Notes under the pieces: model-generated
The model's database searches: none
What the model saw: the letters and a program-made list of their open reading frames with translations, nothing else
What the model was told of the DNA's origin: nothing
From: Candidatus Latescibacterota bacterium
GTDB lineage: Bacteria; Latescibacterota; UBA2968; GCA-2709665
Assembly: GCA_965237675.1 (NCBI GenBank)
Contig: OZ250150.1
Coordinates: 4,640,001-4,704,000 of the forward strand
Reading direction: 5' to 3'
DNA length: 64,000 bases
Program-made: the position numbers and the translations under genes
Part shown: positions 1-64,000 of the stretch, piece by piece
How positions within the stretch are numbered: the stretch's first letter is position 1
How the letters are laid out: each line of letters opens with the position of its first letter

Positions 1-528
1 ATCCAAGAGAAATACACACCGCTCGGGCAATATGCGGTTCGCAAATTCGCCCCTACCCGGTCCCGGCGGTATGCGCTCCGTCTCCTCGAAACCCCGCCGG
101 CGGAGAAGCCGTACGGACCGCTGGTTCGACACGACGCATGTGGCTTCAATCTCATCCAGCCACAGATCCTCAAACCCGAGCTCAAGCAGGGCTCGAACAG
201 CCTCCGTTGCGAAACCGCGCCCCCAGTATACGGGTGACAATTCGTAACCACGGTCGCCTCGCCGGCTACCGGTATTGTCTGTCCGTACCCCGCAGTCCCC
301 CAATAATGCTCCGCTCGACCGGTCTGTGATCGCCAACTGAAATCTGCATCTCGGCTCTTCCCGTGACCACCCGATGCACATGTCGACAAAGCGTTTACAC
401 TCCACCCGCCTATACGCCGGCCGGTAGTAGAATTCCAGGTATCTCGGGTCCTTCCTGAATTCCGCAATGGCGTCCACATCCTGTGGTTTAAGCTCCCGCA
501 GGCGCAGCCGTTCAGTTAGTTTTTCCAT
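1..528 (-). CDS. GNAT N-acetyltransferase, RimJ/RimL type (3' end runs off the window)
   Basis: Not in the ORF track. Manual translation from ATG 528 gives MEKLTERLRLREL...GYELSPVYWGRGFATEAV...SNQRSVRLL, open to base 1. Confidence 0.85.
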   Translation of the reverse strand, partial: MEKLTERLRLRELKPQDVDAIAEFRKDPRYLEFYYRPAYRRVECKRFVDMCIGWSREEPRCRFQLAITDRSSGALLGDCGVRTDNTGSRRGDRGYELSPVYWGRGFATEAVRALLELGFEDLWLDEIEATCVVSNQRSVRLLRRRGFEETERIPPGPGRGEFANRILPERCVFLLD

Positions 529-553
529 CCCAGGGAACCCATTTGCGAATTTC

Positions 554-577
554 CACTAACGTGAGTCCGGCTTGCGA
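554..577 (-). repeat. attC-like half site (core plus L-box-like motif)
   Basis: CACTAAC-gtgagt-CCGGCTTGCGA, about 25 bp upstream of the GNAT start. The same motif recurs across the window. Confidence 0.55.
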
Positions 578-660
578 CCCCGCGCAGTCGGAGTACCGAA
601 TGGCAGGAGGCCCGGGAACGCCGTAATGCGAAGCCGATGTCGCTCTTCGAGGAGATCCAA

Positions 661-1188
661 TCAACGATCGGTCTGATACGAATAAACCACACCCGCGTCA
701 GAGAAAACCGTAGATAGTTCGGGCACCGAGTCGACGGTGATGAGTTGAATGCACCATCTCCGCAAGATCTCAGGCATTGAATACGATTCCGAACGGATGG
801 CTTCGACCGGATCTCTCGAGATGTATTCATTGCTGGGCGTCTTCGTGAAATGGCGATCCTCGAAAACATAGACATTGGCCTCAAACTCCATGATCTGCCT
901 CTCATCCTCCCTATTCACGAAGATGTAACACCTCTTGCACGGGTCGGTCTCTATCCCCAGGTTCAAGAGTTGGCGCCTGGATACTCTAGAGTTTCTGACT
1001 CTTATTCGATGTATCTTTGGGAAAAGGTGAATTGAAATCTCTTCGAAGTCGCCGGCATAGAGCAGGCTGTCCGAAATGTAGCCTGGTTTTGGCCTTGTAC
1101 TGCTGCTCCGAAAATCCTGAGTGCGATAAAATTCCGCTGGATTGAACACCTTTGTCTTCCGTGGAGCAGTTACTTTGTATAAACGCAT
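661..1188 (-). CDS. hypothetical protein (175 aa)
   Basis: ATG-started ORF with protein-like composition, same orientation as the array. Confidence 0.7.
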   Translation of the reverse strand: MRLYKVTAPRKTKVFNPAEFYRTQDFRSSSTRPKPGYISDSLLYAGDFEEISIHLFPKIHRIRVRNSRVSRRQLLNLGIETDPCKRCYIFVNREDERQIMEFEANVYVFEDRHFTKTPSNEYISRDPVEAIRSESYSMPEILRRWCIQLITVDSVPELSTVFSDAGVVYSYQTDR

Positions 1189-1376
1189 TGTGTCGACACC
1201 TGCCTTGCAGCAGAATCAAGCCGATTGCGATCGATCAACGGCCAGCAGGAATACGCCGATATATTCCATTATTTCATATATTTGCCGGGCCCGGATTTTG
1301 AACTGTACTCCTGGCAATGCGTATGATACAAGGTTCAGCAGGCAAGACAAGCCTTCAGAGCCTGTGGAACCTCACT

Positions 1377-1832
1377 TCAACTCACGGTGGGGCGCATCCG
1401 GGTCCGGAGCGGCTCCTCCATGGGTTCTGATTCCGGCCATTCCAAATACTTGGGAATTCCATCGTGAAGATCCAGTACGGCCTCGTCGCAATGAATATGA
1501 CAGCTTGCTTCATGGACGTCGCCCGACTCGGCCAGAACCATGGCGTAAACCACCGTCCTGTCTTTCGCCAGCCGGTTCAGCAGTCCGGACCCGCAATGCC
1601 TGCACCAATGCCGATTGCTTCGTCTATCCTGATAATTTTCGAGTAGTTCGTCGCCTTTCGTGATGTGTACGGCTTCGTCAGGCCAGGTCGCATAGGCGTT
1701 GACCGGGGCCACGTGCCACGTCCTGCAGGTTTTGCAATGGCAATATCCCGCTGTAACCGGTGGCCCTGCCACCTGGATTTTAATCTGACCGCAGAGACAA
1801 CTCCCTTCGTACGTCACAGGATTCGGTGACAT
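1377..1832 (-). CDS. GFA / CENP-V family Zn-binding protein
   Basis: GSCLCG, CHCKTCR and WCRHCGS cysteine motifs; GGAGG RBS. Confidence 0.9.
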   Translation of the reverse strand: MSPNPVTYEGSCLCGQIKIQVAGPPVTAGYCHCKTCRTWHVAPVNAYATWPDEAVHITKGDELLENYQDRRSNRHWCRHCGSGLLNRLAKDRTVVYAMVLAESGDVHEASCHIHCDEAVLDLHDGIPKYLEWPESEPMEEPLRTRMRPTVS

Positions 1833-2109
1833 GTCGCCTCCCGTTTCGTTGGGTAACCGATCCGCTCAACATGCTTCAACAGAGAAGAGTTCGTTATCAG
1901 GTTACGCTATAGAGTGTTTCACCAATCTATCCGAACAATCACCATCGACTTCGGGGAGTCGATGGCCTACCGTCTCAGCATCGGTCTACGAAAAAACAGC
2001 TCTATAATCTATTCCAATCAGGAATATAAACCGCCCGTGTCAGAAGAATCCTGAATCGATCGATCATTTAGCGGACGCGCTCCCGGAGTGCAGGCCAAAT
2101 ATGGCGTGT

Positions 2110-2748
2110 CTAGCGCATGCCCACGTCAGTTTTGTAATTTCGACCGATGGAAGTACCAGACGTTTGGTTCACTGTAAGTGCCGCGGTCGTTCTCCAGGTC
2201 GATCGTGATCGGCGCCAGTCCCTCCGGAATGCTAAAACATCCCGACGCTGAATTTCGCTACCGCAAGTTCCGCCGCACTGTTCCTGCGTTTTCGTCAATT
2301 CCATTCTGATGAAGTTGAACTCGCCGCCGTTCGTCTGATTCATGAAGCGTTCGATTTCCCTGAAACCAACTCGTTGATATACCTTGATCGCTCGTCTATT
2401 GAAAGCCGCAACGCGAAGCTGGATGGTTTTCGGTGAGAATCGGGATTGCACGAAATCCAGGCCCGCACGAACGAAATTCGCCCCCAGTCCCTTCCCGGTC
2501 AAATCCGGATGAAGTCCAAGACCGAAATCCGCTACGCCGTCTGAGTTCTGCAACGCAAAGAACCCCACCCATTCGCCAGCGCCATCTCGAACGGCGAACA
2601 TGGAGTCACCCCGAAGCGCGGGATCCAGAAGCTCCGCCAGGTCCTCCGCATCCGCTTCAGCATCATAAAACGCGTACTCGCCCTCGTAATGCCACAAAGC
2701 GATTTTTTCGGCGTCTGATTGAGTCAGAGGTTCAATGCGGAATTGCAT
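2110..2748 (-). CDS. GNAT N-acetyltransferase (last ~55 aa possibly read-through)
   Basis: GLGLHPDLTGKGLG acetyl-CoA motif A and FNRRAIKVYQRVGF; overlaps the decarboxylase end by 17 bp. Confidence 0.85.
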   Translation of the reverse strand: MQFRIEPLTQSDAEKIALWHYEGEYAFYDAEADAEDLAELLDPALRGDSMFAVRDGAGEWVGFFALQNSDGVADFGLGLHPDLTGKGLGANFVRAGLDFVQSRFSPKTIQLRVAAFNRRAIKVYQRVGFREIERFMNQTNGGEFNFIRMELTKTQEQCGGTCGSEIQRRDVLAFRRDWRRSRSTWRTTAALTVNQTSGTSIGRNYKTDVGMR

Positions 2749-4141
2749 AGCTCAACTCGCGAAGCACGTCCACCGCCAGGAGTACGTCCTCCCTGCGACA
2801 GTCGAACTGTCCGACCTGGAAGCGGATGACGAACTGCCCCTCGTGGATCGTATGCGTCAGGTAGATCCTGCCGTCGTCGTTCACCGCACGGAGCAGGCAT
2901 TCGGTGGCGTCGTTGGCATTCTCGCCGTCGGGGGCATACTGGAACGTGAAAAGCGATAGTCGGAGGTCCGTTGTCAGGCGGAATCCGTCCAGCGATGCGA
3001 TCGCGGCGGCGGCCTCCTCGGCCCATGCAATATGGTTTCGGATGCGACGGCGGAGGTCTTCGAGACCGTGAGCGCGGAGCAGGAACCAGAGCTTGAGGGC
3101 CCGGAACCTGCGCCCCAGGGGGATCGTCCACTCGCTGTAGTTGGTAATCTCGGACTGGCCGAGGGTCTGGAGATAGTCCGGCCGAATGCCCAGGGTGCGG
3201 ACCTGGGGTTCCGGGTCCGCGAGAAACTGGATCGAGCAGTCGAACTGCGCGCCGAGCCACTTGTGGGGATTGAAGACGATGCTGTCGGCCCCCTCGACGC
3301 CGTCCCACAATCCCCGTAGCTCAGGGCAGATCATCGCGGATCCGGCCCACGCGGCGTCGACGTGGACGTAGAGATCATACGCTCGCGCGACTTCGATGGC
3401 CGGGCCCACTCGGTCGGACGCGCCGATCGACGTGCCCCCGACACACAACACCACGCCGGCGGGCAGGAACCCCGCCGCGCGATCATCATCGATCTCCGCG
3501 CGGAGCGCCTCCGGGTCGAGCGCGCCGGAAGCGTCGGTCGGGACCTTGACGAGATTCCGCTGGCCGATCCCCGCGATTCGTACCGCCTTGTCGATCGACG
3601 AGTGGGTCTCCGGCGAGGCGTAGATCCTGAGGTGTTGCTCCCCCGCCAGTCCGGAATCGATCCCTCGCCAGTTCAGTGCGCGCTCGCGCATTGTCAGTAC
3701 TGCGCAGAGATTCGCCGTCGTTGCCGTGTCCTGGATCACCCCCTGGAACCCTTCCGGCAGCCCGAGCGCCTGGCGCATCCAGTCGACCATCCGCGTCTCG
3801 ATCTCCGTGGCTGCGGGCGAAGTCTGCCATAGCATGCACTGCGCCGCCATGACCGCCGTCAAATTCTCGGCGATCATCGACGCCGGCGCCGCGTTGGCAG
3901 GGAAGTATGCGAAAAAGCGCGGATGTTGCCAGTGGGTCATGCCGTCCGGCACGATGCGCTCGAAGTCGGCAAAGATCGTCCCCATGTCGTCCGGCGCTTC
4001 CGGCGGCGCCGCGGGCAGCATCGAGGCGATCTCGCCGGGTCGGGTCTGCGCCCGTACGGGCCGGTCCTCCAGCGTGGTCAGGTACCCGGCGCCCCACTGT
4101 GCGGCGCGTTCTGCCCATTGATAGTAGTCTTCTCTTTTCAT
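2732..4141 (-). CDS. PLP-dependent group II decarboxylase (aromatic-L-amino-acid decarboxylase-like)
   Basis: THWQHPRFFAYFP, HVDAAWAG, FNPHKWL (PLP lysine), LGRRFRALKLW. Confidence 0.93.
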   Translation of the reverse strand: MKREDYYQWAERAAQWGAGYLTTLEDRPVRAQTRPGEIASMLPAAPPEAPDDMGTIFADFERIVPDGMTHWQHPRFFAYFPANAAPASMIAENLTAVMAAQCMLWQTSPAATEIETRMVDWMRQALGLPEGFQGVIQDTATTANLCAVLTMRERALNWRGIDSGLAGEQHLRIYASPETHSSIDKAVRIAGIGQRNLVKVPTDASGALDPEALRAEIDDDRAAGFLPAGVVLCVGGTSIGASDRVGPAIEVARAYDLYVHVDAAWAGSAMICPELRGLWDGVEGADSIVFNPHKWLGAQFDCSIQFLADPEPQVRTLGIRPDYLQTLGQSEITNYSEWTIPLGRRFRALKLWFLLRAHGLEDLRRRIRNHIAWAEEAAAAIASLDGFRLTTDLRLSLFTFQYAPDGENANDATECLLRAVNDDGRIYLTHTIHEGQFVIRFQVGQFDCRREDVLLAVDVLRELSYAIPH

Positions 4142-4424
4142 AGACTTCAATATAACAAAATCGCTACAAAACCACTATTCTTCGTAATTCCAATTGCGGA
4201 AACGGGCTTAAAACGGGCAAATGTGCAAAACATGGGTTCCTGCGGGCATTGTTTCGACTGCCCTGTGGCGGACATGGTATAGAACTTGAAACACGGACCG
4301 GGATTGTATAGCTTGATACCAGACCAGTTTGGTTTTGTCGAAACGCCCGCGTTTCGCTACCCATGAGGTAGAAGTTCCACCACCCTCGAACGTCCCCTAT
4401 TCCCTTGCCCTTTTTCGAGAGGCC

Positions 4425-4640
4425 GGGAGAGGGAAGAGGGGAGACGGTAGAAGTGAGAAAATCGGGTAGAGGGTAGAGGGAAGACGTAAGAGGAGTTGGT
4501 AACTTTATCACATGGCAAGTCACTAATCGGATTCACGCGATATTCAAAAAGAAGTGGATTGCGAAGGTGAGCAAGAAACCGGTGGGGTGCGGTGTGGTCC
4601 TCTTACGTCTTACGTCTCCCGTCTCCCCTCTTACCACTCT
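4425..4640. repeat. two inverted arrays of 7-bp degenerate repeats
   Basis: G-rich heptamers (GGTAGAG/GGAAGAC/GTAAGAG) at 4425-4494 and complementary heptamers (TCTTACG/TCTCCCG) at 4598-4640; perfect 14-bp inverted repeat 4481-4494 / 4598-4611. Confidence 0.7.
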
Positions 4641-4659
4641 TAATCTAGAGAAACTTCCT

Positions 4660-5932
4660 ATGGATACCCTTCCGCTATCTGCACGTCCCGATCTCGCAAA
4701 TTACGTGAAACGGGCGGAAGAACTCGTTGAGGTAGCCGGATCCGAGGAATCCAACCCCGTACACGATTGGTGCAACGAGTGTCTTGACGAGATTGTCCGT
4801 CTCTCCGGACCCGACCTGACGGAATTTGTACAGGGCAGCTATCAGCGCGCCATCGGAGAAGTCGAAAAGGGCGCCCGTGAGATGTCCGCGAAGGCAGGCG
4901 AGGGTGGCCGCGGGTTTGCGCTTTCCGACGCGCAATTTCTCATTGCGCGGGCCCACAGTTTCGAGAGTTGGAACGCGTTTGCCGCACACGTCGACCTGGC
5001 CTCACGCGAGACTGCCGAAGGGGCTGAGTTCGAGGTCGCGGCCGATGCGGTGGTCGACGGGAATCTCCCGAAACTCGAGTCGCTCCTGCGGCGGAAACCG
5101 GCGTTGGCGCACGCCCACTCCGGTCGAATGCACCAGGCGACGCTGCTGTATTACCTCGCCGCCAACGGCGTGGAAGACTTTCGCCAGCGGTCGCCCGCCA
5201 ATGCGCCCGAGATCGCGCCTTCTGCTGGACGCAGGTGCCGTGGTGGATGCCATCTGCGGACCCGGTCAATCCGGAGACACGCCGATGTTGGCGTTGGTGA
5301 CCAGTGTTCATCCACACCTTCGCGGCGTCGCGACCGAACTGATCGAGATATTTGTCAAGGCGGGTTCCAAAGTGGACGGACTAAACGGGGACGGCGCACC
5401 GGTACGTCTGGCCCTCAAGTTCGGATATCCCGAGTCGGCAGCCACCCTGGTACGGCTCGGCGCGGAGGTGAAAACCGTCGTGATGGCCGCCGGTGTGGGC
5501 AGGCTGGACCTGACGAGGGAATTCGTCGAAGACCGTGGCGCATCTAAGGCCGACCTCGCGGAGGCGTTTGAGCTTGCCTGTCGGTTCGGACGGACGGATG
5601 CGGCAGCGTACCTGCTGGCGCAGGGGGCCGACGTGGATGGGCGCGGCGCCTGGAATATGACAGGGCTGATGTGGGCCGCAGGCCAGGGACATCTCGACAC
5701 CATGGCCATGATTTTCGATCACGGCCCCGCACTCGAATTGAGGAACGAGTTTGGAGGCACGTCGATGGGCACCGCCCTGCATTTTGCGACCAACGCGCCA
5801 AACCCGGTGGCCGACTATCCGACCGTGATCGACCTGCTCCTGAACGCGGGATTGAAATTCGAAGGATCCAGGAAAGGAACTGGTGTCGCGAATCTGGATA
5901 CCGTGCTTCGCATACACGGACGGATCGGCTAG
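4660..5932 (+). pseudogene. ankyrin-repeat protein, frameshifted near 5215
   Basis: N-terminal LSARPDL...DAQFLIARAHSFESW in one frame; ankyrin repeats (LLLDAGA, GLMWAAGQGHLD) in another. GAGATCGCGCCTTCTG is repaired by adding 2 nt (GC) to give EIARLLLD. Confidence 0.85.
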
Positions 5933-5968
5933 ACCCGCAATCCGTCCAAAGGCATCATCGGAAGAAAA

Positions 5969-6520
5969 TCAAGGCGTAGCCAGGACGGCTGCGCTTTTCT
6001 GTTGGCGAACGCGATTCGCAAAACCGGGTATTGTTTGCCGATCTGAGCACCGCTGGCTCGGCCGCTGAGCCTGAACCCTGAGCCAGTTGCCCCTAAGGCC
6101 TGAACTGAGCCGCCCCCTGAGCCTGTCGAAGGGTCGGCGAAGGGTGTTGAAGCGCGGCGAGCGGTTGCCGAATGCCAGAGCACCAACGGCCCACAGCGAA
6201 ATCCGCTCTGTTAAGGGAAGTTTACTCTTTCTGCGTGATTCCATTGACTCCAAAAGCAAGTCGATCTTGTCGTCATAGTTGGCGACAAGCTTTGGAAGCG
6301 CCCGGAAATCGGCCAAGAAAAAATCGAAACGATCGATCAAAGATCCGTCCTCACCGGCTCCGCCATGACGCCAGGTTTCTTCATCGGACGCCTCCACAGA
6401 CAGATGAAAGAACCAGCAGTCCTGTAGCTCATCGGTACCGCAATACCACATATCGCGGGTATCCTGGTCCAGGAACCGCTCATAGGTACGAGAAATAGGA
6501 ATCGTGCCTCCCGGTTCCAT
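5969..6520 (-). CDS. hypothetical protein; C-terminal ~80 codons are probably read-through into repeats
   Basis: AGGAG RBS and ATG. Protein-like sequence to about 6215, then the frame crosses the GTTAAGG core (6210) and the REP cluster. Confidence 0.55.
   Translation of the reverse strand: MEPGGTIPISRTYERFLDQDTRDMWYCGTDELQDCWFFHLSVEASDEETWRHGGAGEDGSLIDRFDFFLADFRALPKLVANYDDKIDLLLESMESRRKSKLPLTERISLWAVGALAFGNRSPRFNTLRRPFDRLRGRLSSGLRGNWLRVQAQRPSQRCSDRQTIPGFANRVRQQKSAAVLATP
6056..6176. repeat. nested REP-like cluster (unit CCCTGAGCNTGTCGAAGGG)
   Basis: Several CTGAGC left halves followed by TCGAAGGG/CGAAGGG right halves; tail GGTTGCCGAATGCC is identical to the 41.2 kb copy. Confidence 0.8.
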
Positions 6521-6609
6521 TTTGTCTCCTTATCGTGCGTCATTCACTTCCATATTTGCCATTTTCACTTTGCAGTTGAATCGAACGTTATCCCGTCAAC
6601 GACCCGACG

Positions 6610-7047
6610 GTGTGGGTGCAAACGGCGGATCAGACGGTCAGCTTCGCAGCCTCCGACATCGCGTCGTCCGGAAGCAACTACATCAATTTCAACCTGTCTT
6701 CTTCCGCAAGCACGCTCCGCGGCGGCATCGTCGCCGGGGACCGCTTCATCCTGGCCCTGACCCGTCCGCCGACACCTGAACCCACGGCGACGCCCGAGCT
6801 TTAGTCCGTGGTCGTCGGGCCTCATTGGTATAACCCGGAGTTTGCAATGCAGGCGACGGACGCGTGCAAGTACGAACCCATGCGCTCTGTGGATGAGGAC
6901 GGTCGGGGCTATGACCTGGAAAACCTGACATCGGACGAGTACTCTCTTACCGTGAGCTCCCGTCGCCTTCCTGACTTTGCGAACGATATGCTTGACAATT
7001 CGCACATAATGCTTTATGCTGAATTAACCACGCCACCACAGGGTTAA
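6610..7047 (+). pseudogene. relic of a larger, possibly extracellular protein
   Basis: ORFs 6610-6804 and 6808-7047 share a frame and are separated by one TAG; PTPEPTATPE linker; no good start. Confidence 0.4.
6992..7020 (+). promoter_or_regulatory. putative sigma70 promoter of the four-gene operon
   Basis: TTGACA (6992-6997), 17-bp spacer, TATGCT (7015-7020), 140 bp upstream of ATG 7160. Confidence 0.55.
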
Positions 7048-7159
7048 ATTGGCTATTTTGATGACGAGGAACAGTGGGATGTTCCGGTCATGGCTGTGTT
7101 TACGCCACCATTGATCATGTCGCTGGTTCGGCAGGTCTTTCAAACCCAGGAAACACGAT

Positions 7160-7960
7160 ATGGACAGTATCGAACAAGCATTTGACAACTCCGAAAATGC
7201 AGCGAAATCAGCCCTCCAATCCGCTACCAACCTGGTGAAGTTGTCCAGACGTCTGCAAAAGGCGGCCAAAGAGGGTAACATCGCTGTAATCAAGAAGTCC
7301 CGAGGCGGATTTAACGACGCCCTGGAGAACCTGACGCAGGTGGTGGCAGACGCTGTCCAATCCTGGCCCTATGGAGATGAAGAAGTGGAAGAATACCTCA
7401 AGGGTGGCTATACTGACGAACTGCGTCGTGCCGCCTCGGAAATGGGCCTGGAAATCCATGAACGGGACAAGCAGTTGATCTCACACCCGTCCACCTTGCG
7501 AATTTTAACCGAGGATGAGGCGGTCCGAATCGACAACAAGAAGATCTCGACCATTAAGCCGTCCTACCTGGTCGATCTGCTGATCGCGAATCAGAGGAAG
7601 CGCAGCCGCTTCTCGGCTAAACGCTTTCTGGAGGCCCTGTACAAAGTGTACTCGGAGCTTGTGAAGGAAGATTCTTCGGACGGACTCATGACGGGCGGCT
7701 CCGGGCGCGTGGTACTTTTGGCCAGAATCTACAGGTTGTTCACGTCTCTGCCGGGCAGTGGACGAGATTATGCTCAAATTGACTTTGCCCGAGACCTTTA
7801 CCAGTTGGAAACAAGCGGAGTCTCTAAGACGACGTCAGGCGCCAGTATATTCTTCCACGCATCCACGGGAACCCGAGGCGCCAGAAACGTCTTCACCTTT
7901 GTCGGGCCACACGGCCAGGACATCAAGTACTACGGCATTCGGTTTACGAGGGACGAGTGA
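7160..7960 (+). CDS. hypothetical protein, first gene of a candidate defence operon
   Basis: 266 aa, helical/coiled-coil-like N-terminus; stop overlaps the next start (GTGATG). Confidence 0.85.
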   Translation: MDSIEQAFDNSENAAKSALQSATNLVKLSRRLQKAAKEGNIAVIKKSRGGFNDALENLTQVVADAVQSWPYGDEEVEEYLKGGYTDELRRAASEMGLEIHERDKQLISHPSTLRILTEDEAVRIDNKKISTIKPSYLVDLLIANQRKRSRFSAKRFLEALYKVYSELVKEDSSDGLMTGGSGRVVLLARIYRLFTSLPGSGRDYAQIDFARDLYQLETSGVSKTTSGASIFFHASTGTRGARNVFTFVGPHGQDIKYYGIRFTRDE

Positions 7961-8928
7961 TGCACAACACAATCTCCATCTCGCTCAAAGGCTGGCTGCA
8001 GGTCATTGATGAAGAGTACCTTTCGTCGTTCGTCCGAGACGGCGGCGCGTCGATCAAGTTCGCAGTGCCATCAAACGAGGGCTCCAGGGCTGGTTTGTAC
8101 GCAAAAATGGAGGCTAGTTGCCATGAGTTGGACTATCTTTTCATTAAGCTGAACGCAAAGACGATGCGGGCGCACATGCCGCAGGACTTCTTCTTCATGA
8201 TTGCCAGGCAAGTCGATTGGCGGCGGCTGGCACGCCGTATGATCCTGAAGCTGGCCAACGAGAAGGGCTACCGGATTGAGGGAATATGTCCCGGCGTGGA
8301 CGGCAACGTCTTCGACGCCATCGCGACAGTCAACGGTCTCGAATCGGAGTTCGTTCTCGGAAACCTGAGGCCGATGATACAGAACACTGTCTTCAAGAAC
8401 ACGAAGATGGCGAGAGATTTCCGGGTGTGTATGAGCCATCTTTGCATGGAAGAAAACAGTATTGGCGGGTACATGGGCGAGCCGCTATTGGAGTGGCTGA
8501 CGGGCGAGAACACGCGGATTAGCGGCGTCCGGCCCTTTTCCATCTACACCAGTATCAATCGTAACACGGCCAGATACTTCATCGAATCGGCCCTCTACTG
8601 GATTCATCATGTGGGGCACTCCGGAACTGTAGTATTGTTTGACAACGCACGCGTAACGGTGGCTAGAAATCCGAAGGACGATCTGCGCTACTACACCAGA
8701 GCCATGGCGATGGAACACTACGAGTTACTGCGGGAATTTATCGACGGCGTTGACCGGTTGACGAGCACGGTACTGGTGGTCGTAACCAACAACGATTTCC
8801 TCGACGACAGTGGCGATCGCAGGTCCCGAGGCTACGGGATATATGAGGCCCTGCGCACCCGGGTGATGGACGATGTTCGCGATAGGAACAGGGTCAATCC
8901 GGTCGCATCCCTGGTGCGGCTGACATAG
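7957..8928 (+). CDS. DUF2791/BrxD-like P-loop-fold protein with degenerate Walker A/B
   Basis: GGASIKFAV at the strand that precedes the P-loop but no GxxxxGK[ST]; GHSGTVVLFDN at the Walker B position; C-terminal GIYEALRTRV resembles BrxD-family ends. Confidence 0.7.
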   Translation: MMHNTISISLKGWLQVIDEEYLSSFVRDGGASIKFAVPSNEGSRAGLYAKMEASCHELDYLFIKLNAKTMRAHMPQDFFFMIARQVDWRRLARRMILKLANEKGYRIEGICPGVDGNVFDAIATVNGLESEFVLGNLRPMIQNTVFKNTKMARDFRVCMSHLCMEENSIGGYMGEPLLEWLTGENTRISGVRPFSIYTSINRNTARYFIESALYWIHHVGHSGTVVLFDNARVTVARNPKDDLRYYTRAMAMEHYELLREFIDGVDRLTSTVLVVVTNNDFLDDSGDRRSRGYGIYEALRTRVMDDVRDRNRVNPVASLVRLT

Positions 8929-8942
8929 GAAGGTGGAAGGCA

Positions 8943-10211
8943 GTGGCAGTTTGCGCCGATAAACACAAATTCGCCTCCAGGCGAGCCCTGGAGGCTCTCC
9001 GAAACGGCGTACCCAACAGGGACGCAGTGAAGATATTGGGCTGCAACCAGCCTGAGGCTGAAGATCAGTTCGAAGGCATGTTGACCGGGGCTACGGAAGG
9101 CGTCGACCTTTCGTCCGGCACTTTGGGGATCCTGGTCTCAGGCGATTTCGGCTCCGGCAAGTCTCACCTGCTTACTCACCTGGAAGATCGGGCTCTTTCC
9201 CAGGGTTTCGTTTGTAGCAAGGTGACCATCAGCAAGGAGACGCCGCTATACGACCTGGGCAAGGTCTTCAAGTCGGCCGTGGATAACGCCCAGATGCCTG
9301 GCCGTACCGGCCGGTTGATGGAGGAACTGGGACAGGCGTTGAAGCCAGATTCACAAGAATACGCCGGCTTCTTTAAGTGGGCAAACGATACGGGGTCTAA
9401 CGGGCTGAGCCAGATGTTCCCCGCCAGTCTGCTCGTTCACGAACGGGCGGGCGACCTCGAGCTGAACAACGAGATAGAGAACTTCTGGGCGGGCGACAGA
9501 ATCTACATTTCCCGGGTCAAGAATGGCCTCAGGCAGATAGGGCAAAAGCAGAGTTACTCCTTCCGAGCGCCCAGGGTCGCCGACCTGCCGCCCCAGCGTC
9601 TCCGTTTCGCCGTCCAGCTGATCAAGGCTGCTGGTTACAAGGGTTGGGTGGTGCTGCTGGACGAGATCGAACTCGTCGGTTCGTACTCTCTCCTGCAGCG
9701 GGGAAGGTCTTACGCCGAGCTGGCTCGCTGGCTGGGACAGGCCGGCAGCGGGTCCTATCCCGGGCTGAGAACCGTGGGATCCGTCACCAACGATTTTGCT
9801 TCCGCAATCATCACGGATGGAAAAAAAGACCGCGACTACGTGGTACCAAAGTTGGATAGTACGGATCGTTACGAAAGTTTGAAGGCAGACGCCGATACCG
9901 GTATGAGATTGCTCGTGCGAGGATGTTTGCCGTTGAATCAACCAACAGACGCGGACGTTCAATTGACCATGGAGAATCTACGGAGACTCTACACCGACGC
10001 CTACGGCTGGGATGCTCCGCCGGTACCAATTAGGGCCGGCGGCGCCGGGTATCAGAACCGGATGCGCTACAAGGTCCGCGCCGCCATCAATGAATGGGAT
10101 TTGATGCGGCGCTATCCTGACTACCAGCCCAATACTGAGGGCGAGGAGTTCCGACACCCCTATGCAGAGAACGCCGACCTCGAACGAGAGTCCCGGGACG
10201 ACACTGATTAA
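8943..10211 (+). CDS. DUF2791/BrxD-like AAA+ ATPase
   Basis: RRALEALRNGVP N-terminus, Walker A GDFGSGKS, ISKETPL, Walker B GYKGWVVLLDEIE. Confidence 0.85.
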   Translation: MAVCADKHKFASRRALEALRNGVPNRDAVKILGCNQPEAEDQFEGMLTGATEGVDLSSGTLGILVSGDFGSGKSHLLTHLEDRALSQGFVCSKVTISKETPLYDLGKVFKSAVDNAQMPGRTGRLMEELGQALKPDSQEYAGFFKWANDTGSNGLSQMFPASLLVHERAGDLELNNEIENFWAGDRIYISRVKNGLRQIGQKQSYSFRAPRVADLPPQRLRFAVQLIKAAGYKGWVVLLDEIELVGSYSLLQRGRSYAELARWLGQAGSGSYPGLRTVGSVTNDFASAIITDGKKDRDYVVPKLDSTDRYESLKADADTGMRLLVRGCLPLNQPTDADVQLTMENLRRLYTDAYGWDAPPVPIRAGGAGYQNRMRYKVRAAINEWDLMRRYPDYQPNTEGEEFRHPYAENADLERESRDDTD

Positions 10212-10246
10212 AATGCGACCATTTCTCCTTCCTGGGGGAAACTGAA

Positions 10247-12379
10247 TTGCCGGAACTTTTTGATGAACTGAAATCGGTGAATACGGGATCCGGCGCGGTG
10301 GCCTGGCTGCGGTTCGTCGAAGAAAAGGGCGGTAATGGCATACGGGCGGCGCTATTCCAGACGTCCGCACAGGGTGAACCACTGGACTTCTGCTTCACGC
10401 GGACGGTTTGCTCGGGATCTGGCGGACAACTGGCAATCGTCAAGCCGGGTTTCTTGCTATCGCTGGTAAAATCACTACTCAGAGCTATCACTTCTGTGCC
10501 AACGTTGATACTCGCTCGGGCCGATGAAGTACCTTATGGATCGATCAACGAAGAAATAAAGGTACAAGTACCCTTTTGCCGTATCGCAACATCCGGTGTT
10601 CGGCCCAATGGCGAATCGGACGACCCGCATAACGAAGGCTATGAATTGCTTTGGGTTACTGAAAAACCCAATCCAGATACCGAAGCGAGCCAACTTCTCG
10701 TAGAGATACTGGACCGGGGCAATCCCGCTGAACCTTTCGAACGGGCGACTGCAGGATTGGACGTAGCGTTTGGCGACGATCGGATTCACGCTGTCACCGA
10801 CCTTTCGGGTTTGGCCGTTGTAGTGAGCTTATCTTCATTGCCCGAACGCCCCGGATATCCAGCCAGCGATTACTCGGCAATTCGTGAGAATATCCATAAG
10901 GCAAGTTCAGGCCCACGACCCGACGTAACTCTGGCCGAACGTTTGTGGACCGTTCTGGCCAATCCGCCGGAACCTTCGCGAACGATCCCGCTGCATTGGG
11001 CCGGTGACTTGATGCCCTTCCAGGAGCAGGGTGTCCGGGCTTTGCTGGAAAACCGCCGGCTGCTGTTAGCCGACGACATGGGCCTGGGTAAAACCGTACA
11101 GGCGATCACAGCCTTACGGATTCTCCGGGCACGTCGCGAAATCAAATCGTGCTTGATCACGGCTCCTGCAAGCGTGCTGAACCAGTGGCGGCGCGAAATC
11201 GAAAAGTGGGCGCCTGAGCTTTCCGCCATCATCATCCGTGGTTCGGTATCGGACCGCAGTTGGCAGTGGCATGCCGAGAAAGAAATAACACTCGTGAGTT
11301 ACGATACTCTGAGGTCCGACTTCAGCACCCAATCTCTGGTGGGTCGCAAAAATTGGGATGTGGTCGTAGCGGACGAGGCTCAGAGAATCAAGAACCGCAA
11401 CGATACGAGCGATGCCCTGAAGGGGTTGAAAAGAAATCGCTCCTGGGCTCTGACCGGCACCCCTATGGAAAATCGCGAAGAGGAGCTGGCCTCGATACTG
11501 GAGTTCGTTGATTATGACCGCACTGGAGTGACAAAGCGGTACCGTCCAGGTGTGGAATTGCAGAGGCGTCACCGTGAGTTGCAGGTTCGACGCAAAAAAG
11601 CGGAGGTCTTGAAAGACCTGCCCGTCAAGCAGGTCACGAAGGCAGACATCGAGTTGGGCTCCCGCCAACGCGAGAGCTACGATAAGGCCGAACAGGAAGG
11701 CATCGTCTACCTGAAGTCTCTTGGCGCGGAAGTCAACGTGCGGCACGTGCTTGAGCTCATCACTCGCTTGAAGCAAATCTGTAACGCCGACCCAAAGACC
11801 GGTGAATCCAGCAAATTGGCCGACATCAAGGACCGCGTGGACCAACTGGTATCCCAGGGACACAAGACGCTAATCTTTTCGCAATACGTCAGCGACACAT
11901 CCGGCGTGGGCGCCGTGGCCAACCACGTGCGAGATTTCATTCCGCTTACCATCACGGGAGACTTGCCCCAGGAGGAGCGAGCCGAGATCATCGAACGATT
12001 CAAAACCTGCAGCGAACACAAAGTGTTGGTACTGTCGCTGCGGGCGGGCGGACTGGGATTGAACCTGCAGGAGGCGTCCTACGTGATTCACCTGGACCGT
12101 TGGTGGAACCCCGCCGTAGAAAGTCAAGCCGAAGACCGAAGCCACCGCATCGGCCAGACGGTCAAAGTCAACGTCATCAAGTATTCCTGCATCGGAACCA
12201 TTGAGGAGCGTATTGACGATATTCTGGAGAACAAACGGGAACTGTTCAACCAACTCATCGACGATGTGTCGATGGATCTGTCCGCCCAGTTGAACAGTGA
12301 TGAACTTTTCGGGCTGTTCGGACTAGCACGGCCGCTCGACTCGTGCATTCAGGATAAAAAAGGACCAATCCAAAAGTAG
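10247..12379 (+). CDS. SNF2/SWI2-family helicase with an unrecognised ~240-aa N-terminal region
   Basis: LLADDMGLGKT, DEAQRIKN, ALTGTPMEN, GGLGLNL, WWNPAVESQAEDRSHRIGQ. Confidence 0.95.
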   Translation: MPELFDELKSVNTGSGAVAWLRFVEEKGGNGIRAALFQTSAQGEPLDFCFTRTVCSGSGGQLAIVKPGFLLSLVKSLLRAITSVPTLILARADEVPYGSINEEIKVQVPFCRIATSGVRPNGESDDPHNEGYELLWVTEKPNPDTEASQLLVEILDRGNPAEPFERATAGLDVAFGDDRIHAVTDLSGLAVVVSLSSLPERPGYPASDYSAIRENIHKASSGPRPDVTLAERLWTVLANPPEPSRTIPLHWAGDLMPFQEQGVRALLENRRLLLADDMGLGKTVQAITALRILRARREIKSCLITAPASVLNQWRREIEKWAPELSAIIIRGSVSDRSWQWHAEKEITLVSYDTLRSDFSTQSLVGRKNWDVVVADEAQRIKNRNDTSDALKGLKRNRSWALTGTPMENREEELASILEFVDYDRTGVTKRYRPGVELQRRHRELQVRRKKAEVLKDLPVKQVTKADIELGSRQRESYDKAEQEGIVYLKSLGAEVNVRHVLELITRLKQICNADPKTGESSKLADIKDRVDQLVSQGHKTLIFSQYVSDTSGVGAVANHVRDFIPLTITGDLPQEERAEIIERFKTCSEHKVLVLSLRAGGLGLNLQEASYVIHLDRWWNPAVESQAEDRSHRIGQTVKVNVIKYSCIGTIEERIDDILENKRELFNQLIDDVSMDLSAQLNSDELFGLFGLARPLDSCIQDKKGPIQK

Positions 12380-12632
12380 AGTAGAGATGGGGCGCAGCGT
12401 GATTCGAGCCGTGACCGAAAAGCGCGAGACGCAGACGCAAACCTTCCGCGTGTTTGCAGTTCCGTGGCAGGCAATCCACACGTGTCTGCGCCTTGCTGTG
12501 CCGATCTCGCGATGGCACACAGTGTGATGCTCAACCCTGCCCTTCGGCCAACGCCCTTTTTGCTGTCGTATTATCTACCAATAGACGATATAACGCGATT
12601 CACAAACCCTCGAGCCAAAAGGAGATCTCACA

Positions 12633-12836
12633 TTGCAGGCTCCAACACCGCAAGACAAACTGGCCGAATTTGACGCCCGTTCGTCGCGGATCGAGGGGAT
12701 TGTTGAGCAGATGGATGCACGCTTGAACAGCCTCCAGCAAGGCCAACGTGATATTTTGTCCTGGATTCGATGGCTTTTAGGAATCCAGATTACAAGCTTG
12801 ATCACGCTTGGCACGCTCATTTTGATCAAGCTTTGA
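12633..12836 (+). CDS. small coiled-coil protein with C-terminal TM helix
   Basis: AGGAG RBS; heptad-like N-terminus and hydrophobic WIRWLLGIQITSLITLGTLILIKL. Confidence 0.65.
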   Translation: MQAPTPQDKLAEFDARSSRIEGIVEQMDARLNSLQQGQRDILSWIRWLLGIQITSLITLGTLILIKL

Positions 12837-13099
12837 TCGAGCTTGGATAACCCCAACTGCGGGTTTCCAATTCCGCGATATAGACCCGCGGCCTCATTGA
12901 AACCCCTTCGACAAGCTCCTAAGTGTCGGTACTGATGCATCCGTCAACGTTCGGCGTTGCTTCGCCATCTTCATTGTTCCCTATTTTTAAAAAGGGAATT
13001 ATAGCGCAAAGTCACATTTCAACGATACCCGCACTTTGTTCCCCTTCCTGTTACGGTCTGTACAACCCGGTACGTACATGCGTTTCTATATTTTTATAC

Positions 13100-13129
13100 T
13101 TGACAAACCGTACTCCGTTAACGTACTTT
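13100..13129 (+). promoter_or_regulatory. putative sigma70 promoter
   Basis: TTGACA (13100-13105), 18 bp, TACTTT (13124-13129), upstream of ATG 13169. Confidence 0.45.
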
Positions 13130-13168
13130 TGTGAAAAGATATGCAAATGACAACCACGGGAGTACGCA

Positions 13169-13525
13169 ATGAACGGGAAAACTACAAGGTCGTTGTCAGA
13201 TGTCATTCAAGTAAACGTCCTTTTGTATAGGAACGAAGATGTTTGGATTGCTCAGGGTCTTGAATATGATATTGTTGCTCAAGGACAGACAATACCCCAG
13301 GTCAGGGCTCGGTTTTACGTTACAATTATGACTCATTGCCATTTTGATGCCACAAATAACCGGGAAATCTTACAAGGCATTGAGAAGGCCCCTGAGAAGT
13401 TCTGGACCATGTTTGAAGAAGCCGAGGACGCTCAGCTAAAACGCAATCATCGTCGATTTGCTCTTGATGAATGGAAAACATCTTTGATGCCTGTTGTAAA
13501 AGCGAACTCTCGCGTTTGCGCATGA
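13169..13525 (+). CDS. HicB-like (partial RNase H fold) antitoxin candidate
   Basis: VLLYRNEDVWIAQGLEYDIVAQGQT resembles the HicB N-terminal domain; AT-rich. Confidence 0.6.
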   Translation: MNGKTTRSLSDVIQVNVLLYRNEDVWIAQGLEYDIVAQGQTIPQVRARFYVTIMTHCHFDATNNREILQGIEKAPEKFWTMFEEAEDAQLKRNHRRFALDEWKTSLMPVVKANSRVCA

Positions 13526-13535
13526 GGATTTCGCT

Positions 13536-13781
13536 GTGTTTTATCTGACGTTTGAACAGTTCAAAGAGTGTTTAATACAAAATTTCGATTGCGAATGTGA
13601 TATTCAGGAAAGCGGCACAGATGTTATTGGAACTTATTGGGGTTTTACCCGCACAGTCGACGGAGAATTACTATATTCAGGAACAGCAGGCAAACCCAAT
13701 GAACAAATCAGGAGACCACAAATCAGAGCAGTTTTGAGAGCATTGCAAATAGACCGGAATGAATTTTACGGTCATGTTTAA
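13536..13781 (+). CDS. small protein, possible divergent HicA-like partner
   Basis: 81 aa; C-terminal IRAVLRALQIDRNEF resembles HicA ends; no GSH motif. Confidence 0.5.
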   Translation: MFYLTFEQFKECLIQNFDCECDIQESGTDVIGTYWGFTRTVDGELLYSGTAGKPNEQIRRPQIRAVLRALQIDRNEFYGHV

Positions 13782-13830
13782 AGAAGCAAATCTCAAAAAG
13801 TAACCTGACCTCCCATAACGCTATCAACAG

Positions 13831-13866
13831 CCTGCCAGAAGTAACATACTGGCAGGTTTTTTATTT
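13831..13866 (+). terminator. rho-independent terminator
   Basis: CCTGCCAG-N10-CTGGCAGG followed by a T run. Confidence 0.75.
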
Positions 13867-13901
13867 CCCTAACCCTTACCCATATTGTTGCCAGCGTTAT
13901 C

Positions 13902-14081
13902 CTACCGCTTCCCTTTCGGATCAACAATCCGAAGTTCTACATCCTGAACAACCGCCCGTAGCAACTCCTCCGGGCTCGCATCTATCACAATCTCCTCTTC
14001 CATCTCCGCCTTCGTTGGCCTATACCGACTATCAACAACCTCTACCACCGGCTTCTTCTTACGCTCATCCGTAGTACCCAT
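13902..14081 (-). CDS. small hypothetical protein (59 aa)
   Basis: MGTTDERKKKPVVEVVDSRYRPTKAEMEEEIVIDASPEELLRAVV; ends at the shared terminator region. Confidence 0.55.
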   Translation of the reverse strand: MGTTDERKKKPVVEVVDSRYRPTKAEMEEEIVIDASPEELLRAVVQDVELRIVDPKGKR

Positions 14082-14155
14082 TACAATTCCCATTTGAAAG
14101 CGGGGAACTGTCTCATCTAATATAGGCACAGAGGGTATCGAGTGCTCCCATGTAT

Positions 14156-14911
14156 TCATTCCTCCGATAAATCTGCCGCGATAACACTGAACGCGCCTTT
14201 CGGATGCGTCTCATATTTGCCCTGGGTCAGCGCTTTTTCAAGTGCCGATTTCGCGTTCTCGATAGGACGGGGGTTGTGACCGTTCACGACAATCTCGAAG
14301 TCGTAATCTTCAAGGCGTTCATACCTGCGTCTCATTTCATCGAGACAGACTTCACCATTCATCTGCGACCGGATTCCGCCTTCCTTAATCCAGTACGATA
14401 CGGCCGCACCATCGAACCCTCCCCTGCGGGACTGTCCATATATCGTATCTGCGCAAATCAGGACCCGGGATGTCCTGGAAGCCCTCCACAACAGCCACAT
14501 CTCACCTCTATTATCTCCCGACCAGATCGCGCGAATGTTCCCGGGAAGTATATCGCCATCTCGATATAGTTCATCTGACTTCAGTCTGATACGTGACCTG
14601 GCAGGGGCCAACGCCGGAACGTATACAGGTATCTTGAACCGTCTGCTGAACCACTCGACATCTCGTTGGTGGTTTGGACTCGTGCAGACAACGGCTTGAA
14701 ATCGACAATCTGCATATTCCTTCAGGACATTCGGAGCATGTCTTCCTATGGGCTGAATCGGATCAATCAGAATGGCTCCCTCGGATGTGGAAAGCAGATA
14801 TGACTGTTGAATATCGTTATTGCCCCATGTCGTCCATCGAACCAGTTCTGGCTTTGGTTTTGTCCCGATCTCAATGTGAAACCGGATACCGGACTGAATA
14901 AAGGTCTCCAC
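14156..14911 (-). CDS. metallo-beta-lactamase-fold protein (degenerate metal site)
   Basis: GAILIDP, CTSPNHQRD, CADT and NGHN motifs. Confidence 0.7.
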   Translation of the reverse strand: METFIQSGIRFHIEIGTKPKPELVRWTTWGNNDIQQSYLLSTSEGAILIDPIQPIGRHAPNVLKEYADCRFQAVVCTSPNHQRDVEWFSRRFKIPVYVPALAPARSRIRLKSDELYRDGDILPGNIRAIWSGDNRGEMWLLWRASRTSRVLICADTIYGQSRRGGFDGAAVSYWIKEGGIRSQMNGEVCLDEMRRRYERLEDYDFEIVVNGHNPRPIENAKSALEKALTQGKYETHPKGAFSVIAADLSEE

Positions 14912-15033
14912 ATTTCTCTCCGAAATGGTGGTTTATCACCGTCAAAAAAAATCCCAAAACTGTGCGATGAGCTTGGGAACACCGAATTCGGGTCTCTGCG
15001 TTGTCGGGTATGGCAGTGTCGCGGGGTTGATTT

Positions 15034-15417
15034 CTACACCTGCATTATCTGAATGAGATTGCCGCACGTATCATCAAAGACCGCCAGGATAACGTCTTCC
15101 AACTCGGTCGGCTCCATCGTAAATCTCACCCCGAGTGCATTTAACCGCTCATACTCTGCACGAATATCCTCCACGCCAAAGGCCGTAGCGGCGATACCCT
15201 GTTCGAATATTCCTGTCTGGTATGCCTTTGCTACCGGATTGTCATTCGGCTCGAGCAAAAGCTCAGTCCCGTCCTGGTCTTCGGGTGAAACGACGGTGAG
15301 CCACTTGAACTCCCCGACGGGGATATCATGCTTTTTCACAAAGCCAAGAGCTTCTGTATAGAACTTCAGTGCTTCGTCCTGGTCTTCAACAAATACACTA
15401 TTGAGTATGATCTTCAT
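15034..15417 (-). CDS. VOC / glyoxalase-bleomycin resistance family protein
   Basis: FVEDQDEALKFYTEALGF and FDDTCGNLIQI. Confidence 0.93.
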   Translation of the reverse strand: MKIILNSVFVEDQDEALKFYTEALGFVKKHDIPVGEFKWLTVVSPEDQDGTELLLEPNDNPVAKAYQTGIFEQGIAATAFGVEDIRAEYERLNALGVRFTMEPTELEDVILAVFDDTCGNLIQIMQV

Positions 15418-15447
15418 TTTGGAGTTGGCCCGGTTTAGTGGTCGGTT

Positions 15448-15840
15448 TCAGTCTTCGGTGTCAAGCCCTGTTCTTATCGCATCCAATCCTATCGCCATAC
15501 CCGGAGGATTGTGATCCATCGCCACGAACCCACTGCTCAACAGATGCGCTCTCAGATTCTTCGGCTCTGCTTTCGGACCAAACTTCAGGATCGGTGGAAG
15601 CTTCCTCTGCTCAATCTCCTCACGAATACGGTGTATCCGGCTCTCGAGAGTTTCGTCGCGGAAGCGAGGTTCGACGAGGTAGTTCGGCCACCACGGCTTT
15701 CCGATGACCACGGTGAAGTCTTCCTCCCTCAAGATGGTTTTTCGGCCCATGGCGGCGGCGAAGAGGAACAGATCGATGTTGTTCTGCTCGATCGCAGCCG
15801 TGACCTGGGAATCCGAATAGTTTTTCAAAATAGAAGACAT
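15448..15840 (-). pseudogene. probable N-terminal fragment of a GNAT-family protein
   Basis: L..HLLSSGF...PGMAIGL is typical of the N-terminal half of two-domain GNATs; the ORF ends right after it. Confidence 0.45.
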
Positions 15841-15850
15841 CCATTAAGCC

Positions 15851-16435
15851 TCAGCGCCTGATTTCGCCGCGGAGTTTCGACAGCAAGACCTTGTCGACGT
15901 CCGGAAATCGACACAATTCTGCAAGCAAGGTTTCCACATTCTCATCCGAATACGCCAGCCCTGGTCGACCCAGTTTTTCGCAGGCGCTGATCATGTAGTG
16001 ATTGGCATCTCTCTCGCCCCGCCTGGCTCGCTTAACCGCCCAGGCGATATTCCAGAACGCAGACGTGGCGACAGACCAGTCCGGAAACGGTGAAGGCCAT
16101 TTCTGAAGGGCGTCCCGGTTCGACCTGATATCGAGTTCTATCCTCCAAAACACGGGATAGTCGTGAAAGTTGATCCGGATGTTCTGTGCCATCCTGTCGT
16201 TTTTTTGCTGTGGATCATACCGGACGGAAAGTGGGCCGAAATGTTCTCCCAGACACTCCACCAAAGAATCGAAAAATTCCCGCGTGAGTTCAACCTGGAC
16301 ATTGACTTCAAGGTCGACGTCGCTGTATTCGTCGACTTTCCCTGAGGCGAATGAACCGAGGAAGGTGACCTTTCCCGGTTCGAGATGCCTTCGCAGGACG
16401 GCACGTACCTCGTTTCCGAATTGATGTATCGTCAT
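15851..16435 (-). CDS. Pol-beta-superfamily nucleotidyltransferase
   Basis: GSFASGKVDEYSDVDL signature. Confidence 0.85.
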   Translation of the reverse strand: MTIHQFGNEVRAVLRRHLEPGKVTFLGSFASGKVDEYSDVDLEVNVQVELTREFFDSLVECLGEHFGPLSVRYDPQQKNDRMAQNIRINFHDYPVFWRIELDIRSNRDALQKWPSPFPDWSVATSAFWNIAWAVKRARRGERDANHYMISACEKLGRPGLAYSDENVETLLAELCRFPDVDKVLLSKLRGEIRR

Positions 16436-16590
16436 TGCAAAATCACTAAAGGCAGAAAAACAGGTGTGTCTTCATTCAGGCGAGAACTCCGATCGTCCGC
16501 CGACGCCATTCGCCCGCGTCATTCTTCGTCCTGCAGCCTGGGCCCGCTGTTGCCTGAAGTATATTCCCCGGTGCGCGCTGTCGAACAGAG

Positions 16591-17379
16591 CTATTGCCGG
16601 CCATTCAGGAGGAATATCATTTCCGGCGTGTCCGGCCCTATCGGTTTCCGATCAAACGAACCGAATTCCCCCACACCCTCGAGACCTGCAGCGCAGAAAA
16701 GCGCTTTGAGGTGAGGATAAGTATAGACGCTCATCTTGAATGGTTCCACTTCCTCGGATAGAACCTGGTCACCCTCGCACAGCCGGAAGATGAAGGTCCC
16801 GGAAAAAACCAGATTGACCGGGTCGAACCCGTCCTTTACAAAGTACCGCCGGATCATTCGATCCGTCCCATCCTGTGCCGGCCACTCCAGATCCAGAAGT
16901 TCCTCGCCGGCGCCCGATAGTAGCTTGTCGAAGCGGGGATTGAATACGTCAAACGCGAGGACTCCCCCATCTGCCAAATGTCTCCCGGCGTTTCTCAGGG
17001 CTGCCAGTTGGTTTTCTGTCGTATACATATGCTGCATGGGTCTGAATGGGATCACGACCAGGGGATATTGATCGCCAAGACAAAGAGTCCTGAAATCTCC
17101 CTCTACAACTCGTACTCTGCGCCTTACGGCGGCAGGTTCATCGGCGAGCTTTGCCCGCAGGACCTCCAGCATCGCGCGAGATGCATCTATCCCCGTGACG
17201 TCAATGCCCTGTCGGGCAAGCGGCAAAGTGATTCTACCGGTCCCGCAGCCAAGCTCGAGTACAGGTCCCCCATACTCCCTGGCCAGTTCCAGATAGAAGT
17301 CCCTGTCGACCAGGTCTTCCTTGACGCTGTATGCGGCGTCGTAGTGCTTCGCTGCCAGACTGTAGGAATCATCGATCAT
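16591..17379 (-). CDS. class I SAM-dependent methyltransferase
   Basis: VLELGCGTGR, GIDAS, HLADGGVLAFD. Confidence 0.93.
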   Translation of the reverse strand: MIDDSYSLAAKHYDAAYSVKEDLVDRDFYLELAREYGGPVLELGCGTGRITLPLARQGIDVTGIDASRAMLEVLRAKLADEPAAVRRRVRVVEGDFRTLCLGDQYPLVVIPFRPMQHMYTTENQLAALRNAGRHLADGGVLAFDVFNPRFDKLLSGAGEELLDLEWPAQDGTDRMIRRYFVKDGFDPVNLVFSGTFIFRLCEGDQVLSEEVEPFKMSVYTYPHLKALFCAAGLEGVGEFGSFDRKPIGPDTPEMIFLLNGRQ

Positions 17380-17478
17380 TGTGAGTCGCCCATCGTGCTG
17401 TCAGGGTCTGTCCATTTGATGTAGCGGTGTGCCGGTCTGCGAAACCGGTCAAGCGGCGTTGTCCGCCGTATGGTTCGC

Positions 17479-18291
17479 TCATGCCGAGCCAACCAGTTTC
17501 TCCCTCAGTTTGACCGCCGTCTGGTACGCATCCGCAAGAAACTCAGTCAGCGGTTGAGCGCGATCCTGGGGCACGGCCTCAATCATAACTGGACCTTCGT
17601 ACGATGCGGGATATGCTCTCGAAACTGCATCCCAATTGACGATTCCCTTCATCGGCAACCAGTGAACGTCGCCCTGTCCGTCGGTGTCTGAAAAGTGGGT
17701 CGTGCTGAGACGATTCGCCCACTTCCCAAGCACAGCGGCGGGAGTGCCGGAATGCAGGTAGTCGTGTGAGCTATCGTAGCACAAGCCCAGGCTCTCCAGA
17801 GGAACTTCATCTAAAACGAAGTCCACGTGATTGGTTGCCCTTGTATTCTCAAGCGCCAATTCGATTCCAGCATTTGCTGCTTCCTCGCCCAGCCGTCGAA
17901 AAATGTCCTGTCCTTCCGCGTGAGGCGGAGGCGGCGTTGGCCCCCTGGTTACGTGAAGCACAATGCAGGAAATGGAGTGCCGGCTGCAGTACTCAATCAA
18001 CTTGAGGTTCTCACGAACCAATGCATCGCGTTCGCTGGGCTTTTCAGACCAGAAAGCATTTGCGTCTTCGAATGTTGCGTGGGCGTGATCCACCTTAAGC
18101 CCGGCATCTGCAGCCATTCCCGGCAATTCGTTTGCGCGACCGGATTCCACCAGGGGTTCCTGGCTTCCCATCCACAGAAATGTGTGACTGAAACCACTCT
18201 TCCTGATCAGACTCAGGCGAAAGGAAAAAGGCAGTTGGCAGCCGAACCAGGCAAATGTGCCGAGAGAGGCTTCGGCTCTACCGGGAGTCAT
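17479..18291 (-). CDS. sugar phosphate isomerase/epimerase (xylose isomerase-like TIM barrel)
   Basis: ALEN, CYDSSH, HFSD, DVHWLP..G, MIE metal motifs. Confidence 0.88.
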   Translation of the reverse strand: MTPGRAEASLGTFAWFGCQLPFSFRLSLIRKSGFSHTFLWMGSQEPLVESGRANELPGMAADAGLKVDHAHATFEDANAFWSEKPSERDALVRENLKLIEYCSRHSISCIVLHVTRGPTPPPPHAEGQDIFRRLGEEAANAGIELALENTRATNHVDFVLDEVPLESLGLCYDSSHDYLHSGTPAAVLGKWANRLSTTHFSDTDGQGDVHWLPMKGIVNWDAVSRAYPASYEGPVMIEAVPQDRAQPLTEFLADAYQTAVKLREKLVGSA

Positions 18292-18325
18292 GAGTGGCTC
18301 TTCTCATCAATATAGCGCCTGCTGC

Positions 18326-18365
18326 GCATTGGCGAACAGAGACGATAATCCGGAGCGGATCTGAG
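18326..18365. repeat. intergenic repeat family B, copy 1
   Basis: GCATTGGCGAACAGAGACGATAATCCGGAGCGGATCTGAG aligns without gaps to 30360-30399 and 33971-34010. Confidence 0.65.
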
Positions 18366-18411
18366 AAATCGCTGGAGTGTGTAATCGAAAGGCATATTGC
18401 CGGCGTGCGCG

Positions 18412-18804
18412 TTAACCCTCAGTCGCCGCGCCAGCGAGGGATTGCTCCCGCGCAGCACTCCGGAACAGCCAGGCCGAGCCGATCCACAACACAATGAAGA
18501 AGCCGTTCAGGCCGAGGATCTCAAGCGGTCCGCTCGCGGGGTAGCCCAACCTGGCGATCAGTGCGATCAGCGTGACGAGGGCCTGGGCGAGCGCCGTCGC
18601 GAACAGTGCGAGCGCCATTCCACGCGGCTCGAAACGCGCGATGACGGCGCCGATAATCCCAACGGCGAGCACCCCCAAATACATCAGGTTGGCGTCGTTG
18701 TTCTCGGATCCGATCACGCCGACCGCGCCGTTCACCCAAAGGAGGATGAGCGCTGTCGCAAGCGCGACGCCGACCGCAGATCGGTACGGATTACGCGTCT
18801 TCAT
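18412..18804 (-). CDS. membrane protein (4 TM)
   Basis: Four hydrophobic segments; AGGAG RBS. Confidence 0.85.
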   Translation of the reverse strand: MKTRNPYRSAVGVALATALILLWVNGAVGVIGSENNDANLMYLGVLAVGIIGAVIARFEPRGMALALFATALAQALVTLIALIARLGYPASGPLEILGLNGFFIVLWIGSAWLFRSAAREQSLAGAATEG

Positions 18805-19018
18805 TGCTGCTCCTTTCGTCCCGGCGTCGATGATCGACCATCAAGTTTTGCGGATTTCCATTTACGATACACTTCACACACGCCATAAGCCGAATTCTTA
18901 GCCTTTTTCGGCGCCGATATTGCCGCTGACGATCCGCCCTGCCCGAACCCTAAAGGAGTCTCGCGAAGGGTCAGCCAGAAACCGGACACGGGCGTGTCAG
19001 CCCTTCGTGACGCTTCTT

Positions 19019-19576
19019 CTATTGGCGGCGCTGACGCGCAATATACTTGCGCAGCTTCTGGATCGCGGGAAGGTCTACATCTCTCAGAGGTGCGCCAGCA
19101 GGGTGTTTGTGGAAGTTGACCTTCTCGTCCAGTTGTGCCTCAGCGCTGAGGATCGGGCAGGACAGGTCGCCCAGCCGCCTTTCCGGTGCACAAAAGGCTT
19201 CATGCGGATAAGGCCAATCGGTCCATCGGCCTGAGGTAACCACGTCTCCGGATTGGGTCATCTCGAGTAGTCCAAAACTGACATACTGATCGAGTCTCCA
19301 AAACCCGATGTGTTCGTCGGGATGCCGGACTTTCTGTTGGGAATACCCCAAGGTACCAAGACACACGGTTACCTCCGGCGCATCTGTTTTCCATATTGCC
19401 CAATCGATGTCGCCGTGTACGCGCGAGACTTCGCCTAACAGAAAGTCCAATCCCCAACCCCCTCCCAGCCAGTGCGGAATCGAACGAGATCGCAATGCCT
19501 CATGAATCTCTCTGATCAGATCAAGCTGGACAGAATTGGGATCTTCCAAACACGCACGATTTACAATTCGAGACAT
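19019..19576 (-). CDS. nucleotidyltransferase, ANT(2'')/LnuA-like family
   Basis: HWLGGGWGLDFLLGEVSRVHGDID signature. Confidence 0.85.
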   Translation of the reverse strand: MSRIVNRACLEDPNSVQLDLIREIHEALRSRSIPHWLGGGWGLDFLLGEVSRVHGDIDWAIWKTDAPEVTVCLGTLGYSQQKVRHPDEHIGFWRLDQYVSFGLLEMTQSGDVVTSGRWTDWPYPHEAFCAPERRLGDLSCPILSAEAQLDEKVNFHKHPAGAPLRDVDLPAIQKLRKYIARQRRQ

Positions 19577-19943
19577 GGGTCGAACTCATGGAAAACGGAA
19601 TGATTCTATACGCCGAACCGGTTTAACAGGTGACGATCGGCAATTTCTGTCGGCGCCCAGTGCCGTTCAGGCGGACGAGCACCGGATATCGTCAAGTCGG
19701 AATTGCTTATTAAGGTGCTGCCCGCAGTGTTCCCGCGGTTCCGAGATCCACTACCTTTACCCGCCGACTTACTCAGTCCTAAAGCTTCGGATGGCCTTTG
19801 CGGCTTTACTTCAACAGGTGGATCGTTGTTTTGACAATTAGTACAGCGAAAAGTTGCAGCCTCTATGAGCGATGCCAGCTGTTTCGCGTCGTCCATTTTC
19901 CGCCCCAAACGGGGTTGTTAGAGGAATTGAGATGCGTCGGACT

Positions 19944-20064
19944 ATACAACGGTCCGGAGAGCAACGCTATCCGTTCCGGAATGCGGACCTTTGAAGCGGG
20001 TTACCGAAGGCCCATTCGCGTCAAATCACGCGAACGGACCTCTGCCCCAGTGCAATGGTTAGAC
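19944..20064 (-). repeat. attC-like site
   Basis: ATACAAC ... GTTAGAC; the latter is a perfect GTTRRRY 22 bp beyond the phoD stop. Internal pairing is weak. Confidence 0.45.
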
Positions 20065-20086
20065 GTATCGGCGGACGTAGCGCCGC

Positions 20087-21475
20087 CTAGTCCGCTATCG
20101 CCCTCAGATATTCTTCTGAGAGTAGCTGGCTGATTCTGATTTTGCCTGAGTCGTCAACGATTTGAAGATAGACTTCCCGCTTGCCTTTTTCTCCAACAAA
20201 TCGTAGCAGTCCGAAGTTGTAGTCATTGACGTATGGCGCGGCCGATTGAGGACCTCCGCCCCGGTTGCTACTGCCGTCGGGCGTGGGGTCCGGGTTGCGT
20301 CGTCGGACGGCCAGATTGGAACTCATGAGTTCATAAAGTGGATAATCAAACCCCGGGCGGTCCAGGCGATGGAGTACACCCGAGTGCCAATCCCCGGCGA
20401 GAAAAAAGACACCGGTGATGTTTTCGGCAAAGAGCCACGAAAAAAACTCATTACATTCGTCGCCAAAATTCGCCCATGTCTCTCCGGTTTCATCAACCAC
20501 TGCCGTGCCGCCGGAAGCGATCACCTTGAAGGTGGCCGTGCTGCTTTTCAGTTTGGCCTTGAGCCATTCGAGTTGGCCTTCTCCAAACATCGTGGTTCTA
20601 TCCTCCGCTTCGTTTGGATCCCTGTGAGAGCGGTTGTCGAGCATGAAGAATTCAACGTCTGCTATCCGGAACCGGTGGAAGACGCCAGGCACTCCTGCGG
20701 ACTCGGCGTATGGGTTCGGCCAGTAACGGCGGAACGTCTCGATTGCGAGATCTCGCCACTTGAATGTCCGGTCGGAATTGTTCGGTCCGAAGTCATGGTC
20801 GTCCCAGATGCCGTAGCTGGGTGTTGTGGCGACGATGTCTCTGAGCCCGGGGATCTGCCGGAATCTGCGATGGTAAAGGGACATGATCTCTCTGACGCTG
20901 GCTTCGGGGAGATCATATCCTTCCGCCTTGCCCGGCATGTAATTGTTGTCGCCGATAAACAGAAAGGCGGCCGGGCGGAACCTCGCAACCTGTGACCAGA
21001 TCGATTGCACAGGCACTCTCGCAGGTAGATTGCACGATCCAAAGGCGACCGTGAATTCAGTGATTCGTTCGGGTTCTGCTTCGGAGATCGATTCGGGCGG
21101 CATGAGTGGAAACACCTGAGCCGTCCGGGGGGCGACTATCGAGCCGTCAACGTATACATCGTAATAAATCAGACGCCCGGGGGGAAGGTCCGTGAGTGCG
21201 ATTACACAGGTGTACGGCAACGTCGATTCGGTTCTTCCTTCGGATGAACCTCGGGTCATCGGTTCTCTGAAAGTCCGGTGAAACATGATCCGGGGCTCTA
21301 CCCAGTAGTCGATACGTACCGTTGCGGGTGTGTCCGTCTCAACCCAGATCCTGGCCGTCGTCGTCGTGGTGTGGCCAACAAGCGGCCCCGCAATGAGTTT
21401 CGCGGCTTCCGCCGGTGCCGAAGTGATCACACATATAAGTGCCGGGATCAGGACTGTTCGAAATTGAAACTGCAT
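20087..21475 (-). CDS. phoD: alkaline phosphatase D family protein
   Basis: FGSC, FIGDNNY, IWDDHDF, LDNRSHRD, GDWH; signal-peptide-like N-terminus; GGAGG RBS before ATG 21475. Confidence 0.9.
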   Translation of the reverse strand: MQFQFRTVLIPALICVITSAPAEAAKLIAGPLVGHTTTTTARIWVETDTPATVRIDYWVEPRIMFHRTFREPMTRGSSEGRTESTLPYTCVIALTDLPPGRLIYYDVYVDGSIVAPRTAQVFPLMPPESISEAEPERITEFTVAFGSCNLPARVPVQSIWSQVARFRPAAFLFIGDNNYMPGKAEGYDLPEASVREIMSLYHRRFRQIPGLRDIVATTPSYGIWDDHDFGPNNSDRTFKWRDLAIETFRRYWPNPYAESAGVPGVFHRFRIADVEFFMLDNRSHRDPNEAEDRTTMFGEGQLEWLKAKLKSSTATFKVIASGGTAVVDETGETWANFGDECNEFFSWLFAENITGVFFLAGDWHSGVLHRLDRPGFDYPLYELMSSNLAVRRRNPDPTPDGSSNRGGGPQSAAPYVNDYNFGLLRFVGEKGKREVYLQIVDDSGKIRISQLLSEEYLRAIAD

Positions 21476-21547
21476 TGATTCCTCCTTCTTCGGAAGTGAC
21501 TTTCCCACACGAATCATCTCCTCTGAAAAGTCATTTGCTCGCACAAT

Positions 21548-22471
21548 TCAACTGTCACGATATGAGTTTAACACGGCGTCCCAGGCCAGTTCAGAAGCTA
21601 TAAATCCTATATCAAGCTCATCCAGGGTTTTTGTCTTAACTTCGTTGGTGGTAATGGCATACAGGATATCACCGTCATATTGGGTGTGAAAGGGCTGAAT
21701 GGCCTGCGCCATGGAGCTATGAACCTGTTTAGCCAATTGATGGAGAGATCCCGCGTCCAATTGGCGGTTGGTAACGACCAGTGTCAAGGTTGTGTTTTCG
21801 TGAGAAGGTTTGCTCTTTGTCGACTTACCGGATCTATGTTCGACCCGATCCCGTATATGAAGGCGGTTTCCTGTATTTGGATCTCGATTCCCTCTGACTA
21901 CCTGCCCTTGACGATCAACAACAGCGCCGAGCGCATTCACAACGGTAAATACAGCAATCCTGGTACGTCCGACTTGTCGAAAGGCAGCACCCTGTCCGGA
22001 TGATTCTCTAACACCCAGCCCGGATCCTCCACCAACGTTAGCCGAACGACCGGCTCCCCGTACACCGAGAGGAAAGACGCCGGTACGTGCTACGCTCAGA
22101 GCAGTACGGCCCAATTGCATATCCGGATAAATGGCATTATTCCTCCCTCCCCAATCCCAGATAATGGCTCCGGATACGAGGGGAATATTCTCCCAGTTTA
22201 TGGAATAATTCTGAAGAGCGAGAAGTTCAGCGCGCACACCGAGAGCTGCTTCAAGACCGCACAGAGAGCCGCCAGCAAAGCAAATCGCGTGATACCAGCC
22301 ATAGCCAGTCTCGATGGCTCCAACGCTACCCCCTCGAATATCGACAGCCGTGGAGACTCCTTTTGGGAAATGGAAGACAGTACAACCAGTTGGACCTTCT
22401 TCATACTCAGCGATACCTACCTTCATTTCCGGAAAGTTGAATTCAAGGGTTGGACCGTCAAATGTAGTCAT
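21548..22471 (-). CDS. P1/S58 family peptidase (DmpA-like)
   Basis: GPTGCTV, VNALG, ENTTL, PFHTQYDGD. Confidence 0.88.
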   Translation of the reverse strand: MTTFDGPTLEFNFPEMKVGIAEYEEGPTGCTVFHFPKGVSTAVDIRGGSVGAIETGYGWYHAICFAGGSLCGLEAALGVRAELLALQNYSINWENIPLVSGAIIWDWGGRNNAIYPDMQLGRTALSVARTGVFPLGVRGAGRSANVGGGSGLGVRESSGQGAAFRQVGRTRIAVFTVVNALGAVVDRQGQVVRGNRDPNTGNRLHIRDRVEHRSGKSTKSKPSHENTTLTLVVTNRQLDAGSLHQLAKQVHSSMAQAIQPFHTQYDGDILYAITTNEVKTKTLDELDIGFIASELAWDAVLNSYRDS

Positions 22472-22476
22472 CGGAG

Positions 22477-22845
22477 TTAATTATACGTTATCGTGAGAAA
22501 CCTGTTTCCTTCGCTTAGCCATTGCTCTAACCTGTCAGGAAGGAGATGCTGTCTAGAGTTGCGGCTGATTCCGTACCGGGAAACGCGTGCCGCTGTGGTC
22601 ACTATGCGCTCGGACTCTTTGATCGCATTTTTATTTATACGAGTAAACGCCGCAGCATTGTAGACGAAAGTTTCTTCGTAAGCCGTCGGTCCATTCAGAT
22701 TCTTCAGTTCTTTCGCCGCTCCCCTTTCGAGAAGGTACTCCAGGACGTCAACATGGCCCTTCCAGGCAGCGCAATTGAGCGCCGTTGAACCGTCTTTGTC
22801 TTTTCCGGTCAGAAAATCTGCATGGCCATCGTCTTTGACCTTCAC
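22477..22845 (-). pseudogene. ankyrin-repeat fragment
   Basis: One repeat, GSTALNCAAWKGHVDVLEYLLERGA, in otherwise poorly conserved sequence. Confidence 0.55.
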
Positions 22846-23399
22846 GCGCGTTGGGTCCGTTTCAAATCAAGAGCGAATCGGTATAGTTCCCCGAAGTCCG
22901 TCGACTCCGGGCCGAATAGCTCTGCCGGCTGTCTGAAATGGACAGCCCGAACTTCCACAATCCTGCTGTTCGGATCCGGATCGGCTCTGTCCTCGATTTT
23001 TCCAACTACCTTCGCCCACGATACGACTCGTACATGCTCCGGGTGCGGAAAGTGGGGCAACCTGGGGCGGTCGTTTCGGGAAACGCAGTGATACATCCCG
23101 ATCGGATGATGTTTCCCCAGGATGCTCCCGGTTTCCTCCAGCAGCTCACGACGACCGGCCTCGCCCCAATTCTCGCCGTGTTCGAGGGTGCCTCCCGGCA
23201 TGACCCATTTCCCGTTGGCCCGCCTGGTCACGAGACATTGACTGTCCGAGACAAAGGGAATGATATAGGATGCGCCGCAAATAGTCGAAGCCAGTTCGTT
23301 TTCGAATCTGCGGAAGTGGACACCGGGACGTAGCTGCTCCTGCTCCTCGCTCAGGACAGGGTATTTAGCGATGATCGTGTCGAAGTGCGTACGGTCCAT
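22842..23399 (-). CDS. NUDIX hydrolase
   Basis: Nudix box GGTLEHGENWGEAGRRELLEETG. Confidence 0.9.
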   Translation of the reverse strand: MDRTHFDTIIAKYPVLSEEQEQLRPGVHFRRFENELASTICGASYIIPFVSDSQCLVTRRANGKWVMPGGTLEHGENWGEAGRRELLEETGSILGKHHPIGMYHCVSRNDRPRLPHFPHPEHVRVVSWAKVVGKIEDRADPDPNSRIVEVRAVHFRQPAELFGPESTDFGELYRFALDLKRTQRA

Positions 23400-23474
23400 A
23401 TTCGCGCCACATCCGTATTTTCGGCGTCGCAGCCGCCGCAACGCCTGTCGAGCGGATCTATCCCAATTTTTCTT

Positions 23475-24395
23475 TCACAGGACCTCCATAACCCGTTCAA
23501 ACCTGCCGTGAATTTCTCCTGTCTTTGCAAGTTCGAGACTTTCCTCCGCCCAGGTTGGAAATCTGGGCCGACGGAAGGCTTCAACGAGAGCACAGAGAGG
23601 AGCCATCAAATCGTCCAGGACCTTCTCACCGGGATCGGTCTCGCCGTATGCAGACCGGAATGCATCCGCAGCAACCGGGCCAAGAGAGCCCGATACGTTT
23701 CTGCAATCCGAATACCGCAATCCCAACCCCAGAAGATGATAGTCAAACACGACGGCCCTGATCGGCTTAACGTTCCGAGACAATGCCAGATTGGTCCAAT
23801 GAAAATCATTGTAAGTTAACGTCTCATCGGAAGTTATCGCGGCATTCCTGATTCTGTCGATATTGTCGGCGAGAGTCACCCACCTGGACTGATATTGGCC
23901 GCGGACCCTCGACGCCACTTCCAGGATCGAAGCGGGCGTAATTCCGTCGATCTCACGCCGAAAGGATGAAAGCCCGTGCTGACGGGTCCAATCCCTCCAG
24001 TCTGCACCGTGGAGTGCGTGATACCAACCGGCTAGAGCGACGCCAACTTCAGCATTCTTGATATCCTCCTCACTGGCAAGCCTGAGATGTTCGCTGACGT
24101 CAAGATCCTCAAGCAGAAGTGCATCATTCGTACTCGAAATGACGCGGAGGGTGGGAACACCAAGATCCTTGAGCATCGCATAGGCCCCGACTTCCCTCAA
24201 GGCATCCGGATCTACGAATACTTTCAGTATGTACGAAGAACCATCTAACGCGATCCGGAAAACGTTGCCACTATGTTTCTTCCGGATTGGCTCGACCTTT
24301 TCCAGATGTGGTTTATAAAAACCCATTTTTGCCAGGGTATCGCACACATCGTCGGCGAATTCCGTCACGCCATCTCCCGCAGGATTGATTGCCAT
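23475..24395 (-). CDS. APH / choline-kinase-like phosphotransferase
   Basis: YILKVF, LLLEDL, YNDFHWTN catalytic loop, VFDY. Confidence 0.85.
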   Translation of the reverse strand: MAINPAGDGVTEFADDVCDTLAKMGFYKPHLEKVEPIRKKHSGNVFRIALDGSSYILKVFVDPDALREVGAYAMLKDLGVPTLRVISSTNDALLLEDLDVSEHLRLASEEDIKNAEVGVALAGWYHALHGADWRDWTRQHGLSSFRREIDGITPASILEVASRVRGQYQSRWVTLADNIDRIRNAAITSDETLTYNDFHWTNLALSRNVKPIRAVVFDYHLLGLGLRYSDCRNVSGSLGPVAADAFRSAYGETDPGEKVLDDLMAPLCALVEAFRRPRFPTWAEESLELAKTGEIHGRFERVMEVL

Positions 24396-24508
24396 TTCAA
24401 ATATCTGCTCAGAAGTGGATCAATTTCGCGAACCTATTCACCGGGGTAGCGTAAATCGTGGTGTTGGATGGTGTTGGTCGACTCAGTTTTGTCAGAATTC
24501 CCTGAGCA

Positions 24509-24652
24509 TCAGATATACCCATAATCGCTAAACCCGTGTTTTTCCCAGAAATCTGCACTCTCCTCAGTTACAGTCACACTTAGTGAAGGAGCGCCACGAC
24601 CTCCGGCATCGAGAATGGTCTCTCCAATATCGAACAGCAGAACCGAAATCAT
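24509..24652 (-). pseudogene. 47-aa chimeric relic: HAD motif I joined to a GNAT-like C-terminus
   Basis: Manual translation MISVLLFDIGETILDAGGRGAPSLSVTVTEESADFWEKHGFSDYGYI. Confidence 0.5.
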
Positions 24653-24690
24653 GGGAATCTCACCCTGGTTTATCGAAAATGCGTTACGAC

Positions 24691-24846
24691 GCGCAACGTG
24701 TCCGCGGGCTGCGAACCTGGCGCAATTTCAGTGAACGATACGCCGGTCGCCGAACCCCGAGCTGAGCCGCTGAGCCTTGCCCTGAGCTTTTACAGTGAGC
24801 CTGCGGTCCCTGAGCTTGTCGAAGGGTCGAAGGGCTGTCGAAAGGT
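24691..24846 (-). repeat. two adjacent attC-like half sites plus nested REP cluster
   Basis: GCGCAAC-N6-GCGGGCTGCGAACCTGG (also at 55481), AGTGAAC-N6-CCGGTCGCCGAA, then CTGAGC/TCGAAGGG cluster at 24755-24846. Confidence 0.7.
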
Positions 24847-24848
24847 TA

Positions 24849-25262
24849 TCATAGCCGTTGCTGTTGCTTGAGTTCGGGGACGATGTACTTCCGCAAGATA
24901 GGATTCAGTGGATATTTCCCCGATTCGAGATCCTCCATAGATGCCCAGGCGATCTTGAGCACCTCGTCCTGGTCCGGAACAGGTTCTCCCTCAAAACCTG
25001 CTACGTATGCTCGAACTCTAACCCTGTACCTCTCACCGGTCTTCGAAGGGTAGGCCAGACGCTCGTATTCGCCGAAGAATTCAGGATCCGTGGGGGTAAT
25101 GTTGAGCTCTTCCATCAGTTCTCTCCGCAACGAATCCAGATCCGACTCACCGTCCTCGAGCTTTCCGCCAGGCAAGAGGTAATCCTCGATGCCATCGCAC
25201 TTCACCAGCAAGAGGCCATCCTGCGTAATCAGAATCCCCGAGATGCGAACGATCGTCTTCAT
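24849..25262 (-). CDS. NUDIX hydrolase (MutT-like)
   Basis: GGKLEDGESDLDSLRRELMEEL. Confidence 0.9.
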   Translation of the reverse strand: MKTIVRISGILITQDGLLLVKCDGIEDYLLPGGKLEDGESDLDSLRRELMEELNITPTDPEFFGEYERLAYPSKTGERYRVRVRAYVAGFEGEPVPDQDEVLKIAWASMEDLESGKYPLNPILRKYIVPELKQQQRL

Positions 25263-25286
25263 TCTTTCCTTAACCAGGTTTAGCAC

Positions 25287-26111
25287 TCAAATCAGGCCGC
25301 TCTTTTTGAACAGAAACAGGGCTTCGACGGTAAAACTCGCCCGGTGTATCTCTCCATGACCGGTGATCCAGCCCCCGTCCTCCTGTTGATCGCTCTTCAC
25401 CCTGGCCAATGCCAATTCAAAGAGGTCTTCCGCAACGTCACCGGCAAGATGGCTGGCGTGCGCGATGGAGATGATGTCTCCCGGGTCCGCTTTGCCCTTT
25501 TCTACTGCCTCATACAGTATCTTCTTGCAGCCTTTGACAATCTGCTCATCTGTCCCACTGCCGGACCCCTGTAGACGAAACAGAGGCATTGCCATCCAAT
25601 GCGTGTGCGTGTAGTCCGGAAATCTCTCGCCACTCCACCCCCGCCGGACAAATTCCAGTGCCTTTGTAAAATTCACCTGTTGCTCCCGGCCCGATTCCTC
25701 CAATTTGCAGCATAGTGCAGAGGTCAACCACACCTGGTTCTCGTAGCGGCCGGGCAACATCCAAAAAGGTGGGTTGAAACTGACAATCTCTTCCGGCTCA
25801 TCCCAGCATCCATCATCACGCTGGGTCCTTCGAAGAAAGTCCAGCGTGTTCAGAAGCACAGCGCTTTTACGATCTCCAACCCAGTTCAACCATTGCAGCG
25901 CGACAAATGTTGCGGTGATGATAGACAAATCTCCCTGAAAATCCTTGTCGGTTCCGGTCCAGCCACCATCCTGTCTCTGATTGACCCTGAGAGCTTCGAT
26001 TGCCTCCTCACGACTGCAATCGCCAGTTGCATATCTGGCTAAACCTGAAAGAACGGGATCATTCGAGTTGAGAACGAAAGTCACCGCTCTGTCCGGATCA
26101 ACGGTGCTCAT
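25287..26111 (-). CDS. prenyltransferase/squalene-cyclase repeat (QW motif) protein
   Basis: QRQDGGW, QRDDGCW, QQEDGGW. Confidence 0.8.
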   Translation of the reverse strand: MSTVDPDRAVTFVLNSNDPVLSGLARYATGDCSREEAIEALRVNQRQDGGWTGTDKDFQGDLSIITATFVALQWLNWVGDRKSAVLLNTLDFLRRTQRDDGCWDEPEEIVSFNPPFWMLPGRYENQVWLTSALCCKLEESGREQQVNFTKALEFVRRGWSGERFPDYTHTHWMAMPLFRLQGSGSGTDEQIVKGCKKILYEAVEKGKADPGDIISIAHASHLAGDVAEDLFELALARVKSDQQEDGGWITGHGEIHRASFTVEALFLFKKSGLI

Positions 26112-26230
26112 TATTCCTTCCTCCAACTGTCATTTGAACCGGATCGCGGCTGGTCGAGTACGACGCAAATCTACTCTGCGACAGGATAAGATGGGCGCGT
26201 CGGCCATTGACAGACAATTGAATACCCTGG

Positions 26231-27509
26231 CTATTTCAAGAGTTCCTCACAACCCCAATCCACGTAGGCTTCGATTGCGAATCTCATCGAAATCACTCTT
26301 TTCCAGATCAGCGGACAAAAGATGCACGAAATGATCGAAAGACGGAAATCGTATTCGAATTCGTCACGAGAATAGCCACTGATTTCGCCAATAATCAGCC
26401 CATCGTAATACTGGTTCATCAGTTCGCTCTCAATTTGGCGTCGCCCGCTCGTTCCATGAACCAGCATATAGGCAAGATCATAGGCGCCGATGCCCCGCTT
26501 ATACGTCTCCCAGTCAAACAGGATGAGCCTATCGGTCGCAGTATTCTTCGGGTAGAAGAGATTCCACACATGGGCGTCGCCGTGTAGAAGCGTGATATTC
26601 TGACCGCTTGAAACGCGCGCTAAAAACACCTCGGGATATTCCGCGATCACCCGTTCTGCTGTCTCGATCCAGGAAGGCTGCAGTTCGTCACCAGCCTCTT
26701 TTACGAATTCCTCAAGCGCAGGTTCGAACGCGCGGCAATTCGCATGAACGTCCTCTTTCGCAATAGCCTGCGCCATCCTTAGCGGACCGCCGTGTCGGAC
26801 GTAAAAGGGCCATGTTTCCAGCCGTGGATGGTTCCATCACTGAACGTGGTATTTGAGCAATTCTGCGACGACCTGCTCGTGGGGGCGGTCCTTCGCGTCC
26901 ATGGGCGGTTCGGTGTGTGTCCTGGAAAGGTCTGCTATTAACCTCAATTCGAAAAAAGACAACAGTCAAATTGGCCACAAAAAGCACAAAAGGCACAGAA
27001 AGTACCGGTGCAAAACGGGGTATTGAGGTCGTCCGGAAGGACATTTTTCCGTTCACGTCCAGTGACTTGGTGTATCCTGGTAATCCGCCGTCTAATCGCC
27101 TTTATTAACTAGCACATATTCGAATTAACGTCCACGAAAACTTACGAATCAAGGTTAACAGGTGGCATATCTGGTCTGTGCGATCGATCCCGCCATCATA
27201 GACGGGGAAGACATGCGCCCCGGGTGTATTTGGTGCAAGTTCATTGTAAAAAGCCCACTCGAACACGCCGCCCCCGAACCATCCTTTTCTGAAAACCTTC
27301 AGGACTATTGCGTCTGATACATCGCCATCGTAATCATCACTGAATTCAACGGCGAGCCGATCCCACTTGGCCGCGGAAGTTTCAAAGGAATCTGTCTTTT
27401 CGACCGATATGACCCGTCCGGATCGCATGAACCCGTTCCGAATCAATCTTTCGGTCAGTTCTGCTGGAGTGATTTGCTTCGCTTCGGTGATTGGATCGGA
27501 TAGCTCCAT
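26231..27509 (-). pseudogene. phosphotransferase (EcKinase/APH-like) split by a MITE and a nonsense codon
   Basis: Removing 26942-27154 plus one TTAA restores ICHL-LIADLSRTH in frame with LLHGDAHVWN and LFDWE; in-frame TGA at 26837-26839. Confidence 0.85.
26942..27154. mobile_element. 213-bp MITE with TTAA target duplication
   Basis: TTAA at 26938-26941 and 27155-27158; terminal inverted repeats CCTCAATTCG / CGAATCAAGG (8 of 10). Confidence 0.85.
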
Positions 27510-27681
27510 CGGTGAGTCGCCTCATAGTTCCATTTGATTTGGCTCGATCTATACACGAAACACACGGTGACCGCTGGCGGCCCCACCGTTGCGAAGCCCA
27601 TTTCGGGCAGGCATCAAGCGAGCTTACTAAAACCCCGCTGCTATATGCTGGCAGCCGGCGAATGGGATGAGATCCGGTCAT

Positions 27682-28089
27682 TCAACCTGGCTTAACCTGA
27701 CCAATTGTCGCTATGATCGATCGCAAATCCGGGTCGGAAAACCGATCTGACTTCAACACCTTGCCGTCCGTCCTGAATATCGGCGTACCCTGCTCATCCA
27801 GCTTGCTCATGTTGCTTCGGTGGACTTCATCAAAGAGCTCTTCGGCAATATCCTGCAGCCCATGAGCGATGAACGTACCCAGCAGTACGTAAAGCATGTC
27901 TGTAAGGGCGTCTGCGATCTCGACGATGTCGTGGTTATTCACGGCATCCCGATACTCCTCCAGCTCCTCCAGAAACATCCGGATACGCCCTTCGGTCACC
28001 TCCGCAGGCACCGTTGCTGTAGGCGTGCGCTCCATGTATGCCTGGAACACGTCGTGAAAACATCTCACGCTATCCAGCTGAATTTTCAT
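27682..28089 (-). CDS. MazG-like NTP pyrophosphohydrolase (PRA-PH family)
   Basis: EELEEY, DALTDMLYVLLG, EVHRSNMSK. Confidence 0.9.
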   Translation of the reverse strand: MKIQLDSVRCFHDVFQAYMERTPTATVPAEVTEGRIRMFLEELEEYRDAVNNHDIVEIADALTDMLYVLLGTFIAHGLQDIAEELFDEVHRSNMSKLDEQGTPIFRTDGKVLKSDRFSDPDLRSIIATIGQVKPG

Positions 28090-28214
28090 TTGGCATCTCC
28101 TGACAGCTCTATCTGATTCCTTCAAAGAGTTTCTTGGGAAAGAAACCGTCGAGTATTCCATTGGCCTCAACGATCACCCGGAGAGGCGCGTCGACGCATG
28201 AGCTACCGCTCCCT

Positions 28215-28922
28215 TCAACTGGCAAGACGGGGTAGCACCTCTTCCGCCTTCCCACCCACATACAGGTCCTCCTCGTGCAGAAACTCCGGCCGATCAGGAG
28301 AGATCGCGGCGACTTTCATACCATTGTCACGCGAATAACTGATCAGACCGTGTTCGTCTCTTCCAAGCCCGATCGCCAGGAGATCGTCCCCCTCCTTGAA
28401 CCACTCCCATCCTCTCGCACCCGGTTTGAAGTCATCCGGATTCTTCATGTGGACGTTCACAGATCCCGCCCTCTCGTGGAGCTTGTCTCCATTCCCTGTG
28501 ATAACGCGGCGAACGCAGCCTCTCTTCTCCAGGTCCGCCAGAGATCGGTGCGCGCCATTGGGTTCCGCCTGGAGGAAGGCGGCTTGAAATCTCGCCAGAA
28601 TCCTTGCGAGTTCCCGGGGCTTTTCGATCATGAAGCCCGCGACGGCGCCGGGAAACGGTTCATGCAGCGGGAAGTGGCGCTCCAGACCCTCCGGACCTCT
28701 GAAGCTCGGGATGCCGCTCCCTGTCGAAATTCCAGCGCCCGTAAGGGCGATCACCGGGTCCTGATACACGAGTGACTGCAGTTCCGAAACCGTAATGCGT
28801 CTTGCCGCTTCCGGACACGCCTTTGTGCTGACCGGATAGTACTCGTTTCTCGCGGCAAACGGATCTTCCGGTTCCTCCCCCTTCAGCTCGAATCGACTGA
28901 AGTGGGCTTCTTTCAGGTCCAT
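28215..28922 (-). CDS. compact Sir2/sirtuin-family protein
   Basis: ALTGAGISTGSGIPSFRG, PNGAH, ITGNGDKLHERAG; no Zn-ribbon cysteines. Confidence 0.85.
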   Translation of the reverse strand: MDLKEAHFSRFELKGEEPEDPFAARNEYYPVSTKACPEAARRITVSELQSLVYQDPVIALTGAGISTGSGIPSFRGPEGLERHFPLHEPFPGAVAGFMIEKPRELARILARFQAAFLQAEPNGAHRSLADLEKRGCVRRVITGNGDKLHERAGSVNVHMKNPDDFKPGARGWEWFKEGDDLLAIGLGRDEHGLISYSRDNGMKVAAISPDRPEFLHEEDLYVGGKAEEVLPRLAS

Positions 28923-28985
28923 TGAGTCCCCGTAGGTGAGTATAAGGTGACTCGCCCTGGTTCCGTGTTCGGTCTCGGCAGAGAG

Positions 28986-29273
28986 TCATTCAATTCCGAA
29001 ATCGGCAGTTCCGGAACCGGACGCTGTCGATCCGGAACGCAACTTCCGTCCAAGGTGTTCGACCTCGTCATCCAGCCCATCTCTCTCATGTTTTCTCGAG
29101 CAAGCCACGCATAGATCGAGTAAATCGACGCTTCCCGCTTCGTCCACCCTGAGTCGTCCGTAGAATCCGAAGGTCCTCCGCCGGCCCAGAAAGGTCCAGT
29201 CGAAGTTTGTAAAGCTCCCCCGGATCAACCTGTAGGATTCAAGCTGCGAATGTGTGAGATTGACGACAAACAT
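28986..29273 (-). CDS. hypothetical protein or relic
   Basis: ATG-started 95-aa ORF in array orientation; no motif recognised. Confidence 0.35.
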   Translation of the reverse strand: MFVVNLTHSQLESYRLIRGSFTNFDWTFLGRRRTFGFYGRLRVDEAGSVDLLDLCVACSRKHERDGLDDEVEHLGRKLRSGSTASGSGTADFGIE

Positions 29274-29561
29274 AATTCAAAACACGTCTACACAGCGGCT
29301 GCTCACGTCCATGTATCTACGACGGCCTCCGTCCCGAAGGGCTGGCGCGGCATTTGCGTTTCTTGGCAAATGACGTGACAGAGGAGGCTGTGGCCAAAGG
29401 CCCGAGGGAGCGAAGCGACCGAAGCGTAGACACGGTGTTACAGGCTGGCAGCGGGCCCCTTTCAGGGCGAAGCCGTCAGAGAGGCAACCACGGAGAACAC
29501 GCGTAGGTGATCGTTTCCCTCTTCATGGTTTATAGAGTATTGCCCAACGCTTATTTCTGTC

Positions 29562-30224
29562 TCAATGGTAGTGCCGAACCTTCGGGTCTCTGTAGCGAAC
29601 GACGGTGTTGTTTCCCCAGGTGGCGAGCGCGATGCCTCCGCGGCGCCGAAAATCATGTGTGAGACGGTTGACCAGTTGACCGTCGATGTAGGTGTGGATG
29701 GACTCTCCTCGTACGGCGATGACGATGTCGTATTCGCGTCCGTGCTCGAACGGATAGTTCACGACGTCGAGCTTCGTGACGCCCGGCACGCCGCCCACCT
29801 TCTTGGTGACTGAGATCGCCTTCCACCCCGTGAGGAAGTCGAGGAAGTAGTAGTCTCTCCCGTCGGAAGACCTCCGGAACTGAATCTGCAGGTTTGAGCC
29901 CTTCTCGAACGTGGCGGCAACCTTCAGTTCGAAGTTCGCCCACGTAGTGTCGCCCTGTGACAGACTGGTGTGGCGGCTTTCGTCTGAGCTGACCACAATC
30001 GTGTCTCCCTGGCGTGACCAGGCTCCCCCTTCACCAGCCGTCCAACCGTCGAGTCCGTCGCCGTGCAGCAGCGACTCCCATTCGATATGGCCGCGCATGC
30101 CGCCAATGTGTGCGCGGCTGTAGTCGTTCTCTGTGGCGGGATCCTCGGCAGCGGTCGAAAGTGATACAAACAGCGACACTATAAGTAGAACGCCCACATA
30201 GACGGTTTTGGCGGCTTGATACAT
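29562..30224 (-). CDS. DUF1080 (3-keto-glycoside hydrolase-like) secreted protein
   Basis: Signal-peptide-like start, WESLLHGDGLDGW, NFELKV, GGIAL...V.YRD.KVR. Confidence 0.8.
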   Translation of the reverse strand: MYQAAKTVYVGVLLIVSLFVSLSTAAEDPATENDYSRAHIGGMRGHIEWESLLHGDGLDGWTAGEGGAWSRQGDTIVVSSDESRHTSLSQGDTTWANFELKVAATFEKGSNLQIQFRRSSDGRDYYFLDFLTGWKAISVTKKVGGVPGVTKLDVVNYPFEHGREYDIVIAVRGESIHTYIDGQLVNRLTHDFRRRGGIALATWGNNTVVRYRDPKVRHYH

Positions 30225-30348
30225 TGGGCTCTCCTTGCTGGTTGCGGGGTCTGTGATCGACTCGAAACCGCGGCGTAGCTGTGTTGTTGTCCCTATTCGA
30301 TGACATGGACCGTCCCATTAGTGTTGGTCGATTGTCTGCGCCGCTGGC

Positions 30349-30419
30349 CTGTAACTACGGCATCAGCAAACAGATTCGGTGATACGGAACAGATCTGAGG
30401 ATTCCCGAACGTGTTAGGG
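30349..30419 (-). repeat. attC-like site containing repeat family B, copy 2
   Basis: CTGTAAC ... GTTAGGG, 71 bp; interior closely matches 33968-34023. Confidence 0.6.
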
Positions 30420-30492
30420 GATGCTTCCTACGTTCGCTTCGACTCTGATCAAAGTTCACCTCCCTATCGACCCTTAAGAGTCAATCCATCTC

Positions 30493-30690
30493 ATGTAAGG
30501 GAGTACCGGTCTGCGACCCCGAGCTGAGCCGCTGAGCCGGAACCCTGTGCCTTGCCCTGAGCTTGCGGTCCCTGAGAATGTCGAAGGGCTGTCGAAGGGC
30601 CGAAGGGCTGTCCAAGGGTGTCGAGGGGTTGCCCGTGGGCAACGCACGAACGCGCTGCACCGGAACACCGACGTGCTCGGCGACGCGGGT
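30493..30690 (-). repeat. attC-like site inflated by a nested REP cluster
   Basis: CCGGTCTGCGA at 30506, about six left halves and five right halves at 30517-30632; distal arm matches the 33.5 kb copy. Confidence 0.75.
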
Positions 30691-30696
30691 CACTTT

Positions 30697-31509
30697 TCAG
30701 GCGCGCGGCCGTCCCCAGGATACCCGCGTTTGTAAATCGAAGCTGAGATTCCCGGCTTCGTCAGCATACTTGAGGAGGATGCTCGACAACTTGGCGTCAA
30801 AGGCCGCTGCGTTATCCGCTCCCATGTGTTCAACTGACATACTCTCCCGCGAATGAAACGATCCGACGTAGTCCCGAATCGATTGTGAAAAACGAACGGG
30901 GCTGGTCAGCTTATCGCCCAGCGGCAGGAAGTGGTCACGGTTCCGGAGTTCCTGAATCAAATCGATGTCCTCGTAGTGCCGGTTGGTCGAATACTTGCGG
31001 ATCAGCTGAAGCTCTGCTTCACGCCAGGGCGACTCCAATGGACGGTCTCCGTCGATAATGACGACGCGCCCACCCTCCGACATCGCATTCTTGAATCGTG
31101 GAAAGACCACGCTCCACTCCATCCAGTGAATACTTGCGCCCGCTGTCACCAGGGAGTACGGCGGGTTCCATTCTGTGTCCTCGACGCGTCCGTGGGTCCA
31201 TCTGAGGCGTGGATGGTCACCGTTCCGCAGCGACTTTCCCACACGGATCATTTCCTGTGAAAAGTCGATTGCGTCCACGCCTTCCGCGTAATCCACAAGC
31301 AGCCGCGCGATCTTCCCAGGACCGCATCCAGCATCCAATACCCTGCCCGAAGACTCACCAAGTAAGTCCCTGAGAATGTCGTACGTCTCTTCCGGATATG
31401 GAGGTCGAAGTCCGTAGGCGTCGGCCAGGCTTTTGTTCTTGAATCGGGACGCGTAATTATCCCAGTATTGGCGCGGCCTCGCGGAGATTTCTGCGGCCAT
31501 CCTGATCAA
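30697..31509 (-). CDS. class I SAM-dependent methyltransferase
   Basis: RPPYP, VLDAGCGPG, AIDFSQEMI, AGASIHWM. Confidence 0.92.
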   Translation of the reverse strand: MIRMAAEISARPRQYWDNYASRFKNKSLADAYGLRPPYPEETYDILRDLLGESSGRVLDAGCGPGKIARLLVDYAEGVDAIDFSQEMIRVGKSLRNGDHPRLRWTHGRVEDTEWNPPYSLVTAGASIHWMEWSVVFPRFKNAMSEGGRVVIIDGDRPLESPWREAELQLIRKYSTNRHYEDIDLIQELRNRDHFLPLGDKLTSPVRFSQSIRDYVGSFHSRESMSVEHMGADNAAAFDAKLSSILLKYADEAGNLSFDLQTRVSWGRPRA

Positions 31510-31622
31510 CCTCCTAACCTGATCAATTCATGAATTGTCACGGTTAGCTGCTTTATTAGCCAATCAATCAGCTCCGCCGCCGCACAATGGCGTGTCGAGC
31601 CATTGAAGATGCGTGTGTGAAG

Positions 31623-31716
31623 GTGGGGTAGACATTCCTGTCTGCCCTTCTCGTGTTTACGCAACGCTTCGTTTGACTCCCCCTCTCCTCGCAGGAGAGG
31701 GGGCCGGGGGGAGAGG
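31623..31716. repeat. two different REP-like palindromes
   Basis: GTGGGGTAGACATTCCTGTCTGCCC (31623-31647) and CTCCCCCTCTCCTCGCAGGAGAGGGGGCCGGGGGGAGAGG (31677-31716). Confidence 0.7.
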
Positions 31717-31898
31717 TTCTTCTGCCGGAATGCAGACAGAAGTGATCCAATACATAGCGCCGTCCTTTTTCCAGTGGACGAGTCGGCGGCGAGTTTTGGT
31801 GTGCCCCGACACAGGATTCCGAGGTTTCGGATTCAGGTACGTGAGCAGACAAGAATGTCCGCTCCACCTTCCAGGCGTGCATTATTGGGATTTCAACT

Positions 31899-32654
31899 CT
31901 ACATGGTTGGCCGGAATCTGGCTTGAAGGATCCTTTGGGCCGACGACTCGCCAAAGGGCGCGCCACACCCCCTGAGGTCGTCCACGACGCTGTGGTAATT
32001 GTAGTTCAATCTGTGATTCGCCACGTGCCATTCCCGACCATCCCACGACACTGTGGCATATCCGACCCGATTGTCGCCGTCAAACGGAAACCCGGCGGAA
32101 TCGATGATCGCATACCGCTGGCCGCACGGCGCGCCACAGGACGCGTAGTGGAGGTGCCCCGCCACAATCAGATTGGCCTCCGCATCCCCGAGCAGTACCC
32201 TGGCCTCCTCCTCCGGCGTAACCGTCAGAAGCCCGAAAGGATCAGGCTGGAGAACCAGCACACCGGTCACGTCAGCAGGCGTCGCGTGGACGATGAGAAG
32301 ATCATCCTCCGGAGACTTGCCTCCCGGCGGGGTTATCCTGTGCTCAAACGGCAGACGCTTCAGATAGTTCAAACCATCTGATCCAAGCCTCTCTCTCACC
32401 CAGTCCACGCCGTCGAAGGCATATTCTTCATCAAAGACGAACAGGTCTGCGTTGCCGTAAATCGTGGGTGCCCCCAGATTCCGTATCGTATCCAGGCTTT
32501 CGCCCGGGCGGGGTCCGTTCAGCACCAGGTCGCCGGCGACAACCAGACAGTCATAGGGTCGACGCTTGAGATCCTCGAGAACGGCGTTGAGCGCAACGGC
32601 GTTGCCGTGAATATCTGCAATTACCGCAACTGTATATGGCACGGAATCACTCAT
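31899..32654 (-). CDS. metallophosphoesterase (calcineurin-like)
   Basis: ADIHGN, GDLV, GNAD, VHA, GHLH. Confidence 0.92.
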   Translation of the reverse strand: MSDSVPYTVAVIADIHGNAVALNAVLEDLKRRPYDCLVVAGDLVLNGPRPGESLDTIRNLGAPTIYGNADLFVFDEEYAFDGVDWVRERLGSDGLNYLKRLPFEHRITPPGGKSPEDDLLIVHATPADVTGVLVLQPDPFGLLTVTPEEEARVLLGDAEANLIVAGHLHYASCGAPCGQRYAIIDSAGFPFDGDNRVGYATVSWDGREWHVANHRLNYNYHSVVDDLRGCGAPFGESSAQRILQARFRPTM

Positions 32655-32675
32655 TCAAAGCTCGAAATCCTGGCG

Positions 32676-32739
32676 GCGTAACGCGATACCCGCCGGCGGC
32701 GGGGCGGAACGAAGTGAAGCCGCGGCCTGGATGTTATCT
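32676..32739 (-). repeat. attC-like site (64 bp)
   Basis: GCGTAAC ... GCGGAACGAAGTGAAGCCGC central region ... GTTATCT, 21 bp upstream of the phosphoesterase start. Confidence 0.55.
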
Positions 32740-32800
32740 GACGTGGAGGGGTTTCAGAGGTACCAATATTCAGGCATTTGGACAATATCTTCAAGCACTG

Positions 32801-32939
32801 TGACAACGTCCCACGGTCTGCGAACACCGACGGGATTGCCGTAAGTCAAGGCGCCCTTCCACAAGCTCAGGATAAACTCCGCAACCGTAGCCGGGCACGG
32901 TCGTGATATATGATGTGGGATGCATTCAATCGTTAGTCA
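32801..32939 (-). repeat. attC-like site with near-complementary cores
   Basis: TGACAACG-...ACGGTCTGCGAA ... CGTTAGTCA; the right core overlaps the natural TGA of the upstream GNAT. Confidence 0.65.
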
Positions 32940-33413
32940 AACTGAAGTCAGGTCAAGAGCAAGGTGAACCTCGCCGCCAAAGTGACCCTACTGATGGTGT
33001 GTGACACGAAAACCGAATCGCTTGTAGAACTCGATAATGTCAGACCAGGTAGAAGTCGTTTCCAGGACAATGCGTTGAAATCCCAACTCTTTAGCCTCCT
33101 GACAGAGCCTTTCCAGCATTTTTCCGCCGATTCCTCGTCTCCGCAACTCAGGTGCCACGGACATCCTGGCTATCTCTGCGACCTGGTCTGACCTGGGTAT
33201 CAGTGCACCCGAGCCAATAATCCTGCCATCAAGCCAGGCTACCAGAAATGTGGCATCGTTGTAACTGGCACGGATGTCGTTCAAATCCGGATTTAATGTC
33301 GGATCAATTTCCCCCCAGTGTTCGGCAAGTCCAGCTATAATTAGACTCCGGACAGCGTCTTGATTCTCGCTCTCAAATGGCTTTATCAAGATTCGTCGGG
33401 CATCCACCACCAT
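32937..33413 (-). CDS. GNAT N-acetyltransferase with a probable premature TAG at 32988
   Basis: RMSVAPELRRRGIG, LETT, FYKRFGF; the frame continues GHFGGEVHLALDLTSV to TGA 32937. Confidence 0.85.
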
Positions 33414-33489
33414 TTGAGACTGTCCTTTCCTGTTTTGTCAAAGTTACCGAACGGGCCCTGTTCCCTTTCCCGATTCATAAATCGTTTCC

Positions 33490-33572
33490 ACGGTTTGCGA
33501 AGCCCGAGCATGTCGAGGGGTTGCCGGAGGTCAACGCGCGATCGGCGCCGCAGCGCAACACCGATGTTTTAC
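33490..33572 (-). repeat. attC-like site with a single REP unit
   Basis: ACGGTTTGCGAAG-CCCGAGCATGTCGAGGGG-TTGCCG...GCAGCGCAACACCGATGTT. Confidence 0.65.
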
Positions 33573-33594
33573 ATGATGTGTCCAACCAATTCAA

Positions 33595-33933
33595 TCACTT
33601 GTCTTCATCTACCGCGAGATCTACAAGGAGTTCCAACTCTGTCGTCGATCCACGCACCCAGTTATCCTTTTTGAACTGTTGGTGGACGGTTTCAATCTCA
33701 TGTTTTGACTGCTCGACGACCTCATGGGCGCGCTCTATGTCTTCGGATCGCATGTACGAGAGGAGATATACTCCGTCATCTAAAGTCAGCAGGAACCAGG
33801 ACTCGACTTTCATTCCTTCGTCGCGCAATGTAGCCAATGCTTCGTCCTTGCGCCCGTTGATGGCGCTTGCCCATGCTGCCACGCCATCCTCCGAATTCTC
33901 CTTGAGCTTTATCAACTTTGCCTTTACGTCCAC
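33595..33933 (-). CDS. DUF6176-like small protein
   Basis: EALATLRDEGMKVESWF...SKHEIETVHQQFK pattern. Confidence 0.75.
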   Translation of the reverse strand: MDVKAKLIKLKENSEDGVAAWASAINGRKDEALATLRDEGMKVESWFLLTLDDGVYLLSYMRSEDIERAHEVVEQSKHEIETVHQQFKKDNWVRGSTTELELLVDLAVDEDK

Positions 33934-33967
33934 GCTAACCTCAATGTTTTTTGCATTTCATGTAGCG

Positions 33968-34023
33968 ACGGCATTAGCGAACAGATACGGCAATACGGAT
34001 CAGATCTGAGGATTACCGAACGT
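33968..34023. repeat. intergenic repeat family B, copy 3
   Basis: ACGGCATTAGCGAACAGATACGGCAATACGGATCAGATCTGAGGATTACCGAACGT versus 30357-30412. Confidence 0.75.
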
Positions 34024-34104
34024 ACGGAAACATATCGGTTTGACGGCGGCCTGGTACCGGAGCGTGATGAATCCACTCAAGCCCCGTCAGCTTCCATAAG
34101 ACTC

Positions 34105-35421
34105 CTAATCATTCCCGTTTTCGCTTTTCGCCAGACTGGCACAGACCAGTTCTTCATCATTTCGAGCGAACACATGTTTATAGGCAAACGCTGGATGCGC
34201 CCACGTGACGCCGCCTCGACGATTCAACTGGTCGCGCGTCGGTTCGATCAGTTTCGCGCGACTGATGACATTCAGCCCGTCCGGCGACAGCGTGGTAATC
34301 AGAAGTTCGCCGCGCTCATTGAACATCCAGACCCTATCGCCGTTCCTGATAAAATGGATGTTGCTCCAGCGGGCTTTGGGTACCGCTGTCAGGTCTTCCC
34401 AGATCCGATCGCCGTTTCGGGCATCGAGACAGCGGAGTTCCCCGTAGCTATCCACACCGTAGATGAAATCGCCAAGTCGGATCGGAGTTGACATCGTGGA
34501 ATGGAGGGCCTCTGTGTTCCGCTCGTCTTTACCCTTACGGTGCCAACCGAATTGCATTGTCGGCTTATCCGGATTCAATCTCAGCAGCAACGATCCATCA
34601 AAGAAATCAGTGAAAAACAACTCGTTCCGATAAAAAACCGGACTTGCGATCCCGATCTCCATGCGATGCGGCGGAAAAGGATGGCGCCAATACACGCCGC
34701 CCGTCTTCGGGTTGAGACCGACGATATTCTCGGCTGTCCGACAGACCAGGACGCGCGCATTGCCCTGTGTGATCACAATCGGCGCCGAGTAAGATGCCTT
34801 GTCGTCAAGGGCCTTCCACCTTTCAGCTCCGGTTTCGCGGTCGAAAGCGACGATACATGCTCCGGGCGTACCGCCGATCTGGATGATCACGTTTGATCCT
34901 TCAACGATCGGCGCGCTTGCAATTCCCCACGTTGGCATCGCAATATTGTACTCGGTGTTTAAGTCTCGCTTCCACTTCAATTCGCCCGTCGCCGCGTCAA
35001 AGCAGTGGAGATGCCCCATCGCCCCCAGGGCGTAAGCGAGGCCATTGTGAACGGTAACTGCCGCGCGGGGACCTGCAACATATTCAATTCTGTACTCGCA
35101 ATCGTACGTGTAGGACCAGATCAGTTCTCCCGTTTCCCACGCAAAACAGTGAACCCGTTCCACCTGTTTCGGTTTCGCAAGACGGTCAGTAACGTAGACG
35201 CGCCCGTCTGCGACGCTGGGGCCGCTATAGCCGCTACCGATGGGCACTCGCCAGCGGACCGGGATCTCGGGTCCGTCAAACGCTTTCAATATCCCGGTTT
35301 CACTCCAGACTCCGTCCCGTGTCGGTCCTCGCCACTGCGGCCATTCGTCGGCCAAAACCGAAGAGACGGGAATCAACACAGCCAGCAACATTGGCGTAAT
35401 TCTCAATTGGATCCGGTTCAC
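34105..35421 (-). CDS. PQQ-like beta-propeller repeat protein (secreted)
   Basis: Signal peptide, WPQWRGP, repeated D..TG...W motifs, WAHPAFA. Confidence 0.92.
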   Translation of the reverse strand: MNRIQLRITPMLLAVLIPVSSVLADEWPQWRGPTRDGVWSETGILKAFDGPEIPVRWRVPIGSGYSGPSVADGRVYVTDRLAKPKQVERVHCFAWETGELIWSYTYDCEYRIEYVAGPRAAVTVHNGLAYALGAMGHLHCFDAATGELKWKRDLNTEYNIAMPTWGIASAPIVEGSNVIIQIGGTPGACIVAFDRETGAERWKALDDKASYSAPIVITQGNARVLVCRTAENIVGLNPKTGGVYWRHPFPPHRMEIGIASPVFYRNELFFTDFFDGSLLLRLNPDKPTMQFGWHRKGKDERNTEALHSTMSTPIRLGDFIYGVDSYGELRCLDARNGDRIWEDLTAVPKARWSNIHFIRNGDRVWMFNERGELLITTLSPDGLNVISRAKLIEPTRDQLNRRGGVTWAHPAFAYKHVFARNDEELVCASLAKSENGND

Positions 35422-35579
35422 GGTTTATCCTGTCCTTTCGTCCGTCACGTCCATCCGCTCAACGAAAACGATGTCCCCGGCCTTCGGGTCGGCAGGGCGC
35501 TTTACGGACCCGGATGGCCGGACGGTTTGCAAACCGGGAAAGGGGCGCCCGGGACCAGGGAGCGTAGTGATTGAAGCAC

Positions 35580-35613
35580 AAGCCGGCTATCACAGGTTGT
35601 GCCGGCTTTTTTT
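35580..35613 (+). terminator. hairpin with T tract
   Basis: AAGCCGGC-N13-GCCGGCTTTTTTT. Confidence 0.5.
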
Positions 35614-35825
35614 ATCGGGAAAAGAAAAAAGGGACTGGCACCGGCTGCCGAAACTCCCGTGCATATGCAGGATGCGGCTGGTAAGTCACAAACCTCCTTT
35701 TCTCTTCATCAAGGTAACAAGAAGGTGGATGTCCACCAAATCGGGTCAAATCCTATAAACACCAGACGCCGTATGGCGCAGCGTAAATGGGTGTGACAGA
35801 GGGTGTTGGAATTTTCACGAATGAT

Positions 35826-36614
35826 TCAGCCCGACAAGGGCGTTATGACGATTTCATCATTGATTTTGTCAATATCGCAGAATAACAACTCCTCCTCAGT
35901 GTATGAAGCTCTCACCAGAATCCGTCCCGAAGCATCACAAATGATCGAACTTCCCAATATGCGATCTTCAGCCATCGCACTAATCTGAGCAACATAGTTT
36001 GACTGAATCACGGGAATACCAAACGTCTGAGATATCGTCTGGGCTCCGTCGCCACATCCGTCTTTGGTAATGCGTCGCTCCGAATCTATGGTACTTGTCG
36101 ATACCGATGGCCATAAGATCACATCGCTATCCTCCAGGCCTCTACCTTTCACTCGATCAAGAAAGCCAGACTCTGCGCAGAAAACAGAGCCGAAGCGAAA
36201 TGGACCAATTCGTATGGGCGAACGATCTTGCGCTTCGACAAATGCCCACACCTTCTTCCAGCCGTCAACGAGAAAGGTTCTGGCTCCCCCTAAAACAGGT
36301 GCTTTTCCGGGCTGGAGCAGTAACAACGCGTTGAGATAGCCCTTTCCCGATGAATACGGCGTACCGATGAGGGTTCTGACATTTATCTTACAAGCAGCGT
36401 CGTTTATTTCCGATATCGCATTCTCGACGCCTTGATACCAATTGGGTTCTCTAAAAAAGCTGTGCAGGTGAAAATCATAGCCTATTAGCATCATCTCCGG
36501 AAAGACCATTAACTCGGCATTGTGCTCCGATGCTCTCTCCATCCATCTTGTAATCGTTGCGACATTCTCATCTATAGTCGCTGACATCACCGGCTGTACT
36601 GAGCAGACCTTCAT
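35826..36614 (-). CDS. carbon-nitrogen hydrolase (nitrilase superfamily)
   Basis: MVFPEM, YLNAL, SVFCAES (catalytic Cys), GSSIICDASG. Confidence 0.88.
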   Translation of the reverse strand: MKVCSVQPVMSATIDENVATITRWMERASEHNAELMVFPEMMLIGYDFHLHSFFREPNWYQGVENAISEINDAACKINVRTLIGTPYSSGKGYLNALLLLQPGKAPVLGGARTFLVDGWKKVWAFVEAQDRSPIRIGPFRFGSVFCAESGFLDRVKGRGLEDSDVILWPSVSTSTIDSERRITKDGCGDGAQTISQTFGIPVIQSNYVAQISAMAEDRILGSSIICDASGRILVRASYTEEELLFCDIDKINDEIVITPLSG

Positions 36615-37017
36615 TTGTACACCGCCATGGAAGTTATCCAATGTCCTCAAACGATCTTGCAGGCACCTACCCGGCGCAGACGGCTTCTGCGAATGCACCG
36701 GAGCCGCAGCCTGTCGCGTTGGCCACCCGACGTACCCGATGCGTGCCTGCCGGAACGTCAAGCCCGCATGCTCACAGGAATCACTGTAACCTTCCGTTCT
36801 CTGCACAAGGTCACAACGTGTCCGAACCATTCAATGGGATCCAATGACCTATACAGGTTGTCCACGGCCCATGAATGTGCACACGTCACGGGGCTTCGGG
36901 TTCCAGTTTCCTGGCATGAATCCGGCTTGATCAATCCCCCGGGCCGATGACTCACCAGGCGGCGCACCGCAGCGCCGAACATCCTCGACAACCATGCGGT
37001 AATCGCAACTCAATCTG

Positions 37018-37836
37018 TTATGCGATGTCTCTCCTCGTGACAACAAGAAGAACGTGGCTGCTTGCACCCAGGAGAGAACGGTCTCGATCCGTTCGGTCGA
37101 TCATCTCGAGCATGATAGCCCGCTGTCGCGGATCCGACCAGATCTGGTCGAAATTCTGCCATAACCACGCCACGCCCTCGACGGCGACGAGGTCCACAAC
37201 CTGTAAATCTGCCTCCTCGGCCTCACGCGCGATCTCATCAGGGTAGTGGAAATACGCATCGGTAAAGTACCGGGTATTGTCCCCGTTGGGACGGTGGACA
37301 CCCGTTACGAGGTCCTGCCGCACAATTTCAAGATACTCCGGATCCTCGTAATAGCCCGTCACGAATCCATCCAACATCGACGCAAACCGTGAGATATAGG
37401 CCACAAAACCGACGCCGTTGGGTGAAAGCCAATCGGCGGTCCTCCGCAGCACGTGGCTGCGCTCCTGTGCGCTGGTGAGATGGTACATGGGTCCCAAAAG
37501 CAGCACGACGTCATACTTCTGAGACCCGAGTTCGAGAGATCGCACATCGGCAGTTTCGATCCTGGTGAGCGGATTGGGCGCGTTCTTATTGATCGACACG
37601 GCCTCTTCGATGTGTTCAGGGACCAGGTCAAACAGGGCGACCCTGTGCCCCTTCCCGGCAAGCCAGAACGCGTACGGCCCGGACCCACCGCCGACGTCTA
37701 TGATCGACAGACCGGATTCCTTCGGAAGATACTGCTCGATGATCTGTTTCGTACGGAGGAATTCCAGCTCGCCCCGACCGCTCATAAGACGTTGGTGTTC
37801 GTTCTCTCTGCTGTAATGGTCCGCGATTCGATCCAT
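37018..37836 (-). CDS. class I SAM-dependent methyltransferase
   Basis: IDVGGGSGPY, LLLGPMYHL, FTDAYFH. Confidence 0.92.
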   Translation of the reverse strand: MDRIADHYSRENEHQRLMSGRGELEFLRTKQIIEQYLPKESGLSIIDVGGGSGPYAFWLAGKGHRVALFDLVPEHIEEAVSINKNAPNPLTRIETADVRSLELGSQKYDVVLLLGPMYHLTSAQERSHVLRRTADWLSPNGVGFVAYISRFASMLDGFVTGYYEDPEYLEIVRQDLVTGVHRPNGDNTRYFTDAYFHYPDEIAREAEEADLQVVDLVAVEGVAWLWQNFDQIWSDPRQRAIMLEMIDRTDRDRSLLGASSHVLLVVTRRDIA

Positions 37837-37980
37837 TCGGCACCTCGTGAAAATGGTGATCGCGTATGAACTTGACCGAAATCCTTAGCGGGAAATGGGT
37901 CGCAAACTGAGAGGTCCATCTCAATAGGTGAGCGATGAACGTAGTTACGAGCTATCTCTTTGACATCTTTCGTAGCCATT

Positions 37981-38352
37981 CTAATCCTGAACGTTGGCAT
38001 AGAAATTGACGATGTTCCGATCCGGATCCCGAAACCAGAAGGATCGGCGCCCCCACGGTTGGGTTGTCGGCGGCTTGACAATCTCGACATTCAAGGCCTT
38101 CAAACGCTCGAATTCCTCGTCTACGTCTTCAACCTCAAACTCGATGGTATAGCTACCGTTTCCAGCACCCTTCAGGCAACCGGGAGCCATCTTTTCCGTG
38201 CGTTCTGAGGAGTAGATCGACAGTTCTGCGCCGTCCGTCGGAATAATATCAAAAACATTTGCTCCTTCAGGTTCGAGCTTTAAAATCTTCCTGTAGAAAG
38301 CGCATAGACGAGGCACATTTTCAGTTACAATACAGATGCCATTGAACCGCAT
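37981..38352 (-). CDS. VOC / glyoxalase family protein
   Basis: FEVEDVD, QPWGRRSFWFRDPD. Confidence 0.92.
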   Translation of the reverse strand: MRFNGICIVTENVPRLCAFYRKILKLEPEGANVFDIIPTDGAELSIYSSERTEKMAPGCLKGAGNGSYTIEFEVEDVDEEFERLKALNVEIVKPPTTQPWGRRSFWFRDPDRNIVNFYANVQD

Positions 38353-38475
38353 GAAGGTCCTCCTGAAATCTTAGTGCGCATCTTCCGGGCGGCGCGGCGC
38401 CGCATTACCTTCGAATACTTTAAGAACTTACATTAGGACTTCGACGCAAAATGCGTGCATACGTTAAGGCGCAGA

Positions 38476-38546
38476 AATCCCCCCTCCGCATCAGCCGTCG
38501 CCGGTTGGCTCGGCTTCTGAGACTCCCCCTCAAGGGGGGAGTGATT
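38476..38546. repeat. REP-like palindrome
   Basis: ACTCCCCCTCAAGGGGGGAGT hairpin preceded by a C-rich arm. Confidence 0.6.
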
Positions 38547-38631
38547 GGACCGTCAAACGGGCTCGCGGATTCACTTCCACCTATTTGGTTGTGGCTGAAC
38601 AACGCGAAGCCACGATAGGAAATTTGAATAC

Positions 38632-39444
38632 TTACGACTCTATCGCTGGACACCAGTCGGCGGCGAAATCGTTGGCCGAACTGTTGGAGAGATTGATCAG
38701 GTTCCCGCCGTCGGAATCGATCCGGTAAATTTGCTGCCGGCCGTCTCTGTCGCCTGTAAAGACGATCTGTTGACCGGTCGGAGATCATGAGAGTTCTCCA
38801 ACGCCCTTTTCAAGGTTGGTGAGGCGTCCGGGGTCGGACCCATCCGCAGTCATGACGTAGACGTGCCTTCCACCGTCGCGGTCCGAGTTGAAGGCAATCC
38901 ACCTGCCGTCCGGTGACCAGGCAGGATCCCCGTCGTCGCTCTGCGATACGTGCAGCCGTCGCTGCCCGCTGCCATCCGGGTTCATCACGTAAATTTGCGA
39001 TTTTCCGTCACGGTCCGTGGTGAAGGCAATCTGAGCGCCGTCAGGGGAATAGGTCGATTCCAGTTCGCGCGCCGGATGATCGGTCAGGTTCCTCTGGTCG
39101 GAGCCGTCGCGGTTCATCGCGTAGATTTCTACGTTGTCGTTGCGATCAGTCGTAAAGATGATCATCTGCCCATCCGGCGACCAGTGCGGCCGAAGATCGG
39201 GAGCAGAATTGCGGGTCAGTCGCTCCGAATTCCTCCCATCCGCGTCTATCAGGTAGATTTCACCCTTTCCGTGACGCCGGTCGCAGTATGCGATGCACGT
39301 ACCGTCGGGGGACCATCTCGGATGATCTTCCTCCCATTCCGGGGTACGGGTGATGTTCGTCTGATTGCTTCCGTCCGCATCCATAACGAAGAGATCGTAG
39401 GTCCCATCCCGATCGCTCACAAACGTGATCTTCGAAGATTCCAT
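38632..39444 (-). pseudogene. TolB-like PD40 beta-propeller with in-frame TGA at 38785
   Basis: Repeated P.WSPDG..IAF..DRDG; after S*SPTG the frame continues with one more repeat to TAA 38632. Confidence 0.85.
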
Positions 39445-39520
39445 GGCTGTGCTCTTTCAAGCGGACATTGTGGCAATGCAGAGCGGATAACGTCCAGGCT
39501 GAACCAGCAATGAACGGAAT

Positions 39521-40201
39521 CTATGTCTCCAGCTTCCTCAGGACGAGAAGCTCATCTTCCATCAAAGCCTCAAGCGTAAAGTCGAACCGGTCGACATCCA
39601 GACACATTTCGACGTCTCGTGGATTGATACCCTTTTCGCCCGCAGCCGCTGCCTTACGGATATCGATCGCTGCCCTGGACCCGGAAGCTCTCCGGATGTA
39701 TGGGGTCGGATCAATTGCGGGATCTCGAACGAGAGCATCGATAAATTCAGCGCAAGACAGGTCCTCCTCTGCCGTTCCCTCCTCACCTGTTACGACATAG
39801 GTCAACTCATCTGGCGCCGAGCCGCGTATTCTCCGGGCGACTGCCGATGCGCAGACGAAGCCCGTGCAGATCAGTGGTTTGCAATGGCGCACGGCAACGG
39901 CGCCAATCGTTCCGGCAGTTGTCCGTTGCACGATGGTTTTGCCGCGAATATCCACTTCCTGGAGGTCCGCGGGTGAATTATACAGATCGAATCCCTCTGC
40001 GGGCGCACCATCCTTCAAGGCGAGGGACCCCGGAAATTGTGCCTTGATTTCCAGGGCTTCTTCAAGGTCGTCAACAAGAATCATCCTCGACGCGCCCTTA
40101 TGCATGGCCCACGCGGCAACGGTATACGCTCGCATTACGTCGATAACAACTGCCGCACCCGAGACAGACTCACACTCCCCGATACCTACAAATCTTGCCA
40201 T
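39521..40201 (-). CDS. comB: 2-phosphosulfolactate phosphatase family
   Basis: VIDVMRAYT, NSP, TTAGT, EDLSCA. Confidence 0.88.
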   Translation of the reverse strand: MARFVGIGECESVSGAAVVIDVMRAYTVAAWAMHKGASRMILVDDLEEALEIKAQFPGSLALKDGAPAEGFDLYNSPADLQEVDIRGKTIVQRTTAGTIGAVAVRHCKPLICTGFVCASAVARRIRGSAPDELTYVVTGEEGTAEEDLSCAEFIDALVRDPAIDPTPYIRRASGSRAAIDIRKAAAAGEKGINPRDVEMCLDVDRFDFTLEALMEDELLVLRKLET

Positions 40202-40213
40202 GGAATATCCGCC

Positions 40214-41050
40214 TCACTTTTCATGTGGTTTGCTATGGGATTGAAATTGATCGAACTCCGGATAGGGGTTCTCCCAGAGCTTGACTCCCCCTACCCAGGT
40301 TACATGGTGTGTGGTCACGATCTCGCCGGATGATGTGGTATTGCGTTCATCGAACAGCTTCAGACGAGGGTCATCGTAGCGAGGAACGGATCCGCCGCCC
40401 CAGGCCCAGATGGAACATTGAAACTGGAGCCATTCGTAGACATCCGGATAGATTCGCTTCTCGATGACGTCGGCTGCAAATCGAATCCCTACGCCGTTCC
40501 TTTCCATGGAGACGCGCATCTGGTCCTGAACGGTGATCATCTGGCTCAGCCGTGTATTGTCGCCAAAAACCTCGCCCACCTCCTGATGGTGCAGTTCTCC
40601 TATCAGTTCACAGAAGATGAGACCTCCCGGCTTCAGGACTCGCAATGCGGCCTGTACTCCGAAACTGTCATACCCGATCGGTGCCCGTTCGGAGTAGACA
40701 AAGTCAAACGATTCCGGCTCCAGGGATTCTCCTTCCGCAAGGAAGTCCAGAAGCCTGAACTCTACGTTCCCTGCCTTCATCGTTCTCAGGGCCTCTTCAG
40801 CCAGTTCTATATGGCTGGGGTCGTTGTCGACACCGAGAGCTGAGTCAAAGCGATCGGCATTCTGTACCAGAGTCCCGCCGTTCCCACAACCGATATCCAG
40901 GACTCGCATCTCAGGGCGAAACTGCGACGCAATAATTTCCCTTGCCCGAGGCGCGATGTTTCCATCAGTGCGGCATTTCGCCGGCCGCGAGCCGTAATAG
41001 GAGTGTTCCTGATTCAGAATCGACTTCAGGCGATCTTCGTCAAGATCCAC
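40214..41050 (-). CDS. class I SAM-dependent methyltransferase
   Basis: VLDIGCGNG, ESFDFVYS, RVLKPGG. Confidence 0.9.
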   Translation of the reverse strand: MDLDEDRLKSILNQEHSYYGSRPAKCRTDGNIAPRAREIIASQFRPEMRVLDIGCGNGGTLVQNADRFDSALGVDNDPSHIELAEEALRTMKAGNVEFRLLDFLAEGESLEPESFDFVYSERAPIGYDSFGVQAALRVLKPGGLIFCELIGELHHQEVGEVFGDNTRLSQMITVQDQMRVSMERNGVGIRFAADVIEKRIYPDVYEWLQFQCSIWAWGGGSVPRYDDPRLKLFDERNTTSSGEIVTTHHVTWVGGVKLWENPYPEFDQFQSHSKPHEK

Positions 41051-41129
41051 AGATAGGACCTCCGTTCATCGACGGAATACCTGTCGCGTGTACGCTCGGA
41101 CGACGTCGTTTTCCCCTGGTTGGCATTAC

Positions 41130-41279
41130 AAATAACGATTTCCAGTTTCCGAACCCCGAGCCCGGCCGCCAAGCCTGAACCCTGGACCTGCACCCTGGCC
41201 TTGCCCTGAGCTTGTGGTCCCTGAGCCTGTCGAAGGGCCGAAGGGCTGTCGAAGGGTGCCGATGGGGTTGCCGAATGCC
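41130..41279 (-). repeat. attC-like site inflated by a nested REP cluster
   Basis: AAATAAC-gattt-CCAGTTTCCGAA, stacked CCCTG(A)GC halves, then three CGAAGGG halves. Confidence 0.78.
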
Positions 41280-41296
41280 GCTCTGACAAGACCCAT

Positions 41297-41959
41297 CTAC
41301 AACCGTTCGTTTCTGACGGCGAAGAAAAACGGGTGAACCTCATCCAGCGTGTCAACATTGGTAAGCCCGGCTCCTGCGATACCTTCCCGTTCGATCTCAA
41401 ATCCGGTCTCAGCAAGAATTTTCCTGTAGGTCGAGGGGCCAAAGTTGCTCCAGTACATCGTCCCGCCGAAGAAGTCATCTTCAGTATATCCAGGCCCGTC
41501 GTCATTCCTGGCAACCGTAAACAGAAGGAGGCCGCCTGGCCGAAGCCACTGTACGAATCGACGAAAGAGATTCAGATGCTCCTGCCTCGGGATGTGAAAA
41601 ATGGCGCAAAAGCTGACAATTGCATCGAAGCTGGCTGCGGGGAATTCCATCTCCGTTACGTCGGCGGTGACGAACCGGGCTGTGGGGACGTTGTTCCTGG
41701 CCAGAGCTATCATGCTCGAGGAGATGTCGATACCCGTGACGCGAAATGTCTTCGCAAGGTGCCGCGCGACCGGGATACCGGCGCCACAGCCAACATCAAG
41801 GATCCTGGAACCGGGCGCCAGACGTTTCGTGATCAGGTTGAGCTCAGAGTCGGCCGTGGTGCACCGTTGCTCGGCGTAGTGTATCGCGCATCGGTCGTAG
41901 GCCGCCCTGACGAGCGCCCGATAATCCGTATTCGGATCATCAGCAATCTTGAATGGCAT
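41297..41959 (-). CDS. class I SAM-dependent methyltransferase
   Basis: ILDVGCGAG, FDAIVSFCAIFH, WLRPGG; start placed at ATG 41959. Confidence 0.9.
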   Translation of the reverse strand: MPFKIADDPNTDYRALVRAAYDRCAIHYAEQRCTTADSELNLITKRLAPGSRILDVGCGAGIPVARHLAKTFRVTGIDISSSMIALARNNVPTARFVTADVTEMEFPAASFDAIVSFCAIFHIPRQEHLNLFRRFVQWLRPGGLLLFTVARNDDGPGYTEDDFFGGTMYWSNFGPSTYRKILAETGFEIEREGIAGAGLTNVDTLDEVHPFFFAVRNERL

Positions 41960-42034
41960 TATGTCACATTCCTGACCTGAGTCACTCGTTTCAATGAAGG
42001 ATTTCAGCTTTCGTTTTGCCGTTTTTTGACGGTT

Positions 42035-42117
42035 GGCCAACGGGGTACCGGCCTTCCAGGGATGTGTGGCCAGGGTGTCCTGCAGGCTGAAGGACCGCAG
42101 CGCAAACCGTGTTGTAA
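42035..42117 (-). repeat. attC-like site
   Basis: GGCCAAC-ggggta-CCGG ... CGCAGCGCAAACCGTGTTGTAA; the right arm is shared with the 33.5 kb and 48.3 kb sites. Confidence 0.55.
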
Positions 42118-42166
42118 AATGAAGTGGAAACCAGTGTCCTGTCGCAGAAATATGTCACCATTCTTC

Positions 42167-42202
42167 CCTGTCTGCGTGCGTGAGGCAGCACGCACAGGCA
42201 GG
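42167..42202. repeat. REP-like palindrome
   Basis: CCTGTCTGCGTGCGTG...CACGCACAGGCAGG. Confidence 0.65.
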
Positions 42203-42289
42203 CGCCGGTTCATCCCGTCTCGCGGCGTTGCCTTGCGTGCCGGGCGACTCGTCGGCCGAATTTCGGCAATCTAGTTCCCGGACAGAACA

Positions 42290-42658
42290 CTATCCGTTCT
42301 TGTCTTGCGCGATACACAGACTGTTTCCATCGGGATCGACGAAACTGAACTCAAGATTGCCCCAACTTTGATCCCAAAGCTCTCCAACCGGGATACCCAC
42401 TTGCCTGTACTCCTCGTAGACGGCCGGCGCGTCCTCGACATAGATCTGAACAGTCCGCGTCCCAGGCGGGCCATCGCCTGGAAACGAGGAAATAACGACG
42501 TGGGCCGCATCCCGGACGACTCCCATATAGCAAGGGTCGAGTTTTGTCGGATGGGGCCTCCAGGCGTACACGCGACGGAACCCGAGTTTTCCACAGTAGA
42601 ATTCCTCGGCAGCTTCCGAACTCGACACGCCCAAAATTGGTATGGCCTCTTTGAACAC
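42290..42658 (-). CDS. VOC / bleomycin-resistance family protein
   Basis: AGGAG then GTG; AIPIL, EFYCGKLGF, DQSWGNLEFSFVDPDGN. Confidence 0.9.
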   Translation of the reverse strand: MFKEAIPILGVSSSEAAEEFYCGKLGFRRVYAWRPHPTKLDPCYMGVVRDAAHVVISSFPGDGPPGTRTVQIYVEDAPAVYEEYRQVGIPVGELWDQSWGNLEFSFVDPDGNSLCIAQDKNG

Positions 42659-42768
42659 GCGATCTCCTTTCAAATTAGCTTCGGCATTCGCGAGCAGGCA
42701 CGGTAATACGGACCGGTCAGAAAAATCCCCGAATGTTCGTGTACACTTCGTGTGGGATTTAACTATCG

Positions 42769-43155
42769 TCAATCCGATTCAAATGCATGTTGGGTCAACC
42801 ACTCAACCAGACTCTCCTTTGAAACCTGGCCGGAAGCAACACCTAAAATAAGCGACTCTTGTTCATCCACACTGGCTCTGATTTCATGACCATTCAGAAT
42901 CAGAAATACCTCCATCGCTGCATGGCCCAATCTCTTATTCCCATCGACGAACGGGTGGTTTTGCACGAGGGAAAAGCATAACGCACCGGCTTTCTCGATC
43001 AACGAAGGATAGAGATCACGCCCCCCATAAGTGATACGGGGTTGCGCGACGGCCGACTCTAATCTGCCTGTATCGCGCAACCCCGATGCTCCGCCACTTT
43101 GATCGACAACGCGTCCGTAAAGTTCGATCACCTCTGCCAAAGAAAGATACCTCAT
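42769..43155 (-). CDS. doc: Fic/Doc family toxin (death-on-curing)
   Basis: HPFVDGNKR motif; start overlaps the stop of the upstream small gene. Confidence 0.93.
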
Positions 43156-43349
43156 TAACTCAGCCTTCTATAGAGTTCCTCATTCTTGCGTAAAACACGC
43201 TGTGCTGCAACTTCAAAATCCTCTTGAAGCTTATCAAGCAAATCGTCCAACGCAGCTTTTGCAAGCTGCTCCGGACGTATGCCAAGGCGTTTGGCGGTTA
43301 AATCCAACTTTTCGTTTTGTGATTCTGTGAGATCCAGAAAAAGCTTCAT
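43155..43349 (-). CDS. antitoxin partner of Doc (ribbon-helix-helix-like)
   Basis: 64 aa ending [10 protein letters not shown], directly upstream of doc. Confidence 0.85.
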
Positions 43350-43590
43350 TTCAGTTCCTCCGTACGTTGTTGATTATTCCACATAATCGCAAATTACAGA
43401 CCAGGGTTCAAGAGTGATTTTTCTTTTCGGTTTGTCTGCAAATACCGCTTCTGGGGGCTTTGCCGGTTTGCGAACACCGACCCGTGCCCTGATCACAGCC
43501 TCCTGGTTTTAGGTTTTCATCATTAACCACCAGGAGTCAAGATTAACGACGTGTCCCGGCGCGATCATCGCAATCTTCAATTGGGGCTTT

Positions 43591-43974
43591 CTAAATCGGT
43601 TGCCCTATATCAATTCGGTTGCCATCGGGATCTGCGATGACAAAGTCCCGAAGACCGTATCTTTGATCGCGTAGTCCCTTGACTATCCGTACTCCCGACT
43701 TGCCAAGGTGAGCGTAAAGCGCCTTCGCATCATTCACAATCAGGTGCGCGACGTTGTGTGTCGATGGCTTCTTGTCACGGCACAATGACAGGTGCAGCTC
43801 GGCCTGGCCTTTCTTCATGATCACGAAGCCGACCGGATTCCCGTTCTCGAACGTTTTGCGCATTCCCAACATGGACCTGTAAAATGCCACGGACTCCTCG
43901 ATAATGCTGACTGTGATCCCGGGCGCCATGCGCCCAAACTCGACCGAGATCGGGAATTTCGATGAATTGTCCAT
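43591..43974 (-). CDS. VOC / glyoxalase family protein
   Basis: VAFYRSMLG, YGLRDFVIADPDGNRIDIG. Confidence 0.9.
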   Translation of the reverse strand: MDNSSKFPISVEFGRMAPGITVSIIEESVAFYRSMLGMRKTFENGNPVGFVIMKKGQAELHLSLCRDKKPSTHNVAHLIVNDAKALYAHLGKSGVRIVKGLRDQRYGLRDFVIADPDGNRIDIGQPI

Positions 43975-44254
43975 GAACTCTGCCCCCTTCGTTGACCACA
44001 CGATCCGGAACTGAGGCGGTGCTCAATGCAGGACAATGGCCGGTTCTGGAAAGCCGAGGCGGTGCTCGGATCGATGATCGGGCTGGGTGCCACTTCACCA
44101 GGTGATAAGAAAATCCGCTCGCGATTGCAGGTTCGGTGATACGACGATCGCGTATAACGTGCGGTTGGATCCAATGTCGCCTTCAGAATCTCGTGATTCC
44201 GTCCGAACCTTCTCTCCCTTTATTACGCCATGATATTGAGAGGGCATAGACCGA

Positions 44255-45574
44255 ATGCATCGACGACCGCCCAAAGAACTCGTCAGGCAATCCTCAGAGG
44301 GGAACCCCGAAGCGTTTGTCGCCGTTGTCAGGCACTTCGAGGATAGACTGACAACCCTGATCAGATACTTCATTGACAATGAAGATGATGCGTCAGATGT
44401 GCTTCAGGATACGCTCCTCCAGGCCTGGGCTACTCAACACCAGCTTCGGGATCCGTCGAGGATCGGGCCGTGGCTCTTCCAGATTGCGAGAAACCGCTCC
44501 CGTGATTTCCTCAGAGGAAAGCACAGAAGAGAATTGCCGACTTCGCCAATTGAGCTGGAGCGGATTCTGAATCAGTCACGGTCGACGCCGCACAATCAAA
44601 CGGAATCGATTCGGCGGATCAGGCGCGCAATAGAGAAAATACCAAATTACGAAGCGAACGCCATCAAAGACTTCTACTTCAGAGGTCTTACAATTGCAGA
44701 AATCGCAAATCGCACCGGACGTTCCGGTGGTACAATCAAACGCAGGCTGTCAACCGGCCGCAATCGAATACGGGATGTACTTGGCGTGACAGCACAAAGA
44801 AGGAGGACAGAAATGCCAGCACTTGGCTCTCGGGAGTTGAAGCATCGATTTCCTCACGAACGGCCAAGAATTCAGATCAACAGGTCGGAGCGTCCACGGT
44901 TTTCCGTGGACTGCCCCGAACTCAGATGGTGGTTCGCGGTACCCACAATTGATGAGTCGGTGCTCGTCGCAACCTATAGTCCGAACCGGTGGACATTGAC
45001 CTCGGTCATGAAACTGGAAGCATCTGGAATCGCTGAGGTCCACGGCGTCGAACGTATCGAAATAGAGGTGACGGAAATCAATGTGCAAACGCACCTTGCA
45101 AGTAAAGTCTGCTCGATGGTCGGACGTCTCACCGAAGAGAAGGCACAGTACCTCGCTGTCTTTCAACGAAACGGAAAGTTCAGTGTCGAGACCTTCCTGA
45201 GTGAGGCCTTCTGGCGAGATTCTGTACGGAAGCTTGAACCTCAGGGGTCATTTGACGAGGTGGCGCCGCGGGCGTTTTGCAGAACCGACAAATCATGCGA
45301 AGAAGCGGGGGCAGGAAATCACGAAGTTCGCGTAGACGGTCGTTTTTTCTCGTGTTTACGGGTCCTTGAGCTCGAGGGAGATCCCGAAGAGCCTGACTCT
45401 GTATTCACGGAGAGTTTCCTGACCGCCGAAGGCCGTACCTTACTCAGGAGGCATTACTGCCACCCTGAATGCGAAAACGTCTCCGTCGATAAATCCGGAG
45501 AGGTCGACGTGGACGGAGCCAAATTCGTACACTGGTACGATAACCTGACGGATATTGCATTCCGGCAGCGTTAA
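44255..45574 (+). CDS. ECF sigma factor with a ~250-aa C-terminal extension
   Basis: Region 2 DASDVLQDTLL..W...WLFQIARN; region 4 GLTIAEIA...GTIKRRLSTGR. Confidence 0.88.
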   Translation: MHRRPPKELVRQSSEGNPEAFVAVVRHFEDRLTTLIRYFIDNEDDASDVLQDTLLQAWATQHQLRDPSRIGPWLFQIARNRSRDFLRGKHRRELPTSPIELERILNQSRSTPHNQTESIRRIRRAIEKIPNYEANAIKDFYFRGLTIAEIANRTGRSGGTIKRRLSTGRNRIRDVLGVTAQRRRTEMPALGSRELKHRFPHERPRIQINRSERPRFSVDCPELRWWFAVPTIDESVLVATYSPNRWTLTSVMKLEASGIAEVHGVERIEIEVTEINVQTHLASKVCSMVGRLTEEKAQYLAVFQRNGKFSVETFLSEAFWRDSVRKLEPQGSFDEVAPRAFCRTDKSCEEAGAGNHEVRVDGRFFSCLRVLELEGDPEEPDSVFTESFLTAEGRTLLRRHYCHPECENVSVDKSGEVDVDGAKFVHWYDNLTDIAFRQR

Positions 45575-45685
45575 ATCGGGCTCGTTCCCGATGTCTGGCT
45601 ACTGCCATAGCATGAAACGTCCCCGGCTGCTGCGAACCGTGCATCGGTTGGAATAAAGCGCCAAATGGCCCATAGCCGGGCATGG

Positions 45686-46558
45686 TTACGTCCTGTCGGC
45701 GACAACTGGTCCGTTCTGTGATACTGAATGCTCCTTGACGATCATTCTATCCGCATGAAGGGAGACAAAGTTGAAGCATGGCGGGTGCTCTGCGTCAAAA
45801 CTCACTTTCTGTTCATCAGGCCAATAGTTGAGCTGGCAGAAAGTGCTTCCTACGCTGATATACGCAATGCCGTCTTTCCGGATATGGGTCCCTCGATGAA
45901 CATGACCGAAAAACACGCCTCGCAGCCGATCTCTTGCCGGCAAGAGTGCATCATGTAATTCGGCGCCATTGAGCATGCCTACGTATTTGGAATACCACGT
46001 GGAATCCATATCAAGCGGCGAGTGATGAATGAAAACGGTCAATGAGCCGTTCTGCCGGCTAACCTCCGCTCGAACAATATCAAGCTGGTCTTCCGTAACT
46101 TTTCCGAAGTGGCCCGCTTCATCATATGGCTGCTGGGAATCCAGAACCAGAAACCGTTCGCTTGCAATTGAGAATCGATAACAGTTCAGGTCCGATCTGG
46201 ATAGAACATCCTCTTTGGGCCCCGTCTTTAGATGTTTGCGCATATAGGCACGCGTATCGTGGTTTCCTGTCACGAAGTACATGGGAATATTAATCTTAGC
46301 AAATGCCTCCGCAGCCAACTCGTAAGCGACTTCGGTGTCATGGTTCGCTACGTCGCCTGTATGGATTATGAACCGAGGTTGGGTAGGGAGGCCATTTATG
46401 GCTTCAAGGACCCGCAGCAGATTGCGGTAAGGATTGTTGCCCAGCACGGCCCAATCTCTCGAATGCCCTAAGTGCGTGTCACTGATTTGGACGAAATACA
46501 GGGGATCTGCCATGTCTTCCTCCCGTACCGGGAGTTGCGGATCCAATGATTCATACAT
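45686..46558 (-). CDS. metallophosphoesterase, CpdA/Icc-like phosphodiesterase
   Basis: QISDTHL, TGDV, GNHD, HHSP, GHVH. Confidence 0.9.
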   Translation of the reverse strand: MYESLDPQLPVREEDMADPLYFVQISDTHLGHSRDWAVLGNNPYRNLLRVLEAINGLPTQPRFIIHTGDVANHDTEVAYELAAEAFAKINIPMYFVTGNHDTRAYMRKHLKTGPKEDVLSRSDLNCYRFSIASERFLVLDSQQPYDEAGHFGKVTEDQLDIVRAEVSRQNGSLTVFIHHSPLDMDSTWYSKYVGMLNGAELHDALLPARDRLRGVFFGHVHRGTHIRKDGIAYISVGSTFCQLNYWPDEQKVSFDAEHPPCFNFVSLHADRMIVKEHSVSQNGPVVADRT

Positions 46559-46729
46559 GTTGACCGCGGTCCTCGGATGGGCAGCGCCGGTTGTTCGAGG
46601 GCGCGCTTTCGGCTATTGACTCTCGCCGTACCCGAAGCCGGGGTCATGGATCTGCTATGCGGCCCCAAACGACCCACGCGGGAGAAACGAGCGGGATGTT
46701 TGCGATTGCAGTCCGGCGTGAAAAAGCAC

Positions 46730-47281
46730 TCATTGCCTGGATCCATGCCTGGACTCAAATTCAGTCTTTAACAAACCGAACAAGAGCCTATCCCATCGGC
46801 AATTGGACCAATATGCAGCCTCACGCTCCCGTCCTTCCTGTGCAAATCCAAGCTTCTCGAGAACTCTTATAGCGCCTGCATTGTTTGAAGTCGTCGCAGC
46901 CGAAATCCTGTACAAGTCCAATTCTTCGAACGCGAACCGAAGCATGACCAGCGCAGCATCCGTGCAATACCCCTTCCCCCTGTCCTGTCTGAGTGCGATT
47001 CCAAAACCGAGACTCGCTGTGCGACTCCTCCAGTCGATTCCAGAAAGCTGAATATCACCGACGAGATTTCCATCATTATCGAATATGCCCAGGTAAATTT
47101 GACTCTTGCCCTGTTGCTGCTGGATCTCGTCAAACCATTTCTCCGAGCCCTCGAGTGAATGACCAGGCCTCACCGGTTCGGTCGGAATTGGCTCCTCGAG
47201 CTCATAGTGTTCCCATAGTGTGCGGCAATGCTGGCGTTCCATTGTCCGCAATACCGCTTTTTTGCCACGCAATTCGATCAT
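46730..47281 (-). CDS. GNAT N-acetyltransferase, RimJ/RimL type
   Basis: RGKGYCTDA, NAGAIRVLEKLGFAQEGRER; start placed at ATG 47281. Confidence 0.9.
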   Translation of the reverse strand: MIELRGKKAVLRTMERQHCRTLWEHYELEEPIPTEPVRPGHSLEGSEKWFDEIQQQQGKSQIYLGIFDNDGNLVGDIQLSGIDWRSRTASLGFGIALRQDRGKGYCTDAALVMLRFAFEELDLYRISAATTSNNAGAIRVLEKLGFAQEGREREAAYWSNCRWDRLLFGLLKTEFESRHGSRQ

Positions 47282-47412
47282 GAAAGGTAACCTGTCAACG
47301 TATTCACGATCTGGATATCCTCGCCGATGGATTTCAACAACATCGCTGCTGAGTTGGCATAGCAGTATGGAGCATTTCCTACATATTCGAGCATCGTCTT
47401 CTCCCCTCACTC

Positions 47413-47564
47413 GACGAACGTTCAGGCAGGAAAGGCGTTGCGCATAGCGTCCAGCAGGGCTGATGGCCGGTTTGGGAACCCGCGAAGCGGGTTGCGCAGG
47501 CCAGGGCGCCCGTCGGCAAGCGTAGGATAAACTCCGCGCCGAAGCACAAGAGGACATGTTATAC
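47413..47564 (-). repeat. long attC-like site
   Basis: GACGAAC-gttcag ... AACCCGC-GAA-GCGGGTT hairpin ... GTTATAC; CAAGAGGACAT arm also at 61550. Confidence 0.5.
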
Positions 47565-47637
47565 GTCTACAAAGGTCTTCGGAGTTGCAACATCCAATTG
47601 GACACCCTCCACGAGTCCCGGTTTTGTTTTAAAGTCC

Positions 47638-48210
47638 TCATTCGCCGGCGCGAGCCAGGTATTGCAATGCCAATGAAATTGCAGCAGCCCACGACAAGAC
47701 CTTGAACTCTCCGGAGCCTAACGCATCTTCCAACTCCTGCCGGGAAAGAAACAGAAGTTGCTGATCCTCAATGTCATCACTGCAAGGTTCAGTTACTTGC
47801 CGTGCCTTACGAGCCAGGAACAAGTGCCGAACGCCAACACCGCGATTGGGGTCGACCTTGTAGCTGCCAAGGTCGATCCATTCCGTCGCTTCGAATCCAG
47901 TCTCCTCCAGCAGTTCACGCTTTGCAGCCGTTAATGGATCCTCACCGGGTTCAACCATACCTGCTACAGGCGCCAGAGTCGTTCCCACGACCGCGTATTT
48001 CGTCTGCCGAAAACAAAGGAACCTGCCGTCCGAATTGACCGCGAGAATGATCGATGCGTCTGGGCCGACTATCCAGGGCCAGTCGGCGATGACCTGTCCA
48101 TCTGGCCATTGTACCGTGTGACTCTCTACAGTCAGATATGGTCCGTGATTTAGAATTGTGCGACGAGAAAGGGTCTTGAACGGTCGCAGTTCCTTGCCAT
48201 CGGTTGTCAT
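47638..48210 (-). CDS. NUDIX hydrolase (ADP-ribose pyrophosphatase-like)
   Basis: AGMVEPGEDPLTAAKRELLEETG. Confidence 0.92.
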   Translation of the reverse strand: MTTDGKELRPFKTLSRRTILNHGPYLTVESHTVQWPDGQVIADWPWIVGPDASIILAVNSDGRFLCFRQTKYAVVGTTLAPVAGMVEPGEDPLTAAKRELLEETGFEATEWIDLGSYKVDPNRGVGVRHLFLARKARQVTEPCSDDIEDQQLLFLSRQELEDALGSGEFKVLSWAAAISLALQYLARAGE

Positions 48211-48400
48211 TTGTCCTCCGGCAGAATGCTGGGGCGTGGTGGATACAGTTCTTGCGCTTATCTACATAGTTTTGACGATCCGGAAACCGGTGTTGTGTAT
48301 AACGTTCAGCAAAGGCAGCTATACCTATAGGCCGAGGGGCGTCCGAACGGCGGCACCGCAAAAACCGTGAGGTCGACCGCAGCGAACAACCTGACCACGG

Positions 48401-49213
48401 CTAACCGAACTGTTCTTCCAGCCATGCGATCGCGAAGTCTGCCAGATCCCTGGCGTCGAACAGAAACGAGTCCGCGGCGCCAACCCACCCCTCCGCGCAG
48501 CGTCCGCGAGCCATATACGCTTTTGAAATGGCCCGGAAATAGCTGCCATCGGGCCAGTCAGCGATTCCATTGGAAGTATCAAACTGCTCGAACTCGATCC
48601 ATTCGCACTTGCCACCGCGCAAGACGGGCCACCGATAGCGCTCAGTTCTCTTGTTGGGCACGTCAGCAATGTGTTCCGCGTAGTGGAGAATGGTGAGGCT
48701 ATCGAAAAGCGGTCCAAGCAGGAGTATTTTCCCCCGAACTTCGCACAACTTCTCGAGGGGGGAATCCACGCCATAACCGAACTGAAGCGGATGGTCCGAT
48801 GTTATCCAATCCGCGCTCGCGCCAACTGCTGCCACTCGTGCCTCAGGATGGGCGCTGCAACGTGCCCCTGGCCATGTGCGCAGGTACTCTGTAAGGATGC
48901 TCCACTCACGAAAGGCGCGAGTCCGGGAAGGATCAAATGGTGGGCACTCTGCCAGATAGGCTTTCTGCCAGTCCTCCGGCCAATCATCAATTTCGTTCAA
49001 TGGTTCCTCGCACTTCACGTACATCATCAAGGTCCCCGTTGAACCGAGCACGTCCAGGATCGCCCGAAGCACCATTTCAGGGCCCCCTACGATCCAGCCG
49101 ACTGCCTTGACAGAAGCATGCAGCATCAAGGTGTCGCCAGCGGCAAGCCCCAGTTTCGATAAGTCTGATACCAATCTGCTTCGTGTAATCACCGGCAGAT
49201 CTGTGTTGACCAT
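48401..49213 (-). CDS. aac(3): aminoglycoside 3-N-acetyltransferase family, copy 1
   Basis: MLHASVKAVGWIVGG, GTLMMY, SAHP, YGVDSPL, TILHYAEH; start placed at ATG 49213. Confidence 0.92.
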   Translation of the reverse strand: MVNTDLPVITRSRLVSDLSKLGLAAGDTLMLHASVKAVGWIVGGPEMVLRAILDVLGSTGTLMMYVKCEEPLNEIDDWPEDWQKAYLAECPPFDPSRTRAFREWSILTEYLRTWPGARCSAHPEARVAAVGASADWITSDHPLQFGYGVDSPLEKLCEVRGKILLLGPLFDSLTILHYAEHIADVPNKRTERYRWPVLRGGKCEWIEFEQFDTSNGIADWPDGSYFRAISKAYMARGRCAEGWVGAADSFLFDARDLADFAIAWLEEQFG

Positions 49214-49322
49214 GCTGACCGCCTCTCGCGTCAGGGAAGACCTTGCATTGCAGTCTACGGTCTGGCCGCGTGCGAACCCACCGAGCGCAGCGGAGGTGGA
49301 TTTCCGCAGGCCATGAATTATG

Positions 49323-49670
49323 TCAACTCTCACCCCAGTTCTTGACCAGGTCGCGGTCGGCGCCCCCCTGTGCCAGCACCGGTATTTCCGACCGGGTCCG
49401 CACCGGGATATTTGGATCGGCTCCCGATTGCAACAAAAACCGCACGACGTCAACCCGGTCGCCGCGTGCTGCTTCCCACAGAAACGTCCGGTTGTGCCCG
49501 CCGCTCTTGGCCAGCAGCAGCGACGGTTCCCGCTTCAGATGCCGTTTTACAGCGTACAAATCTTCGCGTCGTGCATCCTTTCAAATCCTGTCGATACCGA
49601 AGCGGCCGCTGTGGCCTGAACGCGGCTTGACTTCATCTCCCCATTCGTGGTCGTCCGGAGCCGTACCCAT
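49323..49670 (-). pseudogene. truncated ankyrin-repeat gene with in-frame TGA
   Basis: ATG 49670 ...DRI*KDARR...TFLWEAARGDRVDVVRFLLQSGADPN. Confidence 0.6.
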
Positions 49671-49907
49671 CGTCTTTGCACCTGATTCAGCCGCTATTTC
49701 GGACTACTGACGTTACGTCGATTTCCGAACCCCGCGCTCGGCCGCAGCGCATACCCTGAGCCGCTCACATTTGCACAAGTGGATGTAATGGAAGATGTAC
49801 GAACCCGAAAGATCGCCAAAAGAAACAACGGGGCGGTCATCACCCCGTTTCGTGTTTTTTTCCTGATAGGCGTACCAATTTTGCCGTAGACGATGTTAGA
49901 TATCAGT

Positions 49908-50134
49908 TCATATCAGGGCTCGGAATTCTTCCACGGTCAAACCTGCCTCGCGAATAATCGCTCGAAGAGTTCCGCTTTGGCTACCTGTCTATGATTGGGG
50001 ACTACGATACGGCGATAAGGTTCTCGATTCAGTCGCAATACGATGTGGCTTCCACGTTGACGATCGGACTCATAGCCGATCTGTCCCAATGCCCTCACAA
50101 CGTCGCGTCCAGAGACAACTGGGAGCGGACTCAA
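49908..50134 (-). pseudogene. hicA: HicA toxin, frameshifted
   Basis: RQRGSH and VPNH in one frame; GTLRAIIREAGLTVEEFRALI in another after about 49975. GTTAGAT core at 49895-49901 just past the stop. Confidence 0.88.
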
Positions 50135-50352
50135 ATTTTAATCTCGATGATTTCTTCCGTAATCGCGGGAGGAATCGGGTCTCCATGGGCTTCCAGACTC
50201 TCAATATAGAGCTCCATCGCTTCCTGCGCATTTGCCAGGGCTTCCTTTCGAGTAGACCCTTGTGAGATACACCCTGGCAAAGCCGGAACCTCGGCCACAA
50301 AAATGCCGTCTTCATCCTGCTCGATGAGTACCCTGAATTTGATATTGCTCAT
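50131..50352 (-). CDS. hicB: HicB antitoxin
   Basis: EQDEDGIFVAEVPALPGCISQGSTRKEAL. Confidence 0.93.
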   Translation of the reverse strand: MSNIKFRVLIEQDEDGIFVAEVPALPGCISQGSTRKEALANAQEAMELYIESLEAHGDPIPPAITEEIIEIKI

Positions 50353-50629
50353 TTCGCTGTCCCCGACTATCGACTATTCCCTCCAAAGATGCTTTACAAC
50401 ACATCAAAGATAGCCACTATTCAATACCGTTGCAATTAGTATTGGCGTTCACGTTGTTTCCGGAAATCGGACATAACTTGGTACACTCGCAGCGCTCTTT
50501 CCGCGATCATTCCAACCCAGGTCTTTATTCGACCTATAGGCGTTATACATATACGCTGACGTTTCCGCCGCGCGGTCATGTTGCCGGGCGTGCCACGTGC
50601 AGATACCAACACTTTCTATGCGATTGTAC

Positions 50630-51862
50630 CTACTCGGTCGCTTCGATAAGCGCGAGTGCCGCCTTGACACTGGCAATTGCGTCTCGTTCCGCCTGGAGCG
50701 CGGTCGAGATGAGCCTGCTCACCTCGGCGCGAGCATTATCGGTAAATTCGTCAGCAGGCACCGAGCGCTCGCAGACCGAATAGAGCTTACCAGACGCTTC
50801 GGCGACGCGATCGTAGTGACCGGCTGCTGATTCGAGTTCGGAGGCGGCCACCGGGAATACATCGGTGAGGTCCCGCAGATAAGCAGCGGCGTATCCGCGG
50901 AGTGACGTCAGTACTCCTGCGTGGCTTTGAGTATCCTTAACGATTCCGTGGCTCCTCGGATGCCGCTGACCGGGATCGGGACTCGCTCCCGATTCGATGG
51001 CGTCCCGCCAGAGTTCGAAGGCGGCGAGGCCCCGAGCAGCCACTTTGATTGGGGCTTTGTCCGTATCGTATCGAGACCCGTTCGCAAACGCGACCGCGTT
51101 CCTTAGCGCCTTGACGTGGGTGCTCGGCACGTCCACCTGCTCCGATCCATCGTAGACGAGCACACAAAAATCTTCGGGAGGGCCGACGTCTCCGATCGCG
51201 TCGTAGCGAACGCCAAATTCCCCGCCGCGACGGCGAACGATGTAGGATTCGTCCGCCTTGTCGTAACCCACCAGGAGACCCCAATCGCGGGCCGAGTCCT
51301 CTTTTGGATACATAGGGGCCCACGCGGCCGCCGGTATCCCGCGGTCGATGCTTGCCCGAACGGCGTCCCAGGCGGCAGCCTTGATCTTCCTGCTTTCGTC
51401 CGGGTCCGTATCCCCCTGGCGCGTCTGAAAGCGCTGAATTCGGCAGCCCAGTTCCTCTTCCGGGCGGGTCTCGAAGACCAGCCACCAGTCCAGGTTCCCC
51501 TCCTGCCAGACGTCCCCGCCGCCTTTCTTCATTTCGAAACTGAAGGCATTGCCCAGCACGCCTTGAAGCCGCGCGGGCGACCATTCCGTTTGACCCGGCG
51601 CCCGAAGCATGTCGTGAAACGCGCTGATGATACGGGTCCAGACTTTCGTCCTTTCGATGTCCAGAACCTTGCGCAAATGCCCGCTCTTCGATTCGAATAC
51701 CAATTTCTTCTCCTCTATCGGGTTCGCGTTGAGCGTCTCAAGCGCAACGACCGCGACAGCCAGGGCAACAAAAATGCTGACAAGGCAGGAATGTGTGAAG
51801 CGTGCCAGCCTGCGCCGTGGCACAGAAGCCATAACGCTTCGATCCTCTATTGTCTCAACCAA
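50630..51862 (-). CDS. hypothetical exported protein
   Basis: 410-aa ORF with an N-terminal hydrophobic helix and SIDRGIP...WGLLVGYD segment; start uncertain. Confidence 0.75.
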   Translation of the reverse strand: MVETIEDRSVMASVPRRRLARFTHSCLVSIFVALAVAVVALETLNANPIEEKKLVFESKSGHLRKVLDIERTKVWTRIISAFHDMLRAPGQTEWSPARLQGVLGNAFSFEMKKGGGDVWQEGNLDWWLVFETRPEEELGCRIQRFQTRQGDTDPDESRKIKAAAWDAVRASIDRGIPAAAWAPMYPKEDSARDWGLLVGYDKADESYIVRRRGGEFGVRYDAIGDVGPPEDFCVLVYDGSEQVDVPSTHVKALRNAVAFANGSRYDTDKAPIKVAARGLAAFELWRDAIESGASPDPGQRHPRSHGIVKDTQSHAGVLTSLRGYAAAYLRDLTDVFPVAASELESAAGHYDRVAEASGKLYSVCERSVPADEFTDNARAEVSRLISTALQAERDAIASVKAALALIEATE

Positions 51863-51887
51863 AAAAACGCCCCTTTCCGAAATCAGA

Positions 51888-52874
51888 TTACCCCAACCGT
51901 TTCACCAGGCCATAGTCCACCAGGTGCCGCACCCTGTATCCGGCGCCGAAATAGATCTCCTGAGCCGGATTGTTCAGACCCGTATGGAGCGTATTGCGTA
52001 CCATACCCCGTTTCTTGAACTCCGCACACATCAAATTGAACAGCACCGTACCGATCTTGCCCCGCCGGTAGTCCGGATGTGTCCCGATCCCGGTAAAGCC
52101 GCCGCTTCCATCCTTGCCCACCCGGATCGGCCCGGCAAAACCCACCACCGCCGGCCCGTCCGTCGCGATCAGCACGGGATAAGGCGGATCTCCATCCATA
52201 CATCCTTTTACTGAAGCCTCCCAACCGCCCGGGAACAGTGCCTCCATAAACCCACACAGCGCATCCCGATGTCCGGCTTCGCACATCCCGAACAGGATGC
52301 CTCGGGATCGGTTCTTTTCAATAAAACCTTCTATCTCCTCCCGAAGTTCAAACTCGGCAAACGTCGTTTCCATAAACAGACTCACCGACCCGCTGTTGCG
52401 GAATCCCCGATTCAGGAAAAACGTATAGGCCGGCGTCTTCACATCGACGCCAGTCGCAAATGGGATCGGATTGCCCTTGTAACCGATCCGCATCTCCGTT
52501 TTTCCGCAACCCGATAGAAATCCCTCCGCGGCATCCAGGAGCATACCCCCAACCCCCTTTTGCCGAAAATCCGAATCCACCATCAACACGCTCAGGTAGC
52601 CTGTCTCTCCCGGCCTCGGCGCCACACCCAGAACAAACCCCACAATCCTGCCTTCCACCCTTGCAATTAGCGCCCCCCCGGGGTCAAAATCCGCATGTGC
52701 CAGAACCCGCTGCCGAAACCCCGCTTCATCCATCCGGAAATCATATTTCCGGTCTGCAAACACCCGCTGCCAGAGATCCATCACCGGCTCCAGATCTTCG
52801 TCTTTCCAGGGAGCAATCGCTAAAGTGCCCATATCTTCGATCCACCAATCCCTTCGACTGCTAATGAATTTCAT
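51888..52874 (-). CDS. tandem-domain GNAT acetyltransferase
   Basis: Two motif A copies: FRQKGVG and YRRGKIG. Confidence 0.9.
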   Translation of the reverse strand: MKFISSRRDWWIEDMGTLAIAPWKDEDLEPVMDLWQRVFADRKYDFRMDEAGFRQRVLAHADFDPGGALIARVEGRIVGFVLGVAPRPGETGYLSVLMVDSDFRQKGVGGMLLDAAEGFLSGCGKTEMRIGYKGNPIPFATGVDVKTPAYTFFLNRGFRNSGSVSLFMETTFAEFELREEIEGFIEKNRSRGILFGMCEAGHRDALCGFMEALFPGGWEASVKGCMDGDPPYPVLIATDGPAVVGFAGPIRVGKDGSGGFTGIGTHPDYRRGKIGTVLFNLMCAEFKKRGMVRNTLHTGLNNPAQEIYFGAGYRVRHLVDYGLVKRLG

Positions 52875-52911
52875 GATCTTCGGGCGCCTCGCACAAGCAA
52901 ATTTCGGGCTT

Positions 52912-53307
52912 CTACGAGGATGGAAGGAATGCTACGGCTTCAATCTCAACGAGGTAATCGGGATGAGCGAGGCCGCTGACGAACAACAGTGTGTTGGGAG
53001 GAAAAGCGTCCGTGAAGAAGCGGTTGCGGGCACGCCGAAAGGCTTCCAGATGGCTGCGTTCGGTCAGATAAGTGGTCAACTTGACGATGTCTTCCAGACT
53101 CCCTCCGAGTTCCTCGAGAATGGCCTGAAGATTCGCGTAGACCTGGTGCGTCTGCACCTCGATATCGCCTTTCCCAACCAGGTTGCCGCCCGGATCCAGG
53201 GCGATCTGACCGGCGATGTAGAAGGTGTCGCCGGCCTTTGCCACGTGAGAGTAACCCACCCCCGCCGTCGAGTGTACGCTTGCCGGATGTATGATCTGAC
53301 GGGCCAT
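52912..53307 (-). CDS. RidA/YjgF family protein
   Basis: YSH, IAGQIA, PPNT, LVEIEAVA. Confidence 0.92.
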   Translation of the reverse strand: MARQIIHPASVHSTAGVGYSHVAKAGDTFYIAGQIALDPGGNLVGKGDIEVQTHQVYANLQAILEELGGSLEDIVKLTTYLTERSHLEAFRRARNRFFTDAFPPNTLLFVSGLAHPDYLVEIEAVAFLPSS

Positions 53308-53397
53308 CGCTCCCGACCTCCTGCCTTATAGGTTGTGTTTAGCTTCGTAGGCTACGGGTTCCTGGCGCAAGCCTTGTATAGGCACAGAGCTTGTTCT

Positions 53398-53808
53398 TTA
53401 CGTCCTTCCAGATAATCTCGCACCGATCCACGCCATAGGTATATAAGCGCCAACCAGGTCCACGACGGTAAACAGGACAGGTCCCCCTATCGTGAACACG
53501 TTGACGATACCGCCAATCATGAAGAGCCCGCCTACCACCATCGCTGATGCCAACCTGCAGCTTGCGGCGATGAGGGCGGCCAGATAGGCGCCCACAAGGG
53601 TCCCCAGCGCATGGGCCAGGAACGGGAAGATGAAATGCCTGAACTCGAACAGGTGCATGGACGACCTGATGGATTCCATATTGGTCACGTCGACACCATC
53701 CGGCGCTGGAATAACTACAGGCCCTGCCATGACCACAATCATATTTGCGATACTGCCCAAAACAAGACCGACGATGACGGCCAGGACGTTCTTCAGTTTG
53801 GGACTCAT
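53398..53808 (-). CDS. membrane protein
   Basis: Four hydrophobic segments; GAGGTG RBS. Confidence 0.85.
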   Translation of the reverse strand: MSPKLKNVLAVIVGLVLGSIANMIVVMAGPVVIPAPDGVDVTNMESIRSSMHLFEFRHFIFPFLAHALGTLVGAYLAALIAASCRLASAMVVGGLFMIGGIVNVFTIGGPVLFTVVDLVGAYIPMAWIGARLSGRT

Positions 53809-54035
53809 AAATCACCTCACCTGTTAAATGTTCGATTGCACTCGCTCTTCTTCACATCTTGACACGTTGTCACCTACCCGGAGATTCCGGATAACGAACC
53901 CGAATTCGTTCCTTAAGGCTATTTGATCGTCGCAATTCGCAACACATGCGAGGCACGGGGTTGCCGACAACAATGGCTCCGAAGGGCGGCCGTTTGCGCC
54001 CCCGTTGTTGGCCTCTGTGCACAGCGTGACCACGG

Positions 54036-54860
54036 CTAACCGAAGTGTTCTTCCAGCCATGCGACCGCAAAATCGGCCAGATCCGTCGCGTCGAACAGAT
54101 ACGAATCTGCGGCTCCAACCCGCCCCTCCGAGAAGCGTCCACGAGCCATATATGCTTTCGAGATGCACTGGAAATAGCTGCCATCGGGCCAGTCGGCGAT
54201 TCCTCCTGAAGTATCAAACTGCTCGAACGCTATCCATTCGCACTTGCCGTCGCGCAAGACCGGCCATCGATAGCGCTCAGTTCTCTTGTTGGGCACGTCA
54301 GCGATATGCTCTGCGTAGTGAAGAATGGTCAGGCTGTCGAACAGCGGTCCGAGCAGAAGTACTTTCCCCCCAACGTCGCACAGCTTCTCGAGGGGGGAAT
54401 CTACGCCGTAACCAAACTGAAGCGGATGATCTGACGTTAGCCATTCCGCCCTCGCGCCAACTGCCGCCACTCTTGCCTCGGGATGGTTGCTGCAATGCAC
54501 CCCGGGCCATGTGCGAAGGTACTCTGTAAGGATACTCCACCGACGATTGGCGCGAGTCCGGTACGGGTCAAACGGCGGGCACTCTGCCAGATAGGCTTTC
54601 TGCCAGTCCTCCGGCCAATCATCGATTTCGTTCAACGGTTCCTCACACTTAATGTACATCATCAAAGTCCCAGTTGAACCGAGCACGTCAAGGATCGACC
54701 GTAGCACCACGTTAGGCCCCCCGACGATCCAGCCGACCGCCTTGACGGAGGCATGCAGCATCACCGTGTCGCCAGAGGCAAGCCCCAGTTTCGACAAGTC
54801 GGATACCAAGCTGCTTCGTGTGATCACCGGCAGATTTGTGTTGGCCACGCTGTATGCCAC
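54036..54860 (-). CDS. aac(3): aminoglycoside 3-N-acetyltransferase family, copy 2
   Basis: Collinear with and highly similar to 48401-49213. Confidence 0.92.
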   Translation of the reverse strand: MAYSVANTNLPVITRSSLVSDLSKLGLASGDTVMLHASVKAVGWIVGGPNVVLRSILDVLGSTGTLMMYIKCEEPLNEIDDWPEDWQKAYLAECPPFDPYRTRANRRWSILTEYLRTWPGVHCSNHPEARVAAVGARAEWLTSDHPLQFGYGVDSPLEKLCDVGGKVLLLGPLFDSLTILHYAEHIADVPNKRTERYRWPVLRDGKCEWIAFEQFDTSGGIADWPDGSYFQCISKAYMARGRFSEGRVGAADSYLFDATDLADFAVAWLEEHFG

Positions 54861-54886
54861 CCTAGTCAGGGAAGAATATGCATTGC

Positions 54887-54956
54887 AGTTAACTTTCTCC
54901 GGTTCGCGAACGGAAATTTTAATTGTCGTTGAACTAAAAATTAGTTGACGTTAGTC
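54887..54956 (-). repeat. attC-like site (70 bp)
   Basis: AGTTAAC-tttct-CCGGTTCGCGAA ... GTTAGTC, between two co-oriented genes. Confidence 0.65.
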
Positions 54957-54978
54957 ACTGGAGACCGATCAATGGGTT

Positions 54979-55450
54979 TCAGTCAGTCTTGATCGACACG
55001 TACTCTTCGTCGTCCATAGGCGCTTCAAACTGCGCTCGGAGGTTCTCAAAAGCTCGTTCGTTAATATAAAGGGAATCTTGCGACATCTCCGTGCGGGTGA
55101 GTACTCGATGGCGCATAACGTCCACCGAGCAACGCAGAAAATAGAGCTTCGATTGAACCCCGATTTCCTGAGCTTTGCGCCTGGCGAGATCGCGGTCAGC
55201 GCGGCGCCAAAAACCATGATCGAGAACCACATCCTGTCCCAGGGTGAGAAGACGAGACGCGAATTGCCAGACTAAATCCTCGACTCTGTGATAGTATGTT
55301 TGAAAACGTTCGCTGGGCGGATTTCGGCCATACAGTTTGACCATCCATTCGTCATGGCTGAAAAGTACGGCGGAATGAACTTGCTCCAACGATTTCGCAA
55401 AGGGTTTTGCCCGCTCCAATGAATCCGCAAAGCAAGTGCAGGGTAGTCAT
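54979..55450 (-). pseudogene. P-loop kinase (AAA_33-like), frameshifted at the Walker A motif
   Basis: ATG 55450 MTTLHLLCGFIGAGKT, then the frame changes to FAKSLE...DVVLDHGFW; consistent with loss of 2 nt from ACCACC. Confidence 0.8.
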
Positions 55451-55622
55451 TGCAATTCGAATCGATAATTATGTGCTGTCGTCCAACTTTCCCGCGGGCT
55501 GCGAACCTGGCACAGGCAGGTTAGGTCGGAGGCCCAAATGGTCCGGAGCCAGCAATTGTGTATTGTGCGCTGTGCCAACCTGGAGCGGTTCAGGACGCAA
55601 GAATCAGACGAATTCCGATATG

Positions 55623-56249
55623 CTACCAGGCCCTTTGAAGAGTAATTTCACAGAACGGCTTCCCGCGCCGGCTCACAATATGCGCCGTGGAAACGTGCCT
55701 GAACCCGCCGGCGTGCTCTGCGATTTCCCTGAAAACACCTGGCGTGTGAAGCGACATGATCGGCAGGACCGCCTCAAGAGAAGTCACCCCTGAACTCGTC
55801 ATCTTTCCCTGTTCGGATTGTTGCTGCAGGAGCGCGACCAGGTGCCCGTTCGGAGCGAGATGCGCGGCAATTGTTGCCAGGGTTGTCTCCAGGTCCACGT
55901 ATTCGAAAAATAAGGCGCCATAAGCCAGATCGAAACGGCCTGCTTCACTGAAGCCTTCCGGAAAACTGCATTGTGCTGTTCGCAATGCTTTAAGCATCTC
56001 AAAGCGTTTTCGAAGGTATGCCAGATACTCGGGATTGACGTCCACAGCCAGAATATCGCTTAGGTGCGACGCACGAGCGGTCTCCAGCCCATTACCTAGA
56101 CCCGCACCCAGATACAGAAGCGATTTCGGGGCAAACCGTACCAGGCAATCCTCAAGATGTTTCCGGATCATCTCGCCCTGCCGGACCGTTTCATGTTCCA
56201 TGTGAATCTTGTAGTCAGCAACTGGAACATTCAGCCAGGGATTGTTCAC
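55623..56249 (-). CDS. class I SAM-dependent methyltransferase
   Basis: LLYLGAGLGNG, AVDVNPEYL, FDL, HLAPNG. Confidence 0.85.
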   Translation of the reverse strand: MNNPWLNVPVADYKIHMEHETVRQGEMIRKHLEDCLVRFAPKSLLYLGAGLGNGLETARASHLSDILAVDVNPEYLAYLRKRFEMLKALRTAQCSFPEGFSEAGRFDLAYGALFFEYVDLETTLATIAAHLAPNGHLVALLQQQSEQGKMTSSGVTSLEAVLPIMSLHTPGVFREIAEHAGGFRHVSTAHIVSRRGKPFCEITLQRAW

Positions 56250-56339
56250 AATTATAGCCTGATATCGTCAATGTTGGACACGCGGTCCGACGTACGTTGG
56301 AATATCCAGGATGGCGAGGGATGGATATTCGCCGGTTTT

Positions 56340-56364
56340 GTATAACGTCCTACCAGTTTGCGAA
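56340..56364 (-). repeat. attC-like half site
   Basis: GTATAAC-gtccta-CCAGTTTGCGAA. Confidence 0.6.
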
Positions 56365-56482
56365 CGGGTCCAGCGAACTGCGGCAGTCGAGATCGGGACT
56401 ACCGCAACGTCGCCGGCAAACGGGCTTTAGTGAGGTGACAAAGGCGTGAACTGAGAGAAAATAGCCCGTGGTATGATGAAAA

Positions 56483-56869
56483 CTATCCGGGTCCAGGTCG
56501 CTCTTGAGTAAACCATCTGTGCTCAAATTCATGCCCGTCGCTGCCAAAATACTTGCCCTTGAATACATCGAGAGCTGCATCATACTGTGATATGATAAGG
56601 ACCGCATCGCTATTTGACGGTAGTGTCTCATCATCGAGAAGGTCGAGGAACTCAGCGGTTGCCTCATCCTTGAGAAGGTCCCTAATCCGTGTGAGTACTC
56701 GGTTAACCATCTTTACTTTCAACGCGTTCAGATTTCCATCCTGCTTCTTCTTGGAGAGCTCCTTGAGTTCAGTGCGGATTTTCCCGAGAAGAGGTACCAG
56801 CAGTTCGTAAATCTTTACCTCGTTCTCAGACGGTAGTTCTTTAGACTTCTTGCTTGCCCTCTTAGCCAT
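56483..56869 (-). CDS. hypothetical helical protein (128 aa)
   Basis: AGGAGG RBS; directly downstream of the nuclease-like gene. Confidence 0.8.
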   Translation of the reverse strand: MAKRASKKSKELPSENEVKIYELLVPLLGKIRTELKELSKKKQDGNLNALKVKMVNRVLTRIRDLLKDEATAEFLDLLDDETLPSNSDAVLIISQYDAALDVFKGKYFGSDGHEFEHRWFTQERPGPG

Positions 56870-56927
56870 GACTGAGCCTCCTTGTCAGTGCCGCCGGGAT
56901 GGTTTGTCCCCCTGCGTCAAACCAAGC

Positions 56928-58295
56928 TTAGCCGGGACACATCCTACTGAATTCAACGTATTTCTTCTTGAGGACCTCGATCGGGTTTCTTTGCTTGCTT
57001 TCGAAAACTTCGACCATCATACAAAGGTCAGAATCATCAAGAATAAGTATGCAGCGGCGCTGGCCAGCCCACAGATCAATTGTATTCCGCAAGATGTTCC
57101 TACTTGGTTTGTTCCTGGCCAATATTACGCCGAAGCGGCCGAATCCATCGATCATGTAGCGATTAAGCTGGTTTATGTGTTCACGCTTAACGCTTTGGAC
57201 GTTCTTCATTTCGACGACTATCTGCCGGCAGTCGTAAGCGTCGTAAATTTCCGCGAGGAAATCCGTACATCTGTTGTTATAGAAGATTAGATCGCGGATC
57301 AACACTCCGCTATGTGTACGGCTTTGCAGTTCCGCGAAGTCAAGGTGTGGGTAAAACAATGACGACAGAAGTTGGCTGCTTATGTCCTCGAATAGTCGAT
57401 CTGCTTTTCCCTCTAAACCGATCGGGAGCTTAGCGAGTTTCGACAGTCTCCTCTTCGCAGAAACGACTGGGATGGGCGTGAAGAGCGGGTCGTTCCGACA
57501 ATCAGCTTGCGTGCGCTCCTTGCTGGCAACGTACGCCTGTAACACATCGTAGTGTGTCCGATTGTAGGTGAGAACGGAGACGCGGTCTGTGCTGGATGCA
57601 TTCTTGTCGACTTGTTTAAGAAAGTATCCCCTGAAGTAATCATCATATTGAATCCAAGGACTGTACCTCAGCCAACGCCTAGGCACAAGGATGATGGGAT
57701 CCCTCGTTTCAGGGTTCAATGGGAGATTTGTTGTCTCTTCCTTCAGAACATTACTTTTGTAATCGTACACGCGTTGGCTGCACCCTTCGACTGGAATGCC
57801 GTATTGTTCACAAGACTGGATCGTATAGTCAATTAGAAATGATTTCAGGAACGTACTCGCTATGTCGCTGACGCGGTCCTTGGAGACGTTCTCCACCAAA
57901 AGCTGAATTTCCTCAAAGTGCAGAAAGCCGCATTCCCTTATCTGGGGAACGGAATCAAAAAGGCGGAGGATTTCCAGCGCCAGATCCGGACCCATTCGGT
58001 GACCCTTCCTTATGCGAGACGATCCCAAGCCAACCTCATTGCACTCCGATGCTGAAATTAGCAGTGCGACTGCCTTGTCGACGTCACCCCTTTTATACAT
58101 CAACCCAAGATAATTGAAGCTATTTACGATTGCCGTGTGCAATGAATTGTCTTGCAACGACGGTGACTTCCACAAAAGGAAAGGATCGATGAATAGTGGG
58201 ATGTCCTCATTTAGGAACGGTATCGCGAAATCGACCTCCTCCTGCGTGATCGGGAGGTCGTGGTAGTCGTTCAGTCTTGGTCTAATTATAGCCAT
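56928..58295 (-). CDS. hypothetical protein with C-terminal PD-(D/E)XK restriction-endonuclease-like domain
   Basis: RDLIFYN...VEMKN...HINQLNRYM...GRFGVILAR (D...ExK...QxxxY); N-terminal DIPLFIDPFLL. Confidence 0.72.
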   Translation of the reverse strand: MAIIRPRLNDYHDLPITQEEVDFAIPFLNEDIPLFIDPFLLWKSPSLQDNSLHTAIVNSFNYLGLMYKRGDVDKAVALLISASECNEVGLGSSRIRKGHRMGPDLALEILRLFDSVPQIRECGFLHFEEIQLLVENVSKDRVSDIASTFLKSFLIDYTIQSCEQYGIPVEGCSQRVYDYKSNVLKEETTNLPLNPETRDPIILVPRRWLRYSPWIQYDDYFRGYFLKQVDKNASSTDRVSVLTYNRTHYDVLQAYVASKERTQADCRNDPLFTPIPVVSAKRRLSKLAKLPIGLEGKADRLFEDISSQLLSSLFYPHLDFAELQSRTHSGVLIRDLIFYNNRCTDFLAEIYDAYDCRQIVVEMKNVQSVKREHINQLNRYMIDGFGRFGVILARNKPSRNILRNTIDLWAGQRRCILILDDSDLCMMVEVFESKQRNPIEVLKKKYVEFSRMCPG

Positions 58296-59077
58296 CAAGG
58301 TTGAATCCTAGAATTTAAGTGGGATCTGCGGTGCATTTAGCCTGAATAATTCACAAAAAAGGTAGTTTCCATACCCAAGTCATTGTATTATATTATGGTT
58401 ACGCAAATAACCTAATAACAATGAAACAGGAGGAAACTACCGTGGGAGTTCAAGATAAACATCACAGGTTGTCTTTCGCAAGTCTTTCTGGTAGGCAGGT
58501 AGAAGCCACGTTCGACGGGGGCGTGCTGACGACCGACGTCGGGGTGATGCTGCTTCGTGAGGTCGAGGCCAATGTCGGCATTTTGCATCGGATGGTTGCG
58601 GCGCTCACCGATCATCGACATCAAAGTTACGTACATCATTCGATGATGGACCTGATCAAACAACGTGTCTTTCAGATGGCCTGTGGGTATGAGGATGCGA
58701 ATGATTGCAAGACGTTACGCGAGGACCCCGGCTTCAAGGCGGCCTGTGATCGGTTGCCGTTGTCTGGCGCGGACCTGGCCAGTCAGCCCACGATGAGTCG
58801 GTTCGAGAACCGCATCAGCAGAACCGATTTGTATCGGATCGCCAAGGCCTTTGCGGATGTGTTTGTCGCCTCGTATGAGGAACCGCCGGAAGCCATTCTG
58901 TTGGACATCGATGACACCGAAGACAAGGTGCATGGGTCTCAACAGTTGTCGTTGTTCAATGCGTATTTCAATGGCTATTGCTACCAGCCCCTGCATATCT
59001 ATGAAGGCCAAACCGGCAAGTTGATCACGACGGTCTTGCGTCCTGGCAGGCGGCCTGCGGGTAAAGAGATCGTCACC

Positions 59078-60502
59078 GGGATTGTGCCTATCTTAGTTGA
59101 AATAGAAGAGGCTCCGATGTAAATTGGATACGGCAGTCTCGACGAAGAAGACCGTATCCTCAACCAAAGGAGCCTGTGATGAAAAAAGTACCGTCGAACC
59201 TCCGTGAAGTCAAGTCGAATAGGGATGCCGGGGTGACGTCTGGCGCCTTCCTGGGAGAAGCCCTGGAGGATGTTGACGTCCGTGTGGCATTGATCCAAGC
59301 GCTGATCCCGCTTGGTCTGGACGCTGTGGCAGAAATCTTGCAGCAAGAGGTTGCCGGGTTGACGGGCAAGAAACACAGTCGTAAAGCGGGCAAGACCCCG
59401 AATCGTCGGTGGGGCGCTCAACCGGGATCGGTGTATCTGTCGGATCAAAAAGTGCCCATTACGGTGCCCAGGGTGCGTGACGTGGAAGCCAATGAGGAAG
59501 TTCCTCTGGAGGTATATCACCACTTGCAGCGACCCAGAAACATGGACGGAGGGTTGCTGCTGCGCGTGGTCAGCGGCATTGCGACGCGTTCTTACGCCAG
59601 TTGCGCAGAGGCGATACCCGAGGCGTTTGGCTTGTCTTCATCGAGTGTCTCGAGGCGGTTCATCAGGGCATCGGCGGCCAAGCTGAGACAGTTTCAAGAA
59701 CGGTTTCTTTCGGGCTATGACCTGGTGGGGCTGTTTATGGATGGCAAGACCTTTGCCGATCAGGAAATGATCATCGCCCTTGGCGTGACCATCGACGGGC
59801 ACAAGATCCCGCTGGGGTTCGTGCAGGCCGCCAGCGAAAATGAGCGCGTGTGCCGCCAGTTTGTCGATTCGCTCATCGATCGCGGATTGCAGTATCACCA
59901 AGGGCTGCTTTGCCTCATCGACGGCTCAAAGGGCTTGTATAGTGCCCTCACAAAAGCCCTTTCCGGTTATGTCGCCATTCAACGCTGTCAGTGGCACAAA
60001 CGGGAGAACGTGATCGCCTATTTGCCCAAGACACAGCAGAGTGAGGTCAAGAAAGCGCTTCAAAGTGCCTACGACATGGACACCTACAAAGAAGCCAAAG
60101 CCGCGCTGTATGCCCTCAAGCCCTCCCTGACCCTGATGAATGCATCGGCCCTCAACAGCCTGGAGGAAGGGCTCGAAGAAACCCTCACCCTCCATCGCCT
60201 GGGACTGATGCCACAACTCAAGCAATCGTTTCGCACCACCAACTGCATCGAATCCCTCAACGCCATGATCGCACAGCGCACCCGTAATGTGAAACGATGG
60301 AACAACTCCGATCAGCGATATCGGTGGTTGGCAGCCGCGCTGTTGGATATCGAGCCCCGATTGCGGAGGATCAAAGGATACCGCTTTCTTCCCGTACTCA
60401 GACTTGCCCTACGCAATCATCTCGCGCTCGATCATGACACGCAAAACGCTTTCGCCGCTGATTGAACGCCTCTGCTATTTCAACTAATAATAGTACTTGC
60501 CC
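59078..60502 (+). mobile_element. IS256-family insertion sequence (1425 bp)
   Basis: 8-bp target duplication TCGTCACC (59070-59077, 60503-60510); 28-bp imperfect inverted repeats GGG...TTAGTTGAAATAG. Confidence 0.95.
59176..60465 (+). CDS. IS256-family (mutator) transposase
   Basis: VPRVRD, FMDG, IDGSKGL, QRCQWHK, RTTNCIESLN. Confidence 0.95.
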   Translation: MMKKVPSNLREVKSNRDAGVTSGAFLGEALEDVDVRVALIQALIPLGLDAVAEILQQEVAGLTGKKHSRKAGKTPNRRWGAQPGSVYLSDQKVPITVPRVRDVEANEEVPLEVYHHLQRPRNMDGGLLLRVVSGIATRSYASCAEAIPEAFGLSSSSVSRRFIRASAAKLRQFQERFLSGYDLVGLFMDGKTFADQEMIIALGVTIDGHKIPLGFVQAASENERVCRQFVDSLIDRGLQYHQGLLCLIDGSKGLYSALTKALSGYVAIQRCQWHKRENVIAYLPKTQQSEVKKALQSAYDMDTYKEAKAALYALKPSLTLMNASALNSLEEGLEETLTLHRLGLMPQLKQSFRTTNCIESLNAMIAQRTRNVKRWNNSDQRYRWLAAALLDIEPRLRRIKGYRFLPVLRLALRNHLALDHDTQNAFAAD

Positions 60503-61561
60503 TCGTCACCATCCTCAAACGGGTGATCGCCTACCTGCGTAAAGCCTGGCCCGACGTGGAGATCCTGTTACGTGGCGATGCGCATTTTTCGTGTCCGGAA
60601 GTGCACGTGTTGTGTGAGGAAGAAGATGTGTATTTTGTCCTCGGACAGAACGGCAACGCCAAACTCCTGCGGAAGGCACAGTCCTTGATAGACCAGGCCA
60701 AAACGCGGTATGCCGATTCCGGAGAAACCGTGCGCCTTTATCGCTGTTGGGCCTATCAGGCCGGCACCTGGGCGTGTCCACAACGCATCGTCTGCAAGGC
60801 GGAAGTGACACCGCAAGGTGTCAATATCCGATTCGTGGTCACCAACCTGAAGCGCGCCCAACCGTCATTCATCTACAAAACCGCCTATTGCACACGCGGC
60901 AGGATGGAAAACTTCATCAAAAATCACAAGACCTTTCTCCATTCCGATCGCACCTCTTGTCACACCTTCCAGGCCAATCACTTCCGTCTCTTTCTCCACA
61001 GCGCCGCCTATGTCCTGATGCACAGCCTGGCTGCAATCGGATTGCGCGGCACGAAGTGGACCAACGCACAGTTCAATACCCTGCAAAATCGTCTCTTGAA
61101 AGTCGCCGGGCGCGTTTGTGAGTTGAAAACTAAAATCAAGTTCCATCTGCCAACGGCGTTTCCACTCAAACACCTTTATGGCAAGATCCTCTATAATCTG
61201 GCAACGGGTGTTCCATAACCCATCGACGTGCTGACCCCGCCTTCACATTTGCATCGACCACCACCAAAGGTCATGGAGAAGTCTGTGCGCTTGACACGGG
61301 CATCGAGGTCAACCTGACGTCACGAGGCAAAGCAGGCGCCGCCCAAACGGCTTGAACACGCCAAATCCGTCACAGCCCATGCGCTTTCGTTTCTTGTCTC
61401 ACTCGGAAGCTCTTTCTGCTTCCTTAAAATGCTCTATCTGACGATTCATGAATTAATCGGGCTAGCATAACATATCCGCCGGTTAAGTACCCGCCAAAGC
61501 ATGGCGTAGGTGAGTTGGTCTCAGACCACGGCCCGCAAACGACGCCGCCCAAGAGGACATT

Positions 61562-62035
61562 TCATGTTGCGGTCCCAGCGTTGGGGTAGTTGGGCTTAAG
61601 CTTCAACTCCGTGAAGTACGGAGTAAACCCAAGTTTTGACCAGAAAGACTGGCCCCGCGGGTTCGTTGAAACGACGTCGAGCGCCATTTCAAAACCTTCC
61701 GGAAAACGCTCTCGCGCAAGCATCGCGAAGGCCATTGTTCCAAGACCTCGCCCTCGGTGATGTCTCTCTATGTAGAATTGACGAAGATAAACAACTGTCT
61801 GGTCTTCGTCGTAGTAATCAGATCTTTGCTTATACACCGCGTAGCCAGCAATGCTGTTCGATTCCAGAAACACGTCAATCTGCCATTCGCCAGACTTCAG
61901 CCACGCCTTGAAGCGATCCTCCAGATCGGAAACTGAAAATGGATTCTCGCTACCTTGGTCTTCAACCAGCCGATCGTTCATCTGCGCCAGGAGATGAAGG
62001 TCGTCGGGAATGGCGGTTCTGAGCTTGATCGGCAT
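61562..62035 (-). CDS. GNAT N-acetyltransferase
   Basis: QFYIERHHRGRGLG, NPRGQSFWSKLGF. Confidence 0.9.
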   Translation of the reverse strand: MPIKLRTAIPDDLHLLAQMNDRLVEDQGSENPFSVSDLEDRFKAWLKSGEWQIDVFLESNSIAGYAVYKQRSDYYDEDQTVVYLRQFYIERHHRGRGLGTMAFAMLARERFPEGFEMALDVVSTNPRGQSFWSKLGFTPYFTELKLKPNYPNAGTAT

Positions 62036-62092
62036 TGTGGAAGCCTCTTATGTATCGGTCATGCGTTGATGCGACTTTCACGAAGCGAATGG

Positions 62093-62923
62093 TCAGGGCT
62101 GTCGACCATCGACGTCTCTAAATCCGTACTCTCGGGCCAAGTCGGGGACCTCCAGATATGGTTTCACGTCGACCTTGCTCATCACCTCCGCGTCCCCAGC
62201 CAAAGCTGCGATTGCCCTGCCCGAGTATAACGGTGTAAACGTCTTCTCCAGGTCCTCAGGTTTGGTGTTCTCATCGGGTTCCCATGTTCGCATGTATTGG
62301 TGTTCGTCGCCAAGCGACAGCAGGACAACTGCTATCCCGTTTTCTCGGCATTCCTCTGCCATTCCATGCGTCATTCTATATATCGCGGACTTGAACGTAT
62401 CATAGAACAGATTTGGGTGGAACTTGCTGTCCGGATTGATCCCACTGGTGGTGTTGACAATCAAACCGTGTCCCTGCTCCAGCATGATCGAAATTGCGCC
62501 CCGTGCAGCCGTCATATGGGATCTCAACCCGGCTCCGTACATGAGTTCCCACTGCCTCATTGGTAGTTCCCAGAATCGTTTTCGCCCCCAGAATCCATCG
62601 CCCATCTCGTAGCCGCCCCAGGCGTTGTTCACGAGCACATCCAGCCGACCTTGTTCTTTCTTTACTTGACTGAAGAGTCCTTCAACCTGCTCATCTTTCG
62701 TGTGATCTACCCGGACAGGAATCCCCTCGCCGCCCCGTTGAGTCACCGTTTCGGCCGTGTCTTCTATGGTTTCGCCCGGGATGTCCTTAGTCTGGTTCCC
62801 GCGGATGCTGCGTCCCGTCACATATACAATCGCGCCGGCCTCGCCAAGCGCGGTGGCAATGCCCTTCCCCCCACCGCGGCTTGCTCCAGTCACCACGGCT
62901 ACTCTGTTTGCCAAAGTCTTCAT
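62093..62923 (-). CDS. short-chain dehydrogenase/reductase (SDR)
   Basis: VTGASRGGGKG, LVNNAWGG, YDTFK (YxxxK). Confidence 0.92.
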   Translation of the reverse strand: MKTLANRVAVVTGASRGGGKGIATALGEAGAIVYVTGRSIRGNQTKDIPGETIEDTAETVTQRGGEGIPVRVDHTKDEQVEGLFSQVKKEQGRLDVLVNNAWGGYEMGDGFWGRKRFWELPMRQWELMYGAGLRSHMTAARGAISIMLEQGHGLIVNTTSGINPDSKFHPNLFYDTFKSAIYRMTHGMAEECRENGIAVVLLSLGDEHQYMRTWEPDENTKPEDLEKTFTPLYSGRAIAALAGDAEVMSKVDVKPYLEVPDLAREYGFRDVDGRQP

Positions 62924-63117
62924 CTTTCGGATTCCCTGTCCCCTGGTTGTACTGACGCATAACGATCAACTTTGCGGAAGCGGATCTGTCGGGGTCAATC
63001 TGTCATCCGCCGTTTTGGGACCCGTGAAGCATATCCGCCGCGAGAACCAGGTAGAATGCGGCCTGCAGCAATTTGCCGTCTGAACAAACAGTTTGACAGG
63101 AAATGGTCGCGGCAGAC

Positions 63118-64000
63118 TCAGGCGCGCAGGCGCTCGAGGCATTCCTCATAAGCTTCAAAGCGCTCGCCTTCGCGCTCCTCGGGATCGACCTTCTTGAGGA
63201 ACAACGCGCTGCCCGGCTTCCTGCCGGTAAACTCACGGTGGCTCTTGATATGTGCCGGATCCTCACCGCTCCACTTAACCTCGCCATCCTGCAGATACAC
63301 AAAGTTCCCCCGGTGTTCCTCGATCATCGCTTGCATGCGATCGCGATAGAAGAGTCCCTGCTCACAAGCCGTTTCCCTTACCGTGGCCATGATTTCAGGC
63401 GGATCTTCCTCGTCAGAGTCAAATTCGTTCAATGGACCCCCGACTTCACTCTTGAAGTCAATTTCGTCGAGATTGACGGTTCCGAATCCGCTCTGCGCGG
63501 CGACGAGGAGATGGTTGCGGTCGCGTCGGAATGGTGGCGCAGGCCAATCGGACGCGGGATCGTGCCCCATCAGGCTGGCGCCGACGGCATCGGTGGCTAT
63601 GATCTGGTCGCCCGCGATAAGGGTGTTGCACACGCGGCCCTCGCCGCCCCACTCACGTCCCCATTGACCGGTCGTGGCGTCGACGATATTGAGACACGGG
63701 TTGGTAATGCGCGCCAGATCGGGCAGCACGTAGGACAGCCGGATTGCGTGGTGGAAATAGGTGCGCACCCGACCCTCCGGCGGGATCGTAGGCGTGAGGC
63801 CGAACAGGTTCTTGGTACAAAGTGTGACTCCCATGAAGAGGTGGTTCTTCATCTTGGCGACGGAAACGACCTCGTCCGCTTCGCTGAAGCACCGGCTGAG
63901 CGTGTAGCGCTGAAACATGCAACCGCCTCCCGGCACGTCATACTCGGCGAACGGGGGCAGATTTGACTCCACGTACTCGACGTCGAATTCCTCGAGCAGC
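63118..64000 (-). CDS. DUF362 family protein (5' end outside the window)
   Basis: SVAKMKNH, GVTLCTKNLFG, LNIVDA, IATDAVGASLMG; the frame is open to the window edge. Confidence 0.85.
   Translation of the reverse strand, partial: LLEEFDVEYVESNLPPFAEYDVPGGGCMFQRYTLSRCFSEADEVVSVAKMKNHLFMGVTLCTKNLFGLTPTIPPEGRVRTYFHHAIRLSYVLPDLARITNPCLNIVDATTGQWGREWGGEGRVCNTLIAGDQIIATDAVGASLMGHDPASDWPAPPFRRDRNHLLVAAQSGFGTVNLDEIDFKSEVGGPLNEFDSDEEDPPEIMATVRETACEQGLFYRDRMQAMIEEHRGNFVYLQDGEVKWSGEDPAHIKSHREFTGRKPGSALFLKKVDPEEREGERFEAYEECLERLRA

Follow-up and report, generated by a model that had tools for sequence, protein, structure and literature searches.

A probable sedentary integron-type cassette array with an eroded distal part in a Latescibacterota genome and the IntI-like recombinase at its head

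On contig OZ250150.1 (C1) of a Candidatus Latescibacterota bacterium, a stretch of 64,000 nucleotides (positions 4,640,001 to 4,704,000, here called the window) carries genes mainly on the minus strand, with one plus-strand motif recurring in the gaps between them. The question raised by this locus is whether these genes once were cassettes of an integron-type array, and which recombinase may have assembled it. A preliminary description, made from the sequence alone, had counted about 60 co-oriented genes, in agreement with 60 of the 73 ORFs of at least 60 aa being located on the minus strand. This bias also runs into the core flank at 4.763-4.80 Mb, so that co-orientation alone is little proof. 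The cassette-type cargo was found as described, with 5 GNAT, 4 VOC, 6 SAM-methyltransferase, and 3 NUDIX genes by Pfam among the 73 window ORFs, further 2 APH, 2 AAC(3), 1 ANT(2''), Fic/Doc, and HicB; 19 of the 73 had no Pfam match. Such cargo is present in the window and in both flanks alike.

Read as its reverse complement, the recurring motif is the L'-spacer-R' end of an attC-type hairpin, which in gene direction, the minus strand of the window, has the layout TAAC..L''..L'..GTTA and a length of 70-155 nt. With up to one mismatch, CCGGTYTGCGAA occurs 11 times in the window, 10 times on the plus strand, compared with 0.75 matches on average and no more than 3 in any of 100 shuffles. The whole contig contains 89 matches on the plus and 52 on the minus strand; when sorted into 50-kb bins, 10 are at 4.65-4.70 Mb and at most 4 in every other bin. 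The motif noticed in the preliminary description is real. The 17 positions originally listed for the motif were of mixed quality. The box is present with up to 2 mismatches at 12 of them and with 3 at one, while the other four (6580, 28165, 42035, and 49252) contain at least 4 mismatches. An AAC at the proposed spacing is found at 10 of the 17 positions and not at the rest. Eight positions (554, 6580, 24691, 24730, 32801, 33477, 54887, and 55481) are the low-coordinate end of a match to the covariance model R2 with an E value of up to 5, and two more (30493 and 41130) adjoin one. Four of the six strongest window sites, 18923-19003, 29299-29444, 36645-36725, and 45611-45691, were absent from this list.

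The consensus of the sites is C-NNN-TAAC-ACGT-CCGTGCCCGG...CGGGCACGG-CGAAAAC-GTTA-NNN-G; a search of the window against Rfam yielded no match. In an alignment of 11 hand-picked sites (A2), 89.7% of the cells pair versus 81.0% in shuffles, pairing falls to 23-42% of the cells when the partners are slid, and 9 of 23 pairs are compensatory. An alignment of 35 sites fitted to the covariance model (A3) gave 89.5% versus 72.5%, with 20 of 23 pairs compensatory. Compensatory changes in the inner L''/L' stem concern all nine pairs in A3 and 5 of 9 in A2, and the R''/R' core boxes TAAC/GTTA form a standard pair in 93% of the cells of 34 distinct sites. The folded bottom strands show an R stem and an L stem with a 4-nt bulge between them. 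The bulge is on the R'-L' arm in most folds, and three of ten seeds have a single unpaired base on the opposite arm; neither of the two canonical extrahelical bases was recognised as such in these folds. Sequence and pairing support the assignment of the sites to a true attC-type family of predicted recombination substrates.

R2, trained like the other covariance models on sites of the same genome being searched, gave 38 matches with E values of up to 1 in the 5.6-Mb genome. Thirty of them are within C1:4,608,795-4,753,066, all on the minus strand, and the other eight form three small clusters, each on one strand; no match at this cut-off was found outside the four clusters in the whole genome. 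Within 45 kb beyond the right end of the window, there are 27 sites with E values of up to 0.01, all on the minus strand, none of the 27 inside a gene, and placed directly after genes, one per cassette. One or two ORFs lie between most neighbouring sites, and where the distance is larger, IS copies are present. This right flank is a textbook cassette array. For its 73 ORFs, the window has just 6 clear sites, about 5 weak ones, and some half-site relics, which are listed here with other features:

1 to 64000, minus strand: distal eroded part of the probable cassette array, with cassette-type cargo, collinear with 5 congeners
553 to 648, minus strand: decayed site (nhmmer E 0.0018; R2 E 3.2)
5201 to 12376, plus strand: opposite-strand island with an ankyrin gene, two BrxC/D-like ATPase ORFs, and a SNF2 helicase gene
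6579 to 6670, minus strand: weak site (R2 E 0.83)
17432 to 17443, plus strand: half-site relic, exact L' box without adjoining GTT or AAC core
18923 to 19003, minus strand: attC-type site downstream of an ANT(2'')-like gene (R2 47.3 bits, E 5e-10)
24690 to 24870, minus strand: weak or compound site, two tandem L'-R' ends and a GC-rich tandem-repeat insert (R2 E 0.29)
29299 to 29444, minus strand: attC-type site, long variant (R2 21.9 bits, E 0.0032)
32675 to 32740, minus strand: weak attC-type site (R2 E 0.081)
32800 to 32939, minus strand: long attC-type site, R'' GACTAAC to R' GTTG (R2 E 1.3)
33476 to 33573, minus strand: attC-type site, R' mutated from GTT to GAT (R2 18.8 bits, E 0.022; nhmmer E 1.3e-12 as a model seed)
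36645 to 36725, minus strand: attC-type site (R2 34.2 bits, E 1.7e-6)
41130 to 41273, minus strand: weak site with a GC-rich tandem-repeat insert (R2 E 0.71)
42041 to 42130, minus strand: 5' half-site TACAAC-ACGG-TTTGCGCTGCGG with a diverged 3' arm
43463 to 43474, plus strand: half-site relic, exact L' box without adjoining core
45611 to 45691, minus strand: attC-type site (R2 38.6 bits, E 1.1e-7)
54886 to 54957, minus strand: weak, AT-rich attC-type site (R2 E 0.71)
55480 to 55569, minus strand: attC-type site with a deletion in L'' (R2 41.3 bits, E 2.1e-8)
56341 to 56434, minus strand: site with R'' mutated from AAC to AAA (a model seed, matching by construction)
58421 to 61215, plus strand: nested IS, with a DDE_Tnp_1_4 transposase gene interrupted by one of the Mutator family

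Mutated cores, as claimed before, are thus visible in several window sites, for instance at 33476-33573. The sequences that had been interpreted as mirror arms represent R'' boxes, which read TAAC on the minus strand; the one at 42111 is a clear 5' half-site. The cores at 32801-32939 had been thought to overlap a stop codon; the R'' box there is about 47 nt past the stop of ORF 32988-33413, not on it. A site with an E value below 0.05 is present in only 6 of the roughly 60 gene gaps of the window, so that a cassette origin of all its genes is an extrapolation. In successive 60-kb stretches moving from the head of the array, 27, 5, and 1 sites have E values of up to 0.01, and the site score decreases with distance from the head (Spearman rho -0.53, p 4e-4, n = 41). 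This fall in density and score agrees with site decay. CALIN are defined by at least two attC sites at most 4 kb apart and no integron integrase nearby; with the model built here, such clusters exist throughout the right flank and also in the window, e.g., 33476 and 36645. The definition of a sedentary chromosomal integron, which asks for over 19 attC sites or one and the same locus throughout the species or genus, applies as well, given 30 sites in one region and synteny of the locus across 5 congeners.

Five congeneric species are collinear with the window, and aligned blocks span 23,128-41,793 of its 64,000 bases at a mean identity of 81.6-91.2%; the core flank is 79-93% identical to the same five genomes. 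The divergence of the window is about equal to that of the flanking core DNA. With 65 genes tried per genome, the median dN/dS of the window genes was 0.16-0.21 across the five comparisons, and 36 of 38, 33 of 35, 34 of 36, 39 of 42, and 42 of 44 comparable genes had values below 0.5. The window genes are under purifying selection. Collinearity, core-like divergence, and purifying selection therefore mark this part of the array as old, "domesticated", and passed on vertically. The comparison of gene order that had been suggested earlier found the order to be fixed in the five congeners, which makes the window a fossil and not an active array. Orthologous sites exist for 18923 in G008, for 36645 in G012, and for 45611 in both, and site 32800 has a weak ortholog in G008. 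The syntenic regions of relatives are equally sparse, with 22 matches at E values of up to 1 in 319 kb. The opposite-strand island is 87-96% identical in G012, G008, G010, and G014. Proximal cassettes, in contrast, are 93-100% identical with those of species in which core identity is just 79-84%, and in G002 these cassettes are arranged in a different order. Base-by-base inspection of one indel, window 27590-30678 versus G012 and G008, placed the breakpoints in or beside attC sequence, not at the canonical G/TT.

The window is quite probably the distal and oldest part of a sedentary integron-type array that covers at least C1:4,608,795-4,753,066 (about 145 kb), with genes and sites on the minus strand. 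Site family, clustering, a single strand, and the density gradient bear out the large sedentary array or CALIN with decayed sites that was proposed initially. Each cassette would comprise one ORF and one attC-type hairpin, added at the head beside the IntI-like recombinase, with older cassettes being pushed progressively away. Point mutation, deletion, and repeat insertion would have destroyed most hairpins in the window, leaving its cassettes no longer excisable. Retained by selection, the genes would now be inherited vertically like ordinary chromosomal genes. This history builds on demonstrated features, the site family and its structure, clustering, strand, gradient, synteny, and purifying selection; insertion at the head and decay with age would give the order of events, and recombination may have been performed by the head recombinase or an ancestor of its now truncated copy.

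In agreement with the preliminary description, no integrase gene is present in the window, and no protein of the genome reaches the cut-off of the integron-integrase model, so that CALIN or sedentary array is the right class. An intI gene had been anticipated beyond the right end. An IntI-like tyrosine recombinase is indeed encoded 54 kb to the right of the window (C1:4,757,838-4,758,836), co-oriented with the cassettes, although it is not a canonical IntI. It scores 214 bits against TIGR02249 (cut-off 265), below the level required for the intI of a complete integron, and 218.6 bits against NF040815 (threshold 220), for which its full-length relatives reach 225.4 and 225.1 bits, above the threshold. 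The IntI-specific insertion is missing: 27 query residues are opposite 69 residues of IntI4 (171-239), and the same gap appears in the alignment to the canonical IntI of relative G017. The catalytic R-H-R-Y region is conserved. The best solved relative is VchIntIA/IntI4 by sequence (PDB 2a3v, E 2.8e-43) and IntI4 by fold (Foldseek E 1.5e-15), followed by the archaeal XerA (5hxy). The head gene is truncated in this genome and lacks its N-terminal domain; it is frameshifted in G012, and only fragments are left in G008, G002, and G014. The head is rearranged in this genome, with a duplicated gene fragment, a gene for a glycosyl hydrolase, and an IS separating the recombinase from the first site.

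Relatives of this recombinase in other phyla provide the most novel lead, a pattern of recombinase-headed arrays. In 80 loci that contain relatives of the recombinase, a model-free attC pattern gave 77 sites downstream and 7 upstream on the strand of the recombinase gene, versus 8 and 6, respectively, on the other strand; 19 of 20 R2 matches at recombinase-relative loci were downstream on the same strand. Regular cassettes directly follow the gene in Desulfitobacterium sp. Sab5 (12), an Ignavibacteriota MAG (9), and a Bacillota MAG (6), and none of five genomes with such arrays encodes a canonical IntI. Full-length members of the family possess an extra N-terminal domain of about 100 aa that is not in IntI and occurs in 20 of 27 array loci versus none of 7 IS91-linked loci. 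It belongs to the fold class of structure-specific DNA-binding domains (HARP, the UvsW N-terminal domain, and the XPB DRD), and it is tempting to speculate that it recognises the folded attC site in place of the missing insertion. With about even chances, the array represents a second, unrecognised kind of integron, defined by an insertion-less IntI-like recombinase with this domain that is co-directional with its cassettes. Such elements would span phyla including Bacillota, and standard tools would label them CALIN. To our knowledge, integrons are held to be nearly absent from Bacillota.

The region including the window may alternatively be a working integron, with the IntI-like head or an in-trans recombinase still excising and shuffling window cassettes via degenerate sites. 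This is unlikely, since five species share the gene order of the window, which diverges from them to a core-like extent, most window gaps lack a recognisable site, the head gene is truncated here, frameshifted in G012, and fragmented in G008, G002, and G014, and the breakpoints of the examined indel are not at G/TT; it would nevertheless explain proximal cassettes that are 93-100% identical between species and rearranged in G002, cassette-size indels within the window between congeners, and contigs of 3 runs from one study showing a variant without window 35441-37957. Just 6 clear sites for 73 ORFs, a fixed order, purifying selection, core-like divergence, and a strand bias common to the neighbouring core genes could also describe an ordinary accessory-gene island that never was a cassette array and into which a few sites strayed by secondary-site insertion from the true array on its right. 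Half-site relics in further gaps, an L' box 15-fold over chance and strand-specific, and weak R2 matches on the minus rather than the plus strand (10 versus 4) make this very unlikely, as do a cargo spectrum matching that of the intact array, the contiguity of the window with this array along a smooth gradient without a step, and a strong site even further out at 4,608,795.

It is highly improbable that IS91-type rolling-circle elements, composed of a tyrosine recombinase and a Y2 transposase, built or multiplied the arrays instead of integron-style recombination. No Y2 homologue was found in this genome by tblastn with the G020 Y2 protein (E values of up to 1e-3), Y2 follows the recombinase in only 7 of 43 loci with enough downstream sequence, none of these 7 being an array locus, and the N-terminal domain of array-heading recombinases is missing from 7 of 7 Y2-linked ones. 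In favour of this alternative are the 6 near-identical recombinase-Y2 units in G020, 5 of them beside attC clusters, and the 3 units in G017, 2 beside IntI genes. It is hardly credible that the repeats have nothing to do with site-specific recombination and represent a generic family of intergenic repeats or terminators (REP-like): they are GC-rich hairpins downstream of genes, and other dispersed repeats share their spacers, but all 38 matches fall into four clusters with one strand each, the conserved TAAC/GTTA boxes are part of an asymmetric attC-like architecture, and the same architecture follows IntI-like recombinases in other phyla.

Read as the distal part of a sedentary array, the window is a clear, datable example of the fate of the far end of a very large array: sites erode, and captured genes stay under selection and turn into ordinary chromosomal genes. 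An integron can thereby supply a genus with lasting gene gain. Homologues of aminoglycoside-modifying enzymes are part of the cargo in an apparently environmental organism.

The locus resembles, as far as these are described, the Vibrio super-integrons and Xanthomonas arrays in being a large array at one chromosomal position that is maintained throughout a genus. The intI gene of the Xanthomonas arrays is reportedly inactivated. Shared with sedentary chromosomal integrons are a lineage-specific homogeneous attC family, one ORF per cassette, GNAT, VOC, methyltransferase, NUDIX, and toxin-antitoxin cargo, embedded IS, and a decaying integrase; unlike in these, the head recombinase has no IntI-specific domain and is co-oriented with the cassettes, and most sites of a long distal stretch are lost while its genes are kept under selection. 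IS91 subgroups with an upstream tyrosine recombinase exist. Relatives in G020 and G017 that are 46-51% identical to the head recombinase resemble these IS91/ISCR elements, have a Y2_Tnp/Zn_Tnp_IS91 transposase gene directly after them, and adjoin arrays; unlike an IS91-family element, the locus described here has no Y2 gene, and there is none in this genome. The Planctomycetes-type attC sites (Ghaly et al. 2021, PMC8352920), too, are described as a taxon-specific family captured by a covariance model.

Integrons with more than 19 attC sites are classed as sedentary by Cury 2016 (PMC4889954), where CALIN reach 114 sites, most without a recognisable intI pseudogene nearby. As in CALIN, the genome has clusters of at least two sites and no protein at the integron-integrase cut-off; unlike in CALIN, an insertion-less IntI-like recombinase is positioned at the head here, in relatives, and in other phyla, and the label "lacking an integrase" may therefore hide the real enzyme. 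If the family of the head recombinase is indeed what recombines the cassettes, many CALIN would be complete elements, and integron-like systems would exist in phyla thought to lack them. The head recombinase resembles VchIntIA/IntI4 and XerA in sequence, fold, and catalytic region and differs from IntI4 by the missing insertion and, in full-length relatives, by the added N-terminal domain. Should this family be the cassette recombinase, an attC-based cassette system could do without the IntI-specific domain, and experiments could draw on natural intermediates between Xer-type recombinases and IntI.

The repeated motif on which the preliminary description had based an eroding, integron-like cassette array was enriched in the window. 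The sequence CCGGTYTGCGAA, with at most one mismatch, gave 11 matches there, 10 of them on the plus strand, compared to a mean of 0.75 and a maximum of 3 in 100 shuffles. In the whole source genome (5.61 Mb, 3 contigs), 89 matches were on the plus strand, with 10 in the 50-kb bin from 4.65 to 4.70 Mb, the densest one, and no more than 4 in any other bin. On the gene strand, this motif reads TTCGCARACCGG-N5/6-GTT and corresponds to an inner L' box, a spacer, and an outer R' box of a hairpin site. The 17 positions named for the motif held in part: 12 of them possess the box with at most two mismatches and 8 were matches of a covariance model, while 4 were poor. As a genome-wide search pattern, the L' box with two mismatches was noise (896 matches on the minus versus 828 on the plus strand, not clustered).

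The full site can be written as C-NNN-TAAC-ACGT-[L'' stem]...[L' stem]-CGAAAAC-GTTA-NNN-G and is 70 to 155 nt long. Folding of the bottom strands of clean sites, which had been proposed as a check, yielded the hairpin, with an R stem of 5 to 8 bp, a 4-nt bulge on the R'-L' arm, a long L stem, and two inner hairpins. The longer spacer is on the R' side in classical attC sites and likewise on the gene-direction strand of these sites, which makes the gene strand the "top" strand. With a hand-written structure for 11 sites, 89.7% of the cells paired, compared to 81.0% after shuffling and 23 to 42% with slid partners, and 9 of the 23 pairs showed compensatory change. For 35 sites collected by the model, these values were 20 of 23 pairs and 89.5% versus 72.5% after shuffling, although they lean toward the structure because the alignment was fitted to the model. 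When 22 sites were aligned plainly with MAFFT, the subfamilies fell out of register and RNAalifold therefore predicted 0 pairs; the 11-site subset and the hand-written structure replaced this approach. A strict generic AAC..GTT hairpin finder, which brought the first clean sites to light, gave 114 and 107 genome-wide matches, about the chance level, and no clear enrichment. An Rfam search of the window at gathering thresholds gave 0 matches.

The covariance model R2, built from the sites of the source genome itself, found 38 sites in this genome at E ≤ 1. Thirty of these, all on the minus strand, were located within 4,608,795-4,753,066 of contig C1, on which the window occupies 4,640,001-4,704,000. 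The remainder of the genome contained no site at this threshold outside of three small clusters, and a recombinase homologue was absent near all three:

1,405,617-1,412,292, minus strand, 5 sites
1,148,317-1,150,377 (near 1.149 Mb), plus strand, 2 sites
1,651,363-1,651,447, minus strand, 1 site

To the right of the window, 27 R2 sites at E ≤ 0.01 (filters off) were found within 60 kb, all on the minus strand and all intergenic. The intervals between them mostly comprise one or two ORFs, and larger intervals hold IS copies. In the window, 6 sites were found at E < 0.05 and 5 at E 0.05 to 1, all on the minus strand, plus weaker matches at E 1 to 5 (5 minus, 4 plus). To the left of the window, a single strong site was found in 56 kb, yet the cargo there is still cassette-like. 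Going outward from the head, which is the array end to the right of the window with a gene for an IntI-like recombinase, the number of sites at E ≤ 0.01 per 60 kb was 27, 5, and 1, and the site score dropped with the distance from the head (Spearman rho −0.53, p 4e-4, n = 41).

Many gaps between the window genes contain half-sites or damaged sites, and GC-rich tandem repeats with units of the type ..CTGAGC..GTCGAAGGG.. are present in the loops of some attC-type sites:

17432 and 43463, exact L' boxes without a core
33476 and 56341, sites with mutated cores
55480, site with an L'' deletion
24690-24870, tandem 3' ends
24787-24845, 30549-30635, and 41198-41273, GC-rich tandem repeats in site loops

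A long site variant of 140 to 155 nt that carries a GC-rich loop insert of this type is frequent in the proximal array and in the related genome G020.

The minus strand carries 60 of the 73 window ORFs of at least 60 aa, the size floor of the crude codon-usage gene call used. According to Pfam, the cargo is of the cassette type, with 5 GNAT proteins, 4 VOC/glyoxalase proteins, 6 SAM-methyltransferases, and 3 NUDIX proteins, followed by 2 APH-like proteins, 2 paralogues of the AAC(3) family, and 1 ANT(2'')-like protein. Fic/Doc, HicB, metallophosphoesterases, and ankyrin proteins are also encoded, and 19 of the 73 ORFs had no Pfam match. The run of minus-strand genes is broken by an island, a nested IS, and a few small or doubtful ORFs. 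The island, the nested IS, and further features of the window are as follows:

5201-12376, plus strand, opposite-strand module of an ankyrin gene, two BrxC/D-like ATPase ORFs, and a SNF2-family helicase gene, 87 to 96% identical in four congeners
58421-61215, plus strand, DDE_Tnp_1_4 IS interrupted by a Mutator-family IS
19022-19549, ANT(2'')-like gene
23478-24395 and 26234-26776, two APH-like genes
48404-49333 and 54039-54860, minus strand, two paralogues of the AAC(3) family with 86% identity over 300 nt
27013-27158, 4335-4416, 6097-6157, 31515-31868, and 42131-42292, short dispersed repeats of about 40 to 350 nt in spacers

The module at 5201-12376 may be a defence-type system. Homologues of aminoglycoside-modifying enzymes of the AAC(3), ANT(2''), and APH types are among the fossil cassettes of a chromosomal array. 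The spacer repeats occur in dozens of copies with 80 to 98% identity, scattered in the genomes of all five congeners, and look like MITEs or other intergenic repeats separate from the attC family. The array has several copies of one DDE_Tnp_1_4 IS, at 58421-61215 in the window, at positions 4186-5547 and 12574-13935 of the extracted locus L010, and at 9236-10597 of L011. In the proximal array, PhyH with its site and a DUF4160/DUF2442 pair are duplicated, and these duplicated cassettes suggest a rearrangement of the proximal array by IS.

The comparison with related genomes revealed the state of the window. The site family was found in 28 of 40 related genomes (E ≤ 1e-3), including 13 of the 14 within the genus, with 0 to 69 sites per genome. 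The window was collinear with five congeneric species, apart from gene-sized indels. In these, 40,669, 41,793, 23,128, 24,601, and 25,524 of the 64,000 bases were aligned, with mean identities of the aligned blocks of 91.2, 90.4, 81.6, 82.3, and 83.1%, respectively. A 20-kb core flank was 79 to 93% identical to the same genomes, indicating that the window diverged like core DNA. The window genes are under purifying selection, with a median dN/dS of 0.16 to 0.21 at a dS of about 0.67 in the three more distant species and a dN/dS below 0.5 in 36 of 38, 33 of 35, and 34 of 36 comparable genes.

A fixed gene order in relatives had been named in the preliminary description as a result that would speak against a cassette array, and such an order was found for the window. 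It is read here as that of a fossil rather than as evidence against an attC identity of the sites. In the relatives, the syntenic regions are equally poor in sites (22 matches at E ≤ 1 in 319 kb), and the window sites at 18923, 36645, 45611, and 32800 have orthologous sites in the congeners G008 and/or G012. The decay is thus mostly older than these species. Compared base by base to G012 and G008, the indel at 27590-30678 has breakpoints in or beside attC sequence and not at G|TT, so that there is no clean integrase signature at this position. A variant without 35441-37957 was visible in contigs of a close relative from three RNA-library runs of one study, which join 35440 directly to 37958; two genes, for a CN-hydrolase and a methyltransferase, plus their spacers are skipped, a presence/absence on the scale of cassettes. 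The metatranscriptome contigs on 30001-40000 were mostly 90 to 99% alike and demonstrate neither transcription in the source genome nor its level, and bins without contig coverage in this stretch are uninformative.

The proximal array differs from the window: its blocks are 93 to 100% identical to those of species with a core of only 79 to 84% identity, and they are in an altered order in the congener G002, which suggests that exchange and shuffling took place recently close to the head. The preliminary observation was largely borne out, and its interpretation as a cassette array with decayed attC-like sites is supported, except that the window is not an active array but a frozen array tail that is inherited vertically.

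No integrase had been seen in the window, and no protein of the whole source genome reached the cutoff of the integron-integrase model (TIGR02249). The best match was a 333-aa ORF at 4,757,838-4,758,836 on the minus strand, with 214 bits compared to the cutoff of 265. Its gene sits between the array and conserved core genes, which encode a family B DNA polymerase and a peptidoglycan-binding protein. Among solved structures, the Vibrio integron integrase 2a3v is closest to the recombinase (E 2.8e-43). Residues 171-239 of 2a3v aligned with only 27 residues of the recombinase, so that the IntI-specific insertion is absent, and an equal gap appeared against a canonical IntI of the related genome G017. 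C-terminal fragments of the recombinase gene are also present:

4,760,291-4,760,566, C-terminal fragment
4,731,920-4,732,168, C-terminal fragment

Full-length relatives possess an additional N-terminal domain of about 100 aa, which is absent in the source genome and out of frame in G012, and the head gene is present only as fragments in the congeners G008, G002, and G014. This shows a decay of the head gene throughout the genus.

In four related genomes (G012, G017, G020, and G038), recombinase relatives are located directly upstream of co-oriented attC clusters, and in G016 the relative is inside an attC cluster on the opposite strand. A scan with one genome per species, leaving out the window's own lineage, gave more than 587 relatives in many phyla. 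In the loci of the best 80 of these (L049-L128), 19 of 20 R2 matches were downstream on the recombinase strand. A model-free pattern (TAAC, 3 to 5 nt, an 8-nt stem in which 7 or 8 positions pair, 6 to 8 nt, GTTA) gave, in the same best 80 loci, 77 downstream sites on the recombinase strand and 8 on the other strand; upstream, the counts were 7 on the recombinase strand and 6 on the other. In the whole source genome, this pattern gave 30 sites, with 15 within attC clusters. An insertion-less IntI-like recombinase plus N-terminal domain was observed at the head of co-oriented attC-type arrays, for instance, in the extracted loci L051:9641-20786, L075:10001-17299, and L050:9680-16138. Such arrays occur in Bacillota, Ignavibacteriota, Nitrospirota, Thermodesulfobacteriota, Spirochaetota, and Bacteroidota. 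In the locus of Desulfitobacterium sp. Sab5, there are 12 regular cassettes, and a co-oriented ORF is present in 11 of these; the loci of an Ignavibacteriota and a Bacillota MAG contain 9 and 6 regular cassettes, respectively. Sites of the recombinase loci fold with the same 4-nt bulge architecture, and a canonical IntI was found in none of the 5 genomes with an array-heading recombinase that were checked.

A shorter version of the recombinase is directly followed by an IS91-type Y2 transposase in G020 and G017. Six such units with a mutual identity of 97.7 to 100% are present in G020 (L019-L024) and three in G017 (L025-L027). They mostly adjoin attC clusters or, in G017, directly follow a canonical IntI gene. 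Of the array loci, 12 of 15 and 8 of 12 had the N-terminal domain, compared to 0 of 7 Y2-linked loci. Full-length members score 225 bits with NF040815 ("site-specific tyrosine recombinase/integron integrase"), above its cutoff of 220, and stay below the cutoff of TIGR02249, and the best match of a predicted full-length structure (mean pLDDT 84) was again 2a3v. The model of the N-terminal domain alone (mean pLDDT 82.5) matched, by VIA, the N-terminal domain of T4 UvsW (Z 7.3, rmsd 1.8 Å over 62 residues), next the XPB damage-recognition domain (Z 6.3) and HARP (Z 4.0). The top Foldseek match was SMARCAL1 HARP (E 0.077, probability 0.95), and Pfam HARP gave a sub-cutoff match in one recombinase member only. 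The predicted resemblance to several structure-specific DNA-binding domains is suggestive but not decisive, and the scores may reflect a shared arrangement only.

With regard to known systems, Cury et al. 2016 (PMC4889954) define CALIN, with arrays of up to 114 sites, and report intI pseudogenes near only 15 of 279 CALIN. Ghaly et al. 2021 (PMC8352920) constructed an attC model specific to Planctomycetes, Néron et al. 2022 (PMC9024848) list one complete integron and "a few CALIN" for the Firmicutes, and in an archaeal-integron preprint the additional domain is taken as a defining feature of IntI. The open full-text literature searched contained no account of insertion-less recombinases heading attC arrays, and prior publication is possible. 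The window by itself belongs to a known kind of element. It is the nature of the head recombinase that sets the element apart as a variant and raises a testable, potentially important question.

Follow-up and report, generated by a model that had tools for sequence, protein, structure and literature searches.

Two described anti-phage systems are among the closest relatives of the operon analyzed here. In type 2 (Pgl) and type 6 BREX, BrxD and BrxHI form a tightly linked dyad, and an account of these proteins classes BrxD as an ORC/Cdc6-type AAA+ protein and proposes that it loads or activates the helicase (PMC12839542). Shango, which consists of a TerB-like protein, an ATPase and a helicase, is reported to protect against phages (10.1101/2022.11.11.516204). 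The operon examined in this work (Table 1) lies in a window, that is, the whole stretch of 64,000 nucleotides analyzed, from a Candidatus Latescibacterota bacterium. To our knowledge, ATPases of the BrxD and SngB type always accompany a helicase.

Table 1. Features of the four-gene operon and its upstream region (positions in the window)
Feature	Position	Strand	Description
Sigma-70-type promoter candidate	6992..7020	+	TTGACA (6992-6997), 17-nt spacer, TATGCT (7015-7020); 10/12 match
Inverted repeat	7061..7091	+	GGAACA ... TGTTCC core; within 139-nt leader; hairpin in MFE and centroid folds
Gene A	7160-7960	+	266 aa ORF
Gene B	7957-8928	+	323 aa ORF; 322 aa from ATG 7960
Gene C	8943-10211	+	422 aa ORF
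Gene D	10247-12379	+	710 aa ORF
D N-terminal domain	10247..11008	+	residues 1-254 and disordered linker; modelled RNase H-like fold, EndoV/UvrC C-terminal/PIWI type
D SNF2-family ATPase core and C-terminal tail	11009..12379	+	SNF2-rel_dom 260-515, Helicase_C 530-636

The operon consists of four intact plus-strand genes, A-B-C-D (7160-12379). The initial annotation had described them as tightly packed, and this was borne out: A and B overlap, and the gaps are 14 bp between B and C and 35 bp between C and D. From the sequence, the more likely start of gene B is the ATG at 7960 rather than the codon at 7957, which gives a TGATG junction with a 1-nt overlap with A, as in relatives; the A/B junction was overlapping in most related loci. 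The near-consensus TTGACA-17-TATGCT promoter candidate that had been noted was present as the single 10-of-12 match within 6000-13500, and both hexamers were invariant in the upstream alignment of the window with five orthologous loci (L001-L005; mean column identity 85%). Homology with L002-L005 resumed at 6961-6964, just 5' of this candidate. Promoter-like sites were not in excess in 6000-13500 (3 in comparison with a mean of 3.5 in shuffles). The arms of the inverted repeat were largely kept across 6 sequences, and it is a possible operator or RNA hairpin. The 139-nt leader as a whole did not fold better than shuffles (z = 0.77) and had no Rfam match.

The operon had also been said to run against an array and to be undamaged among pseudogenes. 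Most Pfam-matched ORFs in the window were indeed on the minus strand, but nothing pointed to an integron nature of the array, in which a simple search found no attC-like paired sites. The second statement held locally. Each module gene was a single frame with no stops in comparison with the orthologues in L001, L002 and L005. Against the same orthologues, frame changes or stops were found in the ankyrin gene (frame change near 5117-5217) and in 5972-6543, 12382-12870 and 15451-15840; assembly indel errors could contribute to these apparent breaks in flanking genes.

A single genome scan, which recovers close relatives only, returned 41 related loci in 8 phyla. Gene A was found in 39 of them, B in 40 and D, the helicase gene, in 38, and the order was always A-B-C-D on one strand. 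Four-gene synteny, which had been put forward as a check, was clear: of the 37 loci uncut by contig ends, 34 carried the complete set with the gene order unchanged. The apparent confinement of the operon to uncultured lineages of this kind may have arisen from the search itself, or it may reflect a niche-specific role. Several of the related-locus records bear names of sponge-associated candidate taxa.

The dN/dS ratio was 0.12-0.27 for every gene (8 comparisons per gene), with A at 0.14-0.27, and all four genes are under purifying selection. In a quick tree built from C (39 rows with 8 phylum labels), the Latescibacterota clade fell within a group of 85% support together with Chloroflexota rows, Gammaproteobacteria paired with a row of Acidobacteriota, and one Nitrospirota row lay among Tectimicrobiota; cross-phylum identity was 46-75%. 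Horizontal transfer has spread the operon through uncultured bacteria from eight phyla. Within the Latescibacterota, the module occupied one chromosomal position in 6 genomes. Some copies were incomplete: D was missing in L032, L036 and L039, C carried a stop in L030 and was a shortened ORF in L032, and B had a frameshift in L036 and was almost absent from L018. Such patchy gain and loss is typical of accessory defence genes.

Gene C encodes an intact BrxD/DUF2791-type (ORC/Cdc6-like AAA+) ATPase. It passed the gathering threshold (22.2 bits) of PF10923 (BrxC_BrxD, formerly DUF2791) with 66.1 bits, and matched the PADLOC BrxD model at 1.8e-15; against the NCBIfam BrxD model NF033438 it scored 57.3 bits, far under the cut-off of 350. 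Matches of C to BrxC models were restricted to the P-loop (PADLOC, 16 bits; NCBIfam, 19.1 bits, cut-off 400). The GxGKS motif and the D-E of VVLLDEIE were invariant in 39/39 C sequences. The GSGKS (Walker A) and DEAQ motifs named earlier for the operon were both present.

The product of gene B also passed the PF10923 threshold (32.5 bits), over residues 174-322 only, and scored 22.6 bits against NF033438; only its C-terminal half was recognisable as BrxD-like. A GK[ST] Walker A was present in none of 38 B sequences. The Walker B Asp was retained in all 38, followed by N in 35 and by I in 3. Because Walker A is absent and D-N or D-I replaces D-E, B is predicted to be an ATPase-dead, degenerate BrxD/DUF2791-like paralogue. 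The hhalign comparison of B with C was not significant. The description of a doubled, paired DUF2791/BrxD-like ATPase gene therefore applied to C as an intact ATPase, but B was degenerate.

Gene A encodes a member of a new protein family. The protein had no Pfam, PADLOC or NCBIfam match beyond noise (E<=0.1). Its AF2 model (pLDDT 87.7) began with a long helical hairpin (4-67), which led through helices to a small beta unit (100-129) and on to further helices, with a 4-stranded unit (187-264) as the C-terminal portion. Foldseek searches of PDB and BFVD with this model gave no match at E<=1e-3, and the nearest Atlas clusters were unnamed 'hypothetical protein' clusters of 262-269 aa.

The initial annotation had called D a SNF2 helicase with an unknown N-terminal region. 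The first part stood: D matched PF00176 with 157.9 bits and PF00271 with 73.4 bits, GLGKT and DEAQ (motifs I and II) were invariant in 31/31 D sequences, and the protein is assigned by these sequence features to the SNF2 family of SF2 ATPases. Its best PADLOC models, ZorD (2.5e-84), DpdE (5e-65) and DrmD (4e-41), aligned with the motor region only. The N-terminal region, in contrast to the earlier description, could be given a fold by modelling, RNase H-like and of the type known from EndoV, UvrC and PIWI. Residues 1-245 had no Pfam match and no sequence-level match to EndoV, UvrC or PIWI. However, with the AF2 model (pLDDT 73.3), residues 18-196 gave 30 Foldseek matches in PDB at E<=1e-3 (probability about 1.0). 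The top match was EndoV (4xpu_A, 1e-4), followed by the UvrC C-half (2nrt) and Argonaute PIWI, and the named matches were exclusively EndoV, UvrC C-half, Argonaute or short-Ago complexes, with modest TM-scores to EndoV/UvrC/PIWI (0.28-0.40).

Acidic residues of the N-terminal domain, candidates for a DEDD/H-type metal site, were conserved to different degrees: the position of E94 was acidic in 31/31 sequences, that of E162 in 30/31, that of D177 in 28/31 and that of E26, where strand 1 ends, in 26/31. Since strand 1 had no invariant acidic residue among the 31 sequences, cleavage by this domain is uncertain. The N-terminal domain evolved faster (dN/dS 0.20-0.39) than the motor (0.09-0.14), and it was a separate ORF in L021, L026 and L028.

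The module matched no PADLOC v2.0.0 system; A had no match, and B and C fell far below the NCBIfam BrxD cut-off. Probes for PglX and PglZ (PglZ by tblastn, query L044) found nothing in the 41 loci L001-L041 or in the 64-kb window, although the PglZ probe did match L042, L043 and L047, and no PglZ was found by Pfam among 54 window ORFs. The methyltransferase ORFs of the window were small and of Methyltransf_11/25 type, not N6 DNA methylases, and the module contained no large ATPase ORF such as a BrxC/PglY (DUF499-type) P-loop ATPase. No TerB was found by Pfam, PADLOC or Foldseek PDB. These results agreed with the earlier description of a stand-alone module without PglX, PglZ, methylase or recognisable TerB. 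The module is not BREX, and it is also distinct from Shango and from the other systems of PADLOC v2.

Defence-island association was examined in 150 flanking ORFs, two per side in 38 loci, using PADLOC at E<=1e-12. Nine of the 150 had a match, and four ORFs in 3/38 loci were judged to be convincing defence genes (PDC-M23B in L022, an NsnB-like gene in L033, and a type IIG RM gene with a methylase in L037). Toxin-antitoxin (TA) or Uma2 genes were scattered by Pfam over about 6 loci. Most immediate neighbours were housekeeping genes (ammonium transporter, MTHFR, CinA, DnaE, PyrD), with DnaE adjoining the module in L008 and CinA in L021, L026 and L028, and the association is weak around these close relatives. 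The flanks varied from genome to genome. A transposase adjoined the module once (L039), and no recurrent integrase, relaxase or replication gene was found beside it in the 38 chromosomal loci. In Latescibacterota loci an ankyrin-repeat gene lay upstream, a lineage-specific feature.

The initial annotation did not recognise the architecture. It is not the only one of its kind: plasmid pDESTI.01 of Desulfomonile tiedjei and plasmid3 of Aulosira laxa carry a sister module of four genes. It consists of a hypothetical protein, two 'BREX system ATP-binding domain' (BrxD/SngB-like) proteins and a BrxHI/SngC-like DEAD/DEAH helicase. In pDESTI.01 it adjoins AbiEii/AbiEi, with ParA and an HTH protein nearby, and in Aulosira it directly follows PglX-PglZ-BrxD-BrxHI.

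The operon is self-contained and horizontally mobile, and we lean towards reading it as a methylation-independent system that counters phages or other DNA invaders. The role is favoured because C and B match PADLOC BrxD, C matches SngB weakly and the D motor matches ZorD/DpdE/DrmD; because conserved order and purifying selection go together with cross-phylum spread and decaying copies; and because the sister modules adjoin AbiE and BREX on plasmids. It is weakened by the few convincing defence neighbours among mostly housekeeping genes. Of the initial proposal of a stand-alone anti-phage or anti-MGE module, the stand-alone nature and the conserved unit were upheld, while the anti-phage function is one that we infer. 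B and C may form a mixed inactive/active AAA+ assembly, for which A could be an adaptor or sensor. The A-B-C assembly would recognise a DNA or invader cue and then load or switch on D, as BrxD is proposed to do with BrxHI. D would translocate along target DNA, and its N-terminal domain would bind, and possibly nick, ends, flaps or damaged sites, so that replication of the invader would be blocked. Since a methylase is absent, self/non-self discrimination would come from DNA structure or from A.

It is rather unlikely that the operon is instead an accessory DNA-repair or replication-rescue module, in which flaps or DNA that is damaged or deaminated would be sensed by the EndoV/UvrC-like domain, stalled complexes would be remodelled by the SNF2 motor, and the AAA+ pair would be the loader. 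Such a module would suit the best matches of the D N-terminal domain, the repair nucleases EndoV and UvrC C-terminal half, as well as the mainly housekeeping neighbours, including DnaE and CinA, and the lack of a modification gene or clear toxin. However, the distribution is patchy across phyla and several genomes have lost the module or carry decaying copies, B and C are closest in sequence to the ATPase families of BREX and Shango, the sister modules lie beside AbiE and BREX, and a nuclease-like domain that outpaces its motor in evolution is more usual in conflict systems. A mobile-element maintenance or replication module, in which ORC/Cdc6-like ATPases would initiate replication of the element or load its own helicase, is improbable. 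The ORC/Cdc6-type classification of BrxD (PMC12839542) and the plasmid location of the sister module, which in pDESTI.01 has ParA and an HTH protein nearby, speak for it. Against it, the conserved unit is the module alone, at one chromosomal position across 6 Latescibacterota genomes, and the 38 chromosomal loci had one transposase and no recurrent integrase, relaxase or replication gene. Moreover, SNF2 enzymes are translocases, not replicative helicases.

Marginally less probable again is a transcription or chromatin-type regulator, in which accessory ATPases would assist a SNF2 remodeller comparable to RapA or to the 'pilus expression-regulating Snf2 helicase' in a niche-specific function of these uncultured lineages. 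The second-best NCBIfam model of D was pilus_reg_Snf2 (256.6 bits, cut-off 1100) and RapA matched weakly, but these matches cover the generic motor only and lie far below cut-offs. The upstream ankyrin-repeat gene, which would suit a regulator, is lineage-specific and broken in the window, and B and C have no regulatory-family kin. A decayed BREX remnant (type 2 or 6) after loss of PglX, PglZ and BrxC is very improbable, although B and C match PF10923 and the same scan caught true BREX loci (L042-L045) at 25% identity. This origin is contradicted by the purifying selection on all four genes and by the absence of PglX and PglZ from the 41 loci. The helicase is also SNF2-type, not BrxHI-type, and C scored 57 bits on the BrxD equivalog model, whereas the true BrxD proteins of L042 and L044 scored 531-540 bits on the PADLOC BrxD model.

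The module is a minimal methylase-free version in which the ATPase-helicase partnership could be studied apart from the other BREX components. Several variants occur in it naturally: a paralogue predicted to be ATPase-dead, a helicase exchanged for one of another family, and a nuclease-like domain that most genomes fuse to the motor and three encode separately. Should it protect against phages, the defence catalogue would be enlarged by a new system and, with A, by a new protein family, and exchange of defence genes across phyla would be documented for uncultured lineages. If it does not, the domain assignment of D, an EndoV/PIWI-type fold on a SNF2 motor, which was absent from every sequence library searched, is still gained.

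The module has no name as yet and appears to be related to anti-phage modules already described, of the kind that combines a BrxD/SngB-type AAA+ ATPase with a SF2 helicase. As in the BrxD-BrxHI dyad, a PF10923 ATPase gene lies immediately 5' of a SF2 helicase gene; here, however, PglX, PglZ and BrxC are absent, the SF2 helicase is of another family, and A and B are extra. With Shango it shares a methylase-free stand-alone operon, in which a small non-enzymatic first gene precedes a DUF2791/BrxD-superfamily ATPase and a SF2 helicase. C matched the PADLOC SngB model weakly (2.3e-5, 21.7 bits, residues 64-103 only). In contrast to Shango, A has no TerB, the ATPase-like gene is present twice, once in degenerate form, and D is SNF2-type with an EndoV/PIWI-fold N-terminal domain, whereas SngC is a DEAD/DEAH (Lhr/Ski2- or BrxHI-like) helicase; SngC was not among the best 25 of the 47 PADLOC matches of D.

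The SNF2 motor of D strongly resembles those of ZorD (Zorya), DrmD (DISARM) and DpdE (Dpd), with the rest of D unaligned. The NCBIfam scores were 151.3 bits for ZorD (cut-off 1500) and 80.2 and 69.7 bits for DrmD (cut-offs 950 and 610). Partner genes of Zorya, DISARM and Dpd were not found among the ORFs scanned, with no ZorA/ZorB-like match among the scanned neighbours and no DrmA or DrmB match among the window ORFs scanned with Pfam. ZorD, described by PADLOC as 'SWI2/SNF2 helicase, Mrr-like nuclease', likewise combines a SNF2 motor with a nuclease-type domain, but in D the accessory domain is modelled with an RNase H-like fold of EndoV/PIWI type instead of Mrr/PD-(D/E)xK. PIWI and EndoV have been grouped as one clade (PMC3702460); in D, neither a MID nor a PAZ domain is evident, nor are guide-binding features.

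The sister module resembles the operon in gene number, order, overlapping junctions and product sizes (279/430/397/701 aa, and 266/322/422/710 aa here). The hhalign comparison of its first gene with A gave a probability of 10.6% (E 0.0029). Residues 185-312 of its first ATPase (Desulfomonile) matched B at 95% by hhalign, with the D-N of B aligned to D-E, and its second ATPase shares 24% identity with C (E 5e-6). Unlike B, however, the first ATPase matches PF10923 over its full length (177.8 bits, residues 4-407), and unlike D, the helicase has an N-terminal, BrxHI/SngC-like motor without the EndoV-like domain. A bolder reading, to which we give less assurance than to the defence role itself, is a previously unnamed, methylation-independent immune system in which an inactive/active BrxD-like pair and the new-fold sensor A would license a SNF2 translocase with an EndoV/PIWI-type domain to attack invading DNA. 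It would be a branch of a wider 'double-BrxD + helicase' family in which the helicase was swapped (BrxHI-like to SNF2), and it would have moved among uncultured bacteria of no fewer than eight phyla.

The four plus-strand ORFs reported in the initial annotation, genes A, B, C, and D of the module, were present exactly where it had placed them, and the gaps of 14 bp between B and C and 35 bp between C and D also agreed with it. The TGA of A and the ATG at which B probably starts would have one base in common; ORF extraction showed the same stop/start overlap in most related loci. The proposed promoter sequence upstream of A was found, and it was the sole 10-of-12 promoter match within 6000-13500, where promoter-like sites were not enriched (3 in comparison with a mean of 3.5 expected from shuffles). 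Neither hexamer varied across the window and five orthologous loci (overall identity of the upstream alignment, 85%), and homology of the window with four of these five loci restarted at 6961-6964, a short way 5' of the -35 hexamer. The 139-nt leader between promoter and gene A carried a conserved inverted repeat, GGAACA...TGTTCC, at 7061-7091, which may act as an operator bound by a regulator or form a hairpin in the leader. Folding of the leader was no better than that of shuffles, and Rfam gave no matches in the whole window.

Coordinates of the module, its candidate promoter, related split genes, and intergenic repeats
Feature	Position	Strand	Description
Gene A	7160-7960	+	266 aa ORF
Gene B	7957-8928	+	ORF; probable start ATG 7960
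Gene C	8943-10211	+	422 aa ORF
Gene D	10247-12379	+	710 aa ORF
Promoter candidate	TTGACA 6992-6997, TATGCT 7015-7020		17-nt spacer; sequence match
Split gene D, L021	11294-13610		N-domain ORF + motor ORF
Split gene D, L026	11275-13616		N-domain ORF + motor ORF
Split gene D, L028	about 11290-13610		N-domain ORF + motor ORF
Intergenic repeat sites	6038-6188, 24743-24862, 30505-30652, 41142-41273, 49718-49752		repeat search

The genome scan with C as query gave 45 loci, 41 of which (L001-L041) were close relatives at 46-96% identity. Their titles covered Latescibacterota, Dehalococcoidia and other Chloroflexota, Tectimicrobiota/Entotheonella, Binatia, Alpha- and Gammaproteobacteria (including Ca. 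Spongiihabitans), Acidobacteriota, Actinomycetota, and Nitrospirota. By tblastn, 39 of these 41 loci have A, 40 have B, and 38 have D, and the genes run A-B-C-D on a single strand throughout. Contig ends cut four loci, and all four genes were present in 34 of the other 37. The four-gene synteny that the initial annotation had left to be checked was kept in these 34 loci, with the helicase gene D beside its partners. D was missing from L032, in which the C ORF was shortened to 243 aa, and from two Ca. Spongiihabitans loci, L036, with a frameshifted B, and L039, in which A, B, and C appear undamaged, with a transposase upstream. In L030 a stop interrupted C, and in L018 B was cut down to its final ~65 residues. 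The incomplete loci look like decay; in Ca. Spongiihabitans, D may be dispensable or encoded elsewhere, or else the lineage is losing the module. Comparison with eight relatives gave dN/dS values of 0.12-0.27 for each of the four genes. A quick maximum-likelihood tree of C grouped the Latescibacterota clade with Chloroflexota rows (85% support), paired Gammaproteobacteria with an Acidobacteriota row, and placed a Nitrospirota row among Tectimicrobiota. These groupings, together with C identities of 46-75% across phyla, point to horizontal transfer of the module.

Probes for PglX and PglZ, taken from the true BREX locus L044, matched nothing in the window, as the initial annotation had claimed, and nothing in the 41 loci. 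In contrast, the four distant scan loci (L042-L045) were genuine PglX-PglZ-BrxD-BrxHI loci. The genomic neighbourhood was surveyed in 38 loci by taking two ORFs from either flank of the module (150 of 151 ORFs used). Pfam showed mostly housekeeping genes that differed by lineage, with scattered exceptions (HigB, ParD, Xre-MbcA, Uma2, NYN, AAA_15/21, one transposase, and a type ISP/IIG enzyme). PADLOC at E<=1e-12 matched 9 of the 150 ORFs, and four matches in three loci were judged convincing (L022, PDC-M23B; L033, NsnB-like; L037, type IIG RM and methylase). The module is thus stand-alone and mobile, with a weak defence-island association among close relatives.

Within the window, A, B, C, and D each aligned in one frame with no stops against the L001, L002, and L005 orthologues, and the description of the module as undamaged among pseudogenes held locally. 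By the same comparison, the neighbours at 5972-6543, 12382-12870, and 15451-15840 and the upstream ankyrin gene were broken, the last with a frame change near 5117-5217. This ankyrin-repeat gene (4660-5926) was split over two frames in the window and was intact as a 424-aa ORF in L002, L004, and L005 and as a 428-aa ORF in L003; with a PLP-dependent decarboxylase, it was a syntenic neighbour of the module in Latescibacterota loci. Between it and the promoter lay ~950 bp (6011-6964) that were present in the window and L001 and missing from L002-L005, and that contained copies of a repeated intergenic element and the broken ORF 5972-6543. Such GAGCC/GAAGGG-rich repeats, up to ~150 nt long (families D2-D5, D7, and D8), occurred at five window sites and may be a REP- or MITE-like element. 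Downstream of D, the region 12380-14150 had a low G+C content (0.478 over 12001-14000), no ORF longer than 121 aa, and the remnant of a 163-aa ORF that was intact in L001; despite this, it was 90-93% identical to L002 and L005.

The majority of the other window genes were on the minus strand. A simple script that sought RYYYAAC...GTTRRRY pairs able to form a stable stem detected none between genes, the sole stable attC-like candidate falling within gene D, and the array is therefore not read as an integron. One long minus-strand run, with small GNAT, methyltransferase, NUDIX, glyoxalase, and phosphotransferase genes, included two aminoglycoside 3-N-acetyltransferase-family paralogues (48401-49453 and 54036-54860) with 86% identity over 300 nt; no attC-like sites were found around 48401-54860. 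Nested insertion sequences occupied 58421-61218, where a DDE_Tnp_1_4 transposase (halves at 58421-59122 and 60523-61218) was interrupted by a Mutator-family transposase gene (59176-60465).

The ATPase-like gene had been described as doubled. This stood for C, which matched PF10923 (BrxC_BrxD) with 66.1 bits and kept GxGKS and D-E in 39 of 39 sequences, and which is an intact member of the superfamily that B matches, but it stood only in part for B, whose PF10923 match (32.5 bits) was confined to residues 174-322. The GK[ST] Walker A motif was found in none of 38 B sequences. The Walker B aspartate was kept in all 38, followed by N in 35, I in 3, and E in none, and the D-N of B aligned to the D-E of the full-length Desulfomonile BrxD-like ATPase (hhalign 95%). 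For these reasons B is best read as a degenerate, hydrolysis-dead paralogue. Its kinship with C rests on the Pfam match and the Desulfomonile ATPase and not on direct profile comparison, which was not significant (hhalign probability 5.7%). Assignment of C as an orthologous BrxD was rejected (57.3 bits against a 350-bit cut-off), and searches of PDB sequences with the profiles of B and C brought up no meaningful relative (best E 0.057 and 0.007, respectively, with matches limited to the P-loop).

The D protein carried an SNF2 motor (PF00176, 157.9 bits) with GLGKT and DEAQ invariant in 31 of 31 sequences. The initial annotation had called its N-terminal region unknown. The N-terminal 254 residues indeed had no sequence match, but their model (pLDDT 73.3; three strands, a helix, a strand, then further helices and strands) gave 30 Foldseek hits in the PDB (E<=1e-3), with endonuclease V, the UvrC C-terminal half, and Argonaute PIWI domains at the top. 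The modelled fold belongs to the RNase H-fold clade termed PIWI-like in PMC3702460. Comparison of this domain with the Atlas gave low scores only (0.78 and 0.76). Residues E94, E162, and D177 hardly varied, and position E26, where the first strand ends, was acidic in 26 of 31 sequences; the domain is at most a possible nuclease. In three Tectimicrobiota/Entotheonella loci D was encoded as two adjacent ORFs, an N-domain of 179-184 aa and a motor of 589-596 aa, with a 4-nt overlap in L026 and 7 nt apart in L021, which supports the N-domain as an autonomous unit. It evolved faster than the motor (dN/dS 0.20-0.39 against 0.09-0.14).

No match to A was found in Pfam, PADLOC, or NCBIfam, in agreement with the claim that the module has no recognisable TerB. 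The A model, built from a 39-sequence alignment (pLDDT 87.7), began with a long hairpin of helices, continued with a small beta unit and further helices, and ended in a C-terminal unit of helix plus strand; Foldseek found nothing similar at E<=1e-3 in either PDB or BFVD. The nearest Atlas clusters (scores 0.96-0.97) were unnamed "hypothetical protein" entries of 262-269 aa without a Pfam family. Comparison of A with C gave no relationship. A complex prediction of B with A, run without controls, returned "no answer" (score 0.00), which bears neither way.

A sister architecture was found on plasmids. The only plasmid match of C was in Desulfomonile tiedjei pDESTI.01 (24% identity, E 5e-6); searches by tblastn found no plasmid match for A, B, or the D N-domain and no phage match for A or C. 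On pDESTI.01, four genes with overlapping junctions are annotated: a hypothetical protein of 279 aa, two proteins of 430 and 397 aa labelled "BREX system ATP-binding domain", and a DEAD/DEAH helicase of 701 aa. An AbiEii/AbiEi pair adjoins them. PADLOC identified both ATPases as BrxD/SngB-like and the helicase as BrxHI (4e-87) or SngC (8e-74), and gave no hit for the first gene. Aulosira laxa plasmid3 (L047) carries this module too, immediately after PglX-PglZ-BrxD-BrxHI. In this locus (1-13395) the BREX genes are thus followed by a second, divergent set, made up of a hypothetical protein, a pair of BrxD-like ATPases, and a BrxHI-like helicase, and two ATPase-helicase pairs are adjacent. The first sister gene aligned colinearly with A (residues 83-224 against 81-244), at an hhalign probability of only 10.6% (E 0.0029), which makes homology no more than possible. 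We read the window operon as a branch of an unnamed "small protein + two BrxD-like ATPases + SF2 helicase" family. Unlike the plasmid modules, this branch has an SNF2-type helicase with a predicted EndoV/PIWI-fold domain, and its first ATPase, B, has lost the catalytic motifs.

In PMC12839542, BrxD is described as an ORC/Cdc6-type AAA+ protein in a tight dyad with BrxHI, which it possibly loads or activates. Shango, as outlined in 10.1101/2022.11.11.516204 and 10.1101/2022.05.11.491447, combines a TerB-like protein, an ATPase, and a DEAD/DEAH helicase and guards Pseudomonas against several phages. By analogy with these two systems, and with slightly better than even confidence in the mechanism as a whole, we propose a mixed AAA+ assembly of dead B and live C that, together with A, would detect a cue and set D to work on DNA; as D translocates, its N-domain would bind structured DNA or nick it. 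That the genes form an accessory repair module instead is unlikely. A module for mobile-element maintenance is improbable, and a regulatory remodeller slightly more so. The least credible reading is that of a decayed BREX locus, which was rejected on the dN/dS values of all four genes and on the failure to detect PglX or PglZ in any of the 41 loci. A defence role is plausible, if unproven.

The literature search gave no description of this architecture, and supplements (e.g. Supplementary Data S1, PMC12839542) may list such neighbourhoods; the DUF499-centred BREX-related systems with methylases that are the subject of that paper differ from the window module. The module is real, conserved, and unnamed. 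It differs from BREX in having no PglZ, PglX, or BrxC, and from Shango in having no TerB and a helicase of the wrong family, while D resembles Zorya and DISARM in the motor only, far below their cut-offs. The memberships found were PF10923 for C and, in part, B, and the SNF2 family for D.
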